NCBI GenBank assembly: GCA_964518565.1 | Contig: CAZFGX010000001.1 | Span: 460,470 to 524,469, forward strand | Direction: 5' to 3' | Length of the DNA stretch: 64,000 nucleotides | Source: an uncultured Gammaproteobacteria bacterium | GTDB lineage: Bacteria > Patescibacteriota > Microgenomatia > CAZETR01 > Amesbacteraceae | In this document: positions 1-64,000 of the stretch, piece after piece | Layout of the letters: the number at the start of each line of letters is the position of its first letter | Position numbering within the stretch: the stretch's first letter is position 1 | The notes under the pieces: model-generated | The model's input: only the letters and a program-made list of their open reading frames with translations | The model's database searches: none | What the model was told of the DNA's origin: nothing | Program-made: the position numbers and the translations under genes

Positions 1-5
1 TGGCC

Positions 6-356
6 ATGGTGGGGGATGGCATAAACGATGCTCCAGCTCTGGCAACTGCTGATGTGGGCATAGCAATGGGTGCTGGTACAGATGTAGCCATCGAAGCCGC
101 AGATATTACGCTCATGAATAAAGATTTACACTCAGTAGTCTCGGCTATCGAGCTATCCAAAAAAACTATGAACACCATCAAGACAAACCTATTGTGGGCT
201 TTCGGCTACAATATTATTCTCATCCCCATCGCCGCCGGTTTATTGTATCCCGCGTTTAATATACTTTTGAGTCCAGTCTTGGCCGGTGCCGCCATGGCGA
301 TCAGCTCCGTGTCTGTGGTGACCAATTCACTCCTCCTACGCAAGGCAAAAATCTAA
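6..356 (+). CDS. P-type (heavy-metal type) cation-transporting ATPase, C-terminal fragment (5' end outside window)
   Basis: Hinge motif [13 protein letters not shown], then C-terminal TM helices typical of P1B-ATPases (CopA/ZntA-like). Confidence 0.85.
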
Positions 357-1061
357 TATTTCTGTTGCATAAGCCGGAAAAAAATGTTTAAAACTATGTC
401 CGGCCCCTTCTATCACTTTTTTATGGCTATCAGCATTTGTGTATGCCTCTAATAGTTCGTCTTGTGCAGACAGGGGAACAATATCGTCTAAGCTACCTTG
501 TAGTAATAAAATTTCGCCCTGGAATTTTTTAGCAGATTCTCTAAGTACTTCTTTTGGTGGACAGGTCGAAAGAATTGGCTTGGTAGACGAGCTCGATCCA
601 ATTCCACTACCACACAAAACTATCTTTTTGATTTTGGGTAAAATTCCAGACAAAGTACTCAATACAGTTCCACCAATAGAATTTGCCAATACCCACAAAT
701 TTACATCATCCCTTTTTATACCAAACAGCTCATTACTTTGATCCAAAATAAGATGAATAGCATCACAAATATCAGCGGCTTCTTGTTGAAAAGTTTTGTT
801 TTCAAAAGCCAAGATTTGAGTATTTCTACCTTCGATTGAATAAACAGACCAATCTCGAGATGAAGAAAATTGCACCGAATGTGCCATGCCACTTTTAATA
901 ATTTTATTATTCAAATATCTAGACTTTGAACCCTTATCACCGGTGATTCCGTATGCTCCATGAATTTGGAACAAAATATTAGTAGTTGGCTGCTTAGATT
1001 TCGTAACGATTAATTTCGTAAAAGACTTGTAGTTTCCTTTAATAAAAATGGTTGAACTCAT
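336..1061 (-). CDS. alpha/beta-hydrolase fold protein
   Basis: Nucleophile-elbow-like LANSIGG, GSGIGSS and a C-terminal His in a hydrolase-like context; 241 aa. Confidence 0.55.
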
Positions 1062-1486
1062 TTTCCACTTTTGTTTTCCAGATACTTCTCAATCAAAGCA
1101 ATATGTTCGACATCTTTTGGTCTGTTCATCATCTTCTTCCATTTTAATACTTGTTCCAGTTGCACAAACCGAACACCTTCCACTACTTCAGCGTTATCAA
1201 TCAATTCATTTATATTCCATTCTCCTGGACCCCAAGAATTAAAAATTTCAATCTCTCCTTCAAATAGTTCGACTACAAGTGCATTTCCAGATCTGGCAGC
1301 TACAGGAGTAGCCAGTGTAGTAGCTTTTTCCCATGCCTGGCCTCGAGCAACGATATCTATATCATGACCCAAATCTTTTAATCCGTGAGCAAACATCGAC
1401 CCACTACCAAAAATTGCAAAGTCTTCGGTTGGCAAACCCAGTGTTATCAGTTTGTTAAAAATAGGATTACTTGCCAAAACAGCCAT
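1058..1486 (-). CDS. nucleotidyltransferase-fold protein (minimal NTase)
   Basis: FGSGSMFAHGL...DIDIV resembles the GS-x(n)-DxD polymerase-beta NTase motif; 142 aa. Confidence 0.4.
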   Translation of the reverse strand: MAVLASNPIFNKLITLGLPTEDFAIFGSGSMFAHGLKDLGHDIDIVARGQAWEKATTLATPVAARSGNALVVELFEGEIEIFNSWGPGEWNINELIDNAEVVEGVRFVQLEQVLKWKKMMNRPKDVEHIALIEKYLENKSGK

Positions 1487-1499
1487 TTATACGAACCTA

Positions 1500-1910
1500 T
1501 TATAATCCACTTTCATTAACAAACTGTTTTAAAAACTCTCTGTCTTCTTTTACAGCCATTTGATTTATTGCATCATCAATATCAAACCAACTATATTGTT
1601 CTTCGGCTTTTTGATGAAAATCGATTCTGTCAGAGTCAATTAGATACATATGAATATCTTTTTCCACAAAAGTACCATCCCTCTCTGTCGAAGTTCTACT
1701 GTAGACTCCTATCTTTTTAACGATTTTCAATTCGGTTAATCCTGTCTCTTCGGACACCTCCCTCAATGCTGCTTGTTCAGGACTTTCTCCTTCTTCAACA
1801 TGGCCTTTGGGAAAGCCCAATCCTTTGATATGGGTATAGATAGTTAAAAGTATTTGTTTGCTTGGCTTATATCTAATAACGATCCCGCCTGCAGATGTTA
1901 CTTTTTTCAT
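1500..1910 (-). CDS. NUDIX hydrolase
   Basis: Nudix box GHVEEGESPEQAALREVSEETGL. Confidence 0.85.
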   Translation of the reverse strand: MKKVTSAGGIVIRYKPSKQILLTIYTHIKGLGFPKGHVEEGESPEQAALREVSEETGLTELKIVKKIGVYSRTSTERDGTFVEKDIHMYLIDSDRIDFHQKAEEQYSWFDIDDAINQMAVKEDREFLKQFVNESGL

Positions 1911-2016
1911 ATTACCTTTGGGGTCGTTTACCGAACGACGTTAGAACTTATTACAGCAATATATCAGGCAAAGAATCAGAGTTCTACAAAAACGCATTCA
2001 GCAGTTTGTAATAATA

Positions 2017-2463
2017 ATGTCCGATAATGATAAAATTCGAGCTATGGCAAAAATTGATGCTGTTCAAAGATTTAAATACCTGATCTTCTCGGAGAATCCT
2101 GACACTCTTCTAAAGTTCTATACGGATGGTTTGGGATTTGAAGTAGAAAGAAAGGTAGAAGAACCGTTGGACTATGGTTACTTCATTCGGCTATCAGCTC
2201 GTCTGCAGCTGTTCATCGGTCGACACTCGGAAATACTAGGTCAAAATAAAGACTCACTTAGACACATTTTTGATCTATGTGTAGATTCGGTGAATCAAAC
2301 TTGGGAAAAGATAAAAGACACTCCAGGATTACAAGTTATAGCTGAGCCATTTGACGCTCCTTGCTCTCGTGTAGCAACCTTTGCTGATCCAGAAGGCAAT
2401 ACCTGGCAAATATCAGAACTTATGGCCTGTGAGCTTTGTAAGCCTGAGGAAAAGAAGAACTAA
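2017..2463 (+). CDS. VOC/glyoxalase-bleomycin resistance family protein
   Basis: YTDGLGFEVE-type VOC fold start; 148 aa. Confidence 0.55.
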   Translation: MSDNDKIRAMAKIDAVQRFKYLIFSENPDTLLKFYTDGLGFEVERKVEEPLDYGYFIRLSARLQLFIGRHSEILGQNKDSLRHIFDLCVDSVNQTWEKIKDTPGLQVIAEPFDAPCSRVATFADPEGNTWQISELMACELCKPEEKKN

Positions 2464-2554
2464 CTGGGAAAGATAAAAGAAATATAGAATGCTGGGACAT
2501 TGTTTACTAAGTGTGAACTTAGCCTATATTCTTTTACCTTTCCCTTCGGTCGTA

Positions 2555-3166
2555 TTACGGCATATTCATTTCGGACATGTTGTGATGATGAAGATTTGGG
2601 GTTGAATCTGTCTGGGGAAGAGCCATGCTCATCATAGCTGCGAACATAATTGCCATAGCAAATCCCATTGCGACATGTGCAATGTCTCCTAACTTTCCTG
2701 GATAGCTCGAGCCCTTGGTGAAGTCTTGAATAACTTGGTAGATATAGAAAGCAGTGAAGGGGAGATAGAAGGCGATACCAGCCAAGTAAAAAAGAGCGTC
2801 AACACCAGGCACGAACATCACAGTCATCAAAACATTTAAGATCCAATGAACTGGATCCCACCAGGTTGGATAATTGTGTTTTGATGAATGTCGAATGAAA
2901 ACCCGCACGGCAAAGAAGATGGCGCAGAAGCCATAGACAGCTGCCCAGATTTGCCAAGGTCCATACGACTTGAGCACTCCAACCATGTTCAATCCCATAA
3001 CTGCCATTCCGATTCCATGACCTCCATGCCCCAACCAATCAGCCCAGAAATCAAAATGCTTCAATTCCGAGCGCATAAACAATCGACACACATAGATCAC
3101 CGTGACTGCAACAGACAAAAGAGCTGCAAGGCGTAAGAAAAACAATTCCAAGGGTGTTGTTCCCAT
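2555..3166 (-). CDS. integral membrane protein with His-rich motifs (possible metal-related)
   Basis: Multiple TM segments; HGGHGIG and C-terminal HHH. Confidence 0.45.
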   Translation of the reverse strand: MGTTPLELFFLRLAALLSVAVTVIYVCRLFMRSELKHFDFWADWLGHGGHGIGMAVMGLNMVGVLKSYGPWQIWAAVYGFCAIFFAVRVFIRHSSKHNYPTWWDPVHWILNVLMTVMFVPGVDALFYLAGIAFYLPFTAFYIYQVIQDFTKGSSYPGKLGDIAHVAMGFAMAIMFAAMMSMALPQTDSTPNLHHHNMSEMNMP

Positions 3167-3269
3167 TTAAAATCTCCTATTTGAATTTCGACCGAATTTT
3201 TAAGGTGCCGAAAGCGCCAGTCACTCGCAATGAGTGCGTTAACTTAAAGCGCCTTACCAATAAAGATGG

Positions 3270-4466
3270 CTAGTCTGAATCCCAGTTCAGATAAGTATCT
3301 TTATGGCTTGTGCTGGGCAGGACAATTTCTCGAAGAGAGCGTATCAAACGATCAACATCTTCTTTTGAAGTATAAATTTGCATGCTTACTCGAACTGAGT
3401 CTGCAAACTCGCTATTGGGATCCATACACATCTTTCCAGTTCGGACATAAACCCCGAATTCACTCAATCCAAACCCAATATCATCACTAGACAGACCAGT
3501 TATTTTGAATGACACAATTCCATATCCAACTGCACATTTTGCAAGTGCTACTCCTGGCAAGAATTCAATCGCATTAATGGTCCTTAATTGCTCAACCAAA
3601 TAATGAGTAAGCTCAAATTGTTGCTGAGATATGGCTTCAACTCCAATCCTCTCCATAAAGCTGATTGCTGCTTTCAAACCAATAATTCCAGACAGGTTGA
3701 GAGTGCCAACTTCTTTAAACAATCTTTCATCACGTCTGGAGTAAAGTATTCCAATTCCAGTGGGGGCAAACATCTTGTGTCCAGAGAAATATACAAAATC
3801 AGCTCCAAGATCATCTACACGAACCACTACCTTTCCTATACTTTGACTACAATCAACAATAATTCTAATCGATGGATCAATCTGATCTTTTATGTCTTTA
3901 AAAGTTGTCTTAGTTCCAAAAACATGATGAATATGTGTACCAATAATAAGACGTGTTTTGGAACTTACTTTCTTTAGCAGGTCATGTTTGTCTACTTCAC
4001 CTATGGCATTCGTCTTGTAGGCAACGAGATTTATATTAGCTCCATAACTATTTAAAATATTTTGTACTTCAATCCATGGTTCAATCGTCGATTTATGATC
4101 CTGATCACAATATAAAATCTCATCTCCATCTTTCAAGTTAGTAAGACCCCATTTGCAAGCAATTAAATGTGCACTTTCGCTTGCTCCAGAAGTAAAAAAT
4201 ACATGAGTTTGATCCTCAGATCCAATGAAATTATCCACCATCTTTCTTGTCTCTAATACTTCTTTCGTAATTTGATTTGCCCAACTATAGCTTCCACGGT
4301 CTGCGTTGGCGGTTTCACTTGTTAAATAAACAGAAACAGCATCCGAAACTATCTTTGGAACTTGTGTCAGCGCTCCGCTGTCTAAGTAGCAAATACTCGA
4401 ATCGGCAATTGCTGGAAAGTCTTGTTTCATGATGTTTTCTCCATAACCAGTCCAGCATCTCGCCAA
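3270..4466 (-). CDS. cysteine desulfurase (class V aminotransferase, SufS/CsdA-like)
   Basis: FSGHKMFAPTGIGILY PLP-lysine motif; 398 aa; overlaps the upstream gene by 40 nt (operon). Confidence 0.85.
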   Translation of the reverse strand: MARCWTGYGENIMKQDFPAIADSSICYLDSGALTQVPKIVSDAVSVYLTSETANADRGSYSWANQITKEVLETRKMVDNFIGSEDQTHVFFTSGASESAHLIACKWGLTNLKDGDEILYCDQDHKSTIEPWIEVQNILNSYGANINLVAYKTNAIGEVDKHDLLKKVSSKTRLIIGTHIHHVFGTKTTFKDIKDQIDPSIRIIVDCSQSIGKVVVRVDDLGADFVYFSGHKMFAPTGIGILYSRRDERLFKEVGTLNLSGIIGLKAAISFMERIGVEAISQQQFELTHYLVEQLRTINAIEFLPGVALAKCAVGYGIVSFKITGLSSDDIGFGLSEFGVYVRTGKMCMDPNSEFADSVRVSMQIYTSKEDVDRLIRSLREIVLPSTSHKDTYLNWDSD

Positions 4467-5728
4467 GAGGTAATTCCGCCAGATAAATTAACTGCCATAT
4501 ACGACTTATCAATAAAGCGTGCAGCTATCTTTCTAGAAAGCTCGCCGGTAGGACAAACAAAAAGCAATTCAGTCGATTTGGGGAAGGGTAGTCCACGAGA
4601 CAGCATTTCTTCTAATGTGTCATTTGGAATGTTGATAGAGCCTGGTACATGTCCCATGCGATACCCCAGATTGGTACGGATATCTATTACAAGTTTGTTT
4701 GGTACTTTTAACCATTCTTCAACTTGCAATGGCAGTAGTTCCTTGACTGCAACATTGCTCAAATCATTTATTTGCTCTTTGCTAATCCCACCAAATAAAT
4801 CTGGTCTTCTCTTTTGGTAATAAGACATGTACCATTCAAACCGATCACTGACAATAAATACTGCCTTCTTTCGAGAAACTAAATTTCGATCCAATTTGCT
4901 TAAATACTCAAGAGCGCCTGCATATCCTGCCCCACTAGTCGGTCCTCCCATGATGCCACTTTTACGAATTAAATTTACAGAGGCTTCAATGCTTATCTTC
5001 GAGTTTATTATTAGTATCTGATCATAAAATTCTTTCTCAAACAGACCTACTTCCCACATCTCACTTTCAGATCGAATGCCTGGAATAAAGTCGTCACTTC
5101 CAGAGACGATTCCTATCGTCTCCAGTTGAGGATTTTTCTCCTTTAAGAATTGCGCAGTTCCACGAGTAGATCCAGAAGTACCTAGACCTCCAAAGAAATA
5201 ATCAACATTTCCTATATCAGCATAAATCTCAGGACCAGTCGATTTGTAATGGGTTTTAATATTCTTTTCATTGGTATATTGAGAAGCATGATAATAGTGA
5301 TCAGGATTTACAGAAAGCTTTTTGGCTATGACCGAACTGACATCATTTTCTACTGTAGGATCAGGACACTCTGACAGGCCTGGCAATTCTTCAAAAGTAG
5401 CTCCAATAAATTGAACAATTTGTTTCACTTCCAAGACCTTAAATCGGTTTGTCACAATCTCAAGGTGCAAACCATAAATTGATGCTAAGGCTTGAAGTGC
5501 CTTTGCAGTATTTCCACTGGAAGCTTCAATAAAAGTTCTTTTTTCTTTTTGAATCTTTTGAATATCATCTTTAATCATCCCCCATGCGATACGATCTTTT
5601 ACAGATCCAAATGGGTTGTAATACTCAAGTTTGGCGTACAAATCAATATTTTTTAATCCGTGGACAGCTGGATCAATAAGCAAGAGTGGAGTATTTCCAA
5701 TAAGTTCAGTTATGTGTTTGTAAACCAT
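4427..5728 (-). CDS. cysteine synthase-family PLP enzyme fused to a C-terminal rhodanese domain
   Basis: N-terminus LIGNTPL...KLE..NPFGSVKDR...SSGNT (CysK/CysM fold); C-terminus VIDIRTN...FVCPTGELSR rhodanese active-site loop. Confidence 0.8.
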   Translation of the reverse strand: MVYKHITELIGNTPLLLIDPAVHGLKNIDLYAKLEYYNPFGSVKDRIAWGMIKDDIQKIQKEKRTFIEASSGNTAKALQALASIYGLHLEIVTNRFKVLEVKQIVQFIGATFEELPGLSECPDPTVENDVSSVIAKKLSVNPDHYYHASQYTNEKNIKTHYKSTGPEIYADIGNVDYFFGGLGTSGSTRGTAQFLKEKNPQLETIGIVSGSDDFIPGIRSESEMWEVGLFEKEFYDQILIINSKISIEASVNLIRKSGIMGGPTSGAGYAGALEYLSKLDRNLVSRKKAVFIVSDRFEWYMSYYQKRRPDLFGGISKEQINDLSNVAVKELLPLQVEEWLKVPNKLVIDIRTNLGYRMGHVPGSINIPNDTLEEMLSRGLPFPKSTELLFVCPTGELSRKIAARFIDKSYMAVNLSGGITSWRDAGLVMEKTS

Positions 5729-5731
5729 GCT

Positions 5732-7144
5732 TTAAATAGGTAAATAATGTTCGTCTAAATACCAACAGAATCTGTCACCATCCTCAACGACAGCAACCTT
5801 TTTTAATTTTGGTTGCATCAATGCTTCACTGGCTGAAAGATCCATTTGGTAAGCTGCTGTATTTATAAACATGACTAGATCGCCTGGCTGAGGGATTTTT
5901 GATACAAATGTCTTGTGACTGTAAATAAGATTTTTTTCCAAGCAAAGATTTCCAGCAAAAAAGATGCCATGTTCACCTGATTCATATTCTTCGTCTGGTT
6001 GCCGATAGAGGATGACTGGATCTAACAAAATAGCTTGATCGGCTGGTACCAAGTCGTCTCGTTTGATATTGAGATGAACAAGAATCTCTCCTGAAGTGCC
6101 GTATTTTATTGATTCAACTTGTGAGACTGTAATTCCCACATGATCCAACAAGGCCTTACCCGGCTCGATATAAAGGTTAGCCATCGAGTCTTTAAGAAGT
6201 GATTGAGTATCTCCAGAATGCGTGTTTAATTGGCTTGTAAGAAGCGTAGTCAATTGTTCGTAACCTTTTGACTGATTGGCATAACGATGGAAGGTTGGAA
6301 TACCTTCCAAACGATCGTTTGTCTGTCGATATCCAAATGTTACCCCTGGCCAATGTAGAGCTTCAGATTGGCCCAGAATCCCTAATTTGAGAGCTGTTGA
6401 ATATTTATCTAGATCATTTGTATCTTCTAAGAAGACTTGCCTAAACCCTCCACCAATATCAATAATTGACGGTGAAAATCCTCTGTTTTGAAGCTCTTCC
6501 AAAACAGAAAAACATTGTTCAATTGCAGTAAGTCTCTCCTTTGCCTCAGAGGTATCTAAATGAAATGACAACCCTTTGAGATCAATACAATTAGAGTAAG
6601 TATTTAATAGAGTAATTGCAGCATCAAGATCTTTTATTGGAATCCCAAATCGACTGGGTTTATGGGAAGAAGAAAAGCCTGATAGACGCAAAAGTAATGG
6701 CTGTTTTGTTTGAAGTTTGCTCGCTAATTTAGAGACGTACTCCAACTCAATAAGACTGTCTATGCTGATCAGAACGGAGTGAGAAACTGCGAGATATAAA
6801 TATTCTTTATTCTTGGGGCCAGTCGCCAATATCTTGTTTCCTCTAAATCCGCACGACAGTGCATGTTTTAATTCGTTGGCCGACGCAACGTCTACATAGA
6901 TTTCATCTAAATGAGCCTGACGAACAAGAGCTGACGACTGATTGGCTTTGTGGGCATAATAAACCCTTCCTGACAAAGCAAGATTATTGAAGACACTTTT
7001 AAACTCCTCAATATTCTCAGAAAATATCTGAGGGAAAACAATATTTAGGGAACCACCCATGCATTGAACAAGGTTAATAAGTGCCTCTTTTTCAGCAATG
7101 AAACGAGAAACAATAGAGTGAATTTTGGGTTGCAAACGCAACAT
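5732..7144 (-). CDS. PLP-dependent decarboxylase, Orn/DAP/Arg decarboxylase (alanine-racemase fold) family
   Basis: YAHKANQ (PLP lysine), IDIGGGF glycine-rich motif; 470 aa; 3 nt upstream of the CysK-rhodanese gene. Confidence 0.75.
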   Translation of the reverse strand: MLRLQPKIHSIVSRFIAEKEALINLVQCMGGSLNIVFPQIFSENIEEFKSVFNNLALSGRVYYAHKANQSSALVRQAHLDEIYVDVASANELKHALSCGFRGNKILATGPKNKEYLYLAVSHSVLISIDSLIELEYVSKLASKLQTKQPLLLRLSGFSSSHKPSRFGIPIKDLDAAITLLNTYSNCIDLKGLSFHLDTSEAKERLTAIEQCFSVLEELQNRGFSPSIIDIGGGFRQVFLEDTNDLDKYSTALKLGILGQSEALHWPGVTFGYRQTNDRLEGIPTFHRYANQSKGYEQLTTLLTSQLNTHSGDTQSLLKDSMANLYIEPGKALLDHVGITVSQVESIKYGTSGEILVHLNIKRDDLVPADQAILLDPVILYRQPDEEYESGEHGIFFAGNLCLEKNLIYSHKTFVSKIPQPGDLVMFINTAAYQMDLSASEALMQPKLKKVAVVEDGDRFCWYLDEHYLPI

Positions 7145-7202
7145 ATGACAAACAAAATAAATAAAACCTACTTAGGTTAATAAGATCTGACGAAGTTGAT
7201 AG

Positions 7203-7667
7203 TTAGGAAGAAAAAGGAGGAGATCTGGGACTTTGAAGAGAGAATAATGGCTCAATAAATAGTTCAGGTGACTCATCTGTCACGTCAGGGTTAAAACTTT
7301 GTTCTGGAAGCTCAAGCAGGGCTATATTAGTATCAGTCGTTGCTGGTGCACAGCAAGGATGAGAAGTTGCATGGTCGCCATGGTCGGCATGTGCATCTAC
7401 TCGAGATAATAAGTAGCCTGGGATAACATGAGTAGTCAGAATGCCAGCAAGAATCAGATATGTGGTGACCTTCTTTGGAGATTTAAACGCCAATATGGCA
7501 AAACCGCCCAAAATAGCTATAGAAGTCATTAAAGCTAGTACTGACGACTTTGAACTTTGGGTAGTCGAAACAGTATGCATCTGGCCATGCTCCATAGCAC
7601 TGGCCTGAATAGGAGAGATGAAGAAGAGTCCAAAAAGTGTCAATAATAGTGCCAGTTTCTTATTCAT
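7203..7667 (-). CDS. secreted/membrane protein with a His-rich region
   Basis: Signal peptide MNKKLALLLTLFGLFFISPIQASA, internal TM, HADHGDHATSHPCC. Confidence 0.4.
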   Translation of the reverse strand: MNKKLALLLTLFGLFFISPIQASAMEHGQMHTVSTTQSSKSSVLALMTSIAILGGFAILAFKSPKKVTTYLILAGILTTHVIPGYLLSRVDAHADHGDHATSHPCCAPATTDTNIALLELPEQSFNPDVTDESPELFIEPLFSLQSPRSPPFSS

Positions 7668-7788
7668 GCTAACGCAATTGTATCTTATTGAAGCAATTTA
7701 TACAGAAAATCGGGTTCGTCTACTAATCGATGTTTAGAAGCTATTTATAGCATATATCTATAACAAAGATGGCAATGCTTAAGGCTGG

Positions 7789-8538
7789 CTATGCTTCTCT
7801 GATACCGAACATCTTAACAATGCGACTCTCGTCAATACCCAATACGTCATAAACCGTAATTTTTGAAAGCTTGCCAGTCTCTTCGTATGTTATTTCGGAA
7901 GTACGACCACGTACAAGCACAACTCTAGGCGGAACTTGCATCTTAGAAAGATTTGCAGCTATGTCAAATTGTTTTGGCGCAAGTAATGTGGGGTAAGACA
8001 TTGAGATGAGATAAACATTATCAGGTGCCTGGTCGGGTTTGCCCACGACACACAAAGAAGCCTTTGCACATATAGACTTTAATGCTTCGTTAACCTGCAC
8101 GTCAGTAAATTGTGCTGGTGTGTTAACACACAAAACTATAAGGTCATATTCAGAATAACATTTGGAATCCGAATATTTGGTTTGTTTTAGAAATTCAACA
8201 ATATCCCTAGTGCTTGCATGGTCATCTAGTGTAACTATTTCCATTTGCAATATTTTCAATCCTACTTGACCATCAATTACCACTTGTTTTGCAGCCATCA
8301 CATCTGGAGTGTTCGACTGTTTATTTGACTGCATAAAATACCTACTGTCGGGATCATACTCAATAACTCCCAGCAAGGCGATTGCTGCTTTAAACATTTC
8401 AAAAGCCCTCTTAAATTCTTGGTCCTTTAACTCTATCTCAGAATAAATCTGTGTCAGATACCAAAACGATTCAATTACCTGGCGAGGAGAATACCAGGAG
8501 TCTACCTCAAAAAGCACCTCCAGGTTATAGAAATGCAA
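7789..8538 (-). CDS. hypothetical protein
   Basis: 249-aa ORF with no recognisable motifs; overlaps the start of the recombinase remnant. Confidence 0.3.
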   Translation of the reverse strand: MHFYNLEVLFEVDSWYSPRQVIESFWYLTQIYSEIELKDQEFKRAFEMFKAAIALLGVIEYDPDSRYFMQSNKQSNTPDVMAAKQVVIDGQVGLKILQMEIVTLDDHASTRDIVEFLKQTKYSDSKCYSEYDLIVLCVNTPAQFTDVQVNEALKSICAKASLCVVGKPDQAPDNVYLISMSYPTLLAPKQFDIAANLSKMQVPPRVVLVRGRTSEITYEETGKLSKITVYDVLGIDESRIVKMFGIREA

Positions 8539-9678
8539 TGGAAAAACGACAAGGGGAAAGAGATATTGTTCCAGTAGACGGGCAGTTTGTGTTAGTAAGA
8601 AAGCTTTTTGAAGAATATTTAACAGAGAAATATTCTGTTCAAAGTCTTTGTAGATATGCTGAAGAAATAGGTGTCAAAAACACCAGAGGCAATCCAATAA
8701 GCAAGACTCAGCTTTACAAGGTCCTTAGCGACCCATTTTATACGGGGGTCAGGTATGTTTATAAATAAAAACTCTACACGAACGGCATTCATGCCAGGAT
8801 GATAACTGATCAACAATTCGATCGAATACAAGAAATACTTAATCAAAGATCGCATCCGAGAGGATCTATTAGAAAAGATCTTTTAACTGGGATAATGAAA
8901 TGTGGTCAATGTGGAAGATCGATAATTGCAGATGTAAAGGTTAAAAAATATAAAAATGGTAAATCCCAAACATTCATTTACTATCGATGTAGTAAAAAAT
9001 GGAATGGGCAGAAGTGTCTTCAAAAGTATGTCACGTCTCAAGATTTAGACCGACAAATAAATGAGATTTTGGACAATATTCAGCTACCCACTCAAATTGT
9101 TGACTGGGCATTAAAGTGGCTAAAAGTTATCCATTCCCATCAGATTGAATCCAAAATGGCTCAATACAAATCTTTAGAGCAGTCATATCAACAGTGCAAT
9201 CTTAAATTGTCCAGGATAGTCGACCTCGCATTAGCAGAATTGATTACCACAGAGGAAGCTATGGAAAAAAAAGAAGGAGCTAGAATCGAAAAAGGATGAT
9301 CTAAAAGAAAAGTTGGATAACATTGATTTGAGAGTAAATGAATGGAATAGTCTCGCTATAAATTCCTTTGAATTGGTAAAAAATATAAAACAGAAGTATG
9401 TCGAAGGAACCCCAGAACAAAAGAGAACAATTTTGCGGATTATTGGCTCGGACTTAAAGATCGTTAATAGAAAATTGGAAGTACAGCTCAGAACTCCATT
9501 TGAGTTAATTTCCAATAGTTTTAAAGAGATCGACAAAAATTTCAAGTTAGGACCCGATGATTTGGCCGATATGTCGGCCAATAGATTCGTTTCAGGAGAT
9601 CAAAAAAACATATGGGGTGGAAGACGGGACTTGAACCCGCAACCCCCAGATCCACAATCTGGTGCTCTAACCAATTGA
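8451..9678 (+). pseudogene. large serine recombinase (phage-integrase type) remnant: catalytic resolvase domain missing, one in-frame stop and one frameshift
   Basis: Three consecutive ORF fragments (8451-8768, 8799-9299, 9313-9678). They carry the recombinase domain (NPISKTQLYKVLSDPFYTG), the zinc ribbon (CGQCGRS...YYRCSKK) and a coiled-coil tail; ends at tRNA-His. Confidence 0.6.
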
Positions 9679-9690
9679 GCTACATCCACC
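9613..9690 (-). tRNA. tRNA-His (anticodon GTG)
   Basis: Cloverleaf read on the minus strand; anticodon loop ttGTGga; extra 5' G; one acceptor mismatch; CCA encoded. Confidence 0.75.
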
Positions 9691-9734
9691 GTAATGACCA
9701 ACTAGTCTATTTTACTAAAAAAACCCCTCTTTGA

Positions 9735-10676
9735 CTACGAAACTGCCTCGGCTTGCCGCCGTCGACTCCGCCAAACTATCAATATCAATATAAATATCCC
9801 TAAAACCAATGCGCCAATAATGGCTACAGAAGTCTTAGAAAACATCTGATTTTTGGCTTGAATAGTAATATTTAGATCTACTCGTTTCACATCTCCAGAC
9901 AAAAATACCTTTTGTTCGCCTGTATAACCCTGATAGGCAATGGTCACCGTATGCTCACCAGCTTCTACTTGATCAAACACCACCTCACCTAGACTATTTG
10001 TCTTGCCTGTGCGCGGTTCGGAATGCAATGTCACCTCTGCTTGGTCTACTGGTTTTTGCTGCTGATCTTTTACTGAAATTTTTACCTGATAGTCATTGGT
10101 TACGGCAGGAGAGACGGTAGGTGTGGTAGAAATAGGAATAACTGGCCCAGGTGTTGGGGTGGGAATGACCATTTCCGAAGTCAGTTCTAATTGATTATTT
10201 GCGGTATATGACCGAGTTTTGGTTGACAATTCATTTGACCAACCACCAACTGCACAACCATTACCGCCTCTGACTCTAAAATAATACGTGGAATTAGCGT
10301 TTAACTTTGACACGGTATAAATATGAGTATTTTTATCGCCGATATTTTCACTTCCATATTGATACGCGCCAGTAGAGGTACCATATTCCAATACATAGTG
10401 GTCGATTGGATCATCTGCCGAAGTGAAATACAGTTGCACGGTAGATGTACTCGTAACTATTGCCCCATACAACCACGGCACCTTTCCACCTGGAGTCGCA
10501 TCTAAACACCCTGGTTTGCTGGGTGTATTGTTTGACGATGTGGTAGTGGAAGAGGAGCTGTCGTATGTGCTTCCTGAGTATGTTCCACTACCATATGTGC
10601 TAGCTAAAACAGAATTTGGACCACTAAATACCCACAACCCAAAAAACATCAGACTGGTAAGTAGTATTTTTTTCAT
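9735..10676 (-). CDS. cell-surface protein with Ser/Thr-rich region, fibronectin-III-like domain and C-terminal membrane anchor
   Basis: Signal peptide MKKILLTSLMFFGLWVFS, STYYFRVRGGN (Fn3-like), C-terminal TM plus RSRRRQ. Confidence 0.55.
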   Translation of the reverse strand: MKKILLTSLMFFGLWVFSGPNSVLASTYGSGTYSGSTYDSSSSTTTSSNNTPSKPGCLDATPGGKVPWLYGAIVTSTSTVQLYFTSADDPIDHYVLEYGTSTGAYQYGSENIGDKNTHIYTVSKLNANSTYYFRVRGGNGCAVGGWSNELSTKTRSYTANNQLELTSEMVIPTPTPGPVIPISTTPTVSPAVTNDYQVKISVKDQQQKPVDQAEVTLHSEPRTGKTNSLGEVVFDQVEAGEHTVTIAYQGYTGEQKVFLSGDVKRVDLNITIQAKNQMFSKTSVAIIGALVLGIFILILIVWRSRRRQAEAVS

Positions 10677-10700
10677 CACAGGTATAAAATAAAACAAGCT

Positions 10701-10880
10701 ATGTTCGGAATCGGCTTGCAAGAACTCATTGTTATTTTACTCATTATCTTACTCCTTTTTGGAGGCAAAAATTTGCCTGAATTATCCAAAAATATTGGCG
10801 CCGCACTAAAAGAACTGCGCAAAGGTCTAACAGGTGAATCAGACAATGACAGTAGTAATAAAAACAAAAAAACCAAATAA
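10701..10880 (+). CDS. tatA: twin-arginine translocase subunit TatA/E
   Basis: MFGIGLQELIVILLIILLLFGGKNLPELSKNIGAALKELRKG; 59 aa, below the cutoff of the supplied ORF track. Confidence 0.8.
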   Translation: MFGIGLQELIVILLIILLLFGGKNLPELSKNIGAALKELRKGLTGESDNDSSNKNKKTK

Positions 10881-11652
10881 CCGCCAGACACTTCTTTTTC
10901 ACCTTCTCGAACTTCGTAGCCGAATATTTCACTATATTATTACTCTTTTAGTTGTATCTCTGCTTGCATACACCCAGCACGAAAAAATCTTGAAATTTAT
11001 CGTGCTGCCATTAAACCAACCTTTATTCTATTCCACCCCTACTGGAGCGTTTGATTCAATAGTAAAAGTTTGTTTGTTTACAGGGTTTATTTTGACAATA
11101 CCAGTTTTAATTTATCAAATTCTTAGCTTTGTCACCCCTACAATTTCCACTTCAAATAAAAAAACTTTGATCAAAATAATTATTTCTTCATGTGTGTCAA
11201 TGGTTATCGGCATTGGTTTTGCCTTTTTTGTGACTCTACCAGCCGCATTAAAATTTTTAAACACATTTGGTACATCTAATATTCATTCACTCATCACCAC
11301 CGATGCATATCTAAATTTTATCGTTCGCTATTTATTAGGATTTGGCATCTATTTCCAATTACCGATCGTACTCTGGATAATCGACAGTATTCACCCCTTG
11401 CCTCTAAAAATATTATTTTCAGCTCAACGTTGGGTCATTTTAATCAGTGTTATTTTTGCCGCAGTAATTACGCCTACTCCAGATATCATCAATTTGGCAC
11501 TTATGGCAGTGCCTTGCATTATTTTGTATCAAATATCTGTAGTAGTTTTATGGCTAATTCATAGAAAAAAATTGACAATACAGCCACAAAAATTTAAACT
11601 AAAAAAGTATGCAAATTCAAAAGTTATTAAGCAAAAAAATGACCCGGCGTGA
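10846..11652 (+). CDS. tatC: twin-arginine translocase subunit TatC (start uncertain, overlaps tatA)
   Basis: FHLLELRSRI, six TM segments, ITPTPDIINLALMAVP. Confidence 0.8.
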   Translation: MTVVIKTKKPNNRQTLLFHLLELRSRIFHYIITLLVVSLLAYTQHEKILKFIVLPLNQPLFYSTPTGAFDSIVKVCLFTGFILTIPVLIYQILSFVTPTISTSNKKTLIKIIISSCVSMVIGIGFAFFVTLPAALKFLNTFGTSNIHSLITTDAYLNFIVRYLLGFGIYFQLPIVLWIIDSIHPLPLKILFSAQRWVILISVIFAAVITPTPDIINLALMAVPCIILYQISVVVLWLIHRKKLTIQPQKFKLKKYANSKVIKQKNDPA

Positions 11653-11782
11653 ATTTTTGATATTTGCTGGAGTATCTCTTATTGGTCTTACTGGATTTGG
11701 TCAGTTACTCAGTCCTTCACCTGCGAAAAAGAAATCTGCAGATTTCGGGTATGGTACCTACGGAGGAACCTCAAAAATATAA
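11639..11782 (+). CDS. 47-aa ORF that is a twin-arginine (Tat) signal peptide, in frame with the downstream beta-helix gene and separated only by a TAA
   Basis: MTRREFLIFAGVSLIGLTGFGQLLSPSPA-KKK (T-R-R-x-F-L plus h-region plus AxA-like site); same reading frame as 11786. Confidence 0.5.
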   Translation: MTRREFLIFAGVSLIGLTGFGQLLSPSPAKKKSADFGYGTYGGTSKI

Positions 11783-11785
11783 CCT

Positions 11786-13285
11786 ATGTCAGCTAGATTG
11801 CCCACCGTCGGAGGGGATGACGGTAACTGGGGAACTATTCTCAACCAGTTTCTTCAAGTTGCTCACAATACCGACGGTACGCTCAAAAACTATCTCTATA
11901 ATGTCAAAGACTATGGTGCGGTCGCGGACGGCTCTACAGACGATCGCTCCGCCATTCAGTCAGCTATAGATGCAGCCGCTACTGCTGGTGGGGGTATCGT
12001 ATTCCTCCCTGCAGGTACGTACATAGTAGGTGCCAACTCTTCTACCCCGACTAATAATATTGCCTGTGCTTTACGTCTAGGAAACCATGTTTGGCTTGTT
12101 GGCGCAGGAATGTATAGCACTATTATCAAGTTGGCTGCCAGCGCCAACGTGAGTGTTATCTCCAACTACATCTCTACCAATGGGACTGAAGCCAATGCAG
12201 AATTTTGTGCCATTCGGGATCTACAAATTCACGGTAACAAATCGAGCCAATCAGGCACGAGCCATGGAATATATTTTAGTTGTTACCCTTCTGGGTCAAA
12301 AGCCACGAATGACGACGATTTTGATACTCATCAGCTTTTTGACAATGTCATGATTTACCAGTGTCTAAACAATGGCTTTTATATGACCAATCGCAGCTCT
12401 TCTATACTCAACAACGTCTTCAGTTACAAATGTGACGGCTATGGTTTCAATCCTACATATGACACAGTACTTACTGGCTGTGTTTCAGGCTGGTCAGGTG
12501 TCCAGGGATTTTATGTAGATCATGCCAGTGTGACCTTGGAAGGTTGTAAAGCGTTTTATTCTGGCCAATCAACCGCCGCATCAGGAAACGGCTTTCATAT
12601 TCGCAATAACACCAATGGCGGCGTCTCACTTACTGGTTGTATAGCTCAAGACAATAAAAATTGTGGCTTCACACTAGATACCTCAAATCGAACTACCTTA
12701 GTAGGCTGCGTCGCCGACTCAAACTCTACTCGATCTGCGTCAATCTCACCTGGTTTTGATTTATACGCCGCTACATATAGCACATTATCTGGATGTCTGG
12801 CATTTGAACGAAAAGCCGACAATAGCAACTCATACCAACGCAACGCCTTACGTGTTCGTTCCAGCAGCACGAACAACCGAATTGAAATTACTCATTCTGC
12901 TGCCAATTCTGCCACGATTAGTACGGCTATTATGTCCAGCTCAGATAGTCTGGAAGGCAATACTATTATGATCAATAACCAAGGTTTCAATAGTTCTCAA
13001 AGTGTGACCTATGCTTCCAGTATCACTCCAGACCCATACGCCGGCAGTACACTCCGATTGACGCTCACTGGAAACATCACCATTGGTGCTACCACCAATC
13101 ATCATGCCGGTTCACGTATGACATTTATTTTTACACAGGGCGGCAGTGGGGGATATACCGTTACCTGGAACGCAGTCTACAAGGTGAGTTGGTCGCCGGA
13201 CACCACATTGGGGAAAATTAATACCATTACTTTTCAATACGACGGTACCAACTGGGTGCAAATTGGTGCCGCCACCGGCCTGTAA
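11786..13285 (+). CDS. right-handed parallel beta-helix protein (pectate-lyase superfamily / tailspike-like glycosidase fold)
   Basis: YNVKDYGAVADGSTDDRSAIQSAIDAAATAGGGIVFLPAGTYIV followed by repetitive N/G/S/T-rich beta-helix turns; 499 aa. Confidence 0.7.
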   Translation: MSARLPTVGGDDGNWGTILNQFLQVAHNTDGTLKNYLYNVKDYGAVADGSTDDRSAIQSAIDAAATAGGGIVFLPAGTYIVGANSSTPTNNIACALRLGNHVWLVGAGMYSTIIKLAASANVSVISNYISTNGTEANAEFCAIRDLQIHGNKSSQSGTSHGIYFSCYPSGSKATNDDDFDTHQLFDNVMIYQCLNNGFYMTNRSSSILNNVFSYKCDGYGFNPTYDTVLTGCVSGWSGVQGFYVDHASVTLEGCKAFYSGQSTAASGNGFHIRNNTNGGVSLTGCIAQDNKNCGFTLDTSNRTTLVGCVADSNSTRSASISPGFDLYAATYSTLSGCLAFERKADNSNSYQRNALRVRSSSTNNRIEITHSAANSATISTAIMSSSDSLEGNTIMINNQGFNSSQSVTYASSITPDPYAGSTLRLTLTGNITIGATTNHHAGSRMTFIFTQGGSGGYTVTWNAVYKVSWSPDTTLGKINTITFQYDGTNWVQIGAATGL

Positions 13286-13315
13286 AATAGCTTCGATCGC
13301 GTATAATAGGATCAG

Positions 13316-13441
13316 ATCACTTAACAATTTGCCCCTGTAGCTCAATAGCGACCGAGTCTGCGAGGGAGATATACCTGGAGACCCTCGCGCACAAGCGACG
13401 AGGAAGAGGTCGCCAGGTATGGATCAGATATTTAACAATTT
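13316..13441 (+). repeat. partial 5' duplication of tRNA-Arg (10 nt of upstream sequence plus tRNA nt 1-16) interrupted in the D-loop by an 83-nt structured insert, then tRNA nt 17-24
   Basis: ttaacaatttgcccctgtagctcaat occurs twice (13321- and 13432-); the insert contains hairpin gcgaggg...ccctcgc and an outer gcgacc/ggtcgc stem. Confidence 0.7.
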
Positions 13442-13514
13442 GCCCCTGTAGCTCAATGGATCAGAGCGTCGGTCTTCGGAACCGTAGATGAGGGTTCGAT
13501 TCCTTCCAGGGGCA
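13442..13514 (+). tRNA. tRNA-Arg (anticodon read as TCG)
   Basis: Acceptor gcccctg/caggggc, anticodon loop ctTCGga, T-loop ttcgatt; no CCA encoded. Confidence 0.7.
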
Positions 13515-13543
13515 CAGATTTGTCTTATCACGATAAATAGATT

Positions 13544-13918
13544 ATGGCTGTAATAAAGCTAAAAAGACTGTTTATATTAATCAGTCTCGTGATTATTATT
13601 TTTATATCTGCTCTAGCAGGGCTAATTTGGTATTCGGTTTACTCAGACGGGCCACAAAGCTGGAATCCCTGGATTAATGTATACGATGCACAGTCCTGCC
13701 ATGAAAAAATGGGGAATGCTCAGTGCAACATAAAAAATTGGGGCGAAACACAAGAAGTCTCGCTAGAAAATACATTGCAAAAAAATCTTGGTTCGTCAGT
13801 TACCGTACAAGATATAATTTGTGAGGATCACTCGCGAACATCAGACAAGGTTTCTTTAATTTCTTTACATTCAAAAGTTAAATTTGGTCATGTTTACCAT
13901 TGCTGGTTTAAAAGTTAA
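13544..13918 (+). CDS. small membrane-anchored Cys-containing hypothetical protein
   Basis: N-terminal TM LFILISLVIIIFISALAGLIWY; 124 aa. Confidence 0.35.
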   Translation: MAVIKLKRLFILISLVIIIFISALAGLIWYSVYSDGPQSWNPWINVYDAQSCHEKMGNAQCNIKNWGETQEVSLENTLQKNLGSSVTVQDIICEDHSRTSDKVSLISLHSKVKFGHVYHCWFKS

Positions 13919-13936
13919 TGCTGCTAAAATAGCAAT

Positions 13937-14677
13937 GTGCCTATCTCTCTCCGAGCCAATCTGTTAAAAGCAGAAGTCGCTCAGGTATACAAAACTCTTA
14001 TACACGAAGGCGTCGAAATTCAGCCGGTCTCTTGGTATGCCTCAGCCTTTATAGTACACAACAAATCCACCTCCGAACTCACTCAGCTCCAAAGTTACAA
14101 AGACGGCCTGTTTTATATTCAAAATCTGTCCAGTATGTTACCAGTTCTTGCGCTCGATCCTCAGCCAGAGGAAAAAATACTCGATTTATGTGCTGCTCCC
14201 GGTAGTAAAACCACGCAAATTGCTTCAGAAACATTTGGTAAATCATTGATCACAGCTGTAGATATTAGTCGAGATCGTCTGTACAAACTCAAAGCAATTC
14301 TAGAAAAACAGAATGTCACCAATGTGCAAATACTAAATACTCCTGGCGAATTTTTGTGGAAAAAATATCCAGATTATTTTGACAAAGTCTTAGTCGATGC
14401 ACCGTGTAGTATGGAACAGGGGGATGGGACTCAAGAAAAGCGCGCCAAAATCCTAGCTCAAAAACAAAAATATCTGCTCCGCTCCGCTGTGTCCTGTTGT
14501 CGGCCTGGAGGGACAATCATATACTCTACCTGCAGTATTACCAGAGTAGAGAACGAAGAAAATATCGACTGGATATTGTCCAAAGAACCGGATAAAGTCA
14601 TTTGTGAATACGCCGTCCGTGTTTGGCCAGACGAACTTGCGGAAGGATTTTTCTTGGCCAAGCTTATTCGAAAATAA
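13937..14677 (+). CDS. rRNA cytosine-C5 methyltransferase, NOL1/NOP2/Sun (RsmB/RsmF) family
   Basis: ILDLCAAPGSKTTQIA (SAM binding), VLVDAPCS, TIIYSTCSI. Confidence 0.8.
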   Translation: MPISLRANLLKAEVAQVYKTLIHEGVEIQPVSWYASAFIVHNKSTSELTQLQSYKDGLFYIQNLSSMLPVLALDPQPEEKILDLCAAPGSKTTQIASETFGKSLITAVDISRDRLYKLKAILEKQNVTNVQILNTPGEFLWKKYPDYFDKVLVDAPCSMEQGDGTQEKRAKILAQKQKYLLRSAVSCCRPGGTIIYSTCSITRVENEENIDWILSKEPDKVICEYAVRVWPDELAEGFFLAKLIRK

Positions 14678-14679
14678 AA

Positions 14680-15825
14680 ATGAAAAAATATTTGCTTATT
14701 GGTCTGGGAATTATTTTAATTTTGTTGGGATTGCGAATCTATAAAACGTACAAAGGCTTTGCGCCCATACTCTCAAACTCACCCACAAAACCAATAGATA
14801 ATACTCCACAAAACACCACAGGCCTGCCACTCACAATAGTCCCAGGTTACAAAATATCTCTGTTTGCCACAAATTTGGGCAACCCACGAGACTTACAATG
14901 GGATCCTCAGGGAGTGCTTTTGGCTTCAATACCAGACCAAGGCCGAGTAGTCGCGCTGCCAGATGAAAACAAAGATGGCCAAGCAGACAAACCAGTTACA
15001 GTAGTATTTGGCCTGCACAAACCTCACGGACTAGCCTTTGCCAAAAATACTTTATATATTGGCGAAACGGATAAGGTGGTGAAATATGAATATGACGGCA
15101 AATTGTTTAAAGCCAACAAGCCACAAAAAATTCTGGATTTACCTGGCGGTGGAAATCATTGGACTAGACAACTACTCATAAAAGACAACCAGTTATTTAT
15201 CGCAATTGGATCTAGCTGTAATGTCTGCAAAGAGACTGATACTCGTCGTGCAACGGTTCAAGTAGCCAATTTAGACGGTACCAACCTTCACACTTTTGCC
15301 TCTGGACTCAGAAATTCACCCTTTTTAATAGAAAATCCCTACACCAAGGATATTTGGGCTACGGAAATGGGCAGAGATAATCTTGGCGACGACACACCGC
15401 CAGACGAAATAAATATCCTTAAAGCAGACAAAAACTATGGCTGGCCGATTTGCTATGGTCAAAATATTCATGACCAAAATTTTGATAAAAATACCTATAT
15501 TCAAAACCCCTGTAGTCAAACCCTACAGGCTACGGTAGATCTACCAGCTCACTCAGCACCTTTAGGCCTGGCCTTCGCATCAAAAGATACACTTCTGGTA
15601 GCTTTTCATGGTTCTTGGAATAGAAGCGTCCCAACAGGCTACAAAATCGTTTCCATCGATATAAAAACCAAACAAATTTCAGATTTTGTCACTGGCTGGC
15701 TGGTATCTCCAAAAAATGCCATTGGTCGACCGGTAGATTTATTGTTTGACTCACAAAAGAATTTATATGTCTCAGATGACAAATCCGGAAATATCTACAA
15801 GATCACTCCACTTTCGCCCCAATAA
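14680..15825 (+). CDS. secreted beta-propeller sugar dehydrogenase-like protein (sorbosone/glucose dehydrogenase family)
   Basis: N-terminal TM/signal, HGLAF, repeated propeller blades, C-terminal NLYVSDDKSGNIYKI. Confidence 0.55.
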   Translation: MKKYLLIGLGIILILLGLRIYKTYKGFAPILSNSPTKPIDNTPQNTTGLPLTIVPGYKISLFATNLGNPRDLQWDPQGVLLASIPDQGRVVALPDENKDGQADKPVTVVFGLHKPHGLAFAKNTLYIGETDKVVKYEYDGKLFKANKPQKILDLPGGGNHWTRQLLIKDNQLFIAIGSSCNVCKETDTRRATVQVANLDGTNLHTFASGLRNSPFLIENPYTKDIWATEMGRDNLGDDTPPDEINILKADKNYGWPICYGQNIHDQNFDKNTYIQNPCSQTLQATVDLPAHSAPLGLAFASKDTLLVAFHGSWNRSVPTGYKIVSIDIKTKQISDFVTGWLVSPKNAIGRPVDLLFDSQKNLYVSDDKSGNIYKITPLSPQ

Positions 15826-16096
15826 AGTCCAAGTATGGCAAGACCTTTTTAACTTCAGCTCTAAATTTTTCTGCCAGACCTGCAGAATATTTTGCCTTGC
15901 CACCTGACTCCATTTTGGAACACAGTTTACGCTCTGCGTCTTCCACGGCACGTAAAATTGGTCTTCCTAGACGGTTAAATTCTTCTTGTACTGTAATCTG
16001 ATCTTTCCCGTATAAATCATGGATGGGTTTAAATGCATCAAAATCCTGCTTATGTAAAGAGATCAATTCTTCGACTGCTTTTTTGTATAAAGTCAT
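15803..16096 (-). CDS. hypothetical small protein
   Basis: 97-aa ORF downstream of the vWA gene on the same strand. Confidence 0.3.
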   Translation of the reverse strand: MTLYKKAVEELISLHKQDFDAFKPIHDLYGKDQITVQEEFNRLGRPILRAVEDAERKLCSKMESGGKAKYSAGLAEKFRAEVKKVLPYLDFIGAKVE

Positions 16097-16097
16097 A

Positions 16098-17321
16098 TTA
16101 TTGTAAAAACCGTTTAAAATTCAATTTTGCGCTGGTGGCGCTAGTAATAGACGTCTCTATTACATCAGAGAATACATTTGCCAATGAATAAGAGTCAGGA
16201 GCAGTATACGTCTTCTTGACAAAGATTTTGTCCCCATTTAATACGGTATTTAACATTTGAATAGTTTTATCATAAATATACTGACTATTCGGTACATAAT
16301 CTTCTGGTCGAGGAGCCATCAAAACCGCATAAGAGTCTACTTCATCGGGTTTTTGTCCAAAGCGAGCTGAACCTTGATTAATCTGCCATGTACCAGGAGA
16401 CCACTGATAGGTTTGTGGTGCCAGACTGCATGCCAAATAATTCAAAGCTTGGTTACTGCAACCACCATTGTTTTCATCCAAACTACAATCAGACGTCCCA
16501 CAATTGGCATTCGTCAAAGCAGTATTTGGTAAACCGTCTGTGATAAGTACAAAAATCTTTTTTACCATTGGAGAAACACTATAGTAGCCGTCAGCTACCA
16601 TTCCCGGAGCTCCTAAATTCGTACCTGCACCATTTTGTGCCACAGGTGGTAATAAATTTGGCGAATCGCAAATCCAGGCATCGTCCTGGGTGTACCATGT
16701 TTGTGCGGTCAATTTATTCAGAGTAGTTTGATGATCGTTTGTTGGATACTGAGTCCAATCAGCCGCTCGCCGGGTCGCAATAATACCCAAATAATATTTA
16801 TCTTTGCTGGTTTGATCTAGATTTGTAATATTTGTCACCAAAGACACAAAGGCTTGTTGGGCACGTGTGATCCGATGTGTGGAGTCGCTAGGGGAGACTG
16901 GATCATTCATAGACGGTGAACAATCAAATCCTACAATAAATTCCACCTTATTAAATTTTTCTAGACTTCCTGAAATAAGTTCAGATTCAACCTTCATATT
17001 ATTAGACGCATATGGCCATTTGGCCAAAAAGGTAATCAGTGTTCCTCCGGGTGTTGCTGTAGTATTTACATCTAGAGTTTTTCCCGCCCCGATATTTTGA
17101 GAATAAGTACCTGGTGTATAGCTAGGATAAAACAACATTTTTGTCACCACATCCACTGTTTCAAATTCAGCTCGATACGACGCGTTGGTCAAATCATAGA
17201 AAGACTGTTTTCGATTAATAGCCAGTAGTAAACGAGACTCCCAGGCTAACAACAAAAAAATCATCACTACTGACACCATAACCACGACAACAAATGAAAC
17301 AATGCCTTTTGTATTTCTCAT
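16098..17321 (-). CDS. pilus-associated von Willebrand factor A (vWA) domain protein with N-terminal TM anchor (module A)
   Basis: MIDAS DxSxS (GFDCSPSMN), VLITDGLPNT, many extracellular Cys; paralog of 20936-22150. Confidence 0.7.
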   Translation of the reverse strand: MRNTKGIVSFVVVVMVSVVMIFLLLAWESRLLLAINRKQSFYDLTNASYRAEFETVDVVTKMLFYPSYTPGTYSQNIGAGKTLDVNTTATPGGTLITFLAKWPYASNNMKVESELISGSLEKFNKVEFIVGFDCSPSMNDPVSPSDSTHRITRAQQAFVSLVTNITNLDQTSKDKYYLGIIATRRAADWTQYPTNDHQTTLNKLTAQTWYTQDDAWICDSPNLLPPVAQNGAGTNLGAPGMVADGYYSVSPMVKKIFVLITDGLPNTALTNANCGTSDCSLDENNGGCSNQALNYLACSLAPQTYQWSPGTWQINQGSARFGQKPDEVDSYAVLMAPRPEDYVPNSQYIYDKTIQMLNTVLNGDKIFVKKTYTAPDSYSLANVFSDVIETSITSATSAKLNFKRFLQ

Positions 17322-17818
17322 AGAGTGACTGCCTGTTTTCGATTAGATACAACAATATCAACAGTATCAGTAGTAGTGGACACATTGCTCCGCATGGTCA
17401 ATGAAATTTTATAGCTTGGATATACAGTGCCATTAGAGTCTACTGCAGTAGTAAACGCAGTAATTTTAAATGCGTTTACCACGACATTTGAACCACTAAT
17501 GGGGGATTCGGTATTGGCTGCAATATCCTTTTTTACCAATACGCCATTGGAAATATAATAAGAAGTTTGGGTATTTATAGTCAGAGTTGCATTACTGTTT
17601 CCATCGCAACTCGTACAAGTAAATGTATTACCCCACTTGATCGCATTTGTTAGTTCTACTGCTGCATCGTTTTTAAATTGTTCTAGAGATTCTTGGTTGA
17701 CTCCTTGAGAATTTTTTGTTGCTGCAGACACAAAAATAAACGTAGATACCGACAAGACAATAGCTGCTAGCCCCATAGACAAAACCAGTTCGATGAGTGT
17801 AAAACCCTTTTGTCTCAT
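17318..17818 (-). CDS. type IV pilin-like (minor pilin/pseudopilin) protein
   Basis: Prepilin N-terminus MRQKGFTLIELVLSMGLAAIVLS; paralog of 22147-22662 (both end ...SNRKQ). Confidence 0.7.
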   Translation of the reverse strand: MRQKGFTLIELVLSMGLAAIVLSVSTFIFVSAATKNSQGVNQESLEQFKNDAAVELTNAIKWGNTFTCTSCDGNSNATLTINTQTSYYISNGVLVKKDIAANTESPISGSNVVVNAFKITAFTTAVDSNGTVYPSYKISLTMRSNVSTTTDTVDIVVSNRKQAVTL

Positions 17819-18339
17819 AAGTTAGAAATAAGTAAAGAGTTACTAATACATTTTGTTTGTTTATTTTCATCCCACTTCACAATTGATGTCAAAACCCTAC
17901 TATGAGTGTCAGCCACATATCCAGAATTGCAAGTTAAAGTAAAACTAGGTTCAGTTACACATGCATCTGTTTGAGCTGGTTTTTGTAGCGTCCCATCATT
18001 AGTATTCCGACACCAAGCAGACACGATCAGTGCTCGGCTATAACGATTTTTTACTAGTTCAGTAGCTCCAGCCGCCAAAGACTGCAGCTGCCAAGCATTT
18101 TGTGGAGAAGACACAGAAGTTACTGTATATCTCCCAGTAGAATAGGCATTCCAGTTCGTCAAAAAAACATTGTAGGCAGATTCCTGTGTTTGTTGCAACA
18201 ACAATGCAGCCTCAGTACCGTATTGTGCTTGTCGATTTCTTACAATCATCAGAGCAATAAGCGGATAGATAGAACTGACTAAAATAGCAATAATCCCAAT
18301 AGAAATCAGTGTATCGATGAGTGTAAATCCTGGTCTCAT
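17815..18339 (-). CDS. type IV pilin-like (minor pilin) protein
   Basis: MRPGFTLIDTLISIGIIAILVSS; paralog of 22659-23186 (shared AYNVFL..W motif). Confidence 0.7.
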   Translation of the reverse strand: MRPGFTLIDTLISIGIIAILVSSIYPLIALMIVRNRQAQYGTEAALLLQQTQESAYNVFLTNWNAYSTGRYTVTSVSSPQNAWQLQSLAAGATELVKNRYSRALIVSAWCRNTNDGTLQKPAQTDACVTEPSFTLTCNSGYVADTHSRVLTSIVKWDENKQTKCISNSLLISNL

Positions 18340-18391
18340 ACCCTATACCATACTAGCACTTTTTGCGTTTGTTGACTAAAATACGCATACT

Positions 18392-18425
18392 GCGGGTATA
18401 GCTCAATGGTAGAGCACCAGTTTTC
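18392..18425 (+). repeat. duplicated 5' portion (nt 1-34, through the anticodon 5' stem and loop start) of tRNA-Gly(TCC)
   Basis: gcgggtatagctcaatggtagagcaccagttttc is identical to the start of the full tRNA at 18745. Confidence 0.8.
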
Positions 18426-18487
18426 TCCGCCAATAGTTTCACAATTTGGCGGATCCGCCTGAATGCAAAGCTTTCGGCGGACAAACT

Positions 18488-18754
18488 ATGTATTACACAT
18501 ACGTACTACATTGTGAGTCTTTAAAAAAGCAAGTTTTTTATACCGGGTATTGTGAAGATCTAAAAAACAGAATAGAAGAACATAAATCTAAAAAAGTACA
18601 GACTACTAAAGTATTTGATAAAATCACTTTGGTCTACTATGAAGCCTGTTTAAATAAAACAGATGCTCGTAAACGAGAAATTCAGTTAAAAACTGGCTTT
18701 GGTAGAGGATATTTGAAAAATAGATTAAAATCCTATTTACAAATGCGGGTATAG
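18488..18754 (+). CDS. GIY-YIG nuclease superfamily protein (UPF0213/YhbQ-like)
   Basis: YTYVLHCES...FYTGYCEDLKNRIEEH...LVYYEA...ARKREIQLK; the last 10 nt overlap the 5' end of tRNA-Gly. Confidence 0.75.
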   Translation: MYYTYVLHCESLKKQVFYTGYCEDLKNRIEEHKSKKVQTTKVFDKITLVYYEACLNKTDARKREIQLKTGFGRGYLKNRLKSYLQMRV

Positions 18755-18818
18755 CTCAATGGTAGAGCACCAGTTTTCCAAACTGGCTACAGGGGTCCGA
18801 TTCCCCTTACCCGCTCCA
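18745..18818 (+). tRNA. tRNA-Gly (anticodon TCC)
   Basis: Acceptor gcgggta/tacccgc, anticodon loop ttTCCaa, CCA encoded. Confidence 0.85.
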
Positions 18819-18847
18819 AGAGTTGCATTAAGGCGTATAGTAAAGAT

Positions 18848-19231
18848 ATGACAGGGTATGTAGCAGATATCGAAAAGTTAACAGAAGAAAACCAAAACTT
18901 TAGACAAGTCTTGTTTACCAGTCAACATGTCCAAGTCGTTGTCATGCACCTTCAGCCAAAAGAGTCTATTGGAGTAGAGGTTCATGAAGTGGTGGACCAA
19001 TTTCTACGCATCGAGCACGGAGAGGGAGTAGTAATAATGAACGATCAAGAACATTCTATTAAATCAGGCTATGCAATAGTTGTGCCTGCCGGCACAAAAC
19101 ACAATGTCATAAACACATCTTCTACCGAGTCGTTGAATCTCTACACAGTCTACTCACCTCCACACCACAAAGATAAGATCATCCACAAAACAAAACAAGC
19201 GAGCCAGTCAGACACGACCGATCATATCTAA
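18848..19231 (+). CDS. cupin domain protein
   Basis: Two-His cupin motifs (HEV...H...G, PAGTKHNVIN). Confidence 0.6.
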   Translation: MTGYVADIEKLTEENQNFRQVLFTSQHVQVVVMHLQPKESIGVEVHEVVDQFLRIEHGEGVVIMNDQEHSIKSGYAIVVPAGTKHNVINTSSTESLNLYTVYSPPHHKDKIIHKTKQASQSDTTDHI

Positions 19232-19234
19232 CTT

Positions 19235-19813
19235 CTAAAATAGTGTCTTAATAAAAGCTAGAAACGTTTGTTTATGATGATAAAACACATATCCATTAAG
19301 AAATAATAGTCCTGGAAATATAAACGCTTTCTCTGCTAGTGCTCCGGTTGTCACTCTCAAACTACGAATAGGTGGAAAGCCCAATTTCCATTGAATAGGA
19401 AACACCCAAGGCACCCCTTCTTTTGTCAGACTATCTGCCACCAAATGAGATAAAAAGCCGATCATAAATGCCCACCATACAACATTCATATCTACTAAAA
19501 TTACGCCCTGCACTTTGATTAATAGCCACCATAGAGCTTTGCCTACGAGCCACATACCCAAGAGTGAATGTGTAATAAACCGATGGCTACCAAACGTAGG
19601 GTGGACTACTCGTCCAAGAATCGATCCCGATCCAGCTGGCATTCGCTGCCAAAGCTCTGAAGAAGGTTCATCTAGATCCGGCGCCAATCCTCCGAGAAAC
19701 AATGCTATCACTCCAGCGATAGCCGTCGCTATACTCATAGCAGGAATTGGGAAGTAGGCAATGGCCAATACACCTAACGTAGCTGCAAACAGATCATGGG
19801 TTCGGGCAGTCAT
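19235..19813 (-). CDS. membrane-bound metal-dependent hydrolase-like protein (DUF457/YdjM-like)
   Basis: Polytopic membrane protein with an N-terminal HD...G pattern resembling YdjM-family proteins. Confidence 0.45.
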   Translation of the reverse strand: MTARTHDLFAATLGVLAIAYFPIPAMSIATAIAGVIALFLGGLAPDLDEPSSELWQRMPAGSGSILGRVVHPTFGSHRFITHSLLGMWLVGKALWWLLIKVQGVILVDMNVVWWAFMIGFLSHLVADSLTKEGVPWVFPIQWKLGFPPIRSLRVTTGALAEKAFIFPGLLFLNGYVFYHHKQTFLAFIKTLF

Positions 19814-19819
19814 GTGAAG

Positions 19820-20935
19820 TTATTTTTTACAGTCAGTACCCAGACCTCCGACGCAATTTTCAGTCGGAGCCTTACCTCGTTCAGGACATTTTTCCGAGTA
19901 AATACAGGCCTTGTCAGATACCAATGCCAGTTGAGTAGCTGTCAGTTCTGTATTAGACAATGCCAATTTATCAGCATCTTTAAACTCATATGCTTTCCAA
20001 TCACCATCATATTTGCTCCCATTTATATATAGCAGAGTAGGGGTTTTACTTTTTAGACTCAAGGAGTCATAAAATGTGCCCAATGTTGCGGCAGATTTAT
20101 GTTTATGAATCATTTCTCCAAAGCCGTCATGGATATGGATGTCTGGATTTTTTTCGTTATACATTGCAAAAGACAGTGACATTTTTCTGCCATCTACAAA
20201 CAAAACAAAATCCGCATGTTCATGGACTTTTTGATCAGAAATTGGTGTAGGCGTAATTTTTTGTTTGAAATCTCGAACTAGCGATGCAAAAGCATCGTAA
20301 CTTCCAGGCAATTCAATTAATCGGCCGTTAACAAAAAATGTCGGAGTCCCTGTAATCCTTAAAGCATCACCTGACAATTGATCATCGTGAACTTTTTTCT
20401 CGATTTCAGTTGAGGCAAAGTCTTTTTTAAATGTTTCGACATTTAAATTTAGTGATTTTGCATAGTCAGAAAAAGTCGCTAGCTCATCTTTTGTCTTGTT
20501 CCATTCATCTTGCTTGTCATATAGTAGTTCATGCATTTCCCAATATTTGCCTTGCTTATTAGCCGCTTCGGCCGCTTTTGCAGCACCCCAGGCATGTTGA
20601 TGAATTTGTGTTAGGGGATAATTTCTATACACCAAGCGTGCAGAATCTTTAAATTCATCCAAAAGTCTTTTTACAATCGGCTGATATGCCTTACATGATG
20701 GACATTGAAAATCTCCATACTCCACTATAGTAATCTGTGCATTTTGTGGACCCACTACGTGATCCATCGAACCAACTTCCAATTCCTTTGGCATGACAAA
20801 ATTTGTATCGTTCAAATTTGCCGTTGGACTGGGTTTAATTCTACCTGCAGACCATATACCAATACCGATTAACACCAGACAAAAAGCGGCTACTGCCAAA
20901 ATTATCCGTTTATCCATGACCGAATTGTAGCACAA
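19820..20935 (-). CDS. DsbA-family thiol:disulfide oxidoreductase with N-terminal TM anchor and Cys-rich C-terminal extension
   Basis: CPSC active site in a thioredoxin fold (DFQCPSCKAY...RNYPL); C-terminal KACIYSEKCPERGKAPTENCVGGLGTDCKK. Confidence 0.7.
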   Translation of the reverse strand: MCYNSVMDKRIILAVAAFCLVLIGIGIWSAGRIKPSPTANLNDTNFVMPKELEVGSMDHVVGPQNAQITIVEYGDFQCPSCKAYQPIVKRLLDEFKDSARLVYRNYPLTQIHQHAWGAAKAAEAANKQGKYWEMHELLYDKQDEWNKTKDELATFSDYAKSLNLNVETFKKDFASTEIEKKVHDDQLSGDALRITGTPTFFVNGRLIELPGSYDAFASLVRDFKQKITPTPISDQKVHEHADFVLFVDGRKMSLSFAMYNEKNPDIHIHDGFGEMIHKHKSAATLGTFYDSLSLKSKTPTLLYINGSKYDGDWKAYEFKDADKLALSNTELTATQLALVSDKACIYSEKCPERGKAPTENCVGGLGTDCKK

Positions 20936-22150
20936 CTATGGTGTAGGTGTCGGATCCAGCGTCCGATTAAATGTGATGGTAAATGCTGATGTAAAAATAG
21001 ATTGAAATATGGATTTAAATGATTCAGCCAATGATTCTGCATTCGCATTTACAAAAGGTGGTTGTTTGACATAGTCCGGATTACTAAATACATCCATGGT
21101 CAATTGATAAGCATTTTTAATAGTAGATGGGTCGTATGCATTTTGCTCAGCTACTGTCACGGCATAGACGTCTACTTGTGGTAAACGAGTTCCAAATATA
21201 CCCGTACCACTCCAATCTTTATTCGTAGTTGCCAAACTACACTTTAAATTATTTACCGCCTGAATCGTACATGCACCAGTATCTTCTGGCTCACTACATT
21301 GGGTTACTCCACAAGCCAGATCCGTCCTTGTCGTGTTTGGAAGTCCATCAGTAAATAAGATATATGCTTTTTTGACCCGAACATTATCGGTAAAATATGT
21401 CCGATTCAAAATAAGACCCGAATCGCCCAAATTTGTCCCAGCATTTCCTGGAATATCCATAAGACCTGTTGTGCGACAAAGCGGACTATTGGAAACAGAG
21501 TTCCAAGTACCAGAATTATCTACCAAATTTTGCAAACGAGAAAGATCATTGGTTGGCTTTACTTGTCCCAAACTATCAGTCGCCCAAGCAGCTGTACGTT
21601 GAAATGGCATGAGTCCTAAATAAAATTTGTCTCGAGTCGCAACAGGAGTAATGTTTGTAATCTCTCTAATAAATGCGCTTAACGCCTTTTGCAATTGGTA
21701 TATTCTAGATGTTCCACAGGTCGGACATGCTTTACTATTCATACTTGGTGAACAATCAATCCCCATGGCAATCTCTACTTTGTCAAAGTTTACAGTGCCT
21801 TCACCAGAATTTGTTTTGGTCAGTTGAAAACTTGTAGATGCATATGGCCAGCGAGCCAAAAAATCTAATGTCCGATTTTCAGATGTGCCAGTGGCTGTGA
21901 CTTGGAGTGATTGTCCTGGGCCAAAATTACGCAAATAATTTGAACCCATATCAAAATTGGGATATTTTAAATATCGGTGCACCAAATCAAATACTTCTGA
22001 TTCAGCAGCGTAGTCTGCTGCCAAAATGTCCGACAAAGAACGATGACGATAAACTGCCAACAATAGACGCGACTGCCAAGTAAACACGATGAACAACGCG
22101 ACAATCGAAATCATAATGACAATAATGATTGTGGCAATTCCTTTTTTCAT
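20936..22150 (-). CDS. pilus-associated vWA domain protein with N-terminal TM anchor (module B)
   Basis: MIDAS GIDCSPSMN, ILFTDGLPNT; paralog of 16098-17321. Confidence 0.7.
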   Translation of the reverse strand: MKKGIATIIIVIMISIVALFIVFTWQSRLLLAVYRHRSLSDILAADYAAESEVFDLVHRYLKYPNFDMGSNYLRNFGPGQSLQVTATGTSENRTLDFLARWPYASTSFQLTKTNSGEGTVNFDKVEIAMGIDCSPSMNSKACPTCGTSRIYQLQKALSAFIREITNITPVATRDKFYLGLMPFQRTAAWATDSLGQVKPTNDLSRLQNLVDNSGTWNSVSNSPLCRTTGLMDIPGNAGTNLGDSGLILNRTYFTDNVRVKKAYILFTDGLPNTTRTDLACGVTQCSEPEDTGACTIQAVNNLKCSLATTNKDWSGTGIFGTRLPQVDVYAVTVAEQNAYDPSTIKNAYQLTMDVFSNPDYVKQPPFVNANAESLAESFKSIFQSIFTSAFTITFNRTLDPTPTP

Positions 22151-22662
22151 TGTGTGATTGTTTGTTTACGGTTAGATGCAATAAATGAAAAAGTATCCTT
22201 CAAAATACTCGAGCCCTTTGCTTGTAATTCTATATCGATTGAATAACTAGGATAAGGTGAAATCCAAGCAGATCCATCCCAACTGCGTACGGCTGACCGA
22301 TCGCACACCAAAAATCTATTTACTTGTACATTGGCAGAGGTCAGAGCAGATCCTGCCCTTTGTAGAGACTGATTATTTACAGCATATACAACCGTATCAA
22401 TCGTCAGCGATGAGTTTTGCATTGAGCTCGAATTGCAATCACAATTCTGACAACTAAACACCTTTCCCCAGCGTATGGCATTTGATAAATCTGTAGAAAT
22501 ATCATTCTTAGTCTGCTCAAAGAGTTCCTGAGACTTACTGGATTGATTCGTCCCAGTAATATTTAACAAAAATCCTGAAACCACCAAGAACACGATACTA
22601 GACATGGCTAATGCCACCAATATTTCAAGTAGTGTCATACCTGGTTGTAGAGTAGTTTTCAT
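22147..22662 (-). CDS. type IV pilin-like (minor pilin) protein
   Basis: GMTLLEILVALAMSSIVFLV N-terminus; ends SNRKQTITQ like 17318-17818. Confidence 0.65.
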   Translation of the reverse strand: MKTTLQPGMTLLEILVALAMSSIVFLVVSGFLLNITGTNQSSKSQELFEQTKNDISTDLSNAIRWGKVFSCQNCDCNSSSMQNSSLTIDTVVYAVNNQSLQRAGSALTSANVQVNRFLVCDRSAVRSWDGSAWISPYPSYSIDIELQAKGSSILKDTFSFIASNRKQTITQ

Positions 22663-23186
22663 AATTTTGTAATGAGTAAAGTAGCCTGAATATGTTTAGG
22701 TGCCAATTTTTCCCGCCAATCAACAGACGTAGTGACCAATTTACTGTCTGGATCGATTGCGTATCCAGCATCACACCCAGGATTTGGTTCAGGTGGTGAT
22801 TGCAATTTGCCCTGATCTTCGCCAGTCCCATTAACCAACCTACATACAGGCGATACACGTATAGTTCGGCCAAACATACCTACTTCATCCACTTCACCTA
22901 CTGCCATTGGCACCAGCGTCCAACCATCTGGAGAAGTACCGTCCCCAGGATCAGTCCGCGAAACTGCATAACGATAATTACCTTCACCAAAACTATCCCA
23001 ATCATCTAAAAATACGTTATAAGCCACCTCTGCCCCTTGCTGCAAAATTATCGCCGCCTGACTATCGTATTGGAGTTGTTTACTTCTGGTAATTAGCCAA
23101 CCCACAACTGGATACACACTCACAAAAATGACTACAAGCATTGCCACAGACAAAACCACTTCCAACAATGTCACACCTGATTTCAT
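22659..23186 (-). CDS. type IV pilin-like (minor pilin) protein
   Basis: MKSGVTLLEVVLSVAMLVVIFVSV; homologous to 17815-18339. Confidence 0.65.
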   Translation of the reverse strand: MKSGVTLLEVVLSVAMLVVIFVSVYPVVGWLITRSKQLQYDSQAAIILQQGAEVAYNVFLDDWDSFGEGNYRYAVSRTDPGDGTSPDGWTLVPMAVGEVDEVGMFGRTIRVSPVCRLVNGTGEDQGKLQSPPEPNPGCDAGYAIDPDSKLVTTSVDWREKLAPKHIQATLLITKL

Positions 23187-23629
23187 GGACCCACCTCCAC
23201 AATACCCGTTGCGCTGATACGCACCTGAATGGTTTTTGCATTTGGTGCCCGTAAAATAATTGTTTTCGCCGTAGTGTTACCTGTCCCTTTCTCAAACCAG
23301 ATGCTAAACATAGCTCCAGAAAAAACCAGTGGATTTTCTATCGAATATTCAGCCTGATTAGATGGAGACGGATCAGAGCTAGAGGTACGCGAACGGAATC
23401 GGTATGTAGTTGCATCCTGCTGGGTGACACCCCACTCCTTATTATCTTTGGCTTCGCGAGCAAAAATATGTGCCTGTGTCAAAACGTTTTTCAATTTTTC
23501 TGCCGAAGAGTTTAATGCCTGGTTGTTTCGCATTGAAGAGATGACAAAAAAACTTGGCACACTCACAATTCCAACAATTGCAATTACAATCAGTAACTCA
23601 ATGAGGGTCATGGCAGCAGCAAATTTCAT
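23183..23629 (-). CDS. type IV pilin-like protein
   Basis: MKFAAAMTLIELLIVIAIVGIVS, a class III signal-peptide-like N-terminus. Confidence 0.7.
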   Translation of the reverse strand: MKFAAAMTLIELLIVIAIVGIVSVPSFFVISSMRNNQALNSSAEKLKNVLTQAHIFAREAKDNKEWGVTQQDATTYRFRSRTSSSDPSPSNQAEYSIENPLVFSGAMFSIWFEKGTGNTTAKTIILRAPNAKTIQVRISATGIVEVGP

Positions 23630-23638
23630 AAACTAATA

Positions 23639-24106
23639 CTAGCGTATCAAAACTTCAGCTCTGGTGCTAATAATAGGCAAATCTGGCACGATTGTTTTGA
23701 TACTCTCTGCAGGAATAGATACATGATACGTTCCAGGTACATCAGCTACACCCTCAATACTCCCTAGGCGAACTGTACCTGAAAATGCCTGTGAATACAT
23801 GAGTGTACTAGAAGTCAAAGAAATAGCTGGGTCAGCCTTAATTGTGCCTGACACTTGCGGAATAATCCCATACTTATCTTTATATTGACCCATGATATAA
23901 AAATGAAACTTTTGCCCAGGCGCAGCAACTACTGCTGGTGGATCAAACCAGATCCGTAATTTACCTGCTTCTTCGTCTGCTTTTACAAAAAAAGGTAGAT
24001 CACCTTTATTTAATACTCCTGCAATCAAGACCGGTAAAAACGCCGCAATTCCCACTACACCAAAAAACATGCTTTTCGCTTTTGATTCAGCCCGAAACAT
24101 ATCCAT
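23639..24106 (-). CDS. membrane-anchored hypothetical protein (first gene of pilin/vWA module B)
   Basis: N-terminal TM FFGVVGIAAFLPVLIAGVL; 155 aa. Confidence 0.4.
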   Translation of the reverse strand: MDMFRAESKAKSMFFGVVGIAAFLPVLIAGVLNKGDLPFFVKADEEAGKLRIWFDPPAVVAAPGQKFHFYIMGQYKDKYGIIPQVSGTIKADPAISLTSSTLMYSQAFSGTVRLGSIEGVADVPGTYHVSIPAESIKTIVPDLPIISTRAEVLIR

Positions 24107-24147
24107 ACCGTATATAGTTATACAGTATTTTTAGCCCTCAAAACTAG

Positions 24148-24222
24148 TCGGGGATAGAGGACTCGAACCTCCGACCTCACGCTCCCAAAGCGCGCGCTCT
24201 AAGCCAACTGAGCTAATCCCCG
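24148..24222 (-). tRNA. tRNA-Pro (anticodon TGG)
   Basis: Minus-strand cloverleaf cggggat...atccccg, anticodon loop ttTGGga. Confidence 0.8.
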
Positions 24223-24244
24223 GCAAGACAAATTTTACTACAAA

Positions 24245-24622
24245 TTACAATTGCGCGTATAAATCCACTTGATAACCGTCTGGATCAGCCACCACAGCAT
24301 ATCGCTGACCCCAAAACGCATCCCATGGCGATTTGACTACAGTATAGCCAAATTCAGCTACTTGAGCTGCAATACGGTCTACTTCTGTAGCAGAGTCGTA
24401 TTGAATGGCAAAATGTGAATGGTTTCCCGGTTTTGGATCTTGGCCTATCAAAGACTCTACCAAATTCCGACTATCAATCATCAATCGTGCCGCACCCGAA
24501 TTGGTCGCCTCGACGTGCTGTTCATCGGTTGCAAGTTGGGGAAATTCAAATCCCAATACTCGATAAAACGCTACCGTCTTGGCCATATCCGACGCACACA
24601 CTCCTACAGCATTTAGATTCAT
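24245..24622 (-). CDS. VOC/glyoxalase family protein
   Basis: FYRVLGFEF... VOC fold; 125 aa. Confidence 0.6.
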   Translation of the reverse strand: MNLNAVGVCASDMAKTVAFYRVLGFEFPQLATDEQHVEATNSGAARLMIDSRNLVESLIGQDPKPGNHSHFAIQYDSATEVDRIAAQVAEFGYTVVKSPWDAFWGQRYAVVADPDGYQVDLYAQL

Positions 24623-24630
24623 AATCTCAG

Positions 24631-24701
24631 AGCGGGTGAGGAGAATCGAACTCCCGCATCCTCCTTGGCAAGGAGGTGTTCTACCATTGAACTACACCCG
24701 C
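24631..24701 (-). tRNA. tRNA-Gly (anticodon GCC)
   Basis: gcgggtgtagttcaatggtagaacacctccttGCCaaggagg...; acceptor gcgggtg/cacccgc. Confidence 0.85.
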
Positions 24702-24752
24702 AGGTCGGCTTATTTTACACGAGTCTGTTTCCGCGATAAAGTACAAGCACTG

Positions 24753-26189
24753 ATGAGCTGGAAATTGTTAGGTTTTTTTGTGCTTGGTTTACTCATTCGT
24801 TTTCTCTATTTTCCCAACGATATTTCATTTATTTACGACCAGGCCAGAGATGCATATGCCGCTCAAGAGCTGCTTCATGCAAACCTAAAAATAGTCGGTC
24901 CACCCACCGCTATTCCTGGCTTGTACCACGGCAGTCTTTTTTATTATCTACATGCACCGCTATTATTAGTCTCTCACGGTAATCCAGAATTTATCTCCGC
25001 GTGTATGCGGCTCTACAATGCATTGGGGATAATTCTTATATTTTTTGTAGCCAAAAAGATTTTCGACTGGCGCACAGGACTTATTTCCTCTCTAATATTT
25101 ACCACCTCCTTCGAACAAACCCAATTTGCTATGTTTCTTGGCCACCCTGCATTTGCTGTTCTGTCTGTATTGGGCTTTTATTATGGTCTCGCTATCTCCC
25201 TACCATTGGCTGCATTTTGTTTGGGCATGGCAATCCAATTTCACTTTGCCATGATCAGCCTCATACCTGTGTTTCTTATTTGGCTCATCTTTCATCGCCA
25301 GACATACTCAAGGAAAATATATCTTCAGACACTTCTTGCCGCTGTTATATCGCTGAGCACTTTTATTCTCGCCGAATTCAAATTTCATTTTCGTACACTA
25401 AAAACACTCTCCACCTTAGCTCATACATCATCTGGTCAAGGGCTTCACATATCAAATTTATTTCACATTTTCGTTCGTTATATCCAAGACAATCTAGCGA
25501 CTACATCAATAATTGTTTACCTAGTAGCCATTGTGTTACTTTTTGCCTTTGCATATACGAGAAAAAAGATCTTAATTTTGTGGCTATTAGCAGGTCTAGT
25601 GCCGTACGTGTTCGATCATTCATCTATCCCTATTTACTATTACACGATTGGCGGTTCATTGAGTGTAATTATTATGTCTGCCTATCTGATCAATAAACTT
25701 CCTCAAATTGCTCGAACTTTAATCCTATTTTTCATCATCTATACAAACCTGATCCACATCACTCAAACAAATAGAATTGGCGTCATGCCAGAAATTACGG
25801 TCCAATCTGGCATGCTACTTTCAGATCAAAAACAGCTCATTGATGCTGCGTACCAGCAAAGCGATGGTCAACCATTTGCGATAAATGCTGTCACAATTCC
25901 ATATCAAATAAATACTACGTGGAGCTATCTATTTGAATGGTATGGTAAATCAAAGTATGGATATCTACCAATCTGGTCCAGTGAAACAGCAATAGGCTAT
26001 GCAGGCAATCTACCACTTCAAACAAACAGATCACTCCTACCAGCAAAACGCTTTACCATTATCGAGCCAGATAGGGGACTAGACTCTCGACTAAAAAAGC
26101 AATATCTAGAAAAAGAAAATATTTTTACGACAGTAGTTTCAGAAAAAAAAATCGGCCGCCTGACACTCCAGATCAGGGAAAAGAAATAA
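24753..26189 (+). CDS. polytopic membrane protein, possible GT-C fold glycosyltransferase (ArnT/PMT-like)
   Basis: About 11 TM segments, N-terminal loop with D/E-rich FIYDQARDAYAA; the ORF-track start at 24579 overlaps tRNA-Gly, so the start is placed at ATG 24753. Confidence 0.45.
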   Translation: MSWKLLGFFVLGLLIRFLYFPNDISFIYDQARDAYAAQELLHANLKIVGPPTAIPGLYHGSLFYYLHAPLLLVSHGNPEFISACMRLYNALGIILIFFVAKKIFDWRTGLISSLIFTTSFEQTQFAMFLGHPAFAVLSVLGFYYGLAISLPLAAFCLGMAIQFHFAMISLIPVFLIWLIFHRQTYSRKIYLQTLLAAVISLSTFILAEFKFHFRTLKTLSTLAHTSSGQGLHISNLFHIFVRYIQDNLATTSIIVYLVAIVLLFAFAYTRKKILILWLLAGLVPYVFDHSSIPIYYYTIGGSLSVIIMSAYLINKLPQIARTLILFFIIYTNLIHITQTNRIGVMPEITVQSGMLLSDQKQLIDAAYQQSDGQPFAINAVTIPYQINTTWSYLFEWYGKSKYGYLPIWSSETAIGYAGNLPLQTNRSLLPAKRFTIIEPDRGLDSRLKKQYLEKENIFTTVVSEKKIGRLTLQIREKK

Positions 26190-26287
26190 GAATACGAACT
26201 ACTTTTGACACTGAGTGTATATTTATAAAGTTGGCACATTAAAACGAAACAAGTAAGAGAAAATGCAGTAAAAAAAGGAAACTAGAA

Positions 26288-26521
26288 ATGGCGAATAATC
26301 AACAAATTTCGCTTGAAGGGGAACTAATAACCTTTGGCGATTGTGAAGATCCGGATTACGAAGGGTGTAGTTTTGTGTCGATCGGTACAAGTTATAACCA
26401 TACGACCTTTATTGTAGATAATGAGGAGGCAACTATAGAGCAAATATACTCACGAGGAACAGACAGACAAGCGTGGGGTTTGATAGCAATAGCTATTACA
26501 ACTGGATATTGGGACGACTAA
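26288..26521 (+). CDS. hypothetical small protein
   Basis: 77-aa ORF followed by a strong terminator. Confidence 0.3.
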   Translation: MANNQQISLEGELITFGDCEDPDYEGCSFVSIGTSYNHTTFIVDNEEATIEQIYSRGTDRQAWGLIAIAITTGYWDD

Positions 26522-26541
26522 AACAAAAAATGTGCCACACT

Positions 26542-26575
26542 GCTCTCCGCCAAAAAAGCGGAGAGCAACTTTTTA
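26542..26575. terminator. rho-independent terminator (possibly bidirectional)
   Basis: gctctccgc-caaaaaa-gcggagagc hairpin followed by a T-run. Confidence 0.55.
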
Positions 26576-26911
26576 TATTTCAAACAAATAAAATCTCAAA
26601 TCAAACCGATGAACAGTGGATTGGTCTTTTTGATCAGGAAAAATAAGGGCATGTTTCACTCCAATTGCTGTTTTTAACTGTTTCTCCCAATCAAACTTTT
26701 TTGAATTCCACCAGAAATCATGTAGTAAATCACTTTCAGCATTAACTAACAAAAATAATCCTTGATTTGTTTCAATTATTTCTCGCTGCATCTCGATATG
26801 TTTCGAGTTGTAGATGAGTGTGACTGGTTCAAGATGGTATGCTTTACCCATCAATCCAATTGAATAACTATCGAGAACCGATTGAATTTGTGTATTAGTT
26901 AAAGCTTGCAT
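26573..26911 (-). CDS. hypothetical protein (trimmed from the ORF-track call to avoid two tRNA genes)
   Basis: The longer 178-aa reading overlaps tRNA-Leu(TAA) and tRNA-Leu(GAG); the first ATG clear of them is 26911. Confidence 0.3.
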   Translation of the reverse strand: MQALTNTQIQSVLDSYSIGLMGKAYHLEPVTLIYNSKHIEMQREIIETNQGLFLLVNAESDLLHDFWWNSKKFDWEKQLKTAIGVKHALIFPDQKDQSTVHRFDLRFYLFEI

Positions 26912-26912
26912 G

Positions 26913-26997
26913 TGCCGGGGGCGAGACTCGAACTCGCACGCAGTGTTAGCTGCGCGGGCTCTTAAGGCCCGTGTGTCTACCATTCCACCACCTCGGC
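26913..26997 (-). tRNA. tRNA-Leu (anticodon TAA)
   Basis: Long variable arm, anticodon loop ctTAAga; acceptor has one mismatch. Confidence 0.8.
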
Positions 26998-27026
26998 TTG
27001 GTATAATTCGGATTATATATCGGAAT

Positions 27027-27108
27027 GGGCCGGTGGTGAAACTGGTATACACGTACGCTTGAGGTGCGTATGCCGCAAGGTGTGGAGGTTCGAGTCCTCT
27101 CCGGCCCA
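27027..27108 (+). tRNA. tRNA-Leu (anticodon GAG)
   Basis: gggccggtggtgaaactgg..., anticodon loop ttGAGgt, long variable arm. Confidence 0.8.
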
Positions 27109-27167
27109 CACAACTTCCTCACGATTTTCCAAAGCACGTAAACAATTTGTAAAGGAGTGTTATAGAT

Positions 27168-27665
27168 ATGAAACAGGCAACAGATAATGTATGGTCAAAA
27201 GTAGTCACAGACCCTTCGTACGGCCAAATGTCAAAGAGAACTCAAGCAGCCACAAAGCCCTACATCAATCGACTTCCGGAAGTTCTAGCTCCAGTAAAGG
27301 ATGATCCATTTTCCTACAAATCACTCATAAACGCCAAGCTGTTGTTTCTCCAGTTTTCACTCAGTAGCGGCATGCTCGATGCTCATGTAAAAACCCTAAC
27401 CAAGGCCGAGTTGGGATTTTTTACACAACAAGGAGTGATTGAAGTGATTAAGGGCACACTCACTGATTTACTAGACAGATATGCGTCTACTGCTCGTGAT
27501 TTTGAAGAAATGCTCAAATCAAGTGGCATAACAGAACGCGACATGATCCTGTCTCCAGCTTTAGGCCTCGTCCCCGAAGCCAAAGCCTTATACCTCAAAG
27601 GTGAACTAACAATCGGCAAGCTGATCGAGATTCAGCCCATTCTGATTGTGAAAAACACCAAGTAG
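27168..27665 (+). CDS. hypothetical protein
   Basis: 165-aa ORF followed by a canonical terminator. Confidence 0.4.
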   Translation: MKQATDNVWSKVVTDPSYGQMSKRTQAATKPYINRLPEVLAPVKDDPFSYKSLINAKLLFLQFSLSSGMLDAHVKTLTKAELGFFTQQGVIEVIKGTLTDLLDRYASTARDFEEMLKSSGITERDMILSPALGLVPEAKALYLKGELTIGKLIEIQPILIVKNTK

Positions 27666-27677
27666 TTTTCAATCCCT

Positions 27678-27707
27678 GCGCCGGCTAAAACCGGCGCATT
27701 TTTTTTT
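27678..27707 (+). terminator. rho-independent terminator
   Basis: gcgccgg-ctaaaa-ccggcgc followed by T9. Confidence 0.7.
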
Positions 27708-27738
27708 GGTATATAATTACATGTAGTTCAAGTAGTTC

Positions 27739-27821
27739 GGGCCGGTGGTGAAACTGGCATACACGTACGCTTCAGGTGCGTATGCCCAAAAGGCGTGGAG
27801 GTTCGACTCCTCTCCGGCCCA
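27739..27821 (+). tRNA. tRNA-Leu (anticodon CAG)
   Basis: Near-identical backbone to tRNA-Leu(GAG); anticodon loop ttCAGgt. Confidence 0.8.
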
Positions 27822-27840
27822 CCGAAACCTTTTACAATTT

Positions 27841-27914
27841 GGACGATTAGCTCAGCTGGCTAGAGCATCGCTTTTACACAGCGGGGGTCGGGGGTTCAAG
27901 TCCCTCATCGTCCA
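27841..27914 (+). tRNA. tRNA-Val (anticodon TAC)
   Basis: ggacgattagctcagctggctagagc...; anticodon loop ttTACac. Confidence 0.8.
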
Positions 27915-27978
27915 CACATTTGACTACAAACTTCAAGGGCTTTTTTTGTTTAATGATATAATTTTTTTGCCACAACAA

Positions 27979-28054
27979 GCCGAGTTAGCCAAGGTGGTCA
28001 CGGCGGGCGCCTGAAGAGCGTCAAATGGGGGTTCGACTCCCTCACTCGGCACCA
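27979..28054 (+). tRNA. tRNA-Phe (anticodon GAA)
   Basis: 76 nt with CCA; acceptor gccgagt/actcggc perfect; anticodon loop ctGAAga; T-loop ttcgact; one extra D-arm nucleotide. Confidence 0.65.
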
Positions 28055-28059
28055 AACCA

Positions 28060-28641
28060 ATGTACAAAGCCATCTGGACTGCAATATTTGTCATCGGAGC
28101 GCCTGCGTTGATAGGAATAAGTCTATTTGCCCTCTCCACTTTTAGTCCCGTAATTCGGCCTATACCTACTGTATTAGGATCTAGCACCCAAGAAGTCGAT
28201 CAAACACCTAGCCAAATTTTGTCTGCCATTTCTGCCTCAGTCACCACTGCCGATGCCCGAGAATTAATTATTTCTCAATATTTGACCAAATACAATTCGC
28301 CACTAGTTCCATACGCCAAAAACATTGTCGACATTTCTGATCAATATAGTTTAGATTTTCGTCTATTAGTCGCCATAGCTCAGCAAGAATCCAATCTGTG
28401 TAAAAGAATTCCCGAAAATTCTCACAATTGTTGGGGCTTTGGCATTTATGGGGACAAGGTTACCCGGTTCGACAATTATCCCCAGGCTTTTGCTACGGTC
28501 GCCAAAACGCTCAAGCGTGATTACATAGACAAAGGCTTAGATACCCCCGAAGAAATCATGCGTAAATACACCCCTCCATCCATCAAACTCGGTGGACCGT
28601 GGGCCAAGGGTGTAAATCAATTTTTATCTGATTTAGAGTAG
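28060..28641 (+). CDS. membrane-anchored secreted protein, possibly lysozyme-like/transglycosylase-like
   Basis: N-terminal TM; AIAQQESNL resembles the catalytic E-S motif of SLT-type lytic transglycosylases. Confidence 0.35.
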   Translation: MYKAIWTAIFVIGAPALIGISLFALSTFSPVIRPIPTVLGSSTQEVDQTPSQILSAISASVTTADARELIISQYLTKYNSPLVPYAKNIVDISDQYSLDFRLLVAIAQQESNLCKRIPENSHNCWGFGIYGDKVTRFDNYPQAFATVAKTLKRDYIDKGLDTPEEIMRKYTPPSIKLGGPWAKGVNQFLSDLE

Positions 28642-28650
28642 AATAGAGTC

Positions 28651-29400
28651 ATGTCAGTCGCACATTACGATGATCCAGAATTTTCCTACGAAAAATATTG
28701 GCACAATCGTGCCTACGAACACGCAGCCGAAGAAATAGCACTAACAAAACTCCTCAAAGGCAAAAAATTTACAAATGCCGTAGATATCGGTGGGGGATAT
28801 GGCCGTTTGTCTACTGTTCTACAACGATATGCCAACCATGTAACATTGGTCGAACCCTCTCAAAAACAGCGCACAATAGCCAAACGTTTTCTAAAAGATT
28901 TTCCTCAAATCACTATTAAGTCAGGCCTTTCAGACAAAACTCAACTAGAAGACAATTCTCAGGACTTAGCCATGATGGTTCGGGTCACCCATCATTTACC
29001 CGACCTCAAGCCCACTTTGGCTGAACTGTCTCGTGTTCTCAAGCCCAAAGGGCTACTTATTTTAGAGGTTGCCAATTCTCGCCATTTCAAAGCCTGGATA
29101 AAAAGTTTGGCCACAGGTCAACCTATTTTGCCTATGCCCGTAGAGCGTCGCAGTAGCGCCAATATTCGCAAAAATACTATTGCATTTGTAAACCATCATC
29201 CTGGTACAGTCTCTAAACTTTTAGCTCAATCTGGCTTCAAAATATCTCGATCATTATCGGTATCTAATTTTCGTTCACCTCAATTAAAAAAATTCCTACC
29301 AAAATCAATCCTACTAAACCTGGAGTCCGCTACCCAAACCCCCTTAGCCAGAATAAACTTTGGTCCCAGTATCTTTCTTTTGTGTCACAAGTCTACCTAA
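28651..29400 (+). CDS. class I SAM-dependent methyltransferase
   Basis: AVDIGGGYGRLS (motif I), LAMMVRVTHHLPD. Confidence 0.75.
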   Translation: MSVAHYDDPEFSYEKYWHNRAYEHAAEEIALTKLLKGKKFTNAVDIGGGYGRLSTVLQRYANHVTLVEPSQKQRTIAKRFLKDFPQITIKSGLSDKTQLEDNSQDLAMMVRVTHHLPDLKPTLAELSRVLKPKGLLILEVANSRHFKAWIKSLATGQPILPMPVERRSSANIRKNTIAFVNHHPGTVSKLLAQSGFKISRSLSVSNFRSPQLKKFLPKSILLNLESATQTPLARINFGPSIFLLCHKST

Positions 29401-29414
29401 TAACAAGGCTCAAA

Positions 29415-29443
29415 TTGACAAACCAAACACCCCATAGTACAAT
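29415..29443 (+). promoter_or_regulatory. near-consensus sigma70-type promoter (TTGACA-17 nt-TACAAT)
   Basis: ttgaca aaccaaacaccccatag tacaat. Confidence 0.45.
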
Positions 29444-29449
29444 ATATGT

Positions 29450-29526
29450 AGGTTTCGTGGCTTGGGCTAAAACCCAGGCTGTGGGATTTTAAAGCCTCGA
29501 CATTGGGCAGGAGTCGGGGCTTTTTT
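29450..29526 (+). ncRNA. candidate small RNA of about 75 nt, between the consensus promoter and a hairpin plus T6 terminator
   Basis: Internal hairpin cttgggctaaaacccagg and terminator gcctcgac...gtcggggc tttttt; no ORF. Confidence 0.3.
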
Positions 29527-29534
29527 AGTTGTAT

Positions 29535-30092
29535 TCAATCTTCATATCCCATATTTTCTTCATCTGGATCTGTCAAAATTTTGCTTCGAGTAGATCTCTT
29601 AGGTAAACGGACAGCGCGAGGTCTATCCCAAGGTGCATCAGAAACTACAACCTTGTCTTCTTTAGTTATGTGTGGTCCGGGTTTTAAAACGTAATCCAAA
29701 TGTGTCGAAAATGCTTGAATTTGTTTTTGCCGCTGCATCCTCAATACACCCAACCCACCTCGTTGTTCGGTGGACTCACTAGTCAAATATTCATTTACAA
29801 TTTGGTCATTGTCCTTATGAAGCTTCGCCAATGTTTGCCTACATTCAACTTCAGAAATTTTCGGAGAAAGAGCTACAGACCATGGTAATTCCGATTTGTG
29901 TTCCAGTTGTCTACCCAAACAATACGCCTTTGCCAAAGCCGAATATAAATAGTTGCGATAGACTGTCCGCATGATTTTTTTCTCATGTGGTTTATTTAAC
30001 ATTTGTCGTAAATTGTCTACCTCTTTCCATTGATCACTTAATTCATGCCTAAGCCGCACTTCTTCAGACTCTGGGGCAACCGAAACCTCCAT
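29535..30092 (-). CDS. hypothetical protein
   Basis: 185-aa charged ORF. Confidence 0.4.
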   Translation of the reverse strand: MEVSVAPESEEVRLRHELSDQWKEVDNLRQMLNKPHEKKIMRTVYRNYLYSALAKAYCLGRQLEHKSELPWSVALSPKISEVECRQTLAKLHKDNDQIVNEYLTSESTEQRGGLGVLRMQRQKQIQAFSTHLDYVLKPGPHITKEDKVVVSDAPWDRPRAVRLPKRSTRSKILTDPDEENMGYED

Positions 30093-30127
30093 TAAAAAAC
30101 TATAACATATGAGATAATACTAATATT

Positions 30128-30413
30128 GGGCTGGTGGTGAAATTGGTATACACGCAGGTTTTATAACGAGCGAAGTACAACGAAGCGAGATATATGAAAG
30201 GATCCAAGAGCGAATGCGATTGGGAGGTTTCCTTTCATATGAACCTGTGGGAAAATAGGCTGGTAAATCTGGGCTGGTGGTGAAATTGGTATACACGCAG
30301 GTTTTATAACGAGCGAAGTACAACGAAGCGAGATATATGAAAGGATCCAAGAGCGAATGCGATTGGGAGGTTTCCTTTCATATGAACCTGTGGGAAAATA
30401 GGCTGGTAAATCT
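30128..30413 (+). repeat. two perfect tandem 143-nt repeats; each is tRNA-Leu(TAG) nt 1-35, then a 74-nt structured insert, then the anticodon 3' stem, then 22 nt of non-tRNA sequence
   Basis: Units 30128-30270 and 30271-30413 are identical; the insert contains a 12-bp perfect stem catatgaaagga/tcctttcatatg. Confidence 0.85.
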
Positions 30414-30496
30414 GGGCTGGTGGTGAAATTGGTATACACGCAGGTTTTAGGAACCTGTCTCCAAAAGAGGTGGAGGTTCGAGTCCTCTCCAGCCCA
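30414..30496 (+). tRNA. tRNA-Leu (anticodon TAG)
   Basis: gggctggtggtgaaattggtatacacgcaggttTAGgaacctg...; long variable arm. Confidence 0.8.
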
Positions 30497-30506
30497 CAAA
30501 AAAAAC

Positions 30507-30547
30507 GCCCCTTTGGTTGGATACTCCAACCTCCGGGGCTTTGTATT
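30507..30547 (+). terminator. rho-independent terminator-like hairpin after tRNA-Leu
   Basis: gcccc tttggttggatactccaacctcc ggggc, then T-rich tract. Confidence 0.45.
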
Positions 30548-30581
30548 AAATTGTTTATCGATTCAAAACCTTTCGGTTTCA

Positions 30582-30806
30582 CTATTTCACTACTGAAATA
30601 GAGCTTTCTGAATATGGAATATTCAAATGGATCAGCGCTGCGCGAAATTTCATTTCGGCGTCAACATCTGGAAAACTCACTTCGGTATTAAACCCATTCG
30701 ACTTCTGATAAGCCATCGGTATTGCCTTTTTTTCCTCCAATCGCTTTTTCCACATCTCCATCATTCCGTCTTGCACTTTTAACGTATCCAAAACAAAAAA
30801 AACCAT
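30582..30806 (-). CDS. hypothetical small protein
   Basis: 74-aa ORF. Confidence 0.3.
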   Translation of the reverse strand: MVFFVLDTLKVQDGMMEMWKKRLEEKKAIPMAYQKSNGFNTEVSFPDVDAEMKFRAALIHLNIPYSESSISVVK

Positions 30807-30968
30807 AAATCCTCCAAAAAACTAGAATCGATTGTCAAACAGCGTTTGTAAACACAGCGCAATAAATGCGAAATGCACAAATGTAACTGTGCTTAAAAAC
30901 TAAGACTAGTTATAACACAAAATAAGACAAATTACAACTATAGGCCTATATTTGAGGCTAGATTAGCA

Positions 30969-32438
30969 TTGATCTCACTTGAATATGGGTATATCATAGC
31001 CAAAGATATGTCAACCCTTTTTTCTGCTGTTCGCCTGGCGGATATAGCCGATGTGGCTATTGTCGCCATTATTATCTACAACATCTTTATCCTTTTTAAA
31101 CAAACCCGTTCATACCTAATTTTTGTCGGCATTAGTCTCATGGCCGCTCTGTATGCCTGTGCAAAAATCTTTAATCTCTATTTGACCACACTCGCCTTAC
31201 AAAGCTTTTTTAGTGTTCTATTTGTCATTTTAGTGGTAATTTTCCAAAACGAACTCCGACGATTCTTTGAGTTTATTGCCTTACTTGGTACGCGTAGAGT
31301 AAAACTCAAAACCTCTATCACCCTTCCCATTCACGTCTCAGAACTCGTCCAGGCCAGTGCCCATTTAGCTCACGAAAAAATTGGCGCTCTCATTGTCATT
31401 CAGGGTAAAGATTCCCTCGATCGTTTTATCCAAGGTGGCCAACTCCTAGATGGCGTTATTTCCGAAAATGTTTTAGCTAGTATTTTTGACCCTAATTCAG
31501 CCGGTCACGACGGAGCTGTAGTCATAAATCAAAACCGCATCACTCAATTTGGTGCCCAACTGCCTCTGTCTACAAATTTCAAAGAAATTGGCAAGCATGG
31601 TACACGACACAGTGCAGCCGTAGGACTGTCAGAACGAACTGACGCACTCTGTATTATTGTGTCTGAAGAAAAAGGTACCATATCACTTGCCCGAGATGGC
31701 AAACTCAAAACACTTACAACTGCTGAAGATTTAGAAAAAGACTTGGGGAAATTCTTACGCGACAAACATTTGATAGCCAACAAAAATTTTGCCCAGGATC
31801 TGATTCAAAAAAATTCTAAGCTCAAACTCATTTCAGCGCTTTGTGCCATTGGACTTTGGCTTACAGTATCTGCCCGGACAGAAACCATTCAAAAAGATTT
31901 TTCTTTACCAATCACCATCAAAAATCTACCTGAAAACACCTTGATCGAAGATAGCAGTCCAAGAATGCTCACCGTTTCATTACAAGGTAGGGGAGAAGTT
32001 GCGTTTTCCAACATAGATGCTTCATCCTTAGAAATCAGTCTCGATGCAGACAATCTAAAAAGCGGCCTAAACACCGTCAACATCCCCACCTCCGCTATCA
32101 AGCGTCCTCTAAATCTAAATCTCGTAAGTGTTCAACCATCCACTGTCTATCTATTGGTAAAAAAATATAAACTCGTCAAGGTTCCAGTCAATCTTAAAAC
32201 AAAAAATTTACCCAAAAAACTAACTATCTCTAGTACCACAATTACTCCTTCAGAAATTGAATTTTGGTTGCCAGAAGAAGCTACAAAACCCGACACATTA
32301 GATACAAAAACTATTGATTTCAGTTCACTTACTGACTCCACGATTATTGAAACCGAAGCCATTATGCCCCCAGGCGCAAAACTAAAAAAAACCGACGATA
32401 GTAAAATCACCATTGCTATTACTATCGATAAAAAATAA
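30969..32438 (+). CDS. cdaA: diadenylate cyclase CdaA fused to a C-terminal YbbR-like (CdaR-type) region
   Basis: Three N-terminal TM helices; DAC domain GTRHSAAVGLSERTDALCIIVSEEKGTISLARDGK; then another TM and a roughly 200-aa YbbR-like domain in one uninterrupted frame. Confidence 0.8.
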   Translation: MISLEYGYIIAKDMSTLFSAVRLADIADVAIVAIIIYNIFILFKQTRSYLIFVGISLMAALYACAKIFNLYLTTLALQSFFSVLFVILVVIFQNELRRFFEFIALLGTRRVKLKTSITLPIHVSELVQASAHLAHEKIGALIVIQGKDSLDRFIQGGQLLDGVISENVLASIFDPNSAGHDGAVVINQNRITQFGAQLPLSTNFKEIGKHGTRHSAAVGLSERTDALCIIVSEEKGTISLARDGKLKTLTTAEDLEKDLGKFLRDKHLIANKNFAQDLIQKNSKLKLISALCAIGLWLTVSARTETIQKDFSLPITIKNLPENTLIEDSSPRMLTVSLQGRGEVAFSNIDASSLEISLDADNLKSGLNTVNIPTSAIKRPLNLNLVSVQPSTVYLLVKKYKLVKVPVNLKTKNLPKKLTISSTTITPSEIEFWLPEEATKPDTLDTKTIDFSSLTDSTIIETEAIMPPGAKLKKTDDSKITIAITIDKK

Positions 32439-33043
32439 TGTCATTTTTATTTGCTATTTTGCTCGCTCTTGCAACGTTTGCTCGTCAAAATGGATCTCTA
32501 AAACTCTCCCCACCATCTATTATCACCCCAGTGAATATAGATCAGTCACCTCTGTATCCCCGGCCTACTACTCAGCCTATACCAACTGATTCAGGCGAGT
32601 GGGGAATTGCTGTAAAAACTGGCGAACATACATATCAAATCAAAGTAAACAACGATGCTCAAATGGGTACACCTGCTCAAATTCTTAACGCTATTAATGA
32701 TCTACGGATTCGTAATGGTGCCCAACCGTTAAAAACCAATGAAAAAATTTGTGCTTACGCGCAGAGTAGAGCTGAATATTTCACAAAAATCCGTCAAGTA
32801 GACGAACACAAAGGCTTCAAAGAATTTTTAGAAAACGACGACGGTTTCGAAAAACTGGGATTTGGTTCATTAGGTGAAAATTCTTCGTATGGCTATATCA
32901 TGTCTGGAGTTCATTTAATTGAATTTGTATATATGCGCTCTCCAGAACACAACAAAAATCAGCTCGACCCCAAATGGGACCACGGATGTGTAGGAGTGTC
33001 AGAATCTGCAACAAATATTATTTTTGCTACCTCACCGCTGTAA
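32438..33043 (+). CDS. secreted hypothetical protein
   Basis: Signal peptide MSFLFAILLALATFA; 201 aa. Confidence 0.35.
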   Translation: MSFLFAILLALATFARQNGSLKLSPPSIITPVNIDQSPLYPRPTTQPIPTDSGEWGIAVKTGEHTYQIKVNNDAQMGTPAQILNAINDLRIRNGAQPLKTNEKICAYAQSRAEYFTKIRQVDEHKGFKEFLENDDGFEKLGFGSLGENSSYGYIMSGVHLIEFVYMRSPEHNKNQLDPKWDHGCVGVSESATNIIFATSPL

Positions 33044-34213
33044 AGTCAGTTGATAGTATTTATCTCCTAGGTATCCAGTGACTTCTGGACGAATCAATAA
33101 TCCGCCCATCAGTTGAGCTGGATACAAGGTAAAAACTCCAAAACGTTTATTTACCAGATCTGTGGCGTCCAGCAATGCTCGACGTCGTGGAAAAAGTTCA
33201 CACTGACCATCAAAAGCTAAATTGCTTATATGTACGCCAGCAAAACGCACAGCTGGAATCGGGCGCTGCAGATATTCTCGCCACAAAATATCAAAAATAA
33301 TCAATGGGTCTGCAGTCGGCGCTGCAATGGTTTTCCTAGCCCAAAAATCATCCAACCGTAGACTAAAAGTTCTTCCAGCCATTTTCATATCTCGCAGTTT
33401 AACGCAAGCCTCTTCCAACAAGTTCCGGGCTAAATCACGAATTTGTTTCTGATCTTCTACCAATTTAAATGTCGTAAATGTCCGCGACACACTCTTTGCT
33501 GGCTCTAAATCTTGAATTGGTGACAGAGGTTGATCCAATCTTAACCACACCAAATCATCAATATCAGAAGGTAAATCAGTCAACAATCTGGCCTGACCCA
33601 GAGTATAAGCACTTCGTTTGTGTAAATAGGCCGCACGAGCCCAACCAATACCACAAACTTCACCTACAGCTACATCATGAGTCACCGACAAATAATTTTG
33701 TCTGTTTAAAAATGTCAGACCATCTGGTTTTTGCAACTCAGAACCTAGTTTTGCCAAAAGTTTGGTAAAAGAAATACCAATAGAACACTTAAGCCAATCG
33801 CCCAGCTCTTCCCGAATACGCTGTTTGATAAGCATTGCAATTTCCCAAGCACCACCAGCAAATAAATGTTGGGTATTTGTAATATCAATAAAACATTCAT
33901 CAATGGAAAACACTTCCATATCTGGCGAATAGTCAGAAATAATCCGAGTCAAACCTTTAGTGACGCTAAAATATTTATCCATATCCGAAGGTACCAAAAT
34001 AATCTGTGGACACAGTTTTTTGGCCTCCCATACTGTAGTGCCAGTTTTTACTCCATATCTTTTTGCTTCGATAGAAGCCGCAATGACACAGCCCCGATCC
34101 TTCGCTTTAATAATTCCTACTGGTTTTCCACGCAAAGCCGGATTTGCCTGTTGTTCCACAGTTCCAAAAAAGGAATTCATATCTACATGCAAGATTGTCC
34201 GTTCAGTCTCCAT
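33032..34213 (-). CDS. dinB: DNA polymerase IV (Y-family, DinB)
   Basis: ILHVDMNSFFGTVE...LRGKPVGI and SIDECFIDIT. Confidence 0.85.
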   Translation of the reverse strand: METERTILHVDMNSFFGTVEQQANPALRGKPVGIIKAKDRGCVIAASIEAKRYGVKTGTTVWEAKKLCPQIILVPSDMDKYFSVTKGLTRIISDYSPDMEVFSIDECFIDITNTQHLFAGGAWEIAMLIKQRIREELGDWLKCSIGISFTKLLAKLGSELQKPDGLTFLNRQNYLSVTHDVAVGEVCGIGWARAAYLHKRSAYTLGQARLLTDLPSDIDDLVWLRLDQPLSPIQDLEPAKSVSRTFTTFKLVEDQKQIRDLARNLLEEACVKLRDMKMAGRTFSLRLDDFWARKTIAAPTADPLIIFDILWREYLQRPIPAVRFAGVHISNLAFDGQCELFPRRRALLDATDLVNKRFGVFTLYPAQLMGGLLIRPEVTGYLGDKYYQLTLQR

Positions 34214-34425
34214 AGTAGATCAGTCCGATCAAAAGCTAATTCAGCTAGCATTCCACCAGTGTCTACTGCAAAACATAAATATTTTCTGCCGGCATTTTTT
34301 CGTTCAAATTTCATAGTAATCCGTTTCACTTCATACCGTCTGCCATTCCAAGTAAACCGAATTGGGTAAATTTTTGTGCCCCAAAATGCTACATCTACTC
34401 CAACTGAATCTGTACTATCAACCAT
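34183..34425 (-). CDS. hypothetical small protein upstream of dinB
   Basis: 80-aa ORF overlapping the dinB start. Confidence 0.3.
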   Translation of the reverse strand: MVDSTDSVGVDVAFWGTKIYPIRFTWNGRRYEVKRITMKFERKNAGRKYLCFAVDTGGMLAELAFDRTDLLWRLNGQSCM

Positions 34426-34487
34426 AAACTAGTTCTACCCGAATATTACCCGAATGTCAATAAGAAATTTGGTAAAATAATTTAATT

Positions 34488-34781
34488 ATGGAAGCACCTC
34501 GTCTCTGGCGCACCAACAAAAAACGTCTAGAAATAGACTGTCAAGAAAGCGAAGTATATTCATATACAACTATTCATTATCCACCGACAGAATATACAGA
34601 TCAAACGCCACTCCTGATGGCACTTATTAAAACTGGGACAAGGCTTATCATGGCTCAACTTACAGATGTAGATGCAAATGATGTATATATCGGCATGCCT
34701 ATTGAACCTGTTACTCGAATTCTTCGCCAAGATAAAACTGGTATTGTTGTGTATGGCAAAAAATATCGACCCAAAATATAG
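34488..34781 (+). CDS. hypothetical protein
   Basis: 97-aa ORF. Confidence 0.3.
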   Translation: MEAPRLWRTNKKRLEIDCQESEVYSYTTIHYPPTEYTDQTPLLMALIKTGTRLIMAQLTDVDANDVYIGMPIEPVTRILRQDKTGIVVYGKKYRPKI

Positions 34782-34793
34782 TAAGATACACCA

Positions 34794-35408
34794 ATGAAAC
34801 AAGTAATTATTATTTGTATCATTGCTGCAGTCGGCGTCGCAGGATTTATCCTGCTAACACAAAAACCCAAAGATGAGACCTTGCAAATGAGCTATAATAC
34901 GACTACAGACACAACAACAACGCCAATACCCACACCCATGTCAACCACACCCACCATATCCTCCACACCAATTACTGGCAAACCCCATGTGGAATTTACA
35001 ACCTCCAAAGGCAAATTTGTTATCGAAATGAATCCTAGTGTGGCTCCAAAAACAGTCGCCAATTATCTAGACAAATGGACCACAGGATATTGCGAAGGCT
35101 TAACGTTTCATCGAGTAGAAGATTGGGTAGTTCAAGGTTGTGACCCATTAGGTAACGGCACAGGAGGAAATAGCACCTTACCTACAGAAACATCCCAAGA
35201 ATCATTTACAGTTGGTAGTGTAGGTGTAGCACGCAAGGCTTTTCCCAAAGAAATCTCCAACGACTCTCAATTTTTTATCGTCAAAACAGACGCCACATTT
35301 TTGAATGGAGATTACACCTGGTTTGGTAAAGTCATTTCAGGGATGGATGTAGTGAATAAAATCGCAGTTGGTGATAAAATCCTCAAAACCTCACGTGTCG
35401 ACAAATAA
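34794..35408 (+). CDS. cyclophilin-type peptidyl-prolyl cis-trans isomerase, membrane-anchored
   Basis: N-terminal TM, Thr/Pro-rich linker, HVEFTTSKGKFVIEM...FHRV...QGCDPLGNGTGG. Confidence 0.8.
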   Translation: MKQVIIICIIAAVGVAGFILLTQKPKDETLQMSYNTTTDTTTTPIPTPMSTTPTISSTPITGKPHVEFTTSKGKFVIEMNPSVAPKTVANYLDKWTTGYCEGLTFHRVEDWVVQGCDPLGNGTGGNSTLPTETSQESFTVGSVGVARKAFPKEISNDSQFFIVKTDATFLNGDYTWFGKVISGMDVVNKIAVGDKILKTSRVDK

Positions 35409-36114
35409 TTCTTCCCCCATTACCCGGCATCCAAACGGCAATATTGAATTGTCGCTCTCTTTGGCATGGCCAGATATTAAATCTGGATACGAAAAAGAAG
35501 TACTAATTGCTGTAGAAAACACACAATTGCCGGGATTTCGTAAAGGCAAAGCTCCTAAAAATATGGTTGAAGCCCGCTTGGACAAAACTAAGGTCTACTC
35601 CGCGGCTATTCAAAAACTTTTACCATCTATATACTCAGCTGCAATCACCGAGCACAAACTCAAGCCAATTTTATCTCCCAATATTTCCCTTAAAAAGGGT
35701 GACGAGGGGACAGACTGGGAATTTACTGCCGTCGTCTGTGAAATGCCTGAAGTCGTCTTACCAAAAGATTGGGAGGCAGATCTGAAAAAGTTAAAAATTG
35801 TCGAAAAAGACGATAAATTGACCAAAATTATTGAACAATTAAATCAAAAAATCACCATTACGGTTCCCGATCTATTAGTAGAAGAAGAAGCGGAGCATCG
35901 ATTGTCACATTTAGTAGAAAATCTTACTCAATTAGGCGTAAATACCGAGACATATCTGGCCAGCAAAAAAATGACAGCGGAAGATCTGCGCGCTCAAACA
36001 GCGACTCAAGCAAGAAATGATCTGGCAACTCAATTTATTTTGAGTCAAATTCAAACCGAAAAAGAATTCAAAACCCGTCAGGAAACTCTAGATTTTTTGA
36101 TCAGTTTGCTATAA
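35368..36114 (+). CDS. tig: trigger factor-like chaperone, short form lacking the PPIase domain
   Basis: Ribosome-binding signature LPGFRKGKAPK, then a C-terminal arm-like region; only 248 aa. Confidence 0.55.
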   Translation: MVIKSSKPHVSTNNSSPITRHPNGNIELSLSLAWPDIKSGYEKEVLIAVENTQLPGFRKGKAPKNMVEARLDKTKVYSAAIQKLLPSIYSAAITEHKLKPILSPNISLKKGDEGTDWEFTAVVCEMPEVVLPKDWEADLKKLKIVEKDDKLTKIIEQLNQKITITVPDLLVEEEAEHRLSHLVENLTQLGVNTETYLASKKMTAEDLRAQTATQARNDLATQFILSQIQTEKEFKTRQETLDFLISLL

Positions 36115-36145
36115 TAAACTCACGAAAAATAGACCCATAGTATAT

Positions 36146-36739
36146 ATGGCAAACAAATCTCAATCCAAACGAACCCAACCAGTCAACTTTCTCGAAGCCT
36201 TGCGCGATCTAGGTCAGGGTGTAACTTCCGAAGCGAAAGTTCAGATCAAAAATATTGTAACAGACGATATTCCTGAATCATTTGGCTTTCCCACATCTGG
36301 CACACTCCACCCGAATGAATCTTTTTCTCCCCACAAAAAAGAGGCTTACGAAAATTCATATACATCTAGTCGTCTCATGCAAGTCAAAGAAGAAGAACAG
36401 GCCCAACTACGCCGAAACGAAGCCCAATTACGAGAACAGATCACCAGTCTGCAACAAGAAATTCGTAAATTAGCCAGTTCAATGGGTGAATTCGCCCAAG
36501 AGGTTCAAGCTGCAACCTCGCAAGCAGTTATCAATCCAGGTATATATCACAAAAACTTCTTTCACCAATTGCGATCAGTTATTGTCACAATGCAAAAACG
36601 CGTAAATGAATCAAAACACTGGCTGGCAGAATGTAATAGCCGCGGAAAAAAGAAAAGTTATTATTGGTCAAATGTTCAAAAATCGGGGACTAGCTACATG
36701 CTCTCATCTGAGCGGTATATGGTAACCAGTACAGGATAA
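36146..36739 (+). CDS. hypothetical coiled-coil protein
   Basis: 197 aa with a central coiled coil (EEEQAQLRRNEAQLREQITSLQQEIRKL). Confidence 0.35.
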   Translation: MANKSQSKRTQPVNFLEALRDLGQGVTSEAKVQIKNIVTDDIPESFGFPTSGTLHPNESFSPHKKEAYENSYTSSRLMQVKEEEQAQLRRNEAQLREQITSLQQEIRKLASSMGEFAQEVQAATSQAVINPGIYHKNFFHQLRSVIVTMQKRVNESKHWLAECNSRGKKKSYYWSNVQKSGTSYMLSSERYMVTSTG

Positions 36740-36812
36740 CTATGGCAACGATTCTTGGCACACTTCTCTTCGTACACCTGCTTCTACTTTCGTACGATAT
36801 AATAAGCCACAA

Positions 36813-36886
36813 GGAGCTATAGCTCAGTTGGCTAGAGCGTGGCATTGACATTGCCAAGGTCACAGGTTCGAGCCCTGTTAGCTCCA
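36813..36886 (+). tRNA. tRNA-Val (anticodon GAC)
   Basis: ggagctatagctcagttggctagagcgtggcattGACattgcca...; acceptor ggagcta/tagctcc. Confidence 0.85.
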
Positions 36887-37031
36887 CTAGTTGCGAAAAG
36901 TTTTTCAAGGTCGTAAAATAACTTCAATCTATTCTAGTTTGGTCTACCAAACCAAATAAAAAAACTAGACGCCTCCGCGAAACCAGAGATTATATAAGCC
37001 ACCATAGTAATTACTTGGAACCCTGGGAGTA

Positions 37032-38294
37032 ATGAACGAGTGGCCTTTTATGTGTATGAACCAAAACGATCACAAAATACTTGGCAAAGAACTAGACCTT
37101 TTTACCTTTTCAGACGTAGTCGGCAAAGGTCTGCCTCTTTGGACACCCAAAGGCGCCACAATTAGACGAGAATTAGAACGTTGGGTAGTAGACGAAGAAC
37201 TCAAGGCTGGATACCAACATGTCTATACTCCAGATATTGCCAAATTAGAATTGTATGAAAAATCTGGACATTATCCTTACTACAAGGATTCAATGTATGC
37301 ACCAATTGAAATAGACGAAGATCGTTTTATGTTGCGTCCCATGACTTGTCCACATCATTTTGAATTATTTCTGTCTCGTCCTCACAGTTACAAAGAATTA
37401 CCTTTGCGATATGCTGAATTAGCAAAGCTCTACCGATACGAGCAATCTGGTGAATTAATGGGCTTACAACGTGTAAGATCATTCTGTTTAGCTGATGCTC
37501 ATATTATCGCCCGCAAAGACCAGGTCGAACAGGAAATCCACCAAGTTCTAGACCTAATCGAAAAACTGAGTCATACACTAGGATTAAAACAAGGCGAAAA
37601 TTATAGCTACCGTTTATCTCTAGGTGACCGAAAAGATACCAAAAAATATTTCAAAGACGATGCCGCCTGGGATCATGCCGAAAATGTCTTGCGCACCGCC
37701 CTAAAACAACGTCAAGCAATATTTGTGGAAGCAGAAGGCGAAGCTGCCTTCTATGGACCAAAAATCGATATCCAAATGAAAAATGTAAATGGCAAAGAAG
37801 ACACTGCTTTCACTGTTCAATACGACTTTGTTATGCCAGGACGTTTCAATTTGGTGTATATCAACGAATCAGGAGAGCAAGAACCCGCAGTAGTCATTCA
37901 CCGCTCGTCTATTGGCGCTATCGAACGAGTAATTGCCTTTTTGATCGAACATTTTGCAGGTGCATTTCCGTTATGGCTCGCTCCAGTCCAAGTCATCGTT
38001 TTGCCGATTTCTGACAAACACCTCGATTACGCCAAACAAATAGAATCTAGCCTCAAATCAGCCAACATTCGGGTAGAACTAGACGGCCGGAGTGAATCCC
38101 TTAGCGCCAGACTCCGAGATGCCCAACTTCAAAAAACGCCCTATGTGTTTGTAGTAGGGGATAAAGAAGTCTCTGCCCAACAAGTAGCAATCAGAAAATT
38201 TGGCAGCAACGAATTAAAAACTATAAGCCAAACTGATGCTCTAAATATGTTAGTAGACCAGATTCAGTCAAAACGGTTGTCTGATATCAAATAA
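37032..38294 (+). CDS. thrS: threonine--tRNA ligase, short form (catalytic plus anticodon-binding domains only)
   Basis: DHKILGKELDLF, RPMTCPHHFELF, class II motifs, C-terminal anticodon-binding domain; 420 aa with no TGS/editing N-terminus. Confidence 0.85.
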   Translation: MNEWPFMCMNQNDHKILGKELDLFTFSDVVGKGLPLWTPKGATIRRELERWVVDEELKAGYQHVYTPDIAKLELYEKSGHYPYYKDSMYAPIEIDEDRFMLRPMTCPHHFELFLSRPHSYKELPLRYAELAKLYRYEQSGELMGLQRVRSFCLADAHIIARKDQVEQEIHQVLDLIEKLSHTLGLKQGENYSYRLSLGDRKDTKKYFKDDAAWDHAENVLRTALKQRQAIFVEAEGEAAFYGPKIDIQMKNVNGKEDTAFTVQYDFVMPGRFNLVYINESGEQEPAVVIHRSSIGAIERVIAFLIEHFAGAFPLWLAPVQVIVLPISDKHLDYAKQIESSLKSANIRVELDGRSESLSARLRDAQLQKTPYVFVVGDKEVSAQQVAIRKFGSNELKTISQTDALNMLVDQIQSKRLSDIK

Positions 38295-38316
38295 ATTGCT
38301 ATAATACCCAAATCTA

Positions 38317-38847
38317 GTGAGTACACCCCAATATCGCATTAACCATCAAATTCACGCCGAACAAGTCCGACTGTTACGTGAAGATAATACCCAAATTGGC
38401 GTTGTAGCACTCACAGAAGCACTTTCACAGGCAAAATCCCTTGGAGTAGACGCAGTCGAGATTGCCCCTATGGCAAATCCACCTGTAGTCAAACTTGTCG
38501 ATTTCAAAAAATTTGTCTACCAGTTAGCCAAAAAAGAACGAGCCTCAAAAGCTCAAACCAAAAAAGTCGACATCAAAGAAATTCGCTTGACACCATTTAT
38601 GGCTGACAACGACTTTCAAACTCGCATGAATCGAGGACAGGAATTTCTAGATGAAGGCCACAAGTTGCGCATCACAGTAAAATTTTCTGGCCGCCAACTC
38701 AGTCACAAAGAATTTGGCGACCAAGTCTTCCAAAAAGCCGTCGAATTTTTGAAAGATTCGGCTGCTATCGATCAAACTCCAAAGTGGATAGGTCGCCAAT
38801 TTATTGGCACACTTACACCTGTTAAAAAAACCAAACCAGCATCATGA
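38317..38847 (+). CDS. infC: translation initiation factor IF-3
   Basis: EIRLTPFMADNDFQTRMNRGQEFLDEGHKLRITVKFSGRQ; the true start is likely a non-ATG codon. Confidence 0.85.
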   Translation: MSTPQYRINHQIHAEQVRLLREDNTQIGVVALTEALSQAKSLGVDAVEIAPMANPPVVKLVDFKKFVYQLAKKERASKAQTKKVDIKEIRLTPFMADNDFQTRMNRGQEFLDEGHKLRITVKFSGRQLSHKEFGDQVFQKAVEFLKDSAAIDQTPKWIGRQFIGTLTPVKKTKPAS

Positions 38848-39041
38848 AACAAAAAACACGTAAATCAGTCGCCAAACGAATTAAAATTAGTGGCAGCGGA
38901 AAAGTTCTCCGCCGTCTAGCTTTTGGTCGACATTTGCGTGGAAGCAAATCTGAACGTCAAAAACGTCGATACAAACACCAACAACAGATAACCAATGCTC
39001 GAGTAGCTCGAAGAATTAAAAGATTATTAGCTATTGCCTAA
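38844..39041 (+). CDS. rpmI: 50S ribosomal protein L35
   Basis: MKQKTRKSVAKRIKISGSGKVLRR. Confidence 0.85.
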   Translation: MKQKTRKSVAKRIKISGSGKVLRRLAFGRHLRGSKSERQKRRYKHQQQITNARVARRIKRLLAIA

Positions 39042-39044
39042 CTT

Positions 39045-39389
39045 ATGCGCGTCAAATCAAATACTAGATATCGCCACAAAAAACTTCTAAGCCAAACTAA
39101 AGGCTTCAGAATGACCAAAAACCGTTTAGTCACTGTCGCCAGTGATGCCTTATTACATGCTGGTCAATACGCCTTCGCAGGTCGCCGCCTTCGCCGTCGC
39201 GATCTTCGTAGTCTATGGACTGTTCGTATCAACGCAGCACTCCGCGCTCTTGATAATAAATACTCAACATTTATTAGCGATCTAAAAAAATCCAACATTA
39301 CTCTCGACCGAAAAGTACTTTCAGAACTAGCTACAAACCATCCCAAAGTCTTCCAGGCAGTAGTCAAAGCCACAAAATCCAAGGCTTAA
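39045..39389 (+). CDS. rplT: 50S ribosomal protein L20
   Basis: MRVKSNTRYRHKKLLSQTKGFR... Confidence 0.9.
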   Translation: MRVKSNTRYRHKKLLSQTKGFRMTKNRLVTVASDALLHAGQYAFAGRRLRRRDLRSLWTVRINAALRALDNKYSTFISDLKKSNITLDRKVLSELATNHPKVFQAVVKATKSKA

Positions 39390-39462
39390 AATAAATTCTT
39401 AAAAGAAAATAGCCTCCATATAGGAGGTTTTTTTATGGGACTTAGTATAAAATAAATATGTT

Positions 39463-40488
39463 ATGTACGATAAACTAATAAATATTAAAACAGAAGCAGT
39501 GGCTAGAATTCTAAGTAGTCAAACAGCTAAAGAATTAGAAGAAATACGAATATATTACCTTGGCAAAAAAGGACAAATTGCCAAACTCGCAAAACAATTA
39601 CCAAATCTTGATACGGAAGAAAAGGCCAGATTTGGTCAATTATTCAATGATACCAAAACCGCCATTGAAACAGCATTATCCACCAAAACAATTACCAAAC
39701 CAAAAATAAAACATAACGACTATTCCGATACGCTTCCTGGTATATTGCCCCACATAGGCCATCTTCATCCAGTGACCCAAGCAATTGATGAGATATCCTC
39801 AATATTTGAAAAATTAGGCTTTACACGTGTTCAATATCCTGAAGTAGATTGGGATTGGTATGCGTTTGAAGCTCTAAATATGTCCAAGGGTCACCCCGCA
39901 CGTGACGAATGGGAAACATTTTTTATAGATCAGGAAGAAAATTCTCGTTTTGGCAAAATGGTTCTAACTCCTCACACCTCAAATGGCCAGGTTCACGAAA
40001 TGCAAAGAGTTGGTGAACCTCCGATTCGCATGATCAATATTGCTAAATGTTATCGTCGCCAATCCGATGTTTCACACACACCAATGTTTCATCAGTTTGA
40101 AGGATTGGTAATAGACGAAAATATCGCAATAACTCACCTAAAAGGCACCATAGACTATTTTGTAAAACATTTTTTCGGCTCAGATCGTCAGAGCCGCCTA
40201 CGCCCATATCATTTCCAATTTACTGAACCGTCATTTGAAGTAGATATATCCTGTGATATTTGTGGTGGCACAGGTTGCCGACTTTGCAAAGAAGGTTGGC
40301 TAGAATTAGGTGGTGCCGGCATGGTTCATCCAAATGTTCTCACTTCAGGAAACATCGATCCTAAAAAATATTCTGGCTTTGCTTTTGGTTGGGGTGTAGA
40401 ACGAACATATATGATGAAATCAGGTATAAAAATAGACGATTTACGTTTACTCTACGGCAACGATATCCGTTTCTTAAACCAATTCTAA
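39463..40488 (+). CDS. pheS: phenylalanine--tRNA ligase alpha subunit
   Basis: Class II core FQFTEPSFEVD..., GWAFGWGVER. Confidence 0.9.
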   Translation: MYDKLINIKTEAVARILSSQTAKELEEIRIYYLGKKGQIAKLAKQLPNLDTEEKARFGQLFNDTKTAIETALSTKTITKPKIKHNDYSDTLPGILPHIGHLHPVTQAIDEISSIFEKLGFTRVQYPEVDWDWYAFEALNMSKGHPARDEWETFFIDQEENSRFGKMVLTPHTSNGQVHEMQRVGEPPIRMINIAKCYRRQSDVSHTPMFHQFEGLVIDENIAITHLKGTIDYFVKHFFGSDRQSRLRPYHFQFTEPSFEVDISCDICGGTGCRLCKEGWLELGGAGMVHPNVLTSGNIDPKKYSGFAFGWGVERTYMMKSGIKIDDLRLLYGNDIRFLNQF

Positions 40489-40490
40489 TT

Positions 40491-42329
40491 ATGAATATTC
40501 TTATTCCAGATTCCTGGTTGCGTGAATACTTACACACGAATGCAACACCCAAAGATATTCAACACTGTCTATCTTTATGTGGACCTTCTATCGAACGAAT
40601 GCACGAAAAAGATGGGGAAATAATTTACGATATCGAAGTCACTACAAACCGAGTCGACTGCATGTCAGTTATTGGTATAGCCCGCGAAGCCGTAGCTATT
40701 TTGCCCCAATTCGGTTTTGAAGCCAAGTTGACCAACAACCCTTACTCCCAAACAAAAAAAATCCAAACTGCTGAAAAAGTCGAATATCTTCATACATCCA
40801 TAGATCAACAACTATGTTCCAACTTTACAACAGTCCTCATCAAAAATATCTCAAATGCTACCTCTCCAGAATGGTTGGCCAAAAAACTTAATCAAGTAGA
40901 TATGCGACCAATCAATGTTGCAGTTGATATCACAAATTATTTAATGCACACTTTGGGCCAACCCGTTCATGTTTTCGATTACGATAAAATAGCCAACCAC
41001 ACCATCAAGCTCCGAGAAAGTAAAACAGGGGAATCAGTCATTACCCTAGACCAAAAATCCTATACGCTTTCAAATCACGACATTATTATCGAGGATGGAG
41101 ATAAAAATATTATAGATTTATCCGGTATTATGGGCGGATTAAATTCCAGTGTGGACAACGCTACAAAAAACATTCTCTTATATGTTCAAATTTACGAACC
41201 TACCCATATTCGTAAAACATCTATGAATTTAGCTATTCGCACCACGGCTGCATCGTTGTTCGAAAAATCTTTACCTACAGAAAATGTTCTACCTACATTG
41301 CAAATGGGAATTCAATTATTTAAACAGCTAGCTAATGGCACAGTTGAAAAAAACATTTTATCTATTAGCACACCATCGCCAGATAAATATGTTGTTCAAT
41401 TCACCGAATCAATCACTGAATTCACCAACAAACTTTTAGGCATAGAACTGAGCAAAAAGGAAATTAAATCTATTTTGACCAATCTGGAATTTATCATGCT
41501 CTCAGACACGCAAATTCAAGTACCCTGGTATAGATATCATGATATCCAAATTCCCCAAGACGTTGTAGAAGAAATTGCTCGAATATATGGGTATCACAAC
41601 TTGCCTTCTACAATTATGATCGGGTCAATTCCTAAATCGATATACTCGCATCGCTTTAGTCAGATTTCAAAAATGAAATCAATGTTGAAATATTCAGGAT
41701 TAACCGAAGTATATTCATACTCCCTAGTCTCTCAAGCTGCTGGTCTAAAAATCAAAAATCCACTTTCTAGTGAATGGGCATATTTACGCACTTCAATTCT
41801 CCCATCTCATCAAACAATAATAAAAGAAAATCTTGGACGAGTAGAGGAGATTAAAATATTTGAAATCGCCAATGTGTATTTGCCTGAAAAAAACACACTA
41901 CCTAAAGAACAGCCACATTTAGCAATTTCATCTACAAACAAAGACAAGCGCCACCTGAAAGGCCTTATCGAAGCTCTAATGCTAGACAGTGGTTTACCAA
42001 TGCAATCCATAACAATTGAAGAATTCACAGATAGTATCGGCTGTGAAATCGATCTTTTACCCTTACTTGAAAACGCAAATCTAAACAAAACATTTACTCC
42101 GATATCTAAATTTTCTCCAATAATTGAAGATATAAATCTACAACTTAGTCAGCCATATCCTAGTCTCGTTCACAAAATAAAAGCCGTCAGCCCCCTGATC
42201 GATAAAGTGGAATTTAAAGATTTCTATGAAGGTAAACTTACTCTTCGCATTTATTTTCACTCAAACGACAAACAGCTCTCTGTCGAGGATATTGCTTCAA
42301 TTCGAACTATTCTTTCCAATCTTGATTGA
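40491..42329 (+). CDS. pheT: phenylalanine--tRNA ligase beta subunit (short form)
   Basis: MNILIPDSWLREYL..., B3/B4 and B5 regions; ATG 3 nt after the pheS stop. Confidence 0.8.
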   Translation: MNILIPDSWLREYLHTNATPKDIQHCLSLCGPSIERMHEKDGEIIYDIEVTTNRVDCMSVIGIAREAVAILPQFGFEAKLTNNPYSQTKKIQTAEKVEYLHTSIDQQLCSNFTTVLIKNISNATSPEWLAKKLNQVDMRPINVAVDITNYLMHTLGQPVHVFDYDKIANHTIKLRESKTGESVITLDQKSYTLSNHDIIIEDGDKNIIDLSGIMGGLNSSVDNATKNILLYVQIYEPTHIRKTSMNLAIRTTAASLFEKSLPTENVLPTLQMGIQLFKQLANGTVEKNILSISTPSPDKYVVQFTESITEFTNKLLGIELSKKEIKSILTNLEFIMLSDTQIQVPWYRYHDIQIPQDVVEEIARIYGYHNLPSTIMIGSIPKSIYSHRFSQISKMKSMLKYSGLTEVYSYSLVSQAAGLKIKNPLSSEWAYLRTSILPSHQTIIKENLGRVEEIKIFEIANVYLPEKNTLPKEQPHLAISSTNKDKRHLKGLIEALMLDSGLPMQSITIEEFTDSIGCEIDLLPLLENANLNKTFTPISKFSPIIEDINLQLSQPYPSLVHKIKAVSPLIDKVEFKDFYEGKLTLRIYFHSNDKQLSVEDIASIRTILSNLD

Positions 42330-44904
42330 TTGAAAACTTCAACAAACGTGTTCCCTCAAAGCCTTTATCATCATGGGCTTTAATATCTAATTGATGTACG
42401 CCATCAGTCAAATTTGTCAGAGTGTATTCCCATGGCGCAGCAGTCAACCGTTGAATAAGTGTGCCGTCCAAACTGATTTCTGTCCAAGAAATTGTGTTTG
42501 GAGTAGCAATATCCAAACGGATTTTAACACTCGATTCATTTATTCGAACTTTATCTTTTGGCTCCAAAACAGTAATCCATACAGGGTTACTCGAACCACA
42601 TAGTTCAGTTGGTGGATGGTATTTCGGATCTTGCTGATCCTTCAACCAATTTAATATTCCCTCCTGCCACTTATTTGTCCAATTGCCCGCCTCAAATGGA
42701 TCTTGCTCAGAAAAATAAAACCCTTCTCGTTGATCATAATTTCCAGATTGAATATCAGGAACCGTAGCCAATTTCCCTTCACCTTTACACACTTTTACCA
42801 TTTTATGAATTGGGTCTTGACCAGTTGGCTCAGTACCTTTAATAAAAAATTCTTTACGCGAAACAAATCCATCATGAGCTGGATAACCTGAAAGTTTATC
42901 TACATCTAAAGAAATAATTCCAGATGGAGTCGCAAACTGATTTGCGGATCTGCCATTTTCAGCAGTTTGCATAATTCGTTTCCAAATAGGGGACGCTCCT
43001 GTAATACCAGAGGCCACTTGTGTCATAGGTGAATTATCGTTATTGCCGACCCATACACCTGTAATAGGTCCATTTGCTTCCCAGCCGACGGTCCAGTTAT
43101 CTCGCTTGTCATTCGTCGTTCCAGTTTTTACTGCAATAGTACGGCCAGGTAAAGTGAGTGATGTTGCAGCACCAAAAGTAATCGTTCTAGCTGAAGGATC
43201 TGACAAAATAGAAGACATGATAAATGCCGCTTCAGGCGAAATAACTTGGATATGTGTTTCATCACGCCACTGTTCAAGCACATTTCCATCTTTGTCCTGT
43301 ACCGTTAAAATTGCGGTAGGTTCAACCTTTTTTCCTCCATTAGCAAATGAGCTATATGCCCCTACCATATCAATTAAACGCACTTCACCGCCACCTAATG
43401 CTACCGACAAACCAAGTCGCTTTAATAGCTCTGGAGTGGGCTTCAAGGTTGTAAACCCTAAATCATATGCCTGTTGCAACATGTTTGGTATTCCGACCAA
43501 TGCCACCATTTTTACTGCAGGAATATTAATAGAATTCCCCAAAGAGTCACGAACGGAAATCGGCCCACGAAACTTACCGTCATAATTTTCTGGCACATAT
43601 TCGGGTTTGTCACCGCCTGGAAAAGCGGTTTTTACATCCATCAACATAGAAGCTGCTGTGTATCCTTTTTGTAAACCGGTTAAATATACGACTGGTTTTA
43701 TTGTAGAACCTGGCTGCCGATTAGCCGTAACGACATTGAACTTACCATCATAGTTTGGATCTGACCAACCCCTACTACCTACCATAGATAAAATTTGGCC
43801 ATTGGTGGTATCCAGGACTGCTGCTGCCCCATTGGTAATCTTTAAATGTTTTACCTTTTCTATCTCTTCAGCCACTATTTTTTCAGCCGCTTCTTGCAAA
43901 TCCAAATCTAAAGTCGTCGTAACACGCAGTCCGCCTTGCTCTACAACTTGTTCACCATACCGATCGATAAGTTGTTGTTTCACATAAAATACAAAATGTG
44001 GCGCCTTTAGTAAACCCGTCGTTTCCTGAATGGGCCAAGTTTCCAACTGTTCGTCGGCCTCTTTCTCTTGATCAGCAGTAATATAGCCATCTTCCCTCAT
44101 ACGACGCAAAACATCTTTTGTTCGTGGAATATAATTTTTTCCTGCATGGGGCGAATAATAGGGCGGCCACTGAGGTAAACCTGCCAAAATTGCTGATTCC
44201 ACTAGAGTAAGCTGTGATACTGGTTTACCAAAATAGATTTCAGCAGCCGAACCCACACCATATGCCGAGCCACCATAAGGCGCCTCATTCAAATACATTT
44301 GCAAAATTTCATCTTTACTATACTTTCCTTCGACTTGAAGTGCCAAAATAAATTCTTTCAATTTACGTACAACGGTACGCTCGGAGGTAAGCAGAGTATT
44401 TTTGACCAGTTGTTGTGTCAAACCAGATCCACCGATTACTCGATGTTTCGTAATTACATTCCAACCAATTCGTAAGGGAGTCAAAGGATCTATACCGGGA
44501 TTTTTATAAAAATTTTTATCTTCAATTGCTACAGTTGCTTGGCGAAGAGTCAAGGGAATTTGTTCAAAAGTAACAGGTGTACGTCGCTGATCGGCAAACA
44601 CATCGTAGAGCAATTTGCCATTTCGATCAAAAATCTTGGTCGAAAAACCCTCTCGTCGAACAACTTTATTAGGGTTCGGCAGATCACGTGATACGTAAAT
44701 AGCCAAACCAAAAAACCCAATGATTCCAACCACAAGACAGACAAACAAACCAGTAGATGCCCAAATAAAAATTTTTTTCCAAGCAATAGTTCGTTTCTGT
44801 ATAGGATACACGCTATAATCATACCAAATGCTAGATCGCAACAAACACAAACCATTCGTCAGGGTTTTGATCATTATTAGTAGCCTGGTACTTATTGCAG
44901 CCAC
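42307..44904 (-). CDS. bifunctional class A penicillin-binding protein (PBP1A: glycosyltransferase plus transpeptidase) with C-terminal extension
   Basis: GT51 motif RQATVAIEDKNFYKNPGID, STIKP (SxxK), KTGT; N-terminal TM. Confidence 0.85.
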   Translation of the reverse strand: MAAISTRLLIMIKTLTNGLCLLRSSIWYDYSVYPIQKRTIAWKKIFIWASTGLFVCLVVGIIGFFGLAIYVSRDLPNPNKVVRREGFSTKIFDRNGKLLYDVFADQRRTPVTFEQIPLTLRQATVAIEDKNFYKNPGIDPLTPLRIGWNVITKHRVIGGSGLTQQLVKNTLLTSERTVVRKLKEFILALQVEGKYSKDEILQMYLNEAPYGGSAYGVGSAAEIYFGKPVSQLTLVESAILAGLPQWPPYYSPHAGKNYIPRTKDVLRRMREDGYITADQEKEADEQLETWPIQETTGLLKAPHFVFYVKQQLIDRYGEQVVEQGGLRVTTTLDLDLQEAAEKIVAEEIEKVKHLKITNGAAAVLDTTNGQILSMVGSRGWSDPNYDGKFNVVTANRQPGSTIKPVVYLTGLQKGYTAASMLMDVKTAFPGGDKPEYVPENYDGKFRGPISVRDSLGNSINIPAVKMVALVGIPNMLQQAYDLGFTTLKPTPELLKRLGLSVALGGGEVRLIDMVGAYSSFANGGKKVEPTAILTVQDKDGNVLEQWRDETHIQVISPEAAFIMSSILSDPSARTITFGAATSLTLPGRTIAVKTGTTNDKRDNWTVGWEANGPITGVWVGNNDNSPMTQVASGITGASPIWKRIMQTAENGRSANQFATPSGIISLDVDKLSGYPAHDGFVSRKEFFIKGTEPTGQDPIHKMVKVCKGEGKLATVPDIQSGNYDQREGFYFSEQDPFEAGNWTNKWQEGILNWLKDQQDPKYHPPTELCGSSNPVWITVLEPKDKVRINESSVKIRLDIATPNTISWTEISLDGTLIQRLTAAPWEYTLTNLTDGVHQLDIKAHDDKGFEGTRLLKFSINQDWKE

Positions 44905-44940
44905 AGTCTTGCCGTATCTAATCGCTCTGAGTTAATACCA

Positions 44941-46920
44941 ATGGACTACAGTGCTCCGATTCAACACATAAATGGCGTAGGAGAGATATATGCAAAAAAA
45001 CTAGCAAAGCTCGGGGTAATAACAGTTTTCGACCTACTCTATCACATTCCTTTTCGCTACGAGGATCGTAGCCAAATATCCCAAATTGGTCAAGTTCAAG
45101 CTGGTGAAACAGTCAGCATAATCGGTCGAGTAGAAAAAACAAAAAGTGATTACACTAAAAAAGGCAAAGCGATTCAGACAATTAATATTTCAGATGCAAC
45201 TGGCTCGATAATAATTACTTGGTTCAACCAACCATATATCACCAAAACCTTATCGGTCGGCAAGCAAGTAGCAATATACGGCAAGATAGAACTATTTGCC
45301 GGAAAAAAAACACTTATTTCCCCAGAATACGAAATAGTTAACCCCGCTAAACAGTTAATTCATATCGGCAGAGTTACCCCAATTTATCCTGAAACTGCTG
45401 GAGTTTCTTCAAAATGGCTTCGAACAAAAATATCTCAACTACTCGAGCTATTACCAGCCTCAGATCTCTTACCATTCTACAAAGTTTCCTGGCGACATGC
45501 ATTAAAAACAGTTCACTTTCCAGAAACAATTGGAGAGATAGGAGAAGTCAAACATCGTCTAGCCTTTGACGAGCTACTCATCTATCAACTTAAAGGTCTA
45601 CATCGCAAAAAAAGCTGGGACCGAAAAATTCACGGTGAAGCATTAAACATCTCCGACAAAGATTTTGATCAATTTACCAACTCACTACCATTTCAACTCA
45701 CTACCAGTCAAATCCAGGCCATCAGTCAAATCCGCCAAAATCTAAACATGACTATCCCCATGAATCGATTATTAGAAGGTGATGTAGGCAGTGGAAAAAC
45801 CATTGTAGCCGCAGCTGCTGCCTACATTTCCGCCAAAAACCACAAACAAACCCTAATTCTTGCACCAACGCAAATACTTGCTCAGCAACACGCCCAGACA
45901 CTTTCCAGTGTCTTTTCACATCACAATATGACTGTGGGACTCATCACTGGGAGTACGAAAACCGCCAAAGTTTTCGAACAAGACATAATCGTTGGCACCC
46001 ACGCACTGCTTCACACTCAACTAATCACCAAAAACATTGGTCTCGTAGTGATCGATGAACAACATCGCTTTGGTGTTTTACAACGAACACTTGCTACCAA
46101 TCTTGGTCAATCTCCCCACATTCTTACAATGACTGCAACCCCCATCCCTAGAAGCATTGCCCTAACTATCCATGGTGATTTAGATGTTTCAGTATTAAAC
46201 AGTCCACCGTCTGGCCGCCAAATAGTAAAAACCTGGGTTATACCCCAAACAAAACGAGATCATGCATACCAATGGATCAGTGAGCAAATCGATAGTACTT
46301 CTTCTCAAGTCTTTATCGTCTGCCCGTTTGTTCAACCCAGCGAATCAGCAGAAACAATCAAATCTGCAACTCAAGAAGTAGAAAAAATCAAACAACTTTT
46401 CCCAAACCACTCTGTTGGCCTACTCCACGGCAAACTTTCAGCCAAACAAAAGAATGAACAAATCGACAAATTTAAATCAGGCCAATTCCATATTCTAGTC
46501 ACTACGCCAGTAGTTGAAGTCGGCATCGATATTCCCAATGCAACAATTATGCTAATCGAAGATGCTGACCGTTTCGGTCTGGCACAACTCCATCAACTTC
46601 GAGGTCGTGTCGGTAGGGGATCCAAACAATCCTACTGCCTGCTGTTTACCAACAAACCCTCTCCACGTCTCCAAGCCTTGGAGCAGTATCATTCTGGACT
46701 AGAACTGGCAGAAATAGACCTAAAATTACGTGGACCAGGTGATATATACGGTATATCTCAACATGGAATACCTTTATTCAAAGTGGCAGATTATTCAGAT
46801 TTTAGCCTCATTTCTACAGCCAAAGACATGGCAATTAGCCTCCAAAACCAACTCGAAAATTACCCCATATTGAGAAAACTGCTTGAAAACGATAAAATAG
46901 CGTCTGTTCAACCAAATTAA
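44941..46920 (+). CDS. recG: ATP-dependent DNA helicase RecG
   Basis: Wedge domain, Walker A DVGSGKT, DEQHRFG, QLRGRVGRG. Confidence 0.85.
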   Translation: MDYSAPIQHINGVGEIYAKKLAKLGVITVFDLLYHIPFRYEDRSQISQIGQVQAGETVSIIGRVEKTKSDYTKKGKAIQTINISDATGSIIITWFNQPYITKTLSVGKQVAIYGKIELFAGKKTLISPEYEIVNPAKQLIHIGRVTPIYPETAGVSSKWLRTKISQLLELLPASDLLPFYKVSWRHALKTVHFPETIGEIGEVKHRLAFDELLIYQLKGLHRKKSWDRKIHGEALNISDKDFDQFTNSLPFQLTTSQIQAISQIRQNLNMTIPMNRLLEGDVGSGKTIVAAAAAYISAKNHKQTLILAPTQILAQQHAQTLSSVFSHHNMTVGLITGSTKTAKVFEQDIIVGTHALLHTQLITKNIGLVVIDEQHRFGVLQRTLATNLGQSPHILTMTATPIPRSIALTIHGDLDVSVLNSPPSGRQIVKTWVIPQTKRDHAYQWISEQIDSTSSQVFIVCPFVQPSESAETIKSATQEVEKIKQLFPNHSVGLLHGKLSAKQKNEQIDKFKSGQFHILVTTPVVEVGIDIPNATIMLIEDADRFGLAQLHQLRGRVGRGSKQSYCLLFTNKPSPRLQALEQYHSGLELAEIDLKLRGPGDIYGISQHGIPLFKVADYSDFSLISTAKDMAISLQNQLENYPILRKLLENDKIASVQPN

Positions 46921-46929
46921 TTTAAAAAT

Positions 46930-47100
46930 ATGACACCACATCCAAAACGTCGCCGATCCACAATGCGTCAAGGTCGTCGCCGATCCACTCAATCAGTGAC
47001 GCTTCCAAAACTTGTGGAATGTACAAATTGTCACAAGCCAACAGTGGCTCATAAAGCCTGTAAATATTGTCATTTCTACAAAGGCAAAAAAGTAAAATAG
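46930..47100 (+). CDS. rpmF: 50S ribosomal protein L32
   Basis: MTPHPKRRRSTMRQGRRRS...CTNCHKPTVAHKACKYCHFYKGKKV (Zn-ribbon CxxC...CxxC); absent from the supplied ORF track (56 aa). Confidence 0.8.
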   Translation: MTPHPKRRRSTMRQGRRRSTQSVTLPKLVECTNCHKPTVAHKACKYCHFYKGKKVK

Positions 47101-47104
47101 GGGT

Positions 47105-47464
47105 ATGAAAACCGCCACAGATCCTCGTCACCGGCATCGCATCGAGCTTGTACAAAAGCTGTTTTCGTCTCAATTCCAAAACCAAGCCGATTCAAGCGTT
47201 AAAGATATCTGGTCAAATTTAGATAAAATTGATCCATTAATTAGCAAAATTGCCCCAGAATGGCCGATAGACAAGCTAAATCCAATAGATTTAGCCATCT
47301 TGCGTTTATCTATCTATGAATTAATCATTGACAAAAACGCCCCCTATAAAGTTATTATTGACGAAGCAGTCGAAATCGCCAAAGAATATGGCGGAGAAGG
47401 CAGTCCAGCCTTCGTCAATGGCGCTTTAGGCCACTTGGTTCAACTGGAAAATATTACGGAGTAA
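47105..47464 (+). CDS. nusB: transcription antitermination factor NusB
   Basis: RHRHRIELVQKLF N-terminus; ...AILRLSIYELI...KVIIDEAVEIAKEYGGEGSPAFVNGALGHL. Confidence 0.7.
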   Translation: MKTATDPRHRHRIELVQKLFSSQFQNQADSSVKDIWSNLDKIDPLISKIAPEWPIDKLNPIDLAILRLSIYELIIDKNAPYKVIIDEAVEIAKEYGGEGSPAFVNGALGHLVQLENITE

Positions 47465-47467
47465 TAT

Positions 47468-47713
47468 ATGCAATCAAATATCAAAACCGCTATCCTTCAT
47501 TTTTTGGCCAACGAGTTCCAAATGGAACCCGAGACCATTCATGAAGATCTAAATTTTCAAATAGACCTCGGTCTATCGCCTGAAATGACCATCGATTTGT
47601 TCCAACGACTCCAAGAGGCGTTAGACTTGCCATTACCAGAAGAGAAATTCGCTCAGATTCACACTCTAGAAAATCTTTTTCAGATTCTAGACATCGAAAC
47701 TGAAGAAGAATAA
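47468..47713 (+). CDS. acyl-carrier-protein-like small acidic protein
   Basis: DLGLSPEMTIDLFQRLQEALDL resembles the ACP helix II attachment region (DLGLDSL), but the Ser context is atypical. Confidence 0.35.
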   Translation: MQSNIKTAILHFLANEFQMEPETIHEDLNFQIDLGLSPEMTIDLFQRLQEALDLPLPEEKFAQIHTLENLFQILDIETEEE

Positions 47714-47723
47714 TATTCAACAA

Positions 47724-48395
47724 ATGAAATCACCCAAAGAATATTTCAAAAATCCTCAGAATTACCACGCCGCCCTCATACACCGATCTTACTGCAATGA
47801 ACACCCAGGTACTGTCTCCAACGAGCGCTTAGAGTTTTTGGGCGACTCTATACTGTCATTGATCACTTCAGATAGACTTTACAAACTCTTTCCAGACCTT
47901 CCAGAAGGAGAATTAACAGCTCGTAGGTCACTCATAGTGCAAACCACCACACTTGCTGAAAAAGCAAAGATTTTACAGCTCGACGAAGAACTACTTTTAT
48001 CCAAAGGTGAACAAGATTTAGGTGGTCGAAAAAACCCCGGCCTTCTAGCCAATACATTTGAAGCTGTCTTGGGAGCGTTATATTTAGATTCGGGTTTAGA
48101 TGTCTGCACTGGTTACCTAACAGATATATTTACAGACCAAGAGATCATCTCCCACGAACACATCAAAGACCCCAAAAGTCTATTGCAAGAACACGCCCAA
48201 GCCAAAGGCTTAGGCACGCCTATCTACCAGTTGGTCGATAGCATCGGCCCAGATCATGCCAAAAACTTTACCGTCTCTGTAATCATTCAAAATTCAGCTG
48301 TAGCTACAGGTACAGGTGCTAGTAAACAAAAAGCAGAAATTGATGCAGCCAAAGTGGCTCTTGAGAAGCTATTTAGCCAAAATATGGTAAAATAA
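47724..48395 (+). CDS. rnc: ribonuclease III
   Basis: ERLEFLGDSIL signature; dsRBD at the C-terminus. Confidence 0.85.
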   Translation: MKSPKEYFKNPQNYHAALIHRSYCNEHPGTVSNERLEFLGDSILSLITSDRLYKLFPDLPEGELTARRSLIVQTTTLAEKAKILQLDEELLLSKGEQDLGGRKNPGLLANTFEAVLGALYLDSGLDVCTGYLTDIFTDQEIISHEHIKDPKSLLQEHAQAKGLGTPIYQLVDSIGPDHAKNFTVSVIIQNSAVATGTGASKQKAEIDAAKVALEKLFSQNMVK

Positions 48396-48399
48396 TCCC

Positions 48400-48621
48400 A
48401 TGCTAAAAATCAAACTTAGTCCTACTGGAAAGAAAAACGCCAAACACTATCGTATAGTGGTAATGGAGGAACACTCAAAATTAACCAGCGATGTTGTAGC
48501 CAATTTGGGTCATTACCACCCTCAAGAAAACCATCGTATCGAAATTGACAAAGCTACCTACGAAGCTTGGATCAAAAAAGGCGCACAACCAACCGACAAA
48601 GTCCGCCGCCTAGTCAAATAG
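48400..48621 (+). CDS. rpsP: 30S ribosomal protein S16
   Basis: MLKIKLSPTGKKNAKHYRIVV. Confidence 0.85.
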   Translation: MLKIKLSPTGKKNAKHYRIVVMEEHSKLTSDVVANLGHYHPQENHRIEIDKATYEAWIKKGAQPTDKVRRLVK

Positions 48622-48624
48622 TTT

Positions 48625-48861
48625 ATGATGAAAGATTTTCTTCATTTTATTATTGCTCCACTTTTGGATCAGCCAGAAAGCCTAAATATTTCCGTGAACG
48701 AAAATGCAGTTACAGTTGAAGTTGCCGAAAGCGATACTGGCAAAGTAATTGGCAAGCATGGCTCAGTAATTCATAGTCTTCGCGTATTGCTCAAAACATT
48801 TTGTATCAACAACAATTTGCCTCAAGCTGCCCTAATTCTTAACGCTCCTAAAAAGGATTAG
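48625..48861 (+). CDS. KH-domain RNA-binding protein (YlqC-like)
   Basis: VIGKHGSVIHSLRVLL KH GxxG loop; conserved position after rpsP. Confidence 0.7.
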   Translation: MMKDFLHFIIAPLLDQPESLNISVNENAVTVEVAESDTGKVIGKHGSVIHSLRVLLKTFCINNNLPQAALILNAPKKD

Positions 48862-49525
48862 TTACTCCAAAATTTCCACTTCCACTAGCGGCCTGTTCTA
48901 CTGATACCAAGACATACTTTTCCATTTGACTTCTGACACCAGCAATTGTAGTTCCATATTCTTGGAGCGGAGTATTTTTAGGTGTCTCGTGAACCATACG
49001 AGACCAACCACCCTCAACTGTCAATTGCATGGCCCCACCGCTAAATGATAATCGCAACAATCGAACTAACGGTTTTTGAGTCATTAGCACATTCAAAAAT
49101 CGTCGCAATCGCACGATATCAGGTACCCGGGCTGAGATTGTCAACACTACACCCGACTCATCTGCCAACACCGCTCCTGCCGTGGCCTGTTTTACATTTC
49201 CAGCATTGCTTTTGTACTCTTTTAATTCAACTTCAGATTGGGCAGCAGCATTTTTAATTTCTGAAATCAGTGACCAAGCCAATCGTGCATCAGGTAGAGT
49301 GTCCAACATTTCGTGTAAATCTATCTGAGCCTTATTTGTATCAAAATTAGACAATACTACCAACTTATTTCGCAAAAGTGCTGCTTTTTCTTGTTGTACT
49401 TGAACATCCTCACGTTTTTGAGTAATTTGAGCCCAGGTATCTACGTTTGATAAAACTGTAACCCCGGTATAAATTACAAATACCGCAACAAGAATAGGGT
49501 AGAGAACCCAACCCCATTTATTCAT
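48848..49525 (-). CDS. type IV pilus assembly protein, PilO-like
   Basis: N-terminal TM plus coiled coil; position downstream of the pilM/pilN-like genes. Confidence 0.45.
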   Translation of the reverse strand: MNKWGWVLYPILVAVFVIYTGVTVLSNVDTWAQITQKREDVQVQQEKAALLRNKLVVLSNFDTNKAQIDLHEMLDTLPDARLAWSLISEIKNAAAQSEVELKEYKSNAGNVKQATAGAVLADESGVVLTISARVPDIVRLRRFLNVLMTQKPLVRLLRLSFSGGAMQLTVEGGWSRMVHETPKNTPLQEYGTTIAGVRSQMEKYVLVSVEQAASGSGNFGVTNPF

Positions 49526-50034
49526 GGTTTAAGCCCTCCTACTGTAATTACTCCTAACCACCCAGTATCTTTATTTGAAGTAAGAGAGTCGATCTTTACT
49601 GAAGAATAAGATTTAGATACTGTTTGCACAAAGGCACTAATTTCTTCAGCAGATTCACCATTTACGGTAATAGTTTGAGTGGAAGGATTCTTATATTCCC
49701 ATGCCGTAGCAGGTGGAGTGGCTAGCAATATCACATCCAGATGTTTGACCACATCTCCTCTAGAATCCAAAAATTGTTTTACAGCCAAACTCCGACCGGA
49801 CACAGTTCGATACAGCACCTCATCTTCCGATCGCGCATCCACTTGTGATTGCAAATTTCGAATTTCAGCCTCTACTCGACTACCAGAAAAATTTACATAC
49901 CACGACCAACCAAAAAACCCCCCCACAACCAAACTCCAAAAAACCAACAATGCGGTAGTGCTTTTAATCACGCCAGATTTTATTTTTACAAACCGAGAGT
50001 CTTCTTTATGCTGGGCAGAAGCAAGATTGATCAT
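49522..50034 (-). CDS. type IV pilus assembly protein, PilN-like
   Basis: Short cytoplasmic N-terminus, single TM, coiled coil; immediately follows pilM. Confidence 0.5.
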   Translation of the reverse strand: MINLASAQHKEDSRFVKIKSGVIKSTTALLVFWSLVVGGFFGWSWYVNFSGSRVEAEIRNLQSQVDARSEDEVLYRTVSGRSLAVKQFLDSRGDVVKHLDVILLATPPATAWEYKNPSTQTITVNGESAEEISAFVQTVSKSYSSVKIDSLTSNKDTGWLGVITVGGLKP

Positions 50035-50037
50035 AGT

Positions 50038-51054
50038 CTAAAGTGGTCTCATCCCTAAGCCCACTGCTACGCCATAAATTGGCGCTTGGCCAGCAAGAGC
50101 TTTTGATTGCTTATCATCCATAGATACGTGAATAAATGGATTACCCACAGCCATCTCCACACCTACCATACCAGACAAAATTCCAATTGCGTCTGGCAAC
50201 ATAGCAATACCACCAGTCAACATAACTGAACTTACTACTTCATTCGGATGCTTTGATGTATAAAAATCTATTGTTTTCCTAATCTCACCAGCAATGACTG
50301 TCAATACGGGTTTCATCGCTTCCAACAATTTTCCATCTAGTTTATCCGCTGCAAATCCATAAGAATTTTTATATTGTTCGGCTGTAGCCGTGTCCAACCC
50401 CAAAGAAGTTTCGATAGCTCGAGTAAACGCACTACCAGCTGTAGGAATTGTGCGAGCAAACACCATTTGTCCTCGGCGCACCAAACCCAAATCAGTTCCA
50501 TTTGCACCAATATCTACTACTAATGCAAGAGGAGTATTAGAAGGAATAATTGCTCGGGCAGTTGCCATCAATTCTGTTTCCACTGCAACCAATTCCAAAC
50601 CCAATCCCTCAACGGCTTGCGTATATGTATCCACCAAATTTTTTGCCGCAGCTACCAACAATACTTCTACGCCACTATCATCCTTTTTAATAATTTCATG
50701 ACTCCATACTGCTCGATCTGCAGGAATAGGAATATATTGTTCCACTTGCCATTGTAAGGCTTGAGACACCTCACTCTCTTTCATGGGTGGAAGTTCAACA
50801 ATATGTGAAGATACTTGTTCTTCTGGAATTGCCAACACCACACGCTTACTCTTTACACCAGCCTCTTTCATCAACTTTACCAAGGATTGAGATACAGCAG
50901 CCACATTCATCGGTCCACCCATCAAGCCACCAACAGGAGAGGCAACAGAACCAGCTGTCAAAAGCTTCCAGGCATTATTTCCAGTTGGACTTATTTCCAC
51001 CAGCTTAATACTCGTTGATCCAATATCTATTCCTATTTTGGCAGCATCAGACAT
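50038..51054 (-). CDS. pilM: type IV pilus assembly ATPase-like protein PilM (actin fold)
   Basis: IGIDIGSTSIKLVEI..., actin-like ATPase motifs. Confidence 0.8.
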   Translation of the reverse strand: MSDAAKIGIDIGSTSIKLVEISPTGNNAWKLLTAGSVASPVGGLMGGPMNVAAVSQSLVKLMKEAGVKSKRVVLAIPEEQVSSHIVELPPMKESEVSQALQWQVEQYIPIPADRAVWSHEIIKKDDSGVEVLLVAAAKNLVDTYTQAVEGLGLELVAVETELMATARAIIPSNTPLALVVDIGANGTDLGLVRRGQMVFARTIPTAGSAFTRAIETSLGLDTATAEQYKNSYGFAADKLDGKLLEAMKPVLTVIAGEIRKTIDFYTSKHPNEVVSSVMLTGGIAMLPDAIGILSGMVGVEMAVGNPFIHVSMDDKQSKALAGQAPIYGVAVGLGMRPL

Positions 51055-51072
51055 AAAAAATATTATAGTACA

Positions 51073-51552
51073 CTAACGACCAGCATACCATCTACATTTT
51101 ACCGAAAGCGCACACTCAACTGTCAAGTCAGATCGACTGTCTTTATCACCACGATATTCCAAAGCCGAATAAATTTTATAATGCTGACGGTCACTACTTA
51201 CCTCATAAATATAGCGATACCCAAAGTCAGCAAATGGATCATTAGGAACATGTTCCAGATATGCAATATTGTCTTCATCGACAATTCTGTCGTCACCCCA
51301 TACACAATTCCTTACCCCTTTTGACCCACAACTGACAATCACCCCACCATCACCAGCTAGGGGATACACACGATAATCTTGATAATAAGCTTCTAGAGAT
51401 TTTGCCACCAGTTCTGTATCAGATTTTCTCTGCGCGTCACGCGTTTTCATCCGCGAAATTTGTAGCTGATAAAAAGATATACCAAAAACAACCAATATAA
51501 CACTTGCTACCACACCTAGTTCAAACTTATCCCATTTAAGCAAATCAAACAT
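51073..51552 (-). CDS. pilin-like protein with divergent N-terminus
   Basis: N-terminal hydrophobic helix followed by RKSDTELVAKSLEAYYQDYRVYP, a pattern typical of GspG/ComGC-type pseudopilins; lacks the canonical G-FTLIE. Confidence 0.45.
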   Translation of the reverse strand: MFDLLKWDKFELGVVASVILVVFGISFYQLQISRMKTRDAQRKSDTELVAKSLEAYYQDYRVYPLAGDGGVIVSCGSKGVRNCVWGDDRIVDEDNIAYLEHVPNDPFADFGYRYIYEVSSDRQHYKIYSALEYRGDKDSRSDLTVECALSVKCRWYAGR

Positions 51553-52258
51553 GCCAATATCTTATCACCCAATCACCCACAAAATAAGCAAGCCAGCTAC
51601 CAAGCACCAAAAACGGCCCAAACGCCATTTCTGATTTCAAACCGACTCCTTTCTTCTTTTGTAAAAGAATTGCTACACCCACAATTCCTCCCAAAACAAA
51701 CGCTAACCACAATGCAACCAATATTCTTGGCCAACCTAACCACAACCCCATAACTGCAGCAATCTCTACATCCCCAAACCCCATCGCTCGTCCTCGCGAA
51801 ATAGCCCAAATACTTCCAATAGCTAAAACACCAACCACTAGTCCTATGATCATGGTAATAGAAAAATTCCCATACAATTGCCCCAACACAAACAACCCCC
51901 ATAAAACCACAAAAACCTCTGACACCAACTTAGTCTCCCAATCCATAAACGCAATTACCAATGTCACCCAAAAAATCGCCATCAACCACGCTTGGGGAGC
52001 TAGAAACACAAACCCAAGTGCCGAAAGCAATTCAATAACAAAATATCTAACCCCGATTTTTTTATGACAGTAACGACACTTACCTCTCAAAAAACAGTAA
52101 GAAAAAATCGGAATCAGATCAATACTTGCCAGTATATGTTTGCAATGAGTGCAAATGGAATGGCCACGAGTCCACGAAATTTGTCTTGGCAACCGATAGA
52201 TCAATGCATTAGCCACACTCCCCGCAACAGCTCCTAATACAAACCAAAAAAGACTCAT
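51545..52258 (-). CDS. pilD: prepilin peptidase (A24 family)
   Basis: N-terminal CxxC...CxxC (CTHCKH...CRYCHKK); polytopic. Confidence 0.8.
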   Translation of the reverse strand: MSLFWFVLGAVAGSVANALIYRLPRQISWTRGHSICTHCKHILASIDLIPIFSYCFLRGKCRYCHKKIGVRYFVIELLSALGFVFLAPQAWLMAIFWVTLVIAFMDWETKLVSEVFVVLWGLFVLGQLYGNFSITMIIGLVVGVLAIGSIWAISRGRAMGFGDVEIAAVMGLWLGWPRILVALWLAFVLGGIVGVAILLQKKKGVGLKSEMAFGPFLVLGSWLAYFVGDWVIRYWHV

Positions 52259-52282
52259 CGCTCAAGTATAAAGTTTCTCAAA

Positions 52283-52310
52283 GAAAAAAACACCGCCCTT
52301 GCGAGCGGCG
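52283..52310 (-). terminator. rho-independent terminator downstream of pilA
   Basis: On the minus strand: cgccgc-tcgcaagg-gcggtg, then T7. Confidence 0.5.
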
Positions 52311-52336
52311 TAGAAATCTTACGATTTTTTAAAACA

Positions 52337-52801
52337 TTATGGACAAGCTGTTGTCGTTGTAGCGACAGTACAAGTCTTTCCTGTACTAGATTCCCAACGC
52401 CAAACAGGCGTAGCAGGGGTAGCACCAGCATACTTCTTAGATTTAAGAGTTCCAGTGATAATCACAGACGTACATGTAACACCAGCTGAACAACCTGCAG
52501 GAGTAATTGCAAAACCATACGCTGCTCCGTATCCAGTTGGAGGTGTTGGCGCAGAGCCTAAATCTCCAGAAGTAACTAAATCAGCCGCAGCTGCTGGGAA
52601 AAAACCATTATGAGTAGCTGCATAAGCTTGAGATCCAGTAGCTAATTCACCGATATCACTTTGTACTTTTGAATCGTTTGCTGCATAGAGCTTGTCTTGT
52701 GGATTGATCAAAGCAACCACACCAGCAGCCAAAACAGCCAAGATACCAATAACTACGAGCAACTCAATTAAGGTAAAGCCTTTAAGCATTTTGAAGTTCA
52801 T
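52337..52801 (-). CDS. pilA: type IV major pilin
   Basis: MNFKMLKGFTLIELLVVIGILAVLAAG (class III signal, E5); strong SD ggaggtga upstream. Confidence 0.8.
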   Translation of the reverse strand: MNFKMLKGFTLIELLVVIGILAVLAAGVVALINPQDKLYAANDSKVQSDIGELATGSQAYAATHNGFFPAAAADLVTSGDLGSAPTPPTGYGAAYGFAITPAGCSAGVTCTSVIITGTLKSKKYAGATPATPVWRWESSTGKTCTVATTTTACP

Positions 52802-52825
52802 TTGTTGCTCACCTCCCTCAAAGAA

Positions 52826-54031
52826 TTATACTTTATTAATAATTCCATAAATTGGCATAATAATTGCATACATCAACGCACCTACTCCAACCGCTAATAC
52901 AATCAGTATTATTGGTTCAATAGCGGTTGTCAAGGCTTTGACCTTCTCACCAGACTCCGATTCATAATATGCAGACAGTTTGGCCAACACCTCATCGATC
53001 TTCCCCGTTTCTTCACCTACTGCCATCATTTGACCTACCAGAGCAGGAAACACTCCGCTTTCAGAAAAACTGATCGACATCGGAAAACCTTTTTCTACTT
53101 GCTTGCCGATTCTTTTTACTTCTTCGCGAACAACCGAATGGCCCACGACACCAGAAACAATGTTCAATGCCTCGACCACAGATACTCCAGCGGACAATAA
53201 CAATGACAAAGTTCGAGTCAATTCGGTCAACATAACTTGTTGTGCCAGTGGACCAATAACCGGCAAACGATAAAAAATCGTATCTTGGATTTGACGACCT
53301 CTAGGTGTAGCCACAAATGATTTATAGGCAAAAGCTATTCCAATAAGCCCTGCTAATACGATATACCAACGTTGTGTAGCAAAATCAGATATTCCCACCA
53401 ATATCCGAGTAGGCAGTGGTAATCCTTCCCCAAAATCCGCATACAGTCCGATCAACTTTGGCACCACCACCAAAATCATCAGCACAAATACTAAGACCAT
53501 ACCAATCAAAATAATCACCGGATAAATCATCGCCCCGACAACCTTGGCTCGAAACTCACGACTTTTTTCCGTATTTTCAGCCAAACGAGCCAAAATTTTG
53601 TCCATAATACCCGCGGCTTCTCCAGCTTTTACCAAAGACAAATAAACTGGGCTAAAAACTTTGGGAAACTTACCCATACCAGTAGACAAAGCTTGTCCAG
53701 ACTGCACATCACCTAAAATAGATGAAACAACTGGAGACAAATTAGGAGGGGATTGTAATCGCAATAAATTCAACGCATCAGTCAGTGGTAATCCAGCTGT
53801 GATCATTGTAGACAATTGCCGAGTAAAATTGGCCATGTCACTCACACTTACCGTTCCAGTAATCTTTCCAACCAAAGATGCCAAGCCTTGTCCATCATTT
53901 CTGGCAGTTATTTTCACCGGAATCAACTGTTTGTCACGCAACAAACTCGCCGCACCGTTTATATTGGTCGCTTCGGCTACACCTTTTACTGTCTGACCTG
54001 TCGCATTTTTTGCTTCATATGCAAACTTCAC
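52826..54031 (-). CDS. pilC: type IV pilus inner-membrane platform protein PilC (GspF family)
   Basis: Two GspF repeats; 401 aa. Confidence 0.85.
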   Translation of the reverse strand: MKFAYEAKNATGQTVKGVAEATNINGAASLLRDKQLIPVKITARNDGQGLASLVGKITGTVSVSDMANFTRQLSTMITAGLPLTDALNLLRLQSPPNLSPVVSSILGDVQSGQALSTGMGKFPKVFSPVYLSLVKAGEAAGIMDKILARLAENTEKSREFRAKVVGAMIYPVIILIGMVLVFVLMILVVVPKLIGLYADFGEGLPLPTRILVGISDFATQRWYIVLAGLIGIAFAYKSFVATPRGRQIQDTIFYRLPVIGPLAQQVMLTELTRTLSLLLSAGVSVVEALNIVSGVVGHSVVREEVKRIGKQVEKGFPMSISFSESGVFPALVGQMMAVGEETGKIDEVLAKLSAYYESESGEKVKALTTAIEPIILIVLAVGVGALMYAIIMPIYGIINKV

Positions 54032-54032
54032 A

Positions 54033-55139
54033 CTACATCTCTCCTTTCACAAAACGGGCGATGTCTCCCGGTCTGGATGCATAAGCCTGAGCAAATTCAT
54101 AAGAAATTTTCCCACTTTTAACAAGTCTTGCCAAAGTACTTTCCAATGTAGTCATTCCCATATCACCAGATGTCAAAATTATATTGTCCAACATATGTGT
54201 TTTACCTTCGCGCACGGCCGTCTTTACCGCGGGAGTTCCCAACATGACTTCATATGCCACTGCACGACCAGAGGAAATCATCGGCACTAATCGTTGAGAA
54301 AATACTGCTTGCAAAGTGTTCGACAATTGCAATCTGACTTGAGGTTGCTGGTTCTCTGGAAAAACATCCACAATACGATCAATAGTCTGTGAAGCAGAAT
54401 TTGTATGTAATGTCGCAAATACCAAATGACCAGTTTCAGCAATGGTCAATGCCGCCGCAATCGTCTCAAAATCACGCATTTCCCCAATCAAGACCACGTC
54501 AGGGTCTTCACGCAAAACTGAACGCAATGCAATATCCCACGAATGCGTATCGTTATGTACTTCACGCTGAGAAACAATTGCTCGTGCCGATGTATACATA
54601 TACTCAATCGGATCCTCAATTGTCACCATATGTACCCGTCGATTTTGATTGATTTCATCCAAAATTGCCGCCAATGTAGTAGATTTTCCTTGACCAGTAG
54701 GTCCTGTGACAAGTACAAATCCTTGTTTCATGTTGGCAAATTCATGACAAATACCCGGCAAACCTAATTCGTCAATTTTAGGAATACGTACTGGAATCAA
54801 ACGAAAACTCGCTGCCAAAGACCCTTTTTGAAAATACGCATTTACGCGAAAACGAGCCGCCTCAGCCAAAGAAAAAGAAAAATCCAACTCTTTATTCACT
54901 TCCAATACCTGTCTTTGATCAGCAGCAACTACCGGTTCCATTAATTGGCTTATGGTGTCATGCAGCAAAACATTTTCTCCTGGTACTGGCAACAATGCTC
55001 CATCAATACGCACAATTGGCGGAGACCCAACCAACAAATGTAAATCCGAAGCATTTTTATCGACTACATATTGCAACAGTTGTGAGATATTCATGAGCAG
55101 TACATTTATATTAAAGCACCCCTTATTCTTGCGCAACAC
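54033..55139 (-). CDS. pilT: type IV pilus retraction ATPase PilT
   Basis: Walker A GPTGQGKST, His box, LVFATLHTNSA. Confidence 0.85.
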   Translation of the reverse strand: MLRKNKGCFNINVLLMNISQLLQYVVDKNASDLHLLVGSPPIVRIDGALLPVPGENVLLHDTISQLMEPVVAADQRQVLEVNKELDFSFSLAEAARFRVNAYFQKGSLAASFRLIPVRIPKIDELGLPGICHEFANMKQGFVLVTGPTGQGKSTTLAAILDEINQNRRVHMVTIEDPIEYMYTSARAIVSQREVHNDTHSWDIALRSVLREDPDVVLIGEMRDFETIAAALTIAETGHLVFATLHTNSASQTIDRIVDVFPENQQPQVRLQLSNTLQAVFSQRLVPMISSGRAVAYEVMLGTPAVKTAVREGKTHMLDNIILTSGDMGMTTLESTLARLVKSGKISYEFAQAYASRPGDIARFVKGEM

Positions 55140-56865
55140 GCAAGACCTCTTCCATAGTAGTGATCCCTTCTACCACCTTCAAGAAGCCATCCTGTTTCAT
55201 AGTAATCATCCCTTCAGAGACTGCTTGATTTTCAATAGTAGAAGCAGGGGAGTGTTCTAAAATAAGTCGACCGATCTTTTCTGATACAGGCAACACTTCA
55301 AATACGCCCACCCGACCTTTATACCCCGTTCCACCACAAATCGTACATCCTTGACCTTTATATAATTCCACGGGTTTGTCCGACGTGACAGTCCACAATT
55401 TACCTAATGCATTTTGTATCTCTGCTATGACTTCTGGTACTGGTTGATACGCCGATTTGCAATTGCTACAAATTTTGCGCACCACCCGCTGAGCCACAAT
55501 CGCCGTAATAGTAGAAGCCAATAAATATGGCTCAGCTTTCATATCCAACAAACGTGGCAAAGCTCCAGCTGCAGAATTAGTATGCAAAGTAGAAAACACC
55601 AAATGGCCAGTCAACGATGCCTGAACCGCCAACTCAGCCGTCTCTTCATCCCGGACTTCTCCCACCATAATAATATTTGGATCTTGTCGCAAAAACGATC
55701 GCAAACCTGAAGCAAATGTCAAACCCGCCTGGGGATTAATTTGTACTTGATTTACTCCAGGAATTTGATATTCCACCGGATCTTCCAAGGTCACGACATT
55801 TACCTTGACAGTACTAATTCTCGACAAGACAGCATACAAAGTCGTAGTTTTACCTGAACCCGTTGGTCCTGTCACTAAAATAATTCCATGTGGCCGTGTA
55901 ATAGCTTCTTCAAGATTAGCCAATGCTCGACCACGAAAACCTAGCTCAGTCAACGTGGGCACTACACTTGTTTTCTTTAAAAGCCGCATAACGATTTTTT
56001 CCCCATGCACAGTAGGCAAACTAGATACACGCAAATCCACCTGTTCTTCGTCTGTTTCAAAATTAAACCGACCATCTTGTGGCACTCGCTTTTCGTCAAT
56101 TTTCATATCCGACAAAATTTTGATGCGCGAAGTCAACGCGTCATGTATCTTTTTTGGCAAAATCAACTTTTCATGCAAAATACCATCAATACGGTATCTG
56201 ACTCGAGTTCGATCTTCCAGAGGCTCAATATGAATATCTGATGCTCGAGATTTAGCCGCAAATTCCAAAATAGTGGTCACGATTTTTGCAATTGGCGCTT
56301 CACGAATCAACTCGTTTACCTTACGAATGTTTACAGTTTTTACCTCCATCGGACCACCCACACCATTTTCTTTCAAAGCAGCAGTAACCTCAGCCGATAA
56401 GCTCTGTTGATAACGAGCTGCAATAGCTGCATCCACTTCCCCAGGTAGTGCTGCAAATGATTTTACGCGAAGACCAGTCTTTTTCTCTAAAAATTCGATG
56501 GCTGCCAAATCCAATGGGTTAGACATTGCTACTTGTAACTCACCATTTTTAGGATCGTAATCAAATGGAATTACTCGCAAACGTTCCGCCACAGCTCGAT
56601 CTACATATCCTAAAGCAATAGGGGATAACGCTTTATCCGCCAGAGAAATAAAGGGGACATTCAAATACTCAGCTTTTGCTTGCATCAAATCATCTCCACT
56701 GATCAATTTTTGCTCCACCAACCAATCAGAAATACTCACTCCAGTGTTTACAAATTCTGCTTTTGCTCGATCTGCATCCTGTTGTGTCAATTTCTTTTTC
56801 GTCACCAAAATGCTCAAAATTCCATTTGTCTGATTATCCATGATAGGTACAACCGGGGCAGGCAT
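55123..56865 (-). CDS. pilB: type IV pilus assembly ATPase PilB (GspE family)
   Basis: N-terminal GSPII domain, Walker A GPTGSGKTTT, tetracysteine CSNC...CTIC. Confidence 0.85.
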   Translation of the reverse strand: MPAPVVPIMDNQTNGILSILVTKKKLTQQDADRAKAEFVNTGVSISDWLVEQKLISGDDLMQAKAEYLNVPFISLADKALSPIALGYVDRAVAERLRVIPFDYDPKNGELQVAMSNPLDLAAIEFLEKKTGLRVKSFAALPGEVDAAIAARYQQSLSAEVTAALKENGVGGPMEVKTVNIRKVNELIREAPIAKIVTTILEFAAKSRASDIHIEPLEDRTRVRYRIDGILHEKLILPKKIHDALTSRIKILSDMKIDEKRVPQDGRFNFETDEEQVDLRVSSLPTVHGEKIVMRLLKKTSVVPTLTELGFRGRALANLEEAITRPHGIILVTGPTGSGKTTTLYAVLSRISTVKVNVVTLEDPVEYQIPGVNQVQINPQAGLTFASGLRSFLRQDPNIIMVGEVRDEETAELAVQASLTGHLVFSTLHTNSAAGALPRLLDMKAEPYLLASTITAIVAQRVVRKICSNCKSAYQPVPEVIAEIQNALGKLWTVTSDKPVELYKGQGCTICGGTGYKGRVGVFEVLPVSEKIGRLILEHSPASTIENQAVSEGMITMKQDGFLKVVEGITTMEEVLRVAQE

Positions 56866-56894
56866 ACCTTAGTATAATACAAAAAATCAGCCCT

Positions 56895-57476
56895 ATGCAT
56901 GCCTTCATTAGCGCCACCCAACCAAATATTTCAGACAATAGAAATATTTTATACATTCAATCCGACACCTCGATAGGTATCGACGAAATTCGCCAAATTC
57001 AACACACCCTCAGTCGTAAATCCACTTCAGGTGCCAACATCGTCATTGTCCTTAATGCCCACACCATGACCATTGCCGCACAAAATGCATTTTTAAAAAC
57101 ATTGGAAGAACCGCCAACAAATAGCGAAATCTACTTAATTACCACACAACCTGATGAACTATTACCAACCATAGTCTCACGTTGCCAAATTATTACCACT
57201 GCAAACAAAACAATACCTGTCATAGATTCGACACCAATCGAGTTATTGTTAACCGCTCAAACTCCAATGCAAAAATTAAAATGGACCGATGCACAAGAAT
57301 TTGATCGAGCCTCAGCCTTAGAATTTTTGAACACCTGTGAGATATACATTCACCTACAAATCACCAAACATACAACACCAAACCTAGCCTATCAAACAAT
57401 TATTACGGTAAGAAAATTCTTAAAATCCAACTGTTCTGTCAGACTTTGTATGGACTATTTTGCTCTGAAAATATAA
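56895..57476 (+). CDS. holB: DNA polymerase III delta-prime (clamp-loader) subunit-like, short
   Basis: AQNAFLKTLEEPP and TIVSRCQ (SRC motif); 193 aa. Confidence 0.6.
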   Translation: MHAFISATQPNISDNRNILYIQSDTSIGIDEIRQIQHTLSRKSTSGANIVIVLNAHTMTIAAQNAFLKTLEEPPTNSEIYLITTQPDELLPTIVSRCQIITTANKTIPVIDSTPIELLLTAQTPMQKLKWTDAQEFDRASALEFLNTCEIYIHLQITKHTTPNLAYQTIITVRKFLKSNCSVRLCMDYFALKI

Positions 57477-57563
57477 CACTACTTCCATTCAAAAATTCAT
57501 TTTTCAGCTCTTCCGCGTCTTGTTCATTTCCTGCGATCATCACCAAAAGAACACCTAAAGATT

Positions 57564-58727
57564 TTGGTTGCATTTGAAAAAACATTTCTAGAGCATGAGT
57601 CTCGCCCAAATCTCGAGCTATTTCTTTGCGCATTCTATTGCGTTCCTGGCTACCCATGCCAGAAATTAACTATAGCATATAATCGCCTAGTGGTAGAACA
57701 ATTGACGGCGCGTGAACAAAAACAAAATGTCGAAATTCTCTCACCACTCGGATTCATCCTCGACCTTCGCCAACATATCTATCAGGCAAAAGATCATATT
57801 TACATCCAAAGTATGAAAATTGACTGGTACGGCCATGCTGTAGGATTGTTATATCCAGCATTATTAGACGCTGCCAAAAAAGGTATTCATATTGAGCTAA
57901 ACTACGATCAAATAAATGAGGTCCTCATCGAAAATTCCCTGCGTCATTTACGGCATGAAAAATATTTGGATATGCGCAACCAGCAAAATCAACAAATATT
58001 TGAACAACTTTTACAAGCCGGCGTAAAAACGAACATATCCCACCCATATCGATCCACCAGTGAACGATTAAGTATTTTTTCAGGTCGAAATCATATCAAA
58101 GCGTTTTTAGTAGACCAGACTGCTTGGCTTGGCGGACTCCAATTGAGCGAAGATCTCGTATCTCGATGTGATTTTATGCTTAAAATTACCTCTCCCTCCA
58201 TCATTTCAACGCTCAATCGTCTCACAACGTCTCCTTGGCCAAACAAAAACACACATATTCAATGTGACTCACAATCATCTCTTATTCTCGACAGTGGACG
58301 AGAATCTTCCTCTCGAATATTGGATCACATGTGTGCTTCTATTGGCAAAGCAAAAAGCACAATTGATTTTGTCAGTGCCCACGATCTCGATGATCCACTC
58401 GGTAAAGAGTTGGTCTCAGCTCAAAAGCGTGGAGTCAAAGTTCGTTATTATTCTTCAGACCCTTTTATAAAACGGAGTGGTATTGAGACATGGCACTTTC
58501 CCTCATCAGCCAACAGAGACATTGCCAAATATTTCTATCCAAACCAACGTGTTCACGCAAAAGTATTACGCGTCGACGATTCGGTCTATATCGGTTCTCA
58601 CAATGGCACCAGCAAATCGCGCTTCCTACACACTCGTGAAATGCAGCTAGTAACCACGGAGTCAAGCATTGTTTCACTCGTTCAAAAATGGGTAGATCAA
58701 AGACACCATCTTGCCTACAAATACTAA
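57564..58727 (+). CDS. phospholipase D family protein (two HKD motifs; cardiolipin-synthase-like); start uncertain
   Basis: HIKAFLVD and HAKVLRVDDSVYIGSHN (HxKxxxxD x2). Confidence 0.7.
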   Translation: MVAFEKTFLEHESRPNLELFLCAFYCVPGYPCQKLTIAYNRLVVEQLTAREQKQNVEILSPLGFILDLRQHIYQAKDHIYIQSMKIDWYGHAVGLLYPALLDAAKKGIHIELNYDQINEVLIENSLRHLRHEKYLDMRNQQNQQIFEQLLQAGVKTNISHPYRSTSERLSIFSGRNHIKAFLVDQTAWLGGLQLSEDLVSRCDFMLKITSPSIISTLNRLTTSPWPNKNTHIQCDSQSSLILDSGRESSSRILDHMCASIGKAKSTIDFVSAHDLDDPLGKELVSAQKRGVKVRYYSSDPFIKRSGIETWHFPSSANRDIAKYFYPNQRVHAKVLRVDDSVYIGSHNGTSKSRFLHTREMQLVTTESSIVSLVQKWVDQRHHLAYKY

Positions 58728-58737
58728 GCTTTGCTAA

Positions 58738-60666
<1,929 letters not shown>

Positions 60667-60668
60667 AT

Positions 60669-60881
60669 ATGCACGAAAAAGATATCGGTCGCATTGTCGT
60701 CAAACAAGATATCAAAGAACCGCTTCCAGGTGGGGGATATGAGCGCAAACGTGTCCGCCTAGCCACCTGGACCACCAATGTTCCAGAAATGCTGCGTATC
60801 TTAATAAATAGTGGACTACATGTCAGAGCACACATCTTTCGCAAAGATGGTACCAAAACCGTTAAATTATCCGACGAATAA
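60669..60881 (+). CDS. hypothetical small protein
   Basis: 70-aa ORF starting 3 nt after the gyrB stop. Confidence 0.3.
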   Translation: MHEKDIGRIVVKQDIKEPLPGGGYERKRVRLATWTTNVPEMLRILINSGLHVRAHIFRKDGTKTVKLSDE

Positions 60882-60898
60882 TTTGTTATAATACCCAT

Positions 60899-61438
60899 AT
60901 GAATTTCCTTCACGACATCCCCGCAGGTGACCCAAAAAAGCTCCTCAACGCCATCATTGAAATTCCAGCTGGAGCTAAAATCAAATACGAGTACGACAAC
61001 AAACTCCAAGTTATTAAAGCTGACCGTTTTCTCTACACTGCCTTTGCATACCCGTTCAACTATGGCTTCATTCCAGGCACTTGGAGTGAAGATGAAGATC
61101 CACTCGATGTTGTTGTCGTAGCTAGTGAAAAAATTGAACCGTATATGCTTGTTGAGGTTCGTGTTATTGGAATGCTCGAAACAGAAGATGAGGAAGGTAA
61201 AGATGCCAAACTTATCACTGTTCCAAAATCAAAAATCGATCCCGTCTATGCCAATGTTGAATCAGTGGAAGATCTGGGAGATGCCCTCAAAAACAAAATT
61301 AAGCATTTCTATGAAACCTATAAAAGTATTGAGCCTGGAAAATGGGTCAAGGTGACTGGCTGGCTAGACAAAGCTGCAGCAATTAACACTGTTGAATCTG
61401 CTATCGAGCGCTACAATGCCCACGTTAAAACATCTTGA
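60899..61438 (+). CDS. ppa: inorganic pyrophosphatase (family I)
   Basis: AIIEIPAGAKIKYEYD..., DEDPLDVVV. Confidence 0.9.
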   Translation: MNFLHDIPAGDPKKLLNAIIEIPAGAKIKYEYDNKLQVIKADRFLYTAFAYPFNYGFIPGTWSEDEDPLDVVVVASEKIEPYMLVEVRVIGMLETEDEEGKDAKLITVPKSKIDPVYANVESVEDLGDALKNKIKHFYETYKSIEPGKWVKVTGWLDKAAAINTVESAIERYNAHVKTS

Positions 61439-61970
61439 TAAATTTGGTGCTACCTTAGTCGTAGTTTGTCTTATCTTTGTTGCGATTGGCCTTTCCCGCG
61501 GATTAGGATCCATGTTTTCATCTTCTCCTACTGGGTCATCCGGCCCAGCTACTAGCCCAACGCCTAGTCGCCCAACCCCTACACCCGGCCCAGGTCCAAA
61601 AGTTTTCACCAGCGTCTCCCAAACGTTTGCCTTTGGCTATGTTGACAACTGGACAGAACTGCCAAGCCAAATTGATGGCGATGTGACTCTTACAGCTTTT
61701 AAATCATGTGACCAAGTCGCCCTTGTGTTGACCGAAACCAAAAACCAAACACTGACCAAAAATACCAAACTCGAAATGTCAAAAGTCGACGGCCAGGATG
61801 CCTATATCACCACAGAAAAAGATAAAAGTACCACCATTGCTATAAACGATGCTATCAGAAACCAAGTAATTCAACTCAAATTCACCCCAACCTGCGGACA
61901 AAGTTTGGATGAGGCCAAACAAAAAGAACTGACGCCGTTATTACACTCGTTTACGTTTGAATCCAATTAG
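61392..61970 (+). CDS. membrane-anchored hypothetical protein with Pro/Ser/Thr-rich linker
   Basis: TM LVVVCLIFVAIGLS, then SSSPTGSSGPATSPTPSRPTPTPGPGP. Confidence 0.35.
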   Translation: MNLLSSATMPTLKHLDKFGATLVVVCLIFVAIGLSRGLGSMFSSSPTGSSGPATSPTPSRPTPTPGPGPKVFTSVSQTFAFGYVDNWTELPSQIDGDVTLTAFKSCDQVALVLTETKNQTLTKNTKLEMSKVDGQDAYITTEKDKSTTIAINDAIRNQVIQLKFTPTCGQSLDEAKQKELTPLLHSFTFESN

Positions 61971-61994
61971 GGCTTCTGATAATATAACTGCGGC

Positions 61995-64000
61995 ATGAAT
62001 GATAATTCTGAAAACACATCCATAGGCAAACTTCGACCAGTCGAAATTACGACGGAAATGCAAAAAAACTTCTTGGACTATGCCATGTCCGTTATCGTCG
62101 CCCGAGCTTTACCAGATGTTCGTGACGGTCTTAAGCCTGTACATCGTCGAATCTTGTACGCCATGTGGGATACAGGCCTACGCGCCAGTGGCAAACCGAA
62201 AAAGTCAGCTACGGTTGTAGGAGAAGTATTGGGTAAATATCACCCGCATGGTGATGCGCCAGTCTACGAAGCAATGGTTCGTCTGGCCCAAGAATTTTCC
62301 ATGCGCTACCCACTTATTGATGGCCAAGGTAACTTTGGCTCCATAGATGGCGACCAACCTGCTGCCATGCGCTACACCGAGGCCAAACTGAGCCGCATTT
62401 CCGAAGAAATGCTTTTTGATATTGAAAAAGAGACCGTGGAAACTGGTCCAAATTTTGATGGCTCAATCCAAGAGCCACTTATCCTTCCGGCCAAACTTCC
62501 CAATCTTTTACTTATGGGTTCCGACGGTATCGCAGTCGGTATGGCAACCAAAATTCCACCACACAATTTGACCGAAGTTGTCGACGCCATCACTCATCAA
62601 ATCGACAATCCAGATTGTTCTGTCGAAGATCTGATGGCATTTGTCAAAGGACCTGACTTCCCAACATACGGCAATATTTACGACACTAAAGCAATCGCCG
62701 AAGTCTACGCCACTGGACGCGGTCGAATAGTGGTCCGTGGTAAAGCAGAAATCGAAGAAACAAAATCCGGCAAATCAGCGATTATCATCACCGAAATTCC
62801 TTATCAAGTAAACAAAGCTGACATGATAGTCCGGATTGCCAATCTAGTTCATGAAAAAAAGATCGAAGGCATTTCAGATCTTCGCGACGAATCTGATCGC
62901 CACGGAATTCGTGTCGTTGTCGAGCTAAAACGTGACGCCAAACCCAAAAGTATTCTTAACAATCTCTACAAACACACATCACTTCAAACCACCTTTCCTG
63001 CCAATTTTGTGGCTCTTGTAGATGGAACTCCTCAGACACTTGGTCTAAAAACTATTTTGGCTGAATATATCAAACACCGACAGCTCGTCGTCACTCGCCG
63101 TACTGAATACGAATTAAAAATTGCCCGTGCCAGAGCACATATCTTAGAAGGACTAAAAATTGCACTCGATCATTTAGATGCTGTAATCAAAACAATTCGT
63201 GAATCCAAAGATTCCGAGGAAGCTCGTCAAAACTTAATGTCTCGATTTGGTTTATCAGAACTTCAAGCCGTTGCAATTTTAGACATGCAACTTCGTCGAC
63301 TTGCAGCTCTAGAACGACAAAAAATCGAAGAAGAATACAAAGCTATTATGAAATATATCGGCGAATTAGAAGATTTGCTCGCTCATCCAGAAAAAATTCT
63401 CGCAGTAATCAAAAAAGAATTAGCCGAAATCAAAGAAAAATTTGGTGACGAACGTCGTACAAAAGTCTACAAGCTCCCAATAGGGGAGTTCTCTGAAGAA
63501 GACCTTATTCCAGCAGAAGATGTTGTCATTACCGTCACAGCAACTGGTTATATCAAACGCCAAAATCCCTCAGCATTCCGCACTCAGGCTCGTGGAGGCA
63601 AAGGAGTAACAGGCATGACCACCAAAGACGAAGACGAAATTGCTCATATTCTGACCGTCAACACCCACGACGACATGTATTTCTTCACCAATCGCGGCCG
63701 AGTCTTTAAAATCAAAGCCTACGATATTCCCGAAGGTTCTCGCCAAGCCAAAGGCCAAGCAATTGTAAACTTGATCAATATTGAACAAGACGAAAAACTC
63801 CAAACTGTTCTAAATTTGGGCAAAGGTGATGATTTCAAATTCCTACTCATGGTCACTGACAATGGCACAATCAAAAAAACCAAACTGACAGAGTTTGACA
63901 GTATCCGACAATCTGGAAAAATCGCCATCAAACTTGAGTCTGGTGATAGTCTCAAGTGGGTCAAGCCAACTACTGGATCTGACCAAGTCTTAATCGTTTC
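61995..64000 (+). CDS. gyrA: DNA gyrase subunit A (3' end outside window)
   Basis: [40 protein letters not shown]; ORF runs off the window, so it is absent from the ORF track. Confidence 0.9.

Follow-up and report, generated by a model that had tools for sequence, protein, structure and literature searches.

Fusions of a CysK-family PLP domain to a C-terminal rhodanese-like domain are known from two characterised fungal enzymes, aspergillomarasmine A (AMA) synthase of Aspergillus oryzae (PDB 8H4H/8H4Q), which joins O-phosphoserine (OPS) to L-Asp, and Fda4 of Fusarium poae, a PLP enzyme which joins OPS to L-Ala. AMA synthase, the only one of this architecture with a solved structure, makes a zinc chelator. 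The fda cluster also holds an FAD oxidoreductase, an N-acetyltransferase and an MFS transporter, and the sources consulted on the two enzymes report no desulfurase or fold-III decarboxylase partner. Other chelator pathways pair a CysK-like enzyme with a fold-III PLP decarboxylase. In staphyloferrin B synthesis these are SbnH and the OPS-dependent SbnA, and in the EDDS (aes) clusters of Amycolatopsis japonicum they are CysK-like and diaminopimelate (DAP) decarboxylase-like. The EDDS pathway makes a 2-aminoethyl unit, and EDDS is a metallophore under Zur control. CysM-type enzymes, including E. coli CysM and the CysM-CysO system of M. tuberculosis, attach sulfur nucleophiles that are bulky or bound to a protein (thiosulfate, or the CysO thiocarboxylate in M. 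tuberculosis) to an aminoacrylate derived from OPS or O-acetylserine (OAS). Pairing of a desulfurase with a rhodanese is a known relay design (PMC8931425). The Sinorhizobium fredii cluster y4yB-y4yA-y4xP-y4xO-y4xN-y4xM, in which Y4yA adjoins the CysK-like Y4xP, gave the Y4yA family its name, and its function has been described as enigmatic. No paper describing a module of the three enzymes reported here was found.

The window (the 64,000-nucleotide stretch of DNA that was analysed) carries three adjacent PLP-enzyme genes on its minus strand, as read from the ORF list and the sequence (Table 1). Their positions and domain calls (Pfam, NCBIfam) agree with the original prediction, as does the 3-nt gap between ORF1 and ORF2 (TAA-AGC-ATG). 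The predicted 40-nt overlap of ORF2 and ORF3 does not hold, as it needs a TTG start at 4466. The start of ORF3 is taken as the ATG at 4430, where the publicly deposited gene (386 aa) begins and to which the N-termini of 75 homologues also point, and the stop of ORF2 then overlaps it by 4 nt (ATGA), the classic arrangement for predicted translational coupling. This gene order recurs in many phyla, and the arrangement is far beyond chance.

Table 1 Coordinates of the three-gene module, its key residues and the surrounding features in the window.
Feature	Position	Strand	Basis or remarks
ORF1, Y4yA-family fold-III PLP decarboxylase-like, 470 aa	5732..7144	-	Pfam, NCBIfam, homologues, AF2
ORF1 PLP Lys66 codon	6947-6949	-	
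ORF2, CysM-like PLP beta-replacement domain + rhodanese fusion, 433 aa	4427..5728	-	Pfam, Foldseek
ORF2 CysM-like PLP domain	~4844-5713	-	
ORF2 rhodanese domain	~4457-4726	-	
ORF2 Lys44 codon	5597-5599	-	
ORF2 Cys121 codon	5366-5368	-	
ORF2 rhodanese Cys392 codon	4553-4555	-	
ORF3, SufS-like class-V PLP enzyme (cysteine desulfurase type), 386 aa	3270..4430	-	Pfam, NCBIfam, homologues
ORF3 PLP Lys219 codon	3774-3776	-	residue intact
ORF3 catalytic Cys335 codon	3426-3428	-	residue intact
154-aa protein	7203..7667	-	58 nt upstream; signal peptide, MEHGQMH, two hydrophobic segments, His/Cys-rich HADHGDHATSHPCCAP
DUF5134 membrane protein, 203 aa	2555..3166	-	Pfam; 103 nt downstream; AGGAG before start
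Heavy-metal P-type ATPase (HMA + E1-E2 ATPase), 728 aa, C-terminal end	6..356	+	runs off window; gene L001 15373-17559
Large serine recombinase remnants	8451-8768, 8799-9299	+	without catalytic N-terminal domain
tRNA-His	9613-9689	-	beside recombinase remnants

None of the three proteins reaches an NCBIfam equivalog cut-off, and all fall well below. The best NCBIfam names, lysA, cysKM and sufS, would suit a housekeeping trio brought together by chance, with LysA for lysine, CysK/CysM for cysteine and SufS/IscS for Fe-S clusters, but the scores are only about a third to half of the cut-offs: 104 of 298 bits for ORF1 (TIGR01048, LysA), 162 of 344 for ORF2 (cysKM) and 270 of 475 for ORF3 (SufS). 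ORF2 also falls far short of the models for CysM (160 vs 413 and 147 vs 394 bits) and SbnA (142 vs 350). Moreover, the genes travel jointly across phyla beside metal genes and not beside lys, cys or suf genes, and no SufE, SufU or SufBCD gene was found near ORF3. With scores this low and synteny conserved, the housekeeping identities, which the original prediction had named as its alternative, are effectively refuted and keep next to no probability.

ORF1 matches Orn_Arg_deC_N in Pfam (2.9e-24) and contains the motifs YAHKANQ, with the PLP Lys66, and GGGF. Homologues at 41-42% identity carry the NCBI name 'Y4yA family PLP-dependent enzyme'. With 699 of 1.84 billion representatives at E<=1e-10 and 320 at E<=1e-30, this family is small and stands apart, and ORF1 does not cluster with LysA. 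At least 95% of 86 homologues share His195, GGG231-233, EPG327-329 and Cys401, and in all three proteins the catalytic Lys and Cys reach this level of conservation too. The AF2 model (pLDDT 89) has a complete TIM-barrel and beta-barrel fold, with DAP decarboxylases, BtrK and SbnH as its nearest structures at 15-20% identity.

ORF2 contains a PALP domain (Pfam, 1.1e-47) and a Rhodanese domain (1.9e-11) with Cys392 in the motif FVCPTGELS. The protein is recorded on a 1.0-Mb contig, and one relative at 55% identity comes from a Patescibacteria MAG. K44, SSGN70-73, K76, R95, C121, Q150 and R219, the last in a CysM-like PGIR motif, are invariant in 47 rhodanese-fused metagenome homologues, except for one with Arg at K76, and C392 is present in 42 of the 42 that reach it. 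All of these residues also occur in at least 95% of the 87 genome-locus homologues. K76, R95, C121 and R219 are missing in 10/10 unfused partners, and this set is a family signature tied to the rhodanese fusion.

The AF2 model of ORF2 (pLDDT 84) has AMA synthetase as its best Foldseek match, spanning both domains. This match is the starting point of the main rival to a sulfur relay, C-N chemistry like that of AMA or EDDS, which we consider rather unlikely on balance. In that scheme ORF2 would join OPS to an amino acid (e.g., Asp, Ala or Cys) through the latter's amino group, and ORF1 would decarboxylate the new 2-amino-2-carboxyethyl end to give an N-(2-aminoethyl)-amino acid, an ethylenediamine-type aminocarboxylate chelator. 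The rhodanese would then have a structural or regulatory role, with the SufS-like enzyme as an accessory. The antiSMASH 'aminopolycarboxylic-acid' class, in which a cysteine synthase goes with a DAP decarboxylase, and the Zur control of the metallophore EDDS are in keeping with this scheme. However, ORF2 is just 22-23% identical to AMA synthase, its PLP domain is nearer CysK/CysM (25-30%), and the window operon contains no ornithine cyclodeaminase or other oxidoreductase. Beta-cyanoalanine synthases are also close structural neighbours of ORF2, and cyanide handling could be imagined, with a beta-cyanoalanine-synthase-like domain and a rhodanese, the classical pair of cyanide detoxifiers, in one protein, the desulfurase feeding thiocyanate formation and the decarboxylase converting beta-cyanoalanine. 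One locus adjoins a cytochrome oxidase operon, but no cyanide-related genes turn up repeatedly around the module, the rhodanese loop, being acidic, does not resemble that of thiosulfate:cyanide sulfurtransferases, and the Cu/Zn uptake context described below would be left unexplained, making this explanation highly improbable.

Of the three proteins, ORF3 (Aminotran_5, 3.4e-72) diverges most, differing at 26 of 119 conserved columns. The GG-loop of about 25-33 aa that most of the family possesses is missing, and the residue just before the catalytic Cys is Met instead of His (His334Met). The loop deletion is shared with the relative in locus L169, which identifies it as a lineage variant and not private decay. 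The rhodanese loop of the fusion protein co-varies with the desulfurase. Of the 43 loop variants with the pattern C-x-x-G-[E/D], 34 have a desulfurase next to them, and 7 of 9 classic basic loops (e.g., CPGGRKS, CPFGRRS) are without one (Fisher p = 0.002, kinship ignored). This covariation and the invariant catalytic cysteines lend support to the persulfide relay of the original prediction. The C-N scheme leaves the covariation unexplained, along with Cys392, Cys121 and the SufS-like gene, tightly linked and often coupled in translation, whose catalytic Cys is retained.

Conservation was assessed in 87 genome-derived loci, including 80 from a genome scan, and in 57 metagenome loci, the latter sampled with a distant Y4yA subfamily as seed. 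In 86/87 genome-derived loci (80/80 of those from the scan) the gene immediately upstream of PALP-rhodanese is Y4yA, and the same pair occurs in 43/57 metagenome loci. The rhodanese is fused or adjacent in 41/41 metagenome loci. About 90% of the genome-derived loci and 20/31 metagenome loci also carry a SufS-like gene. The most distant Y4yA branch still has a CysK-like partner, in line with Y4yA using what the CysK-like enzyme makes; this branch also has an FAD/NAD(P)-binding gene, as in SbnA/SbnB logic, and thus agrees with the C-N scheme too. The module is uncharacterised and widespread in many bacterial phyla, with the window copy a minimal version. Conserved co-occurrence, proposed with the original prediction as a check, is strong, and its descriptions of the genes as no standard annotated pathway and as reminiscent of SbnA/SbnH were apt.

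The genes neighbouring the module are mostly associated with copper and zinc, including CopCD, YcnI, HMA, P-type ATPase, DUF5134, Zur/Fur, ZnuABC and Zip. In raw counts, classical Cu/Zn/Ni genes lie within 10 kb in 15 of 21 non-Nocardia loci, and four further loci have a DUF5134 gene or a cytochrome oxidase operon only. A further partner protein is encoded in 70 of the 87 genome loci, either carrying a CopZ-like HMA domain, as in the copies examined, or with a separate HMA gene after it. Among the three closest relatives looked up, two have same-strand arrays, Fur-Zip-YcnI-CopCD-DUF5134-reductase-trio-MauE in L169 and HMA/MauE-reductase-PALP/Rhd-AT5-HMA/MauE/DUF5134 in L170, with Fur-ZnuA further downstream in the latter; the third (L171) has an X290 partner only and none of these metal genes. 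In the window, the DUF5134 protein has a His/Met-rich tail (HHHNMSEMNMP). DUF5134 adjoins the module in six other loci (L013, L020, L076, L084, L087, L169) and is fused to HMA and MauE in L170. The 154-aa protein, which had no Pfam or NCBIfam match and no homologue at the other loci examined, is a putative metal-binding membrane protein, probably encoded by the first gene of the operon. The recombinase remnants and tRNA-His hint at an island border, and no second att-like repeat was found within 21 kb. The earlier reading had been made without the Cu/Zn neighbourhood, the AMA synthase architecture match or the recurring partner genes.

This context is also open to an explanation by metal-stress sulfur management with no exported product, which appears distinctly unlikely. 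The genes would supply cysteine or sulfane sulfur (thiosulfate- or persulfide-dependent), or local sulfide or persulfide would sequester Cu(I)/Zn while the decarboxylase removes or converts a by-product. The desulfurase-rhodanese pair and CysM-like motif, the apparently thiosulfate-dependent basic-loop variants without a desulfurase, and the efflux ATPases and copper chaperones found among the neighbours besides importers are all consistent with such a role. M. tuberculosis cysK2 is a member of the copper-responsive RicR regulon, which also counts in its favour. Left unexplained are the near-universal dedicated decarboxylase and the contents of extended clusters, which add an FAD oxidase, GNAT, methyltransferases, a ParA/CbiA-like ATPase and MFS exporters, or may instead hold a protein fused to a CopZ-like domain. 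Such tailoring enzymes and exporters are typical of small-molecule biosynthesis, and the FAD oxidoreductase, GNAT and MFS genes resemble the fda cluster, as the C-N scheme would have it.

Judging from sequence and gene context, the probable product of the module is a small metal-binding molecule containing sulfur or nitrogen, for which the zinc metallophore made by the sole solved protein of the two-domain architecture would be a precedent by analogy. We tentatively favour a reading in which the three genes form one operon with those for the 154-aa and DUF5134 proteins, inside a metal-handling island, and make a 2-aminoethyl-type N,S ligand by persulfide relay. ORF3 would take sulfur off cysteine as a persulfide on Cys335, which would pass to Cys392 of the ORF2 rhodanese and possibly then to the family-specific Cys121. 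The PLP domain of ORF2 would convert O-phospho- or O-acetyl-serine to aminoacrylate and capture the enzyme-bound sulfur, yielding a cysteine-type or persulfide-type amino acid, from which decarboxylation by ORF1 may leave an N,S ligand of the 2-aminoethyl (cysteamine) type. This ligand could serve in copper/zinc acquisition or buffering, and larger clusters may elaborate it further with their tailoring enzymes.

Several observations count against the relay. A cysteine donor and a serine skeleton merely rebuild cysteine, which is stoichiometrically pointless as a simple scheme; this futility is lifted only if the substrate of the decarboxylase has to be protected, as a persulfide or disulfide, or if the skeleton comes from something other than serine. 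Both characterised PALP-rhodanese enzymes make C-N and not C-S bonds, about one third of the metagenome loci have no SufS-like gene, and L170, a close relative, has no Y4yA. The divergence of ORF3 and the Ser found in window ORF2 in place of the family Cys294 weigh in the same direction.

Compared with known systems, the S. fredii cluster is alike by family name, but no rhodanese fusion or desulfurase is reported for it and it sits in a type III secretion locus. ORF3 resembles SufS desulfurases that use SufE/SufU acceptors in its conserved PLP Lys, catalytic Cys, PLP-stacking His and substrate Arg, and departs from them in its score and in lacking the GG-loop/hairpin region. The CysM systems share the CysM-like PLP domain with the PGIR arginine, but here the carrier would be a fused rhodanese persulfide rather than a ThiS-like thiocarboxylate, and the product would be decarboxylated. 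SbnA and SbnH are structural neighbours of ORF2 and ORF1, respectively; SbnH acts on a citryl conjugate, and the staphyloferrin B pathway has NIS synthetases, absent here, and no sulfur relay. The defining third enzyme of EDDS synthesis is an SbnB-like ornithine cyclodeaminase, with no sulfur chemistry, where the window has a rhodanese fusion and a SufS-like enzyme. AMA synthase and Fda4 differ in being fungal and in using amino-acid nucleophiles, and share with ORF2 the entire two-domain architecture.

Three PLP-dependent enzymes are encoded on the minus strand in one compact gene cluster. The original prediction placed three closely packed ORFs at 3270-7144, and the ORF calls agree. These are ORF1 (decarboxylase-like), ORF2 (a PALP-rhodanese fusion) and ORF3 (a SufS-like desulfurase), in which all of the motifs quoted for the three enzymes were found, with Pfam domains that match. 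The predicted 3-nt spacing is present between ORF1 and ORF2 (TAA AGC ATG). The predicted 40-nt overlap, in contrast, arises only with a TTG start at 4466; the 386-aa public gene call and homologues beginning at the MKQDFP position both support the ATG at 4430 as the ORF3 start, so that this start and the ORF2 stop share the sequence ATGA. Genes for a 154-aa protein containing the stretch HADHGDHATSHPCCAP and for a DUF5134 membrane protein lie to either side, and the operon probably extends from 7667 to 2555. No riboswitch or other Rfam family was found near the operon, and promoter and terminator scans of it gave signal no better than shuffled sequence.

Features of the operon, its surroundings and related loci. 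Positions are in window numbering unless preceded by a locus handle (L).
Feature	Position	Strand	Description
ORF1	5732-7144	-	470 aa; Pfam Orn_Arg_deC_N
ORF2	4427-5728	-	433 aa; Pfam PALP and Rhodanese
ORF3	3270-4430	-	386 aa; Pfam Aminotran_5
154-aa protein gene	58 nt upstream of ORF1	-	Signal peptide, Met/His motif, two hydrophobic segments
DUF5134 membrane-protein gene	103 nt downstream of ORF3	-	His/Met-rich tail
249-aa ORF	7789-8538	-	Upstream of operon
Serine recombinase remnants	8451-9299	+	Two adjacent ORFs; Recombinase and Zn-ribbon domains only, no catalytic domain
Spurious ORF	9313-9678		Reads through tRNA-His
tRNA-His	9613-9689	-	Adjoins recombinase remnants
499-aa protein gene	11786-13285	+	Pectate-lyase/beta-helix and phage-tail-like (Phage_phiTE_241_C) domains
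tRNA cluster	26912-30497		Six genes (four Leu, Val, Phe)
X290	L003:7129-8418; L086:11709-12578; L087:12019-13350		L003 and L087 are the full-length copies examined
Distant Y4yA trio	L145:5162-9395; L156:4848-9308		CysK-like, PF13454 FAD/NAD(P)-binding (about 570-620 aa), Y4yA
Locus without Y4yA	L170:6023-8114		NAD_binding_1 reductase abuts PALP-rhodanese gene
Split Y4yA frame	L171:5028-6483		Frameshift or assembly error
HMA-MauE-DUF5134 protein	L170:9467-10744		Single protein
ParA/CbiA-like P-loop ATPase	L061:7437-8411; L085:6597-7553; L018:5747-6703		About 320 aa; conserved GGxCYH stretch
Extended-cluster protein	L061:5745-7436; L088:14495-15967		About 490-560 aa; no Pfam match; DGNHR motif

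The position of the operon beside serine recombinase remnants and a tRNA-His gene hints at an island; no att-like repeat of the tRNA was found within the surrounding 21-kb locus. The 249-aa ORF overlaps a recombinase remnant on the opposite strand and its coding status is uncertain, its only family match being an insignificant one to TusA (E = 0.045). Elsewhere in the window, the gene for the 499-aa beta-helix protein lies just past tatA/tatC, and GC skew is negative in nearly all 2-kb bins over the 64 kb, with one positive bin and a cumulative value of -3.87.

ORF1 belongs to a small and separate family, as indicated by the 320 homologues at E<=1e-30 and 699 at E<=1e-10 that HMMER recovered from 1.84 billion representatives. 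Against the lysA equivalog TIGR01048 it scored 103.9 bits, where the cut-off is 297.9, and the N-terminal barrel alone was matched. The protein has the TIM barrel, C-terminal beta-barrel and active-site residues of the fold-III (group IV) PLP decarboxylases, with the PLP Lys K66, the PLP-stacking H195, the Gly-rich phosphate loop GGG231-233, the EPG327-329 motif and the beta-barrel C401 shared by at least 95% of 86 homologues. Its AF2 model (pLDDT 89) shows a complete fold-III decarboxylase with both domains, at TM 0.65-0.72 to DAP decarboxylase (DAPDC). The nearest structures were DAPDCs, BtrK, D-Orn/Lys decarboxylase and SbnH, and identity to these, including the solved DAPDCs, was 15-20%. 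Two proteins named by NCBI as "Y4yA family PLP-dependent enzyme" (P0140 and P0178) match 100% of the length of ORF1 at 41-42% identity. The NCBIfam scan of ORF1 returned no Y4yA model among its matches, and the family name, taken from these NCBI-named homologues, is provisional.

ORF2 has the general CysK-family residues, namely the PLP Lys K44, the substrate loop SSGNT70-74, Q150, the Gly-rich phosphate loop GTSGS183-187 and, at the pyridine N, S265; all of these except S265 are shared by at least 95% of homologues; K44, SSGN, C121, Q150, R219 and C392 reach that level among about 87 homologues. It scored well below the NCBIfam cut-offs for cysKM (162 vs 344), CysM (160 vs 413 and 147 vs 394), CysK (136 vs 351) and SbnA (TIGR03945, 142 bits vs 349.95), and no OCD-like gene for an SbnB-type dehydrogenase partner was found within about 10 kb of the operon. 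The rhodanese domain is clear (PF00581, 44.8 vs a cut-off of 22.2), and its catalytic Cys392, the first residue of a six-residue loop, is found in at least 95% of the 87 homologues; among metagenome sequences, each of the 42 long enough to include the loop has it. Four residues of the CysK-like domain, K76, R95, C121 (in an S-E/D-C-x-D motif) and R219, go with the fusion: essentially all 47 rhodanese-fused proteins have them, with Arg at K76 in one, and none of the 10 unfused partners does. Position 294 is Ser in place of the family Cys. The top Foldseek matches to the AF2 model (pLDDT 84) cover both domains and are 8H4H and 8H4Q, which are aspergillomarasmine A (AMA) synthetase in its apo form and with O-phosphoserine (OPS). 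Sequence identity to this enzyme is 22-23%, and the Pfam domains of ORF2 follow the same order in one chain, CysK-like and then rhodanese.

ORF3 is, judged by its sequence, the most divergent of the three window genes. It mismatches at 26 of 119 highly conserved columns, compared with 9 of 102 for ORF1 and 14 of 164 for ORF2, and it scored 270.2 bits in two stretches against SufS TIGR01979 (cut-off 475.1). The SufS-type PLP Lys, the catalytic Cys of the R-x-G-x-H-C loop and the substrate Arg are conserved (K219, R330, G332, C335 and R347), and at least 95% of about 75 homologues share H112, D193, K219, R330, C335 and R347. The residue preceding Cys335 is Met, where the family has a conserved His. 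A GG-containing hairpin segment of about 25-33 aa between the PLP Lys and the E-x-GT motif is missing from ORF3 and from L169, one of the closest relatives of the window locus, and is present in the other aligned family members, which marks the deletion as a feature of this lineage.

The pairing of a Y4yA-family decarboxylase with a PALP-rhodanese protein, usually accompanied by a SufS-like protein, forms a module that is conserved across genomes. A scan for relatives of ORF2 in one genome per species gave at least 593 loci with a close relative, and the best 80 were examined. These were mostly from Nocardia, with others from Pirellulales, Obscuribacterales, other Cyanobacteriota, a Patescibacteria MAG, Bryobacterales, Proteobacteria and Actinoplanes. 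A Y4yA homologue lay directly upstream of the PALP-rhodanese gene in all 80 of these best loci, and a SufS-like gene was found in about 90% of them, either downstream or upstream with one gene between. Metagenomes were scanned from an alignment of a distant Y4yA subfamily (the family-wide Y4yA alignment was too divergent), and here the adjacent pair was found in 43 of 57 loci, the rhodanese fused or adjacent in 41 of 41, and a SufS-like gene in 20 of 31. The most distant Y4yA branch is linked to unfused CysK-like and FAD/NAD(P)-binding genes, a trio that resembles SbnA/SbnB or Fda4/Fda3 logic, with decarboxylation putatively following. The pair in genomes and metagenomes, together with the CysK-like partner of the distant branch, points to one constant rule, Y4yA plus a CysK-family enzyme, which fits a decarboxylase acting on the beta-substituted alanine made by its partner.

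The commonest extra partner was a ParA/CbiA-like ATPase, possibly a metallochaperone or an enzyme that forms amides; in 22 of 37 metagenome loci its gene immediately precedes Y4yA. The DGNHR motif of another extended-cluster protein recalls domains of the ParB/sulfiredoxin type. Homologues of X290, the CbiA-like ATPase, F6, the FAD-oxidase, GNAT, MauE and the NAD_binding_1 reductase were not found in the window. The copy there lacks all of the accessory enzymes known from other loci and is a minimal version of the module.

Metal-related genes surround the module in the window and elsewhere. The window operon lies between a gene for a heavy-metal P-type ATPase (HMA domain) and two genes for membrane proteins with metal motifs. 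Among 21 taxonomically diverse loci, by raw counts of neighbours, 15 had classical Cu/Zn/Ni genes within 10 kb (CopZ/HMA, P-type ATPase, CopCD, YcnI/DUF1775, NicO, Fur-family regulators, ZnuABC, Zip or CbiMQO), four had DUF5134 or a cytochrome oxidase operon only, and two had none. The pattern is clearest in the loci most closely related to the window protein. L169 carries a same-strand array of Fur, Zip, YcnI, CopCD, DUF5134, NAD_binding_1 reductase, Y4yA, PALP-rhodanese, Aminotran_5 and MauE genes. L170, another close relative, has genes for HMA-MauE, the reductase, PALP-rhodanese, the Aminotran_5 protein and a fusion of HMA, MauE and DUF5134, and Fur-ZnuA-ABC genes lie further downstream; in the Patescibacteria MAG Fur-ZnuA-ZnuC-ZnuB directly follows the module. 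The fusion in L170 acts as a Rosetta stone linking the unannotated DUF5134 family to heavy-metal binding. Of 87 genome loci, 70 have in the cluster a further domain, X290, which spans about 290 aa and matched nothing in Pfam or the PDB. In L003 and L087 the X290 protein also contains a CopZ-like HMA domain, and in L086 HMA is encoded by a separate gene after it; a further homologue search with X290 gave two proteins. On the strength of positions inside operons, and with the neighbour counts taken raw, the link between the module and metal genes is convincing. The module is real, widespread and metal-linked, and our literature searches found no paper on it, so it is uncharacterised as far as those searches show.

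For its chemistry, we rank first a sulfur relay that would lead to a cysteamine-type N,S ligand, a tentative reading that we hold to be plausible rather than probable. A real relay is favoured by Cys392, which is never lost, by the ties of C121, K76, R95 and R219 to the fusion, and by retention of the SufS-like catalytic Cys. The rhodanese loop adds to this. In the window it is CPTGELS, acidic rather than basic as in the thiosulfate type. Among distinct loop variants, 34 of 43 with an acid (C-x-x-G-E/D) had a neighbouring desulfurase, whereas seven of nine without one, often of the classic basic kind (CPGGRKS, CPFGRRS, CAAGKRS), had none (Fisher p = 0.002, kinship ignored). This tracking suggests a rhodanese domain adapted to the protein that supplies its sulfur. 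A CysM-like PGIR motif in ORF2 also favours a relay; CysM enzymes accept bulky or protein-bound sulfur nucleophiles.

Against a relay, the characterised enzymes of the PALP-rhodanese architecture form C-N bonds, and the same fact speaks for an aminocarboxylate route like those to AMA or the EDDS-type metallophores, which we rank second and consider unlikely. Moving cysteine sulfur onto a serine skeleton merely regenerates cysteine, and would be sensible only with a different skeleton or with a decarboxylase that requires a protected form. The desulfurase is also missing from about a third of metagenome loci, and L170 has no Y4yA. A non-secreted role in sulfur management ranks third and seems improbable. 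Housekeeping LysA, CysK and SufS functions are rejected from scores and synteny, CoA/cysteamine salvage is at odds with the presence in Nocardia and the metal context, and selenium or tellurium handling had no recurrent support. The original prediction, which was to fall if the enzymes proved to be LysA, CysK and IscS types that do not co-occur, is partly supported, in that scores are below the cut-offs, the families are not housekeeping ones and the pairing is conserved; its cysteamine-like product keeps the tentative standing of the relay.

A more specific reading, less likely than not but with a fair chance of being right, is that the module makes a new class of small sulfur-containing (aminothiol or persulfide-derived) Cu/Zn metallophore or buffer, with a fused rhodanese-CysM enzyme using an enzyme-bound persulfide as nucleophile and a dedicated decarboxylase acting next. 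Horizontal transfer would have spread it over Actinomycetota (nearly all sampled Nocardia), Cyanobacteriota/Obscuribacterales, Bacteroidota, Planctomycetota, Proteobacteria, Firmicutes and Patescibacteria. If a metal ligand is made, this would be a widespread bacterial route to Cu/Zn acquisition or buffering that is independent of NRPS/NIS enzymes, carried by a genus of pathogens, Nocardia, and by reduced-genome bacteria. It would also put the cysteine desulfurase-rhodanese relay to a new use, as the direct supplier of a PLP beta-replacement enzyme, and would give a function to the long "enigmatic" Y4yA family and to the unannotated X290, DUF5134 and ParA/CbiA-like ATPase. AMA-type chelators inhibit metallo-beta-lactamases, so bacterial relatives of AMA synthase are of practical interest.

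The nearest known kinds of pathway are those of AMA and the EDDS-type metallophores. AMA is a fungal Zn chelator whose synthase couples OPS first with L-Asp and afterwards with toxin A; in the fungal AMA/fda chemistry (fda being the Fusarium poae cluster) an FAD enzyme afterwards frees L-Dap. The gene contents of the extended bacterial clusters and the fda cluster echo each other, the bacterial ones encoding an FAD oxidoreductase, a GNAT-like protein, methyltransferases, an Asp/Asn-hydroxylase-like protein, a Fur-family regulator and MFS transporters. The metallophore EDDS is under Zur control, and antiSMASH recognises its type as the "aminopolycarboxylic-acid" class, in which a cysteine synthase and a DAP decarboxylase occur with an ornithine cyclodeaminase. 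Enzymes of the first two kinds are also present in the window; no ornithine cyclodeaminase was found in the operon or its 21-kb locus, which places it outside this class, and the module has a rhodanese fusion and a desulfurase where EDDS-type clusters have the cyclodeaminase. The module is best classed as a variant among the chelator pathways that combine a CysK-like enzyme with a fold-III decarboxylase.

What the first reader, a model, noticed from the sequence alone, without database searches (positions are those of the whole stretch)
13316..30496. Recurrent pattern at three tRNA loci: intact tRNA preceded by copies of its own 5' part, each broken by a structured insert
Read directly from the sequence. 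tRNA-Arg (13316-13514), tRNA-Gly(TCC) (18392-18818) and tRNA-Leu(TAG) (30128-30496) share the same layout. A copy of the tRNA 5' portion sits upstream; for Arg it includes about 10 nt of upstream sequence. Each copy breaks at a precise intra-tRNA position: D-loop nt 16/17 for Arg, anticodon loop after nt 34-35 for Gly and Leu. A hairpin-rich insert follows; for Gly it carries a GIY-YIG nuclease ORF. In the Arg and Leu copies the tRNA then resumes for 8 nt before diverging; the Gly copy has no such resumption. The complete functional tRNA follows directly. Three independent occurrences in 17 kb argue against chance. They suggest an undescribed family of mini-elements that target tRNA genes at a defined loop position and bring or restore a full tRNA copy, or an unusual tRNA gene duplication and repair process in this lineage.
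Basis: seen in the sequence. Interest (0 to 1): 0.75.

Follow-up and report, generated by a model that had tools for sequence, protein, structure and literature searches.

The report
Nuclease-and-hairpin cassettes lodged in tRNA genes
Three tRNA genes of this ultra-small (Patescibacteria) bacterium are each preceded by a broken copy of their own front half; one of the three belongs to a widespread, apparently undescribed cassette (hairpin pair, small GIY-YIG nuclease gene, intact tRNA) that sits inside tRNA genes, and the other two are nuclease-less look-alikes of unknown origin.

Summary
All local direct repeats of 22 nt or more in the 64-kb window are tRNA-linked, and an independent assembly reproduces the Arg locus exactly.

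The Gly(TCC) locus is explained best. A 56-nt two-fold-symmetric hairpin pair sits exactly between the 2nd and 3rd anticodon bases of a 5' tRNA copy. An 88-aa stand-alone GIY-YIG nuclease gene follows, and its stop codon is U8-A9-G10 of the intact tRNA. About 40 other Patescibacteria loci have the same build. In several of them, 5' and 3' remnants of a different resident tRNA flank the cassette, so the cassette carries its own tRNA. Single hairpin units are present or absent between orthologous loci.

The Arg and Leu loci share the topology: a precise insert, an 8-nt resumption, then the intact tRNA. The Leu insert also sits at position 35/36. Both lack a nuclease gene, and their inserts are unique and unrelated. 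The Arg repeat includes leader sequence, and the Leu unit is a perfect 143-nt tandem duplication.

My best reading is homing-like tRNA-lodged cassettes plus nuclease-less relatives or relics. The mechanism is inferred, not shown. No empty sites could be found, because the genome has no close relatives in the databases.

The parts
13302..13307 (+). TATAAT, the likely -10 box of the tRNA-Arg promoter. It is the only one at the locus: the second leader copy has GGTATG at this place.
   Evidence: Read from the sequence. Other tRNAs of the window have a TATAAT/TAAAAT box 10-25 nt upstream. The strict consensus scan did not call it.
13309..13330 (+). Leader copy 1: GGATCAGA, T, CAC, TTAACAATTT. Its first 8 nt equal tRNA-Arg nt 17-24.
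13331..13346 (+). 5' fragment of tRNA-Arg(TCG), nt 1-16, broken in the D loop
13347..13420 (+). Arg insert, 74 nt, strongly structured, with alternative pairings; no relative found
   Evidence: -32.6 kcal/mol, z -4.2; no Rfam family; no other copy
13421..13428 (+). GGATCAGA: the tRNA-Arg copy resumes (nt 17-24); also the start of leader copy 2
13429..13441 (+). Leader copy 2 (TATTTAACAATTT)
13442..13515 (+). Intact tRNA-Arg(TCG)
   Evidence: 68.9 bits
18392..18425 (+). 5' fragment of tRNA-Gly(TCC), raw nt 1-34, ending after the 2nd anticodon base (canonical 35)
18426..18453 (.). Hairpin H1 (TCCGCC...GGCGGA) of the conserved palindromic pair
   Evidence: alignment A3 and covariation; model R1, 79.1 bits on + and 68.8 bits on -
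18454..18481 (.). Hairpin H2, built like the reverse complement of H1
18482..18487 (+). CAAACT: the tRNA-Gly copy resumes (canonical nt 36-41)
   Evidence: right exact 6, gap to ATG 0
18488..18754 (+). 88-aa stand-alone GIY-YIG nuclease gene. Its last 10 nt lie in the tRNA, and its stop TAG is tRNA U8-A9-G10.
   Evidence: Pfam PF01541, E 1.9e-10; 940 homologues; alignment A1; PDB UPF0213 hits
18745..18818 (+). Intact tRNA-Gly(TCC)
   Evidence: 71.4 bits
30128..30270 (+). Leu unit 1: tRNA-Leu(TAG) nt 1-36 (30128-30163), 77-nt insert (30164-30240), resumed GAACCTGT (30241-30248), 22-nt spacer (30249-30270)
30271..30413 (+). Leu unit 2, 100% identical to unit 1
30414..30497 (+). Intact tRNA-Leu(TAG)
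   Evidence: 56.5 bits

Best explanation
The three loci are tRNA genes that carry an insertion cassette lodged in their 5' half. The cell keeps an intact tRNA immediately downstream, and a broken 5' copy is left upstream.

Shown for the Gly locus. It is a complete member of a widespread Patescibacteria cassette. The order is: 5' tRNA fragment; a two-fold-symmetric pair of hairpins inserted precisely between anticodon bases 2 and 3; a few resumed tRNA bases; a stand-alone 88-aa GIY-YIG nuclease gene that ends on the TAG formed by U8-A9-G10 of the next tRNA; the intact tRNA. In other genomes the cassette is flanked by both the 5' and the 3' remnant of a different resident tRNA, so it carries its own replacement tRNA. 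Single hairpin units come and go between orthologous loci.

Inferred for the Gly locus. The nuclease starts recombination in a homing-like way, using the conserved tRNA sequence as the homology arm. The hairpin pair is its cis site: either a binding or cleavage site, or an insertion that makes the fragment uncuttable, as in 'collaborative homing' of a free-standing endonuclease with an ORF-less intron. The tRNA promoter upstream of the fragment drives the nuclease gene and the tRNA as one transcript.

Inferred, more weakly, for Arg and Leu. They are nuclease-less versions of the same kind of event: a precise structured insert in a 5' tRNA copy, 8 resumed bases, then the intact tRNA. They are either non-autonomous or relics. 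The Leu unit was later doubled by unequal recombination between its 36-nt repeats.
For: Family-wide architecture. Of about 45 loci encoding the closest GIY-YIG relatives, nearly all have the ORF running 9-20 nt into a tRNA. These are mostly Gly CCC/TCC/GCC, but also Arg, Val and Ile. A 5' tRNA fragment plus hairpins lies 50-100 nt upstream of the ATG. The protein C-termini (MRV, LRV, NAGIV) are encoded by tRNA 5' ends.

Precise junction. In about 20 loci the hairpin module sits at raw position 34/35 (canonical 35/36) with 4-7 exactly resumed bases. D-arm junctions occur in other loci.

Hairpins. 21 pairs are predicted, and 11 show compensatory changes. The module is tightly linked to the nuclease gene: 0 hits in 693 kb of unselected Patescibacteria loci against hits in nearly all cassette loci.

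Resident tRNA remnants on both sides. These are seen in L100, L104, L110, L113, L121, L125/127 and L126. The 3' acceptor strand of the downstream remnant pairs with the upstream fragment in L100, L110, L113, L121, L125 and L126.

Fragment versus downstream tRNA. They are identical over 34 nt in about 10 loci and strongly diverged in about 9 or more.

Hairpin presence or absence. L115 versus L116, and L117 versus L119.

Cassette context. Cassettes 70-79% identical lie in unrelated flanks (L095/L107, L122/L143), but also in a conserved context (L005/L104).

Nuclease integrity. The catalytic GIY-YIG residues are conserved: Y5, Y18, R28 and E64 are invariant and H32 is at least 90% conserved.

Leu and Arg. 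The Leu insert is at the same canonical 35/36 position, and Arg and Leu both resume 8 nt.

Literature analogues. The GIY-YIG endonuclease SegB cuts in tRNA genes and drives tandem tRNA amplification (PMC2330249, PMC13096335). Partial host-gene duplications lie next to free-standing GIY-YIG ORFs in fungal mitochondria (PMC6279837). Non-intron GIY-YIG insertion sequences occur in CPR rRNA genes (PMC11270868).
Against: No cleavage activity or target is known. The intact downstream tRNA keeps the same sequence around position 35/36 as the fragment; in the window it is identical over 34 + 6 nt. A nuclease that cuts the uninterrupted tRNA gene should therefore also cut its own host copy, and this immunity is unexplained.

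The protein is only a catalytic domain (88 aa). It lacks the DNA-binding domains of characterised GIY-YIG homing enzymes, and it matches no phage family.

No whole-cassette empty site was found. No relative of this genome is closer than 46-49% protein identity.

The Arg and Leu inserts are unique and unrelated to the hairpin module and to each other, with no trace of the nuclease gene. The Arg repeat includes 21 nt of local leader, and an 8-nt microhomology (GGATCAGA) could by itself explain a slippage duplication.

The cassette was not found in viral contigs, so no vector is known.
Confidence: 0.5

Rival explanations
1. Local duplication relics, mainly for Arg and Leu. Replication slippage, or break repair at short microhomologies, duplicated the promoter-proximal part of the tRNA gene. 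The structured insert is filler or a later insertion into the harmless copy. Unequal crossing-over then expanded the Leu unit. No mobile element is involved.
For: The Arg repeat contains species-specific leader, and GGATCAGA occurs both at the start of the leader and at tRNA nt 17-24. The Doudnabacteria locus L051 has a 45-nt repeat with 26 nt of leader plus tRNA-Pro nt 1-19 around an unrelated 84-nt insert. The Leu units are 100% identical tandem copies. The inserts are single-copy in all data held.
Against: Three of 12 tRNAs in one window show the pattern, and no non-tRNA locus does. The insert lies exactly at the end of the duplicated tRNA part, and the tRNA then resumes for exactly 8 nt in both loci. 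The Leu insert occupies the same 35/36 position as the nuclease cassette family. The inserts are far more structured than shuffles, which random filler would not be.
Confidence: 0.25
2. The broken copy plus insert is a functional 5' leader of the tRNA transcript, not a scar. It could be a processing or regulatory element, or a small RNA made of a tRNA 5' half fused to a structured domain.
For: Only the upstream copy has a good -10 box at Arg, so the intact tRNA is probably transcribed through the fragment and insert. The Arg insert has mutually exclusive pairings, like an attenuator. The Arg sequence is identical in a second sample (L173).
Against: No Rfam family matches, even at E up to 10. 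There is no conservation beyond this genome. The hairpin module of the Gly type uses almost only Watson-Crick pairs and folds equally well on both strands, which suggests DNA rather than RNA function. No terminator-like T run is present.
Confidence: 0.08
3. The inserts are tRNA introns (group I or another type), and the partial copies are 5' exons of intron-containing or split tRNA genes.
For: Patescibacteria do carry group I introns at position 35/36 of tRNA genes (PMC13011429). The Gly and Leu inserts are at exactly that position.
Against: The inserts are 56-77 nt, far below group I size. No intron model matches. The copy stops 6-8 nt after the insert, with no T arm and no 3' acceptor strand. 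A complete uninterrupted tRNA follows, so no splicing is needed.
Confidence: 0.03
4. Attachment-site scars of integrase-type genomic islands that integrate into tRNA genes.
For: tRNA genes are classic integration sites, and anticodon-loop crossovers are known for some tyrosine integrases (own knowledge, Williams 2002).
Against: No integrase was found among the neighbouring genes scanned. The duplicated part is the 5' part, not the 3' part. The inserted DNA is only 74-320 nt. The hairpin module lies inside the fragment, not at an island boundary.
Confidence: 0.02
5. Assembly artefact (expanded or collapsed repeats).
For: The Leu tandem copy number (two units) rests on one assembly only. Short-read contigs break there.
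Against: The Arg locus is reproduced base for base in an independent assembly of another sample. Contig ends fall exactly inside the repeated tRNA parts, as expected for real repeats. The same architecture appears in dozens of unrelated assemblies.
Confidence: 0.01

Closest known systems
SegB and other free-standing GIY-YIG homing endonucleases of T4-like phages (PMC2330249, PMC13096335)
   Same: A GIY-YIG nuclease gene sits directly next to tRNA genes. SegB cuts within tRNA gene sequence, and its action gives tandem repeat units of tRNA plus nuclease gene joined at a microhomology between the tRNA 5' end and the nuclease gene 3' end.
   Different: SegB is a phage protein with DNA-binding domains. 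The protein here is an 88-aa bare catalytic domain of the UPF0213/Slx1-like kind, is chromosomal in Patescibacteria, matches no PHROG and is always paired with a conserved hairpin module inside a tRNA fragment.
Collaborative homing: a free-standing endonuclease plus an ORF-less intron at its cleavage site (Zeng, Bonocora and Shub 2009; titles seen, content from own knowledge)
   Same: A nuclease gene lies beside, not inside, a short insertion that interrupts the conserved target sequence. That insertion could give immunity to the interrupted copy.
   Different: The insertion here is a 56-70-nt palindromic hairpin pair, not a self-splicing intron. It interrupts a dead fragment, while an uninterrupted tRNA sits next to it.
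Free-standing GIY-YIG/LAGLIDADG ORFs with partial duplication of the invaded gene in fungal mitochondria (e.g. atp6 and cob C-terminal duplications, PMC6279837)
   Same: Insertion of an endonuclease ORF is accompanied by a partial copy of the host gene, so that one intact gene copy remains.
   Different: Those are protein genes with 3' duplications. Here the genes are tRNA genes, the duplication is of the 5' part, and a hairpin module is involved.
Non-intron insertion sequences encoding GIY-YIG proteins in rRNA genes of CPR bacteria (PMC11270868)
   Same: Same phylum, same nuclease superfamily, and an insertion in a structural RNA gene that is neither a group I nor a group II intron. Short ORF-less insertions also occur there.
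   Different: An rRNA can tolerate excised intervening sequences, whereas the tRNA here is kept intact by a second copy. Homology between the two GIY-YIG sets was not tested.
Group I introns at position 35/36 of Patescibacteria tRNA genes (PMC13011429)
   Same: Identical insertion position in the anticodon, in the same phylum.
   Different: There is no group I core, the insert is one fifth of the size, there is no 3' exon, and an intact tRNA follows.
Palindromic mobile units with a dedicated enzyme (REP/RAYT, IS200/IS605 PATEs; own knowledge)
   Same: Short imperfect palindromes, nested insertions into each other's loops, and presence/absence between orthologous sites.
   Different: They are not dispersed in many copies. 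The linked enzyme is GIY-YIG, not an HUH transposase. The sites are tRNA loops.

Membership tests
GIY-YIG nuclease superfamily (Pfam PF01541) | GIY and YIG motifs with catalytic Arg, His/Tyr and Glu in a domain of about 75 aa | tested here: met
   PF01541, E 1.9e-10, residues 1-72; all 28 aligned relatives match; Y5, Y18, R28 and E64 invariant and H32 at least 90% conserved
UPF0213 / prokaryotic Slx1-like stand-alone GIY-YIG proteins | Protein of about 90-110 aa that is only the catalytic domain; sequence relation to BH0048/EF2693 | tested here: met
   Profile of A1 hits PDB 1zg2 (E 5.7e-5) and 1ywl (E 0.0035) and nothing else; length 88 aa. No NCBIfam model matches.
Free-standing GIY-YIG homing endonucleases (Seg, I-TevI type) | Catalytic domain joined to separate DNA-binding domain(s) | tested here: not met
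   88 aa, with the Pfam domain covering residues 1-72; no PHROG family
Free-standing GIY-YIG homing endonucleases (Seg, I-TevI type) | Cleaves the allele that lacks the element, and the element-bearing allele is immune | not testable with these tools
   Needs enzyme assays. The intact downstream tRNA keeps the sequence around the insertion point, so immunity is unexplained.
Free-standing GIY-YIG homing endonucleases (Seg, I-TevI type) | Presence/absence polymorphism of the element among related genomes, with spread to new contexts | tested here: inconclusive
   Single hairpin units are polymorphic. Cassettes 70-79% identical have unrelated flanks in some pairs and syntenic flanks in another. 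No empty site for a whole cassette was seen.
Group I intron in a tRNA gene | Conserved P3-P9 catalytic core (Rfam RF00028 and subgroups) | tested here: not met
   No intron model matched, at gathering score or at E up to 10; inserts are 56-77 nt
Group I intron in a tRNA gene | Flanked by both exons of one tRNA gene | tested here: not met
   The copy ends 6-8 nt after the insert, with no T arm or 3' acceptor strand
Integrase-type islands in tRNA genes | Tyrosine or serine recombinase gene next to the site, and a duplicated 3' part of the tRNA | tested here: not met
   No recombinase among the 20 neighbouring proteins scanned; the duplicated part is the 5' part
Dispersed palindromic elements (REP/RAYT, PATE/IS200-IS605) | Many dispersed copies per genome, linked to an HUH transposase | tested here: not met
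   One module in 64 kb, none in 693 kb of unselected Patescibacteria loci, and the linked gene is GIY-YIG

The most novel reading that the evidence does not exclude
The GIY-YIG gene, the two-fold-symmetric hairpin pair and the tRNA form a previously undescribed class of self-contained 'tRNA gene replacement' element in Patescibacteria. The bare nuclease domain acts on the palindromic module as a structure- or site-specific nuclease. This moves hairpin units and the whole cassette into precise positions of tRNA genes (anticodon 35/36, D arm), and the element pays for the damage by bringing its own tRNA. The Arg and Leu inserts would then be further unrelated families that use the same landing pad, which would make the 5' halves of tRNA genes a general hot spot for small insertions in this phylum.
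Probability: 0.3. Interest if true: 0.85.

Novelty: new variant of a known kind. Interest (0 to 1): 0.68.

Why it matters
Patescibacteria have tiny genomes, usually with single-copy tRNA genes, yet here selfish-looking DNA sits inside them. If the cassette is mobile, it shows a way for a nuclease gene to invade an essential, highly conserved RNA gene without an intron: it carries or regenerates the tRNA.

It would also give a first biological context for the stand-alone UPF0213/Slx1-like GIY-YIG proteins, which have solved structures but no assigned function.

It has practical consequences for annotation. These loci produce tRNA fragments, break short-read assemblies at tRNA genes, and yield nuclease ORFs whose ends lie inside tRNAs.

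The precise 35/36 position, shared with the phylum's group I introns, hints at a common vulnerability or a common enzyme specificity at that site.

Tried and rejected
Rfam. I searched at gathering score on the whole window and at E up to 10 on each locus. Only the tRNAs matched, plus one weak tRNA-like hit on the Gly fragment.

Insert derived from the tRNA's own 3' part. Local alignments score no better than shuffles.

Arg and Leu inserts as one family. They share only GAGATATA; 163 of 2000 shuffles score as well. A pattern search in all loci found nothing.

Decayed nuclease gene in the Arg and Leu units. An nhmmer search with a DNA profile of 40 cassette ORFs found nothing there. A protein profile finds only one GIY-YIG in the window.

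Empty-site comparison. A genome-contig scan with a neighbouring protein gave a best match of 46%. CdaA and RsmB neighbours gave next-best matches of 49% and 48%. No close relative exists in the collections.

Fixed-length target-site duplication. In nuclease cassettes the repeat always starts at tRNA nt 1, whatever the break position, so I rejected this for them. It remains possible for Arg and for L051.

RNA-level function of the hairpin pair. There is no strand bias in folding energy and almost no G-U pairs, so this is not favoured.

Phage carriage. There is no relative in viral contigs.

Promoter and terminator scans were uninformative.

A weak R1 hit and a weak nhmmer hit at 15035-15135 lie inside a coding region and look like chance.

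Literature searches found no description of this tRNA cassette.

Full report
**Source of the window.** The window is chromosomal DNA of a Patescibacteria (CPR) bacterium. Its genes are ordinary cellular ones: tRNA synthetases, CdaA, DinB, an RsmB-like methylase and pilin-like proteins. The proteins match 100% to a 1,001,365-bp NCBI contig. Their next-best relatives are Patescibacteria proteins at only 46-49% identity.

- ARAGORN and Rfam find 12 tRNAs. Three of them have exact upstream copies of their 5' part.
- In the whole window, the only local direct repeats of 22 nt or more are these three loci and the Leu(GAG)/Leu(CAG) paralogues.
- Arg: leader plus tRNA nt 1-16 (13321-13346, equal to 13432-13457), a 74-nt insert (13347-13420), then GGATCAGA (tRNA nt 17-24), a second leader copy and the tRNA.
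- Leu: two perfect 143-nt units and then the tRNA. Each unit holds nt 1-36, a 77-nt insert, GAACCTGT and a 22-nt spacer.
- All inserts fold much better than shuffled sequence.
- An independent assembly of another sample reproduces the Arg locus base for base (L173).
- Short-read contigs end inside the repeated tRNA parts. The repeats are real.

**The Gly locus belongs to a large family.** The GIY-YIG protein has 940 relatives at E ≤ 1e-5, nearly all from Patescibacteria. I fetched the DNA around about 90 of them. In the roughly 45 closest loci:
- The ORF runs 9-20 nt into a tRNA gene. The tRNA is mostly Gly(CCC/TCC/GCC), but also Arg, Val and Ile. The ORF usually stops on the TAG made by U8-A9-G10.
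- Because of this overlap, the protein C-termini (MRV, LRV, NAGIV) are encoded by tRNA 5' ends.
- Upstream of the ATG lie a 5' tRNA fragment and one or two conserved hairpins (YCCGCC...GGCGGR).

**The hairpin module.**
- The pair has 21 conserved base pairs, and 11 of them show compensatory changes.
- H2 is built like the reverse complement of H1, so the module has two-fold symmetry.
- The stems use almost only Watson-Crick pairs and fold equally well on either strand. This fits a DNA-level palindrome better than an RNA structure.
- A covariance model (R1) finds exactly one copy in the window. It finds none in 693 kb of unselected Patescibacteria loci. It finds one or more in nearly every cassette locus. 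The module is therefore tied to the nuclease gene and is not a dispersed repeat.

**Junction analysis.** I searched for the best precise excision of the module.
- In about 20 loci, the window included, the module lies exactly between the 2nd and 3rd anticodon bases (canonical 35/36).
- The fragment resumes for 4-7 exact bases after it.
- In other loci it lies in the D arm (9/10, 12/13, 19-22), again with 6-16 resumed bases.
- The Leu insert of the window is at the same 35/36 position.

**What the fragment is.**
- In L100, L104, L110, L113, L121, L125/127 and L126, a 3' tRNA remnant lies just downstream of the intact tRNA.
- In L100, L110, L113, L121, L125 and L126, its acceptor strand pairs with the upstream fragment and not with the intact tRNA. 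In L104 the 3' remnant fits neither the upstream fragment nor the intact tRNA.
- A resident tRNA gene has therefore been split, and the cassette provides a second, intact tRNA.
- The fragment is identical to the downstream tRNA over 34 nt in about 10 loci and strongly diverged in at least 9.
- The repeat always starts at tRNA nt 1. This argues against a fixed-length target-site duplication.

**Signs of movement.**
- Single hairpin units are present or absent between otherwise orthologous loci. One is a 39-nt unit nested in the H1 loop of L115 but not L116. Another is a 32-nt unit in the D loop of the L117 fragment but not in L119.
- Cassettes with 70-79% identity lie in unrelated flanks in some pairs and in conserved synteny in another.
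- Odd arrangements also occur. In L128 a tRNA-Ile is nested in the anticodon loop of a hairpin-bearing Lys-like tRNA fragment. In L093 the cassette abuts the 3' end of tRNA-Pro.

**The protein.**
- It is a bare GIY-YIG catalytic domain (Pfam residues 1-72 of 88) with conserved catalytic residues.
- Its only solved relatives are UPF0213 proteins of unknown function.
- It matches no phage family, and no relative occurs in viral contigs.
- The 2006 survey of the superfamily places such prokaryotic proteins with Slx1 and notes a fusion to a TrmH-like tRNA methylase (PMC1564403).

**Mechanism.** What is shown is the anatomy, its recurrence, the split resident tRNA and the hairpin polymorphism. What is inferred is how it moves.
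- The nearest experimentally known system is SegB, a GIY-YIG endonuclease in the T4/T6 tRNA cluster. It cuts in tRNA genes and drives tandem amplification of tRNA-plus-nuclease units by homologous recombination (PMC2330249; PMC13096335).
- Fungal mitochondria show partial host-gene duplications beside free-standing GIY-YIG ORFs (PMC6279837).
- CPR rRNA genes carry non-intron insertion sequences with GIY-YIG ORFs (PMC11270868).
- I therefore favour a homing-like cassette that uses the conserved tRNA sequence as its homology arm and keeps the cell alive by carrying or regenerating the tRNA.
- The hairpin pair would be its cis site, or an immunity insertion as in collaborative homing.
- The main difficulty is that the intact tRNA keeps the sequence around 35/36, so it is unclear why it is not cut.
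- A transposon-like role of the nuclease on the palindromic module, or integration of an excised circle through tRNA homology, would fit parts of the data equally well.

**Arg and Leu.** These loci share the topology but not the parts.
- The inserts are unrelated to the hairpin module, to each other and to anything else I hold. They carry no relic of the nuclease gene.
- The Arg repeat includes 21 nt of local leader. The leader starts with the same 8 bases as tRNA nt 17-24, which could have mediated a slippage duplication.
- A Doudnabacteria tRNA-Pro locus (L051) has the same build, with a 45-nt repeat and an unrelated 84-nt insert.
- L031 has a tRNA-Ile nested between 5' and 3' fragments of itself.
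- Such events therefore recur in the phylum without a nuclease gene. Among 41 tRNAs in unselected loci plus the window, 5 have an upstream 5' copy, and three of those 5 are the window's.
- I read Arg and Leu as nuclease-less relatives or relics of the same kind of event, with Leu later doubled by unequal recombination. A purely local duplication remains a serious rival.

**Novelty.** I found no paper describing this cassette. The recent survey of Patescibacteria tRNA introns covers group I introns at 35/36 and does not mention it. I rate it a new variant of a known kind (free-standing endonuclease cassettes with partial gene duplication). There is a fair chance that the nuclease-plus-palindrome unit is more unusual than that.

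Noticed in passing
L134-L170 (for example L144 1470-1500; L153 and L167 upstream of the ORF): More distant GIY-YIG relatives have no tRNA next to them. Instead they carry a conserved motif, TTTACCCCGTTAGAGAT, immediately upstream of the ATG. In L153 and L167 the motif is also present as an inverted copy nearby. This looks like a different nuclease-linked cis element.
   Followed up: no
L128 90-360: A complete tRNA-Ile(GAT) is nested in the anticodon loop (about 37/38) of a Lys-like tRNA fragment. That fragment also carries the hairpin pair in its D loop. Here the GIY-YIG ORF follows the 3' remnant instead of preceding a tRNA.
   Followed up: partly
L031 260-500 (minus strand): A Patescibacteria tRNA-Ile(TAT) is flanked by a 5' fragment (nt 1-27) 40 nt upstream and a 3' fragment (about nt 38-76) 42 nt downstream of the same tRNA. 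There is no ORF and no hairpin module.
   Followed up: partly
L110, last 60 nt of the locus: The 3' remnant of the resident tRNA-Gly carries a separate 34-nt structured insertion in its T loop (GGGTTCGA[...]TTCCCC).
   Followed up: no
L115 1395-1435; also L096, L134 and L171 upstream regions: A second hairpin type (CCCGCCTGCAACG...GCATTGCGGGCAGG) is nested in the H1 loop of L115 and also occurs upstream of more distant GIY-YIG genes. Several related palindrome families seem to exist.
   Followed up: partly
window 26912-27109 and 27739-27823: tRNA-Leu(TAA) and tRNA-Leu(GAG) are arranged head to head, 29 nt apart. tRNA-Leu(GAG) and tRNA-Leu(CAG) are 94-96% identical paralogues that differ at the first anticodon base and a few other positions (an apparent anticodon switch).
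   Followed up: no
window 30195-30290: A 31-codon ORF starts inside the Leu insert and ends on a TGA inside the next tRNA 5' copy. This echoes the way the GIY-YIG ORFs end inside tRNAs. There is no Shine-Dalgarno sequence and no homology, so it is probably chance.
   Followed up: partly
L100 1833-1945: The two hairpin modules flanking the ORF-tRNA unit have identical H1 but differ in H2 by compensatory changes. This is the pattern expected from a crossover between two alleles at the H1/H2 boundary.
   Followed up: no

Follow-up and report, generated by a model that had tools for sequence, protein, structure and literature searches.

The pilin PilB of S. sanguinis has been shown experimentally to be a vWA adhesin, and it is predicted to sit at the tip of the pilus (PMC8179133). 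In Saccharibacteria, PilX1 and PilX2 are the largest minor pilins, they carry accessory domains and no predicted PilD signal, and PilX2 is required for efficient host binding (PMC11623550). The stretch of DNA that we analysed (the window, 64 kb), from a bacterium with a small genome, encodes minor pilins of a type IV pilus in two sets, modules A and B, which the filament plausibly carries at its tip. Each set ends in a pilin with a vWA domain. A pilin joined to a vWA adhesion domain is a known design, and the family that follows it here is a new, unannotated one. We give a probability of about 70% to the reading in which both sets present a vWA adhesin at the tip, module B as a six-gene cassette and module A as a diverged copy of its I-, J- and K-like part. 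The vWA pilins are good candidates for determining what the pilus sticks to. The features that we discuss are collected in Table 1.

Table 1. Features of the two modules, their surroundings and the pilus machinery. In the N-terminal motifs, the slash stands between positions -1 and +1.
Feature	Coordinates	Strand	Remarks
A3, modular vWA minor pilin, 407 aa	16098..17321	-	paralog of B4
A2, minor pilin, 166 aa	17318..17818	-	RQKG/FTLIE; paralog of B3
A1, minor pilin, 174 aa	17815..18339	-	MRPG/FTLID; paralog of B2
tRNA-Gly(tcc)	18745-18818		
DsbA-like thiol-disulfide oxidoreductase, membrane-anchored	19820..20917	-	sixth cassette gene
B4, modular vWA minor pilin, 404 aa	20936..22150	-	putative GspK/PilX position
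B3, minor pilin, 171 aa	22147..22662	-	QPG/MTLLE; putative GspJ/PilW/ComGF position; paralog of A2
B2, minor pilin, 175 aa	22659..23186	-	MKSG/VTLLE; putative GspI/PilV/ComGE position; paralog of A1
B1, minor pilin, GspH/FimU/ComGD-like, 148 aa	23183..23629	-	MKFAAA/MTLIE
B0, membrane-anchored cohesin-like beta-sandwich protein, 155 aa	23639..24106	-	first cassette gene
tRNA-Pro(tgg)	24147-24222		
Type IV pilus machinery	48848..56865	-	PilB, PilT, PilC, major pilin, PilD, PilM, PilN/O-like
PilD prepilin peptidase	51545-52258	-	
Major pilin	52337-52801	-	Pfam N_methyl

Gene structure of the two modules

The eight ORFs of the two modules start and end where the initial annotation had placed them, and all are on the minus strand. 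The motifs AYNVFL..W, SNRKQ and DCSPSMN that it listed are there as well. Prepilin-type N-termini are found in A1, A2, B1, B2, B3 and the major pilin, and in no other protein of the window. B0, which had also been described as a prepilin-type protein, has to be taken out of that group: it has no prepilin N-terminus and no homology to pilins, and its AF2 model (pLDDT 83.6) consists of a transmembrane helix (residues 9-31) followed by an all-beta domain (residues 50-154) that forms a beta sandwich. A Foldseek search of the PDB gives marginal matches to cohesins (E 6e-5 to 1e-3, TM 0.5-0.6). B0 has no Pfam or NCBIfam match, and its family has 14 members.

The small pilins of module B show their affinities in weaker matches. 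B1, with Ala at position -1, passes the Pfam N_methyl cut-off (24.4 bits), and it has sub-threshold NCBIfam matches to GspH (5.8e-7) and, across nearly its full length, to ComGD. B2 has two conserved cysteines and weak ComGE/GspI matches, and its gene overlaps both of its neighbours by 4 nt. B3 scores over the cut-off of the TIGR02532 prepilin domain and matches PilV and ComGF weakly. Against the PDB, the profiles of the small pilins, B1 included, match the generic pilin N-terminal helix and nothing more. Along the genes, the weak GspH, ComGD, ComGE and ComGF matches follow the order H-I-J-K, which is canonical; this order, the protein sizes and the sub-threshold matches are what we use to assign the I, J and K positions as putative ones.

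In module B, the B0 anchor, the H-, I- and J-like pilins, the K-like vWA pilin and a dedicated extracytoplasmic DsbA form, in this order, a translationally coupled six-gene cassette that is kept in four independent metagenome contigs (L004, L008, L009 and L011); L001 and L002 have parts of it. A B0 homologue always heads the cassette (L001, L004, L008, L009 and L011), and the DsbA gene lies directly 3' of the vWA pilin gene in L002, L004, L008, L009 and L011. We therefore reject the idea that the DsbA gene is a mere spacer between the modules. The initial annotation had linked DsbA to the folding of the surface proteins of the modules, and the link is stronger than it proposed, because DsbA is a conserved member of the cassette. 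The protein matches Pfam Thioredoxin_4 (3e-28) and DSBA (1.4e-15) and has the active site CPSC. The Cys-rich tail noted earlier is a conserved C-terminal domain with invariant histidines (HxHxD, HxH, HxH) and four invariant cysteines.

The genes named between the modules (GIY-YIG, cupin, YdjM and DsbA) each pass their Pfam cut-offs. That each module is bounded by a tRNA gene is literally true, but it may be a coincidence in a window with 12 tRNAs.

The vWA pilins

In B4, a pilin module covers residues 1-113 and a vWA domain residues 124-396, with the MIDAS residues D132, S134, S136, T239 and D268. The protein has eight cysteines, among them a C142-x-x-C145 loop beside the MIDAS. Its AF2 model (pLDDT 89.1) shows a 61-residue N-terminal helix, a four-stranded sheet and the vWA domain, and the top Foldseek matches in the PDB are to PilB of S. 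sanguinis (7ba2/7b7p, 380-387 columns). A3 has an intact MIDAS (D133-C-S-P-S137, followed by GTNLG and TDG); its cysteines are exactly the six conserved in the family, and the CxxC loop of B4 is missing.

A3 and B4 both fall short of the Pfam VWA and N_methyl cut-offs, so that the call of a vWA domain with a MIDAS stands on profile searches, the structure model and motif conservation. The family profile matches vWA structures in the PDB, among them PilB (E 1e-6), where the MIDAS motifs align, and also Pfam-positive vWA proteins. Among the 51 members of the family, the MIDAS residues are conserved in 49-51 and six cysteines are conserved; Gly is found at -1 in 50 members, and an acidic residue at +5 in none. 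A3 and B4 are modular minor pilins: the N-terminus is of the GspK/PilX type, with Gly at -1 and without Glu5, and the pilin module is followed by a vWA domain. The vWA domain, the MIDAS and the cysteines of these proteins of approximately 405 aa had all been recognised before, under the label "membrane-anchored"; "pilin" is the better name. Likewise, the analogy drawn with PilVWX/PilY1 is right in that a run of minor pilins ends in a vWA protein, but the adhesin would be the pilin at the GspK/PilX position itself and not a PilY1-like partner.

In another reading, A3 and B4 would be vWA proteins anchored in the membrane, like BatA/BatB or TadG, and would never enter a filament, with the pilins as neighbours at the level of the operon only. 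The family profile does match BatB-type vWA structures (3ibs, 4rck, 4jdu) and the Tad-domain vWA protein P0113, and A3 and B4 have neither Glu5 nor an N_methyl match. However, GspK, PilX and ComGG also lack Glu5, the Gly in 50 of 51 members directly precedes the hydrophobic segment, and the long helix with its four-stranded sheet is a pilin module, which Bat proteins do not have. The best match over the whole length is PilB, there is no Pfam Tad or TadE match, and the genes of A3 and B4 overlap the upstream pilin genes by 4 nt. We consider this explanation very improbable.

Paralogy and selection

The two modules are paralogous, as first proposed: the pairwise alignments give 35% identity for A3/B4 (E 7e-70), 33% for A2/B3 (E 1e-28) and 34% for A1/B2 (E 2e-36). 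"Duplicated and diverged" describes them well as diverged paralogs, but module A is partial, with I-, J- and K-like genes only, and it did not arise from module B by a recent duplication within the genome, since A3 is sister to B4 in only about 10 of 100 bootstraps. Among 1.84 billion representatives, A3 has no relative nearer than 35% identity.

Since it has no B0, H-like or DsbA genes, module A could be a decaying or silent remnant of a cassette that was duplicated or acquired horizontally. A1, A2 and A3 are the longest branches of their families, A1 has Asp instead of Glu at +5 (A2 passes the N_methyl cut-off with 29.1 bits), and the GIY-YIG gene that adjoins the module has a duplicated half tRNA at its flank. 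On the other side, the three ORFs are intact and translationally coupled, A3 retains the MIDAS and all six conserved cysteines, and module B, 3 kb away, could provide the H-like pilin and DsbA in trans. A non-functional module A seems to us quite unlikely.

The initial annotation saw in the modules fast-diversifying determinants of the host specificity of an epibiont, of the PilVWX plus PilY1-like kind, that diversify by duplication. The long branches of A1, A2 and A3 agree with this, as does the finding that a second module is seen in none of the other sampled genomes and that module A is missing from every sampled relative; its position is a variable segment between the DsbA gene and a GSDH-like anchor. 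The copies of module A recovered in three other samples are 100% identical to the window and uninformative on variation. For module B the evidence goes the other way. Between two strains (dS 0.17) the omega of B4 is 0.03; the vWA domain has 26 synonymous and no replacement changes, and the four replacements in B4 are all in the pilin module (residues 87-96). B4 is under strong purifying selection between these strains. An ongoing diversification of module B is thus unsupported, which partly refutes the proposal, and the putative adhesin itself is a pilin and not a PilY1-type protein. The purifying selection on B4 would be expected with a conserved ligand more than with a variable host receptor. 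Fast-evolving host specificity is possible but doubtful.

Pilus machinery and proposed assembly

A complete pilus machinery, the only one visible in the window, lies 25 kb from the modules. It is recognised by Pfam T2SSE, T2SSF, N_methyl, Peptidase_A24 and PilM_2, with a weak PilO match, and presumably assembles the subunits of both modules. If assembly proceeds as in type IVa pili and type II secretion, a membrane complex of the I-, J- and K-like subunits would prime the filament. This ternary complex would remain at the tip, joined to the major pilin by the H-like subunit, and the pilus would therefore show one vWA domain there. With its MIDAS metal site and disulfide-stapled loops, this domain may bind a ligand exposed by another surface; that of a host cell is the most plausible one. 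DsbA would oxidise the cysteines of the small pilins and those of the vWA pilins, which have six to eight. The two sets could give pili with alternative tips, the H-like pilin and DsbA that module A lacks being possibly supplied by module B.

The same subunits could instead serve a short pseudopilus of the competence or type II secretion kind, a primed filament for DNA uptake or secretion whose vWA domain binds a target other than a host. The best sub-threshold matches are indeed to ComGD, ComGE, ComGF, GspH and GspI, just one machinery is visible, and DNA uptake has been raised as a possible role of Saccharibacteria pili (PMC11623550). But the vWA/MIDAS domains studied on bacterial pili are adhesins (PilB, PMC8179133; SpaC, RrgA, GBS104), and the machinery includes the retraction ATPase PilT, a typical component of dynamic type IVa pili. 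Moreover, in a distant relative the pilin adjoining the vWA pilin bears a PA14 domain, another adhesive module. We regard a pseudopilus as unlikely, and keep an adhesin displayed at the tip as the preferred reading.

Comparison with known systems

SpaC, RrgA and GBS104, at the tips of sortase pili, are vWA/MIDAS surface adhesins matched by the family profile, but they are anchored and assembled by LPXTG motifs and sortase. Myxococcus CglB, the sole NCBIfam match, is a cysteine-rich vWA adhesin, but a lipoprotein of the gliding machinery. In TadE-TadF-TadG of Tad/Flp pili, a pair of small pseudopilins precedes a large one that often has a vWA domain, and the distant matches of the family search include the Tad-plus-VWA protein P0113. 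In contrast, there are no Tad or TadE Pfam domains here, the N-termini are of the G/FTLIE type and not of the Flp type, and the machinery in the window is PilB/T/C/M/D, not Tad. PilY1 of Pseudomonas and Myxococcus is a tip-associated adhesin that acts with minor pilins, and the N-terminal region of Pseudomonas PilY1 is a cysteine-containing vWA domain. It is, however, not a pilin, its length exceeds 1000 aa and its C-terminal part is a beta-propeller, while A3 and B4 are pilins and have no propeller.

The PilX1 and PilX2 sets of Nanosynbacter lyticus TM7x, compared here by their gene sets and domains, are alike in arrangement: two sets per genome, and a largest minor pilin with a non-canonical signal peptide and a C-terminal accessory domain. 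In TM7x a beta-jelly roll and a seven-bladed beta-propeller take the place of vWA, and each set has its own major pilin and filament. With the core minor pilins FimU-PilV-PilW-PilX of type IVa pili and GspH-I-J-K of type II secretion, which form priming complexes at the tip, the locus shares four consecutive coupled pilin genes, small first and largest last, a largest subunit that lacks Glu5, and the weak family matches in order. There is no family-level membership in sequence; module A has no H-like member, and where GspK has an alpha-domain within its pilin sheet as the extra part, A3 and B4 have a vWA domain.

PilB of S. sanguinis, the best structural match over the whole length, has an N-terminal pilin module, a C-terminal vWA domain and a DxSxS...T...D MIDAS, at only 12-13% identity to A3 and B4. 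It differs from A3 and B4, in which the canonical Glu5 class III motif is absent and which Pfam N_methyl and VWA miss. One of the six conserved cysteines of their family is within the MIDAS motif (DC[ST]xS), and their genes stand at the end of an H-I-J-K-like operon that has a DsbA of its own, unlike in the S. sanguinis pil locus.

Gene anatomy of the two modules

The two modules comprise eight genes, A1 to A3 in module A and B0 to B4 in module B, and all of them are present where the initial annotation had placed them, every one on the minus strand (see the table). Neighbouring genes inside each module share 4-nt overlaps (ATGA), with two exceptions in or just after module B: a gap of 9 nt separates B0 from B1, and one of 18 nt separates B4 from the ATG of the DsbA gene. 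Because of the overlaps, both modules look like translationally coupled operons. A scan for promoters and terminators gives a site count not above that of shuffled sequence.

Coordinates of the module genes and of other features discussed in the text
Feature	Positions	Strand	Length
A1, small minor pilin	17815-18339	-	174 aa
A2, small minor pilin	17318-17818	-	166 aa
A3, vWA pilin	16098-17321	-	407 aa
B0, membrane-anchored protein	23639-24106	-	155 aa
B1, small pilin	23183-23629	-	148 aa
B2, small pilin	22659-23186	-	175 aa
B3, small pilin	22147-22662	-	171 aa
B4, vWA pilin	20936-22150	-	404 aa
DsbA gene	19820-20917	-	
ORF after A3	15803-16096	-	97 aa
GIY-YIG gene	18446-18754		
Direct repeat, copy in orphan half-tRNA	18391-18425		35 nt
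Direct repeat, copy in tRNA-Gly(tcc)	18744-18778		35 nt
PMT_2-like ORF	24579-26189	+	536 aa
PilD, PilB, PilT, PilC, PilM	50038-56865		
Weak T2SSG match	51073-51552	-	159 aa
Major pilin	52337-52801		

The homology proposed between the modules lies far above chance, with 35% identity for A3/B4 (E 7e-70), 33% for A2/B3 (E 1e-28) and 34% for A1/B2 (E 2e-36). The GIY-YIG, cupin, YdjM and DsbA genes reported between them each score above the Pfam cut-offs, and the tRNAs are also as described. Two features at the outer edges deserve mention. The 97-aa ORF starts 2 nt past the A3 stop and overlaps the 3' end of the GSDH-like gene that converges on it. Gene calls on the metagenome contigs include this ORF, which has neither a family match nor a predicted membrane segment and may be co-transcribed with module A. 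On the other side of module B, the mechanically called ORF of a PMT_2-like membrane protein has a TTG start; it overlaps tRNA-Gly(gcc) (24630-24701, minus strand) and a glyoxalase gene on the opposite strand, and the true start of this protein is probably further downstream.

The terminal subunits are modular pilins with a divergent vWA domain

The initial annotation described A3 and B4 as membrane-anchored vWA proteins of about 405 aa. The vWA domain and its metal site (MIDAS) are borne out by profile comparison, by a structural model and by conservation across 51 family members, but the plain membrane anchor gives way to a pilin module preceded by Gly at -1.

Standard models do not see the vWA domain in these two proteins. 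Pfam VWA and VWA_2 give no VWA match in A3 or B4 even at E<=1, and NCBIfam returns a weak match to CglB, a cysteine-rich vWA adhesin, alone. VWA_2 gives weak or significant matches in other members of the family: P0022, a solid member, has a precomputed match, and proteins of three metagenome contigs (L015, L017, L019) match at E 6e-4 to 2e-3. A word-indexed protein search finds three relatives only, and scanning the reference-genome collection with the vWA-family alignments finds none. A profile search run exhaustively over 1.84 billion cluster representatives identifies 126 proteins, 72 of them at E <1e-30, nearly all about 400 aa long and with the same N-terminus; its weak tail consists of Pfam-positive vWA proteins (E 3e-7 to 1e-3 against 1.84 billion proteins). 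Used alone as a single-sequence query of the PDB, B4 retrieves nothing useful. The family profile matches vWA structures there at E 4e-8 to 1e-4, vWA adhesins included, and reaches PilB of Streptococcus sanguinis at E 1e-6 with the three MIDAS motifs aligned residue for residue.

The MIDAS pattern (DxSxS...T...D) falls on D132, S134, S136, T239 and D268 in B4, with equivalents in A3. In the 51-sequence alignment these positions are Asp in 51/51, Ser or Thr in 51/51, Ser in 50/51, Thr in 49/51 and Asp in 51/51, and six cysteines are conserved, one of them within the motif itself (D-C-[ST]-x-S). The MIDAS of A3 and B4 is a candidate divalent-metal site; for S. sanguinis PilB, Mg2+/Mn2+ binding has been assayed by thermal shift (PMC8179133). 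Directly after the DxSxS motif B4 carries a CxxC loop, C142-P-T-C145 (21718-21729). Many relatives have a two-cysteine loop at this position; A3, P0003, P0007, P0010 and P0011 are without it.

The AlphaFold2 model of B4, built on the family alignment, has a mean pLDDT of 89 and predicts a 61-residue N-terminal helix (2-62), a four-stranded sheet (72-113) and an alpha/beta domain (124-396), the helix and sheet together forming a pilin module. Searched against the PDB, the model has 119 matches at E<=1e-3, and those listed are almost all vWA or integrin I domains. The best are two S. sanguinis PilB entries, aligned over 380-387 columns, followed by integrin I domains, von Willebrand A domains and further vWA proteins.

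The combination of Gly at -1 with a helix lacking Glu5 is the signature of minor pilins of the GspK/PilX/ComGG class. In the vWA family, 50/51 members have Gly just ahead of the hydrophobic segment, and +5 is occupied by I, L, V or M in every member, never by Glu. The vWA pilins share the further K-type traits of being the largest subunit and the one encoded last, an order found in the window and in six contigs with a whole or partial cassette. The GspK, PilX and ComGG family models of Pfam and NCBIfam do not match A3 or B4. Given the GspK/PilX-type N-terminus and the pilin module, we classify A3 and B4 as modular minor pilins, beyond plain membrane-anchored vWA proteins, and their extracellular topology follows from the pilin architecture.

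Three other identities were weighed. The initial annotation had likened the complexes to PilVWX/PilY1. A PilY1-type protein, a large non-pilin with a C-terminal beta-propeller, we reject: A3 and B4 have only 404-407 aa and an N-terminal pilin module, and the model contains no propeller. A TadG-type protein is rejected because no Tad/TadE domain (PF13400/PF07811) is matched, and a Bat-type protein was also considered and rejected.

Small pilins and the B0 protein

Prepilin-type proteins had been reported throughout both modules, and this is so for A1, A2, B1, B2 and B3, with the qualification that A1 has Asp at +5; B0 has no class III motif and drops out. A six-frame regular-expression scan of the 64-kb window finds prepilin-type N-termini only in these five proteins and in the major pilin. 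The class III signal (a short basic leader, Gly or Ala at -1 and a hydrophobic alpha1-N with Glu at +5) is present in A2, B1 (with Ala at -1), B2 and B3. Pfam N_methyl passes its cut-off in A2 and B1, sits at the borderline in B3 and stays under it in A1 and B2; TIGR02532 passes in A2, B1 and B3. Processing of the small pilins (PilD cleavage and N-methylation) and their entry into the filament are predicted features.

The matches of the small pilins to named families are weak: B1 has sub-threshold matches to GspH and, over almost its whole length, to ComGD; A1 and B2 match ComGE/GspI, and A2 and B3 match ComGF, PilV and PpdC-like proteins. Apart from B1-ComGD and B3-PilV, most of these matches fall largely within the N-terminal helix. 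PDB profile searches with the B1, B2 and B3 families return generic pilin N-terminal helices only, and therefore do not confirm the H, I and J identities. We infer the H-I-J-K assignment (B1 as H, B2 as I, B3 as J, B4 as K) from gene order, relative size, the Glu5-less last subunit and the weak matches, and use it as a putative naming of positions.

The cassette opens with a conserved gene, B0, whose product is a membrane-anchored protein without cysteines. It has no family match in Pfam or NCBIfam, and Pfam finds none in 15/15 members of its family, which comprises 14 clusters. The model (pLDDT 84) predicts a transmembrane helix followed by a beta sandwich. Its nearest PDB neighbours by Foldseek are cohesins, at a marginal level (E 6e-5 to 1e-3, TM 0.5-0.6) and mixed with other beta sandwiches. 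Docking partner, chaperone and assembly factor are candidate roles for B0.

A conserved six-gene cassette that includes DsbA

The DsbA gene had been listed among the genes that separate the modules. Four metagenome contigs with relatives of B4 or B0 (L004, L008, L009, L011) have the order B0-like, H-like, I-like, J-like, vWA pilin and a DsbA of 343-377 aa, and the visible parts of two others (L001, L002) are in the same order. Since its placement is kept across the cassette contigs, DsbA is a cassette member and not a spacer. In the window it scores 99.5 bits with Thioredoxin_4 and 58 bits with DSBA, and the active site C72-P-S-C75 is invariant in 5 orthologs. Residues ~230-365 form a conserved C-terminal domain without a Pfam match, with invariant HxHxD, HxH and HxH motifs and four invariant cysteines (CIYSxxCPxRGxxPxExCVGGLxTxC), a pattern that suggests a metal-binding or redox-relay domain.

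The more distant contigs L017 and L019 keep the pilin set and have no adjacent DsbA. In L015, judged from ORF sizes only, pilin-sized ORFs precede the vWA protein and no same-strand gene directly follows it. L019 also encodes a 369-aa PA14-bearing prepilin just before the vWA pilin (7007-8116 and 8113-9384 of that contig), and its tip set would carry two different adhesive modules.

Setting and origin of module A

Among relatives whose flanks are usable, no second module is found. L002, L009 and the window each have a GSDH-like gene 3-5.5 kb past DsbA, and the genes separating the two differ among them. In the window this variable segment contains YdjM, cupin, tRNA-Gly and GIY-YIG genes as well as module A. 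The profile search of 1.84 billion representatives finds no relative of A3 closer than ~35% identity. In a neighbour-joining tree A3 falls within the B4 subclade, where its branch is the longest; only ~10/100 bootstraps place it as sister to B4 or to B4+P0002. The nearest relative of A1 is the L001 ortholog of B2, at 46%. Together, the distance and long branch of A3, its low bootstrap values and the 46% of A1 indicate that module A is an old or fast-evolving partial copy, of I-J-K only, which may stem from duplication or from transfer.

Just upstream of A1 we observe an exact 35-nt direct repeat. One copy makes up the 5' half of an intact tRNA-Gly(tcc), as far as the anticodon loop, and the other is an orphan half-tRNA; the small GIY-YIG gene lies in the 353-nt unit between the copies. 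The arrangement resembles a GIY-YIG cassette that has inserted into the tRNA-Gly gene or duplicates part of it. The exact repeat also accounts for the shared end of three metagenome contigs at window position 18420. Strain variation as the cause of these shared break points is rejected, the contigs being 100% identical to the window.

Selection on module B

The initial annotation proposed that the modules are host-specificity determinants that diversify. At 33-35% protein identity the synonymous sites of the paralogs are saturated, and for this reason we replaced paralog dN/dS by a strain-level comparison with the NCBI metagenome contig JAHZTE010372584.1 (L013), 96.3% identical to the window over 1908 bp. 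For B4 in this one strain pair, dS is 0.173, dN 0.0054 and omega 0.03, and of the differences within the vWA part 26 are synonymous and 0 are replacements. The low omega and the unchanged vWA part are evidence against ongoing diversification of the adhesin, for module B only. The other three samples with module A, and the one that also has module B, are 100% identical to the window and so carry no information on variation.

All four replacements in B4 (T87D, S90P, E91D, D96N) fall within residues 87-96 of the pilin module (21865-21894). Outside this stretch there are 43 synonymous changes and nothing else. The cluster may reflect either a short recombination tract or local selection on a surface loop.

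Proposed mechanism

The gene anatomy is observed directly, and from it we infer the whole of the following mechanism. On the model of GspHIJK and FimU-PilVWX, the I-, J- and K-like subunits would assemble into a priming complex that ends up at the pilus tip, the H-like subunit would link this tip complex to the major pilin, and the tip complex would show the vWA/MIDAS domain to its ligand. The PilB, PilT, PilC, PilD (A24_N_bact + Peptidase_A24) and PilM proteins encoded at 49-57 kb would assemble the pilus, and DsbA would make the disulfides. Module A could reuse B1 and DsbA in trans, giving an alternative tip. The machinery locus also encodes a 159-aa protein with a weak T2SSG match, an N-terminal hydrophobic segment and no Gly/Glu5 cleavage motif, which may be an uncleaved pilin-like component. 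Ligand binding by vWA/MIDAS has been shown experimentally for PilB of S. sanguinis (PMC8179133), and an analogous role has been proposed for the accessory-domain pilins PilX1 and PilX2 of TM7x (PMC11623550).

In its fullest form, to which we give roughly one chance in four, the six-gene cassette would be an undescribed, self-contained pilus-tip adhesin system of ultrasmall bacteria, in which the adhesin depends on an oxidative-folding enzyme of its own and on a partner for docking or chaperoning, and the extra module A would put a second, different vWA tip on the same machinery, H-like linker and DsbA, widening the surfaces or hosts that can be bound. The contig size (1,001,365 bp) and GC content (~40%) fit a genome-reduced bacterium, which the initial annotation assumed to be an epibiont.

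Comparison with known pilus systems

Nearly all genome-reduced, host-dependent bacteria have type IV pili, and this locus is a concrete candidate for recognition at the tip of such a pilus. The vWA pilin family, about 100 clusters without database annotation, consists of pilins that would expose an adhesion domain of MIDAS type, accompanied by a disulfide-forming enzyme of their own and a membrane partner, and in this one genome a second tip set, diverged from the first, is present. Both the pilin and the vWA parts escape the standard domain models, so surveys of modular pilins undercount them. In TM7x, the single case open to genetics, efficient binding to the host requires PilX2, the large minor pilin with an accessory domain (PMC11623550). 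Pilin-vWA fusions are known, and modular pilins are widespread, candidate phyla included (PMC8179133). New here are a divergent family without annotation that escapes the standard models for pilins and vWA domains, a terminal pilin that lacks Glu5 and has a cysteine within its MIDAS motif, and a conserved cassette in which a putatively cohesin-like anchor accompanies a dedicated DsbA of two domains, together with a lineage-specific second I-J-K set. As the pilin-vWA design and H-I-J-K sets were already known, the locus adds a variant to these systems, and not a new principle.
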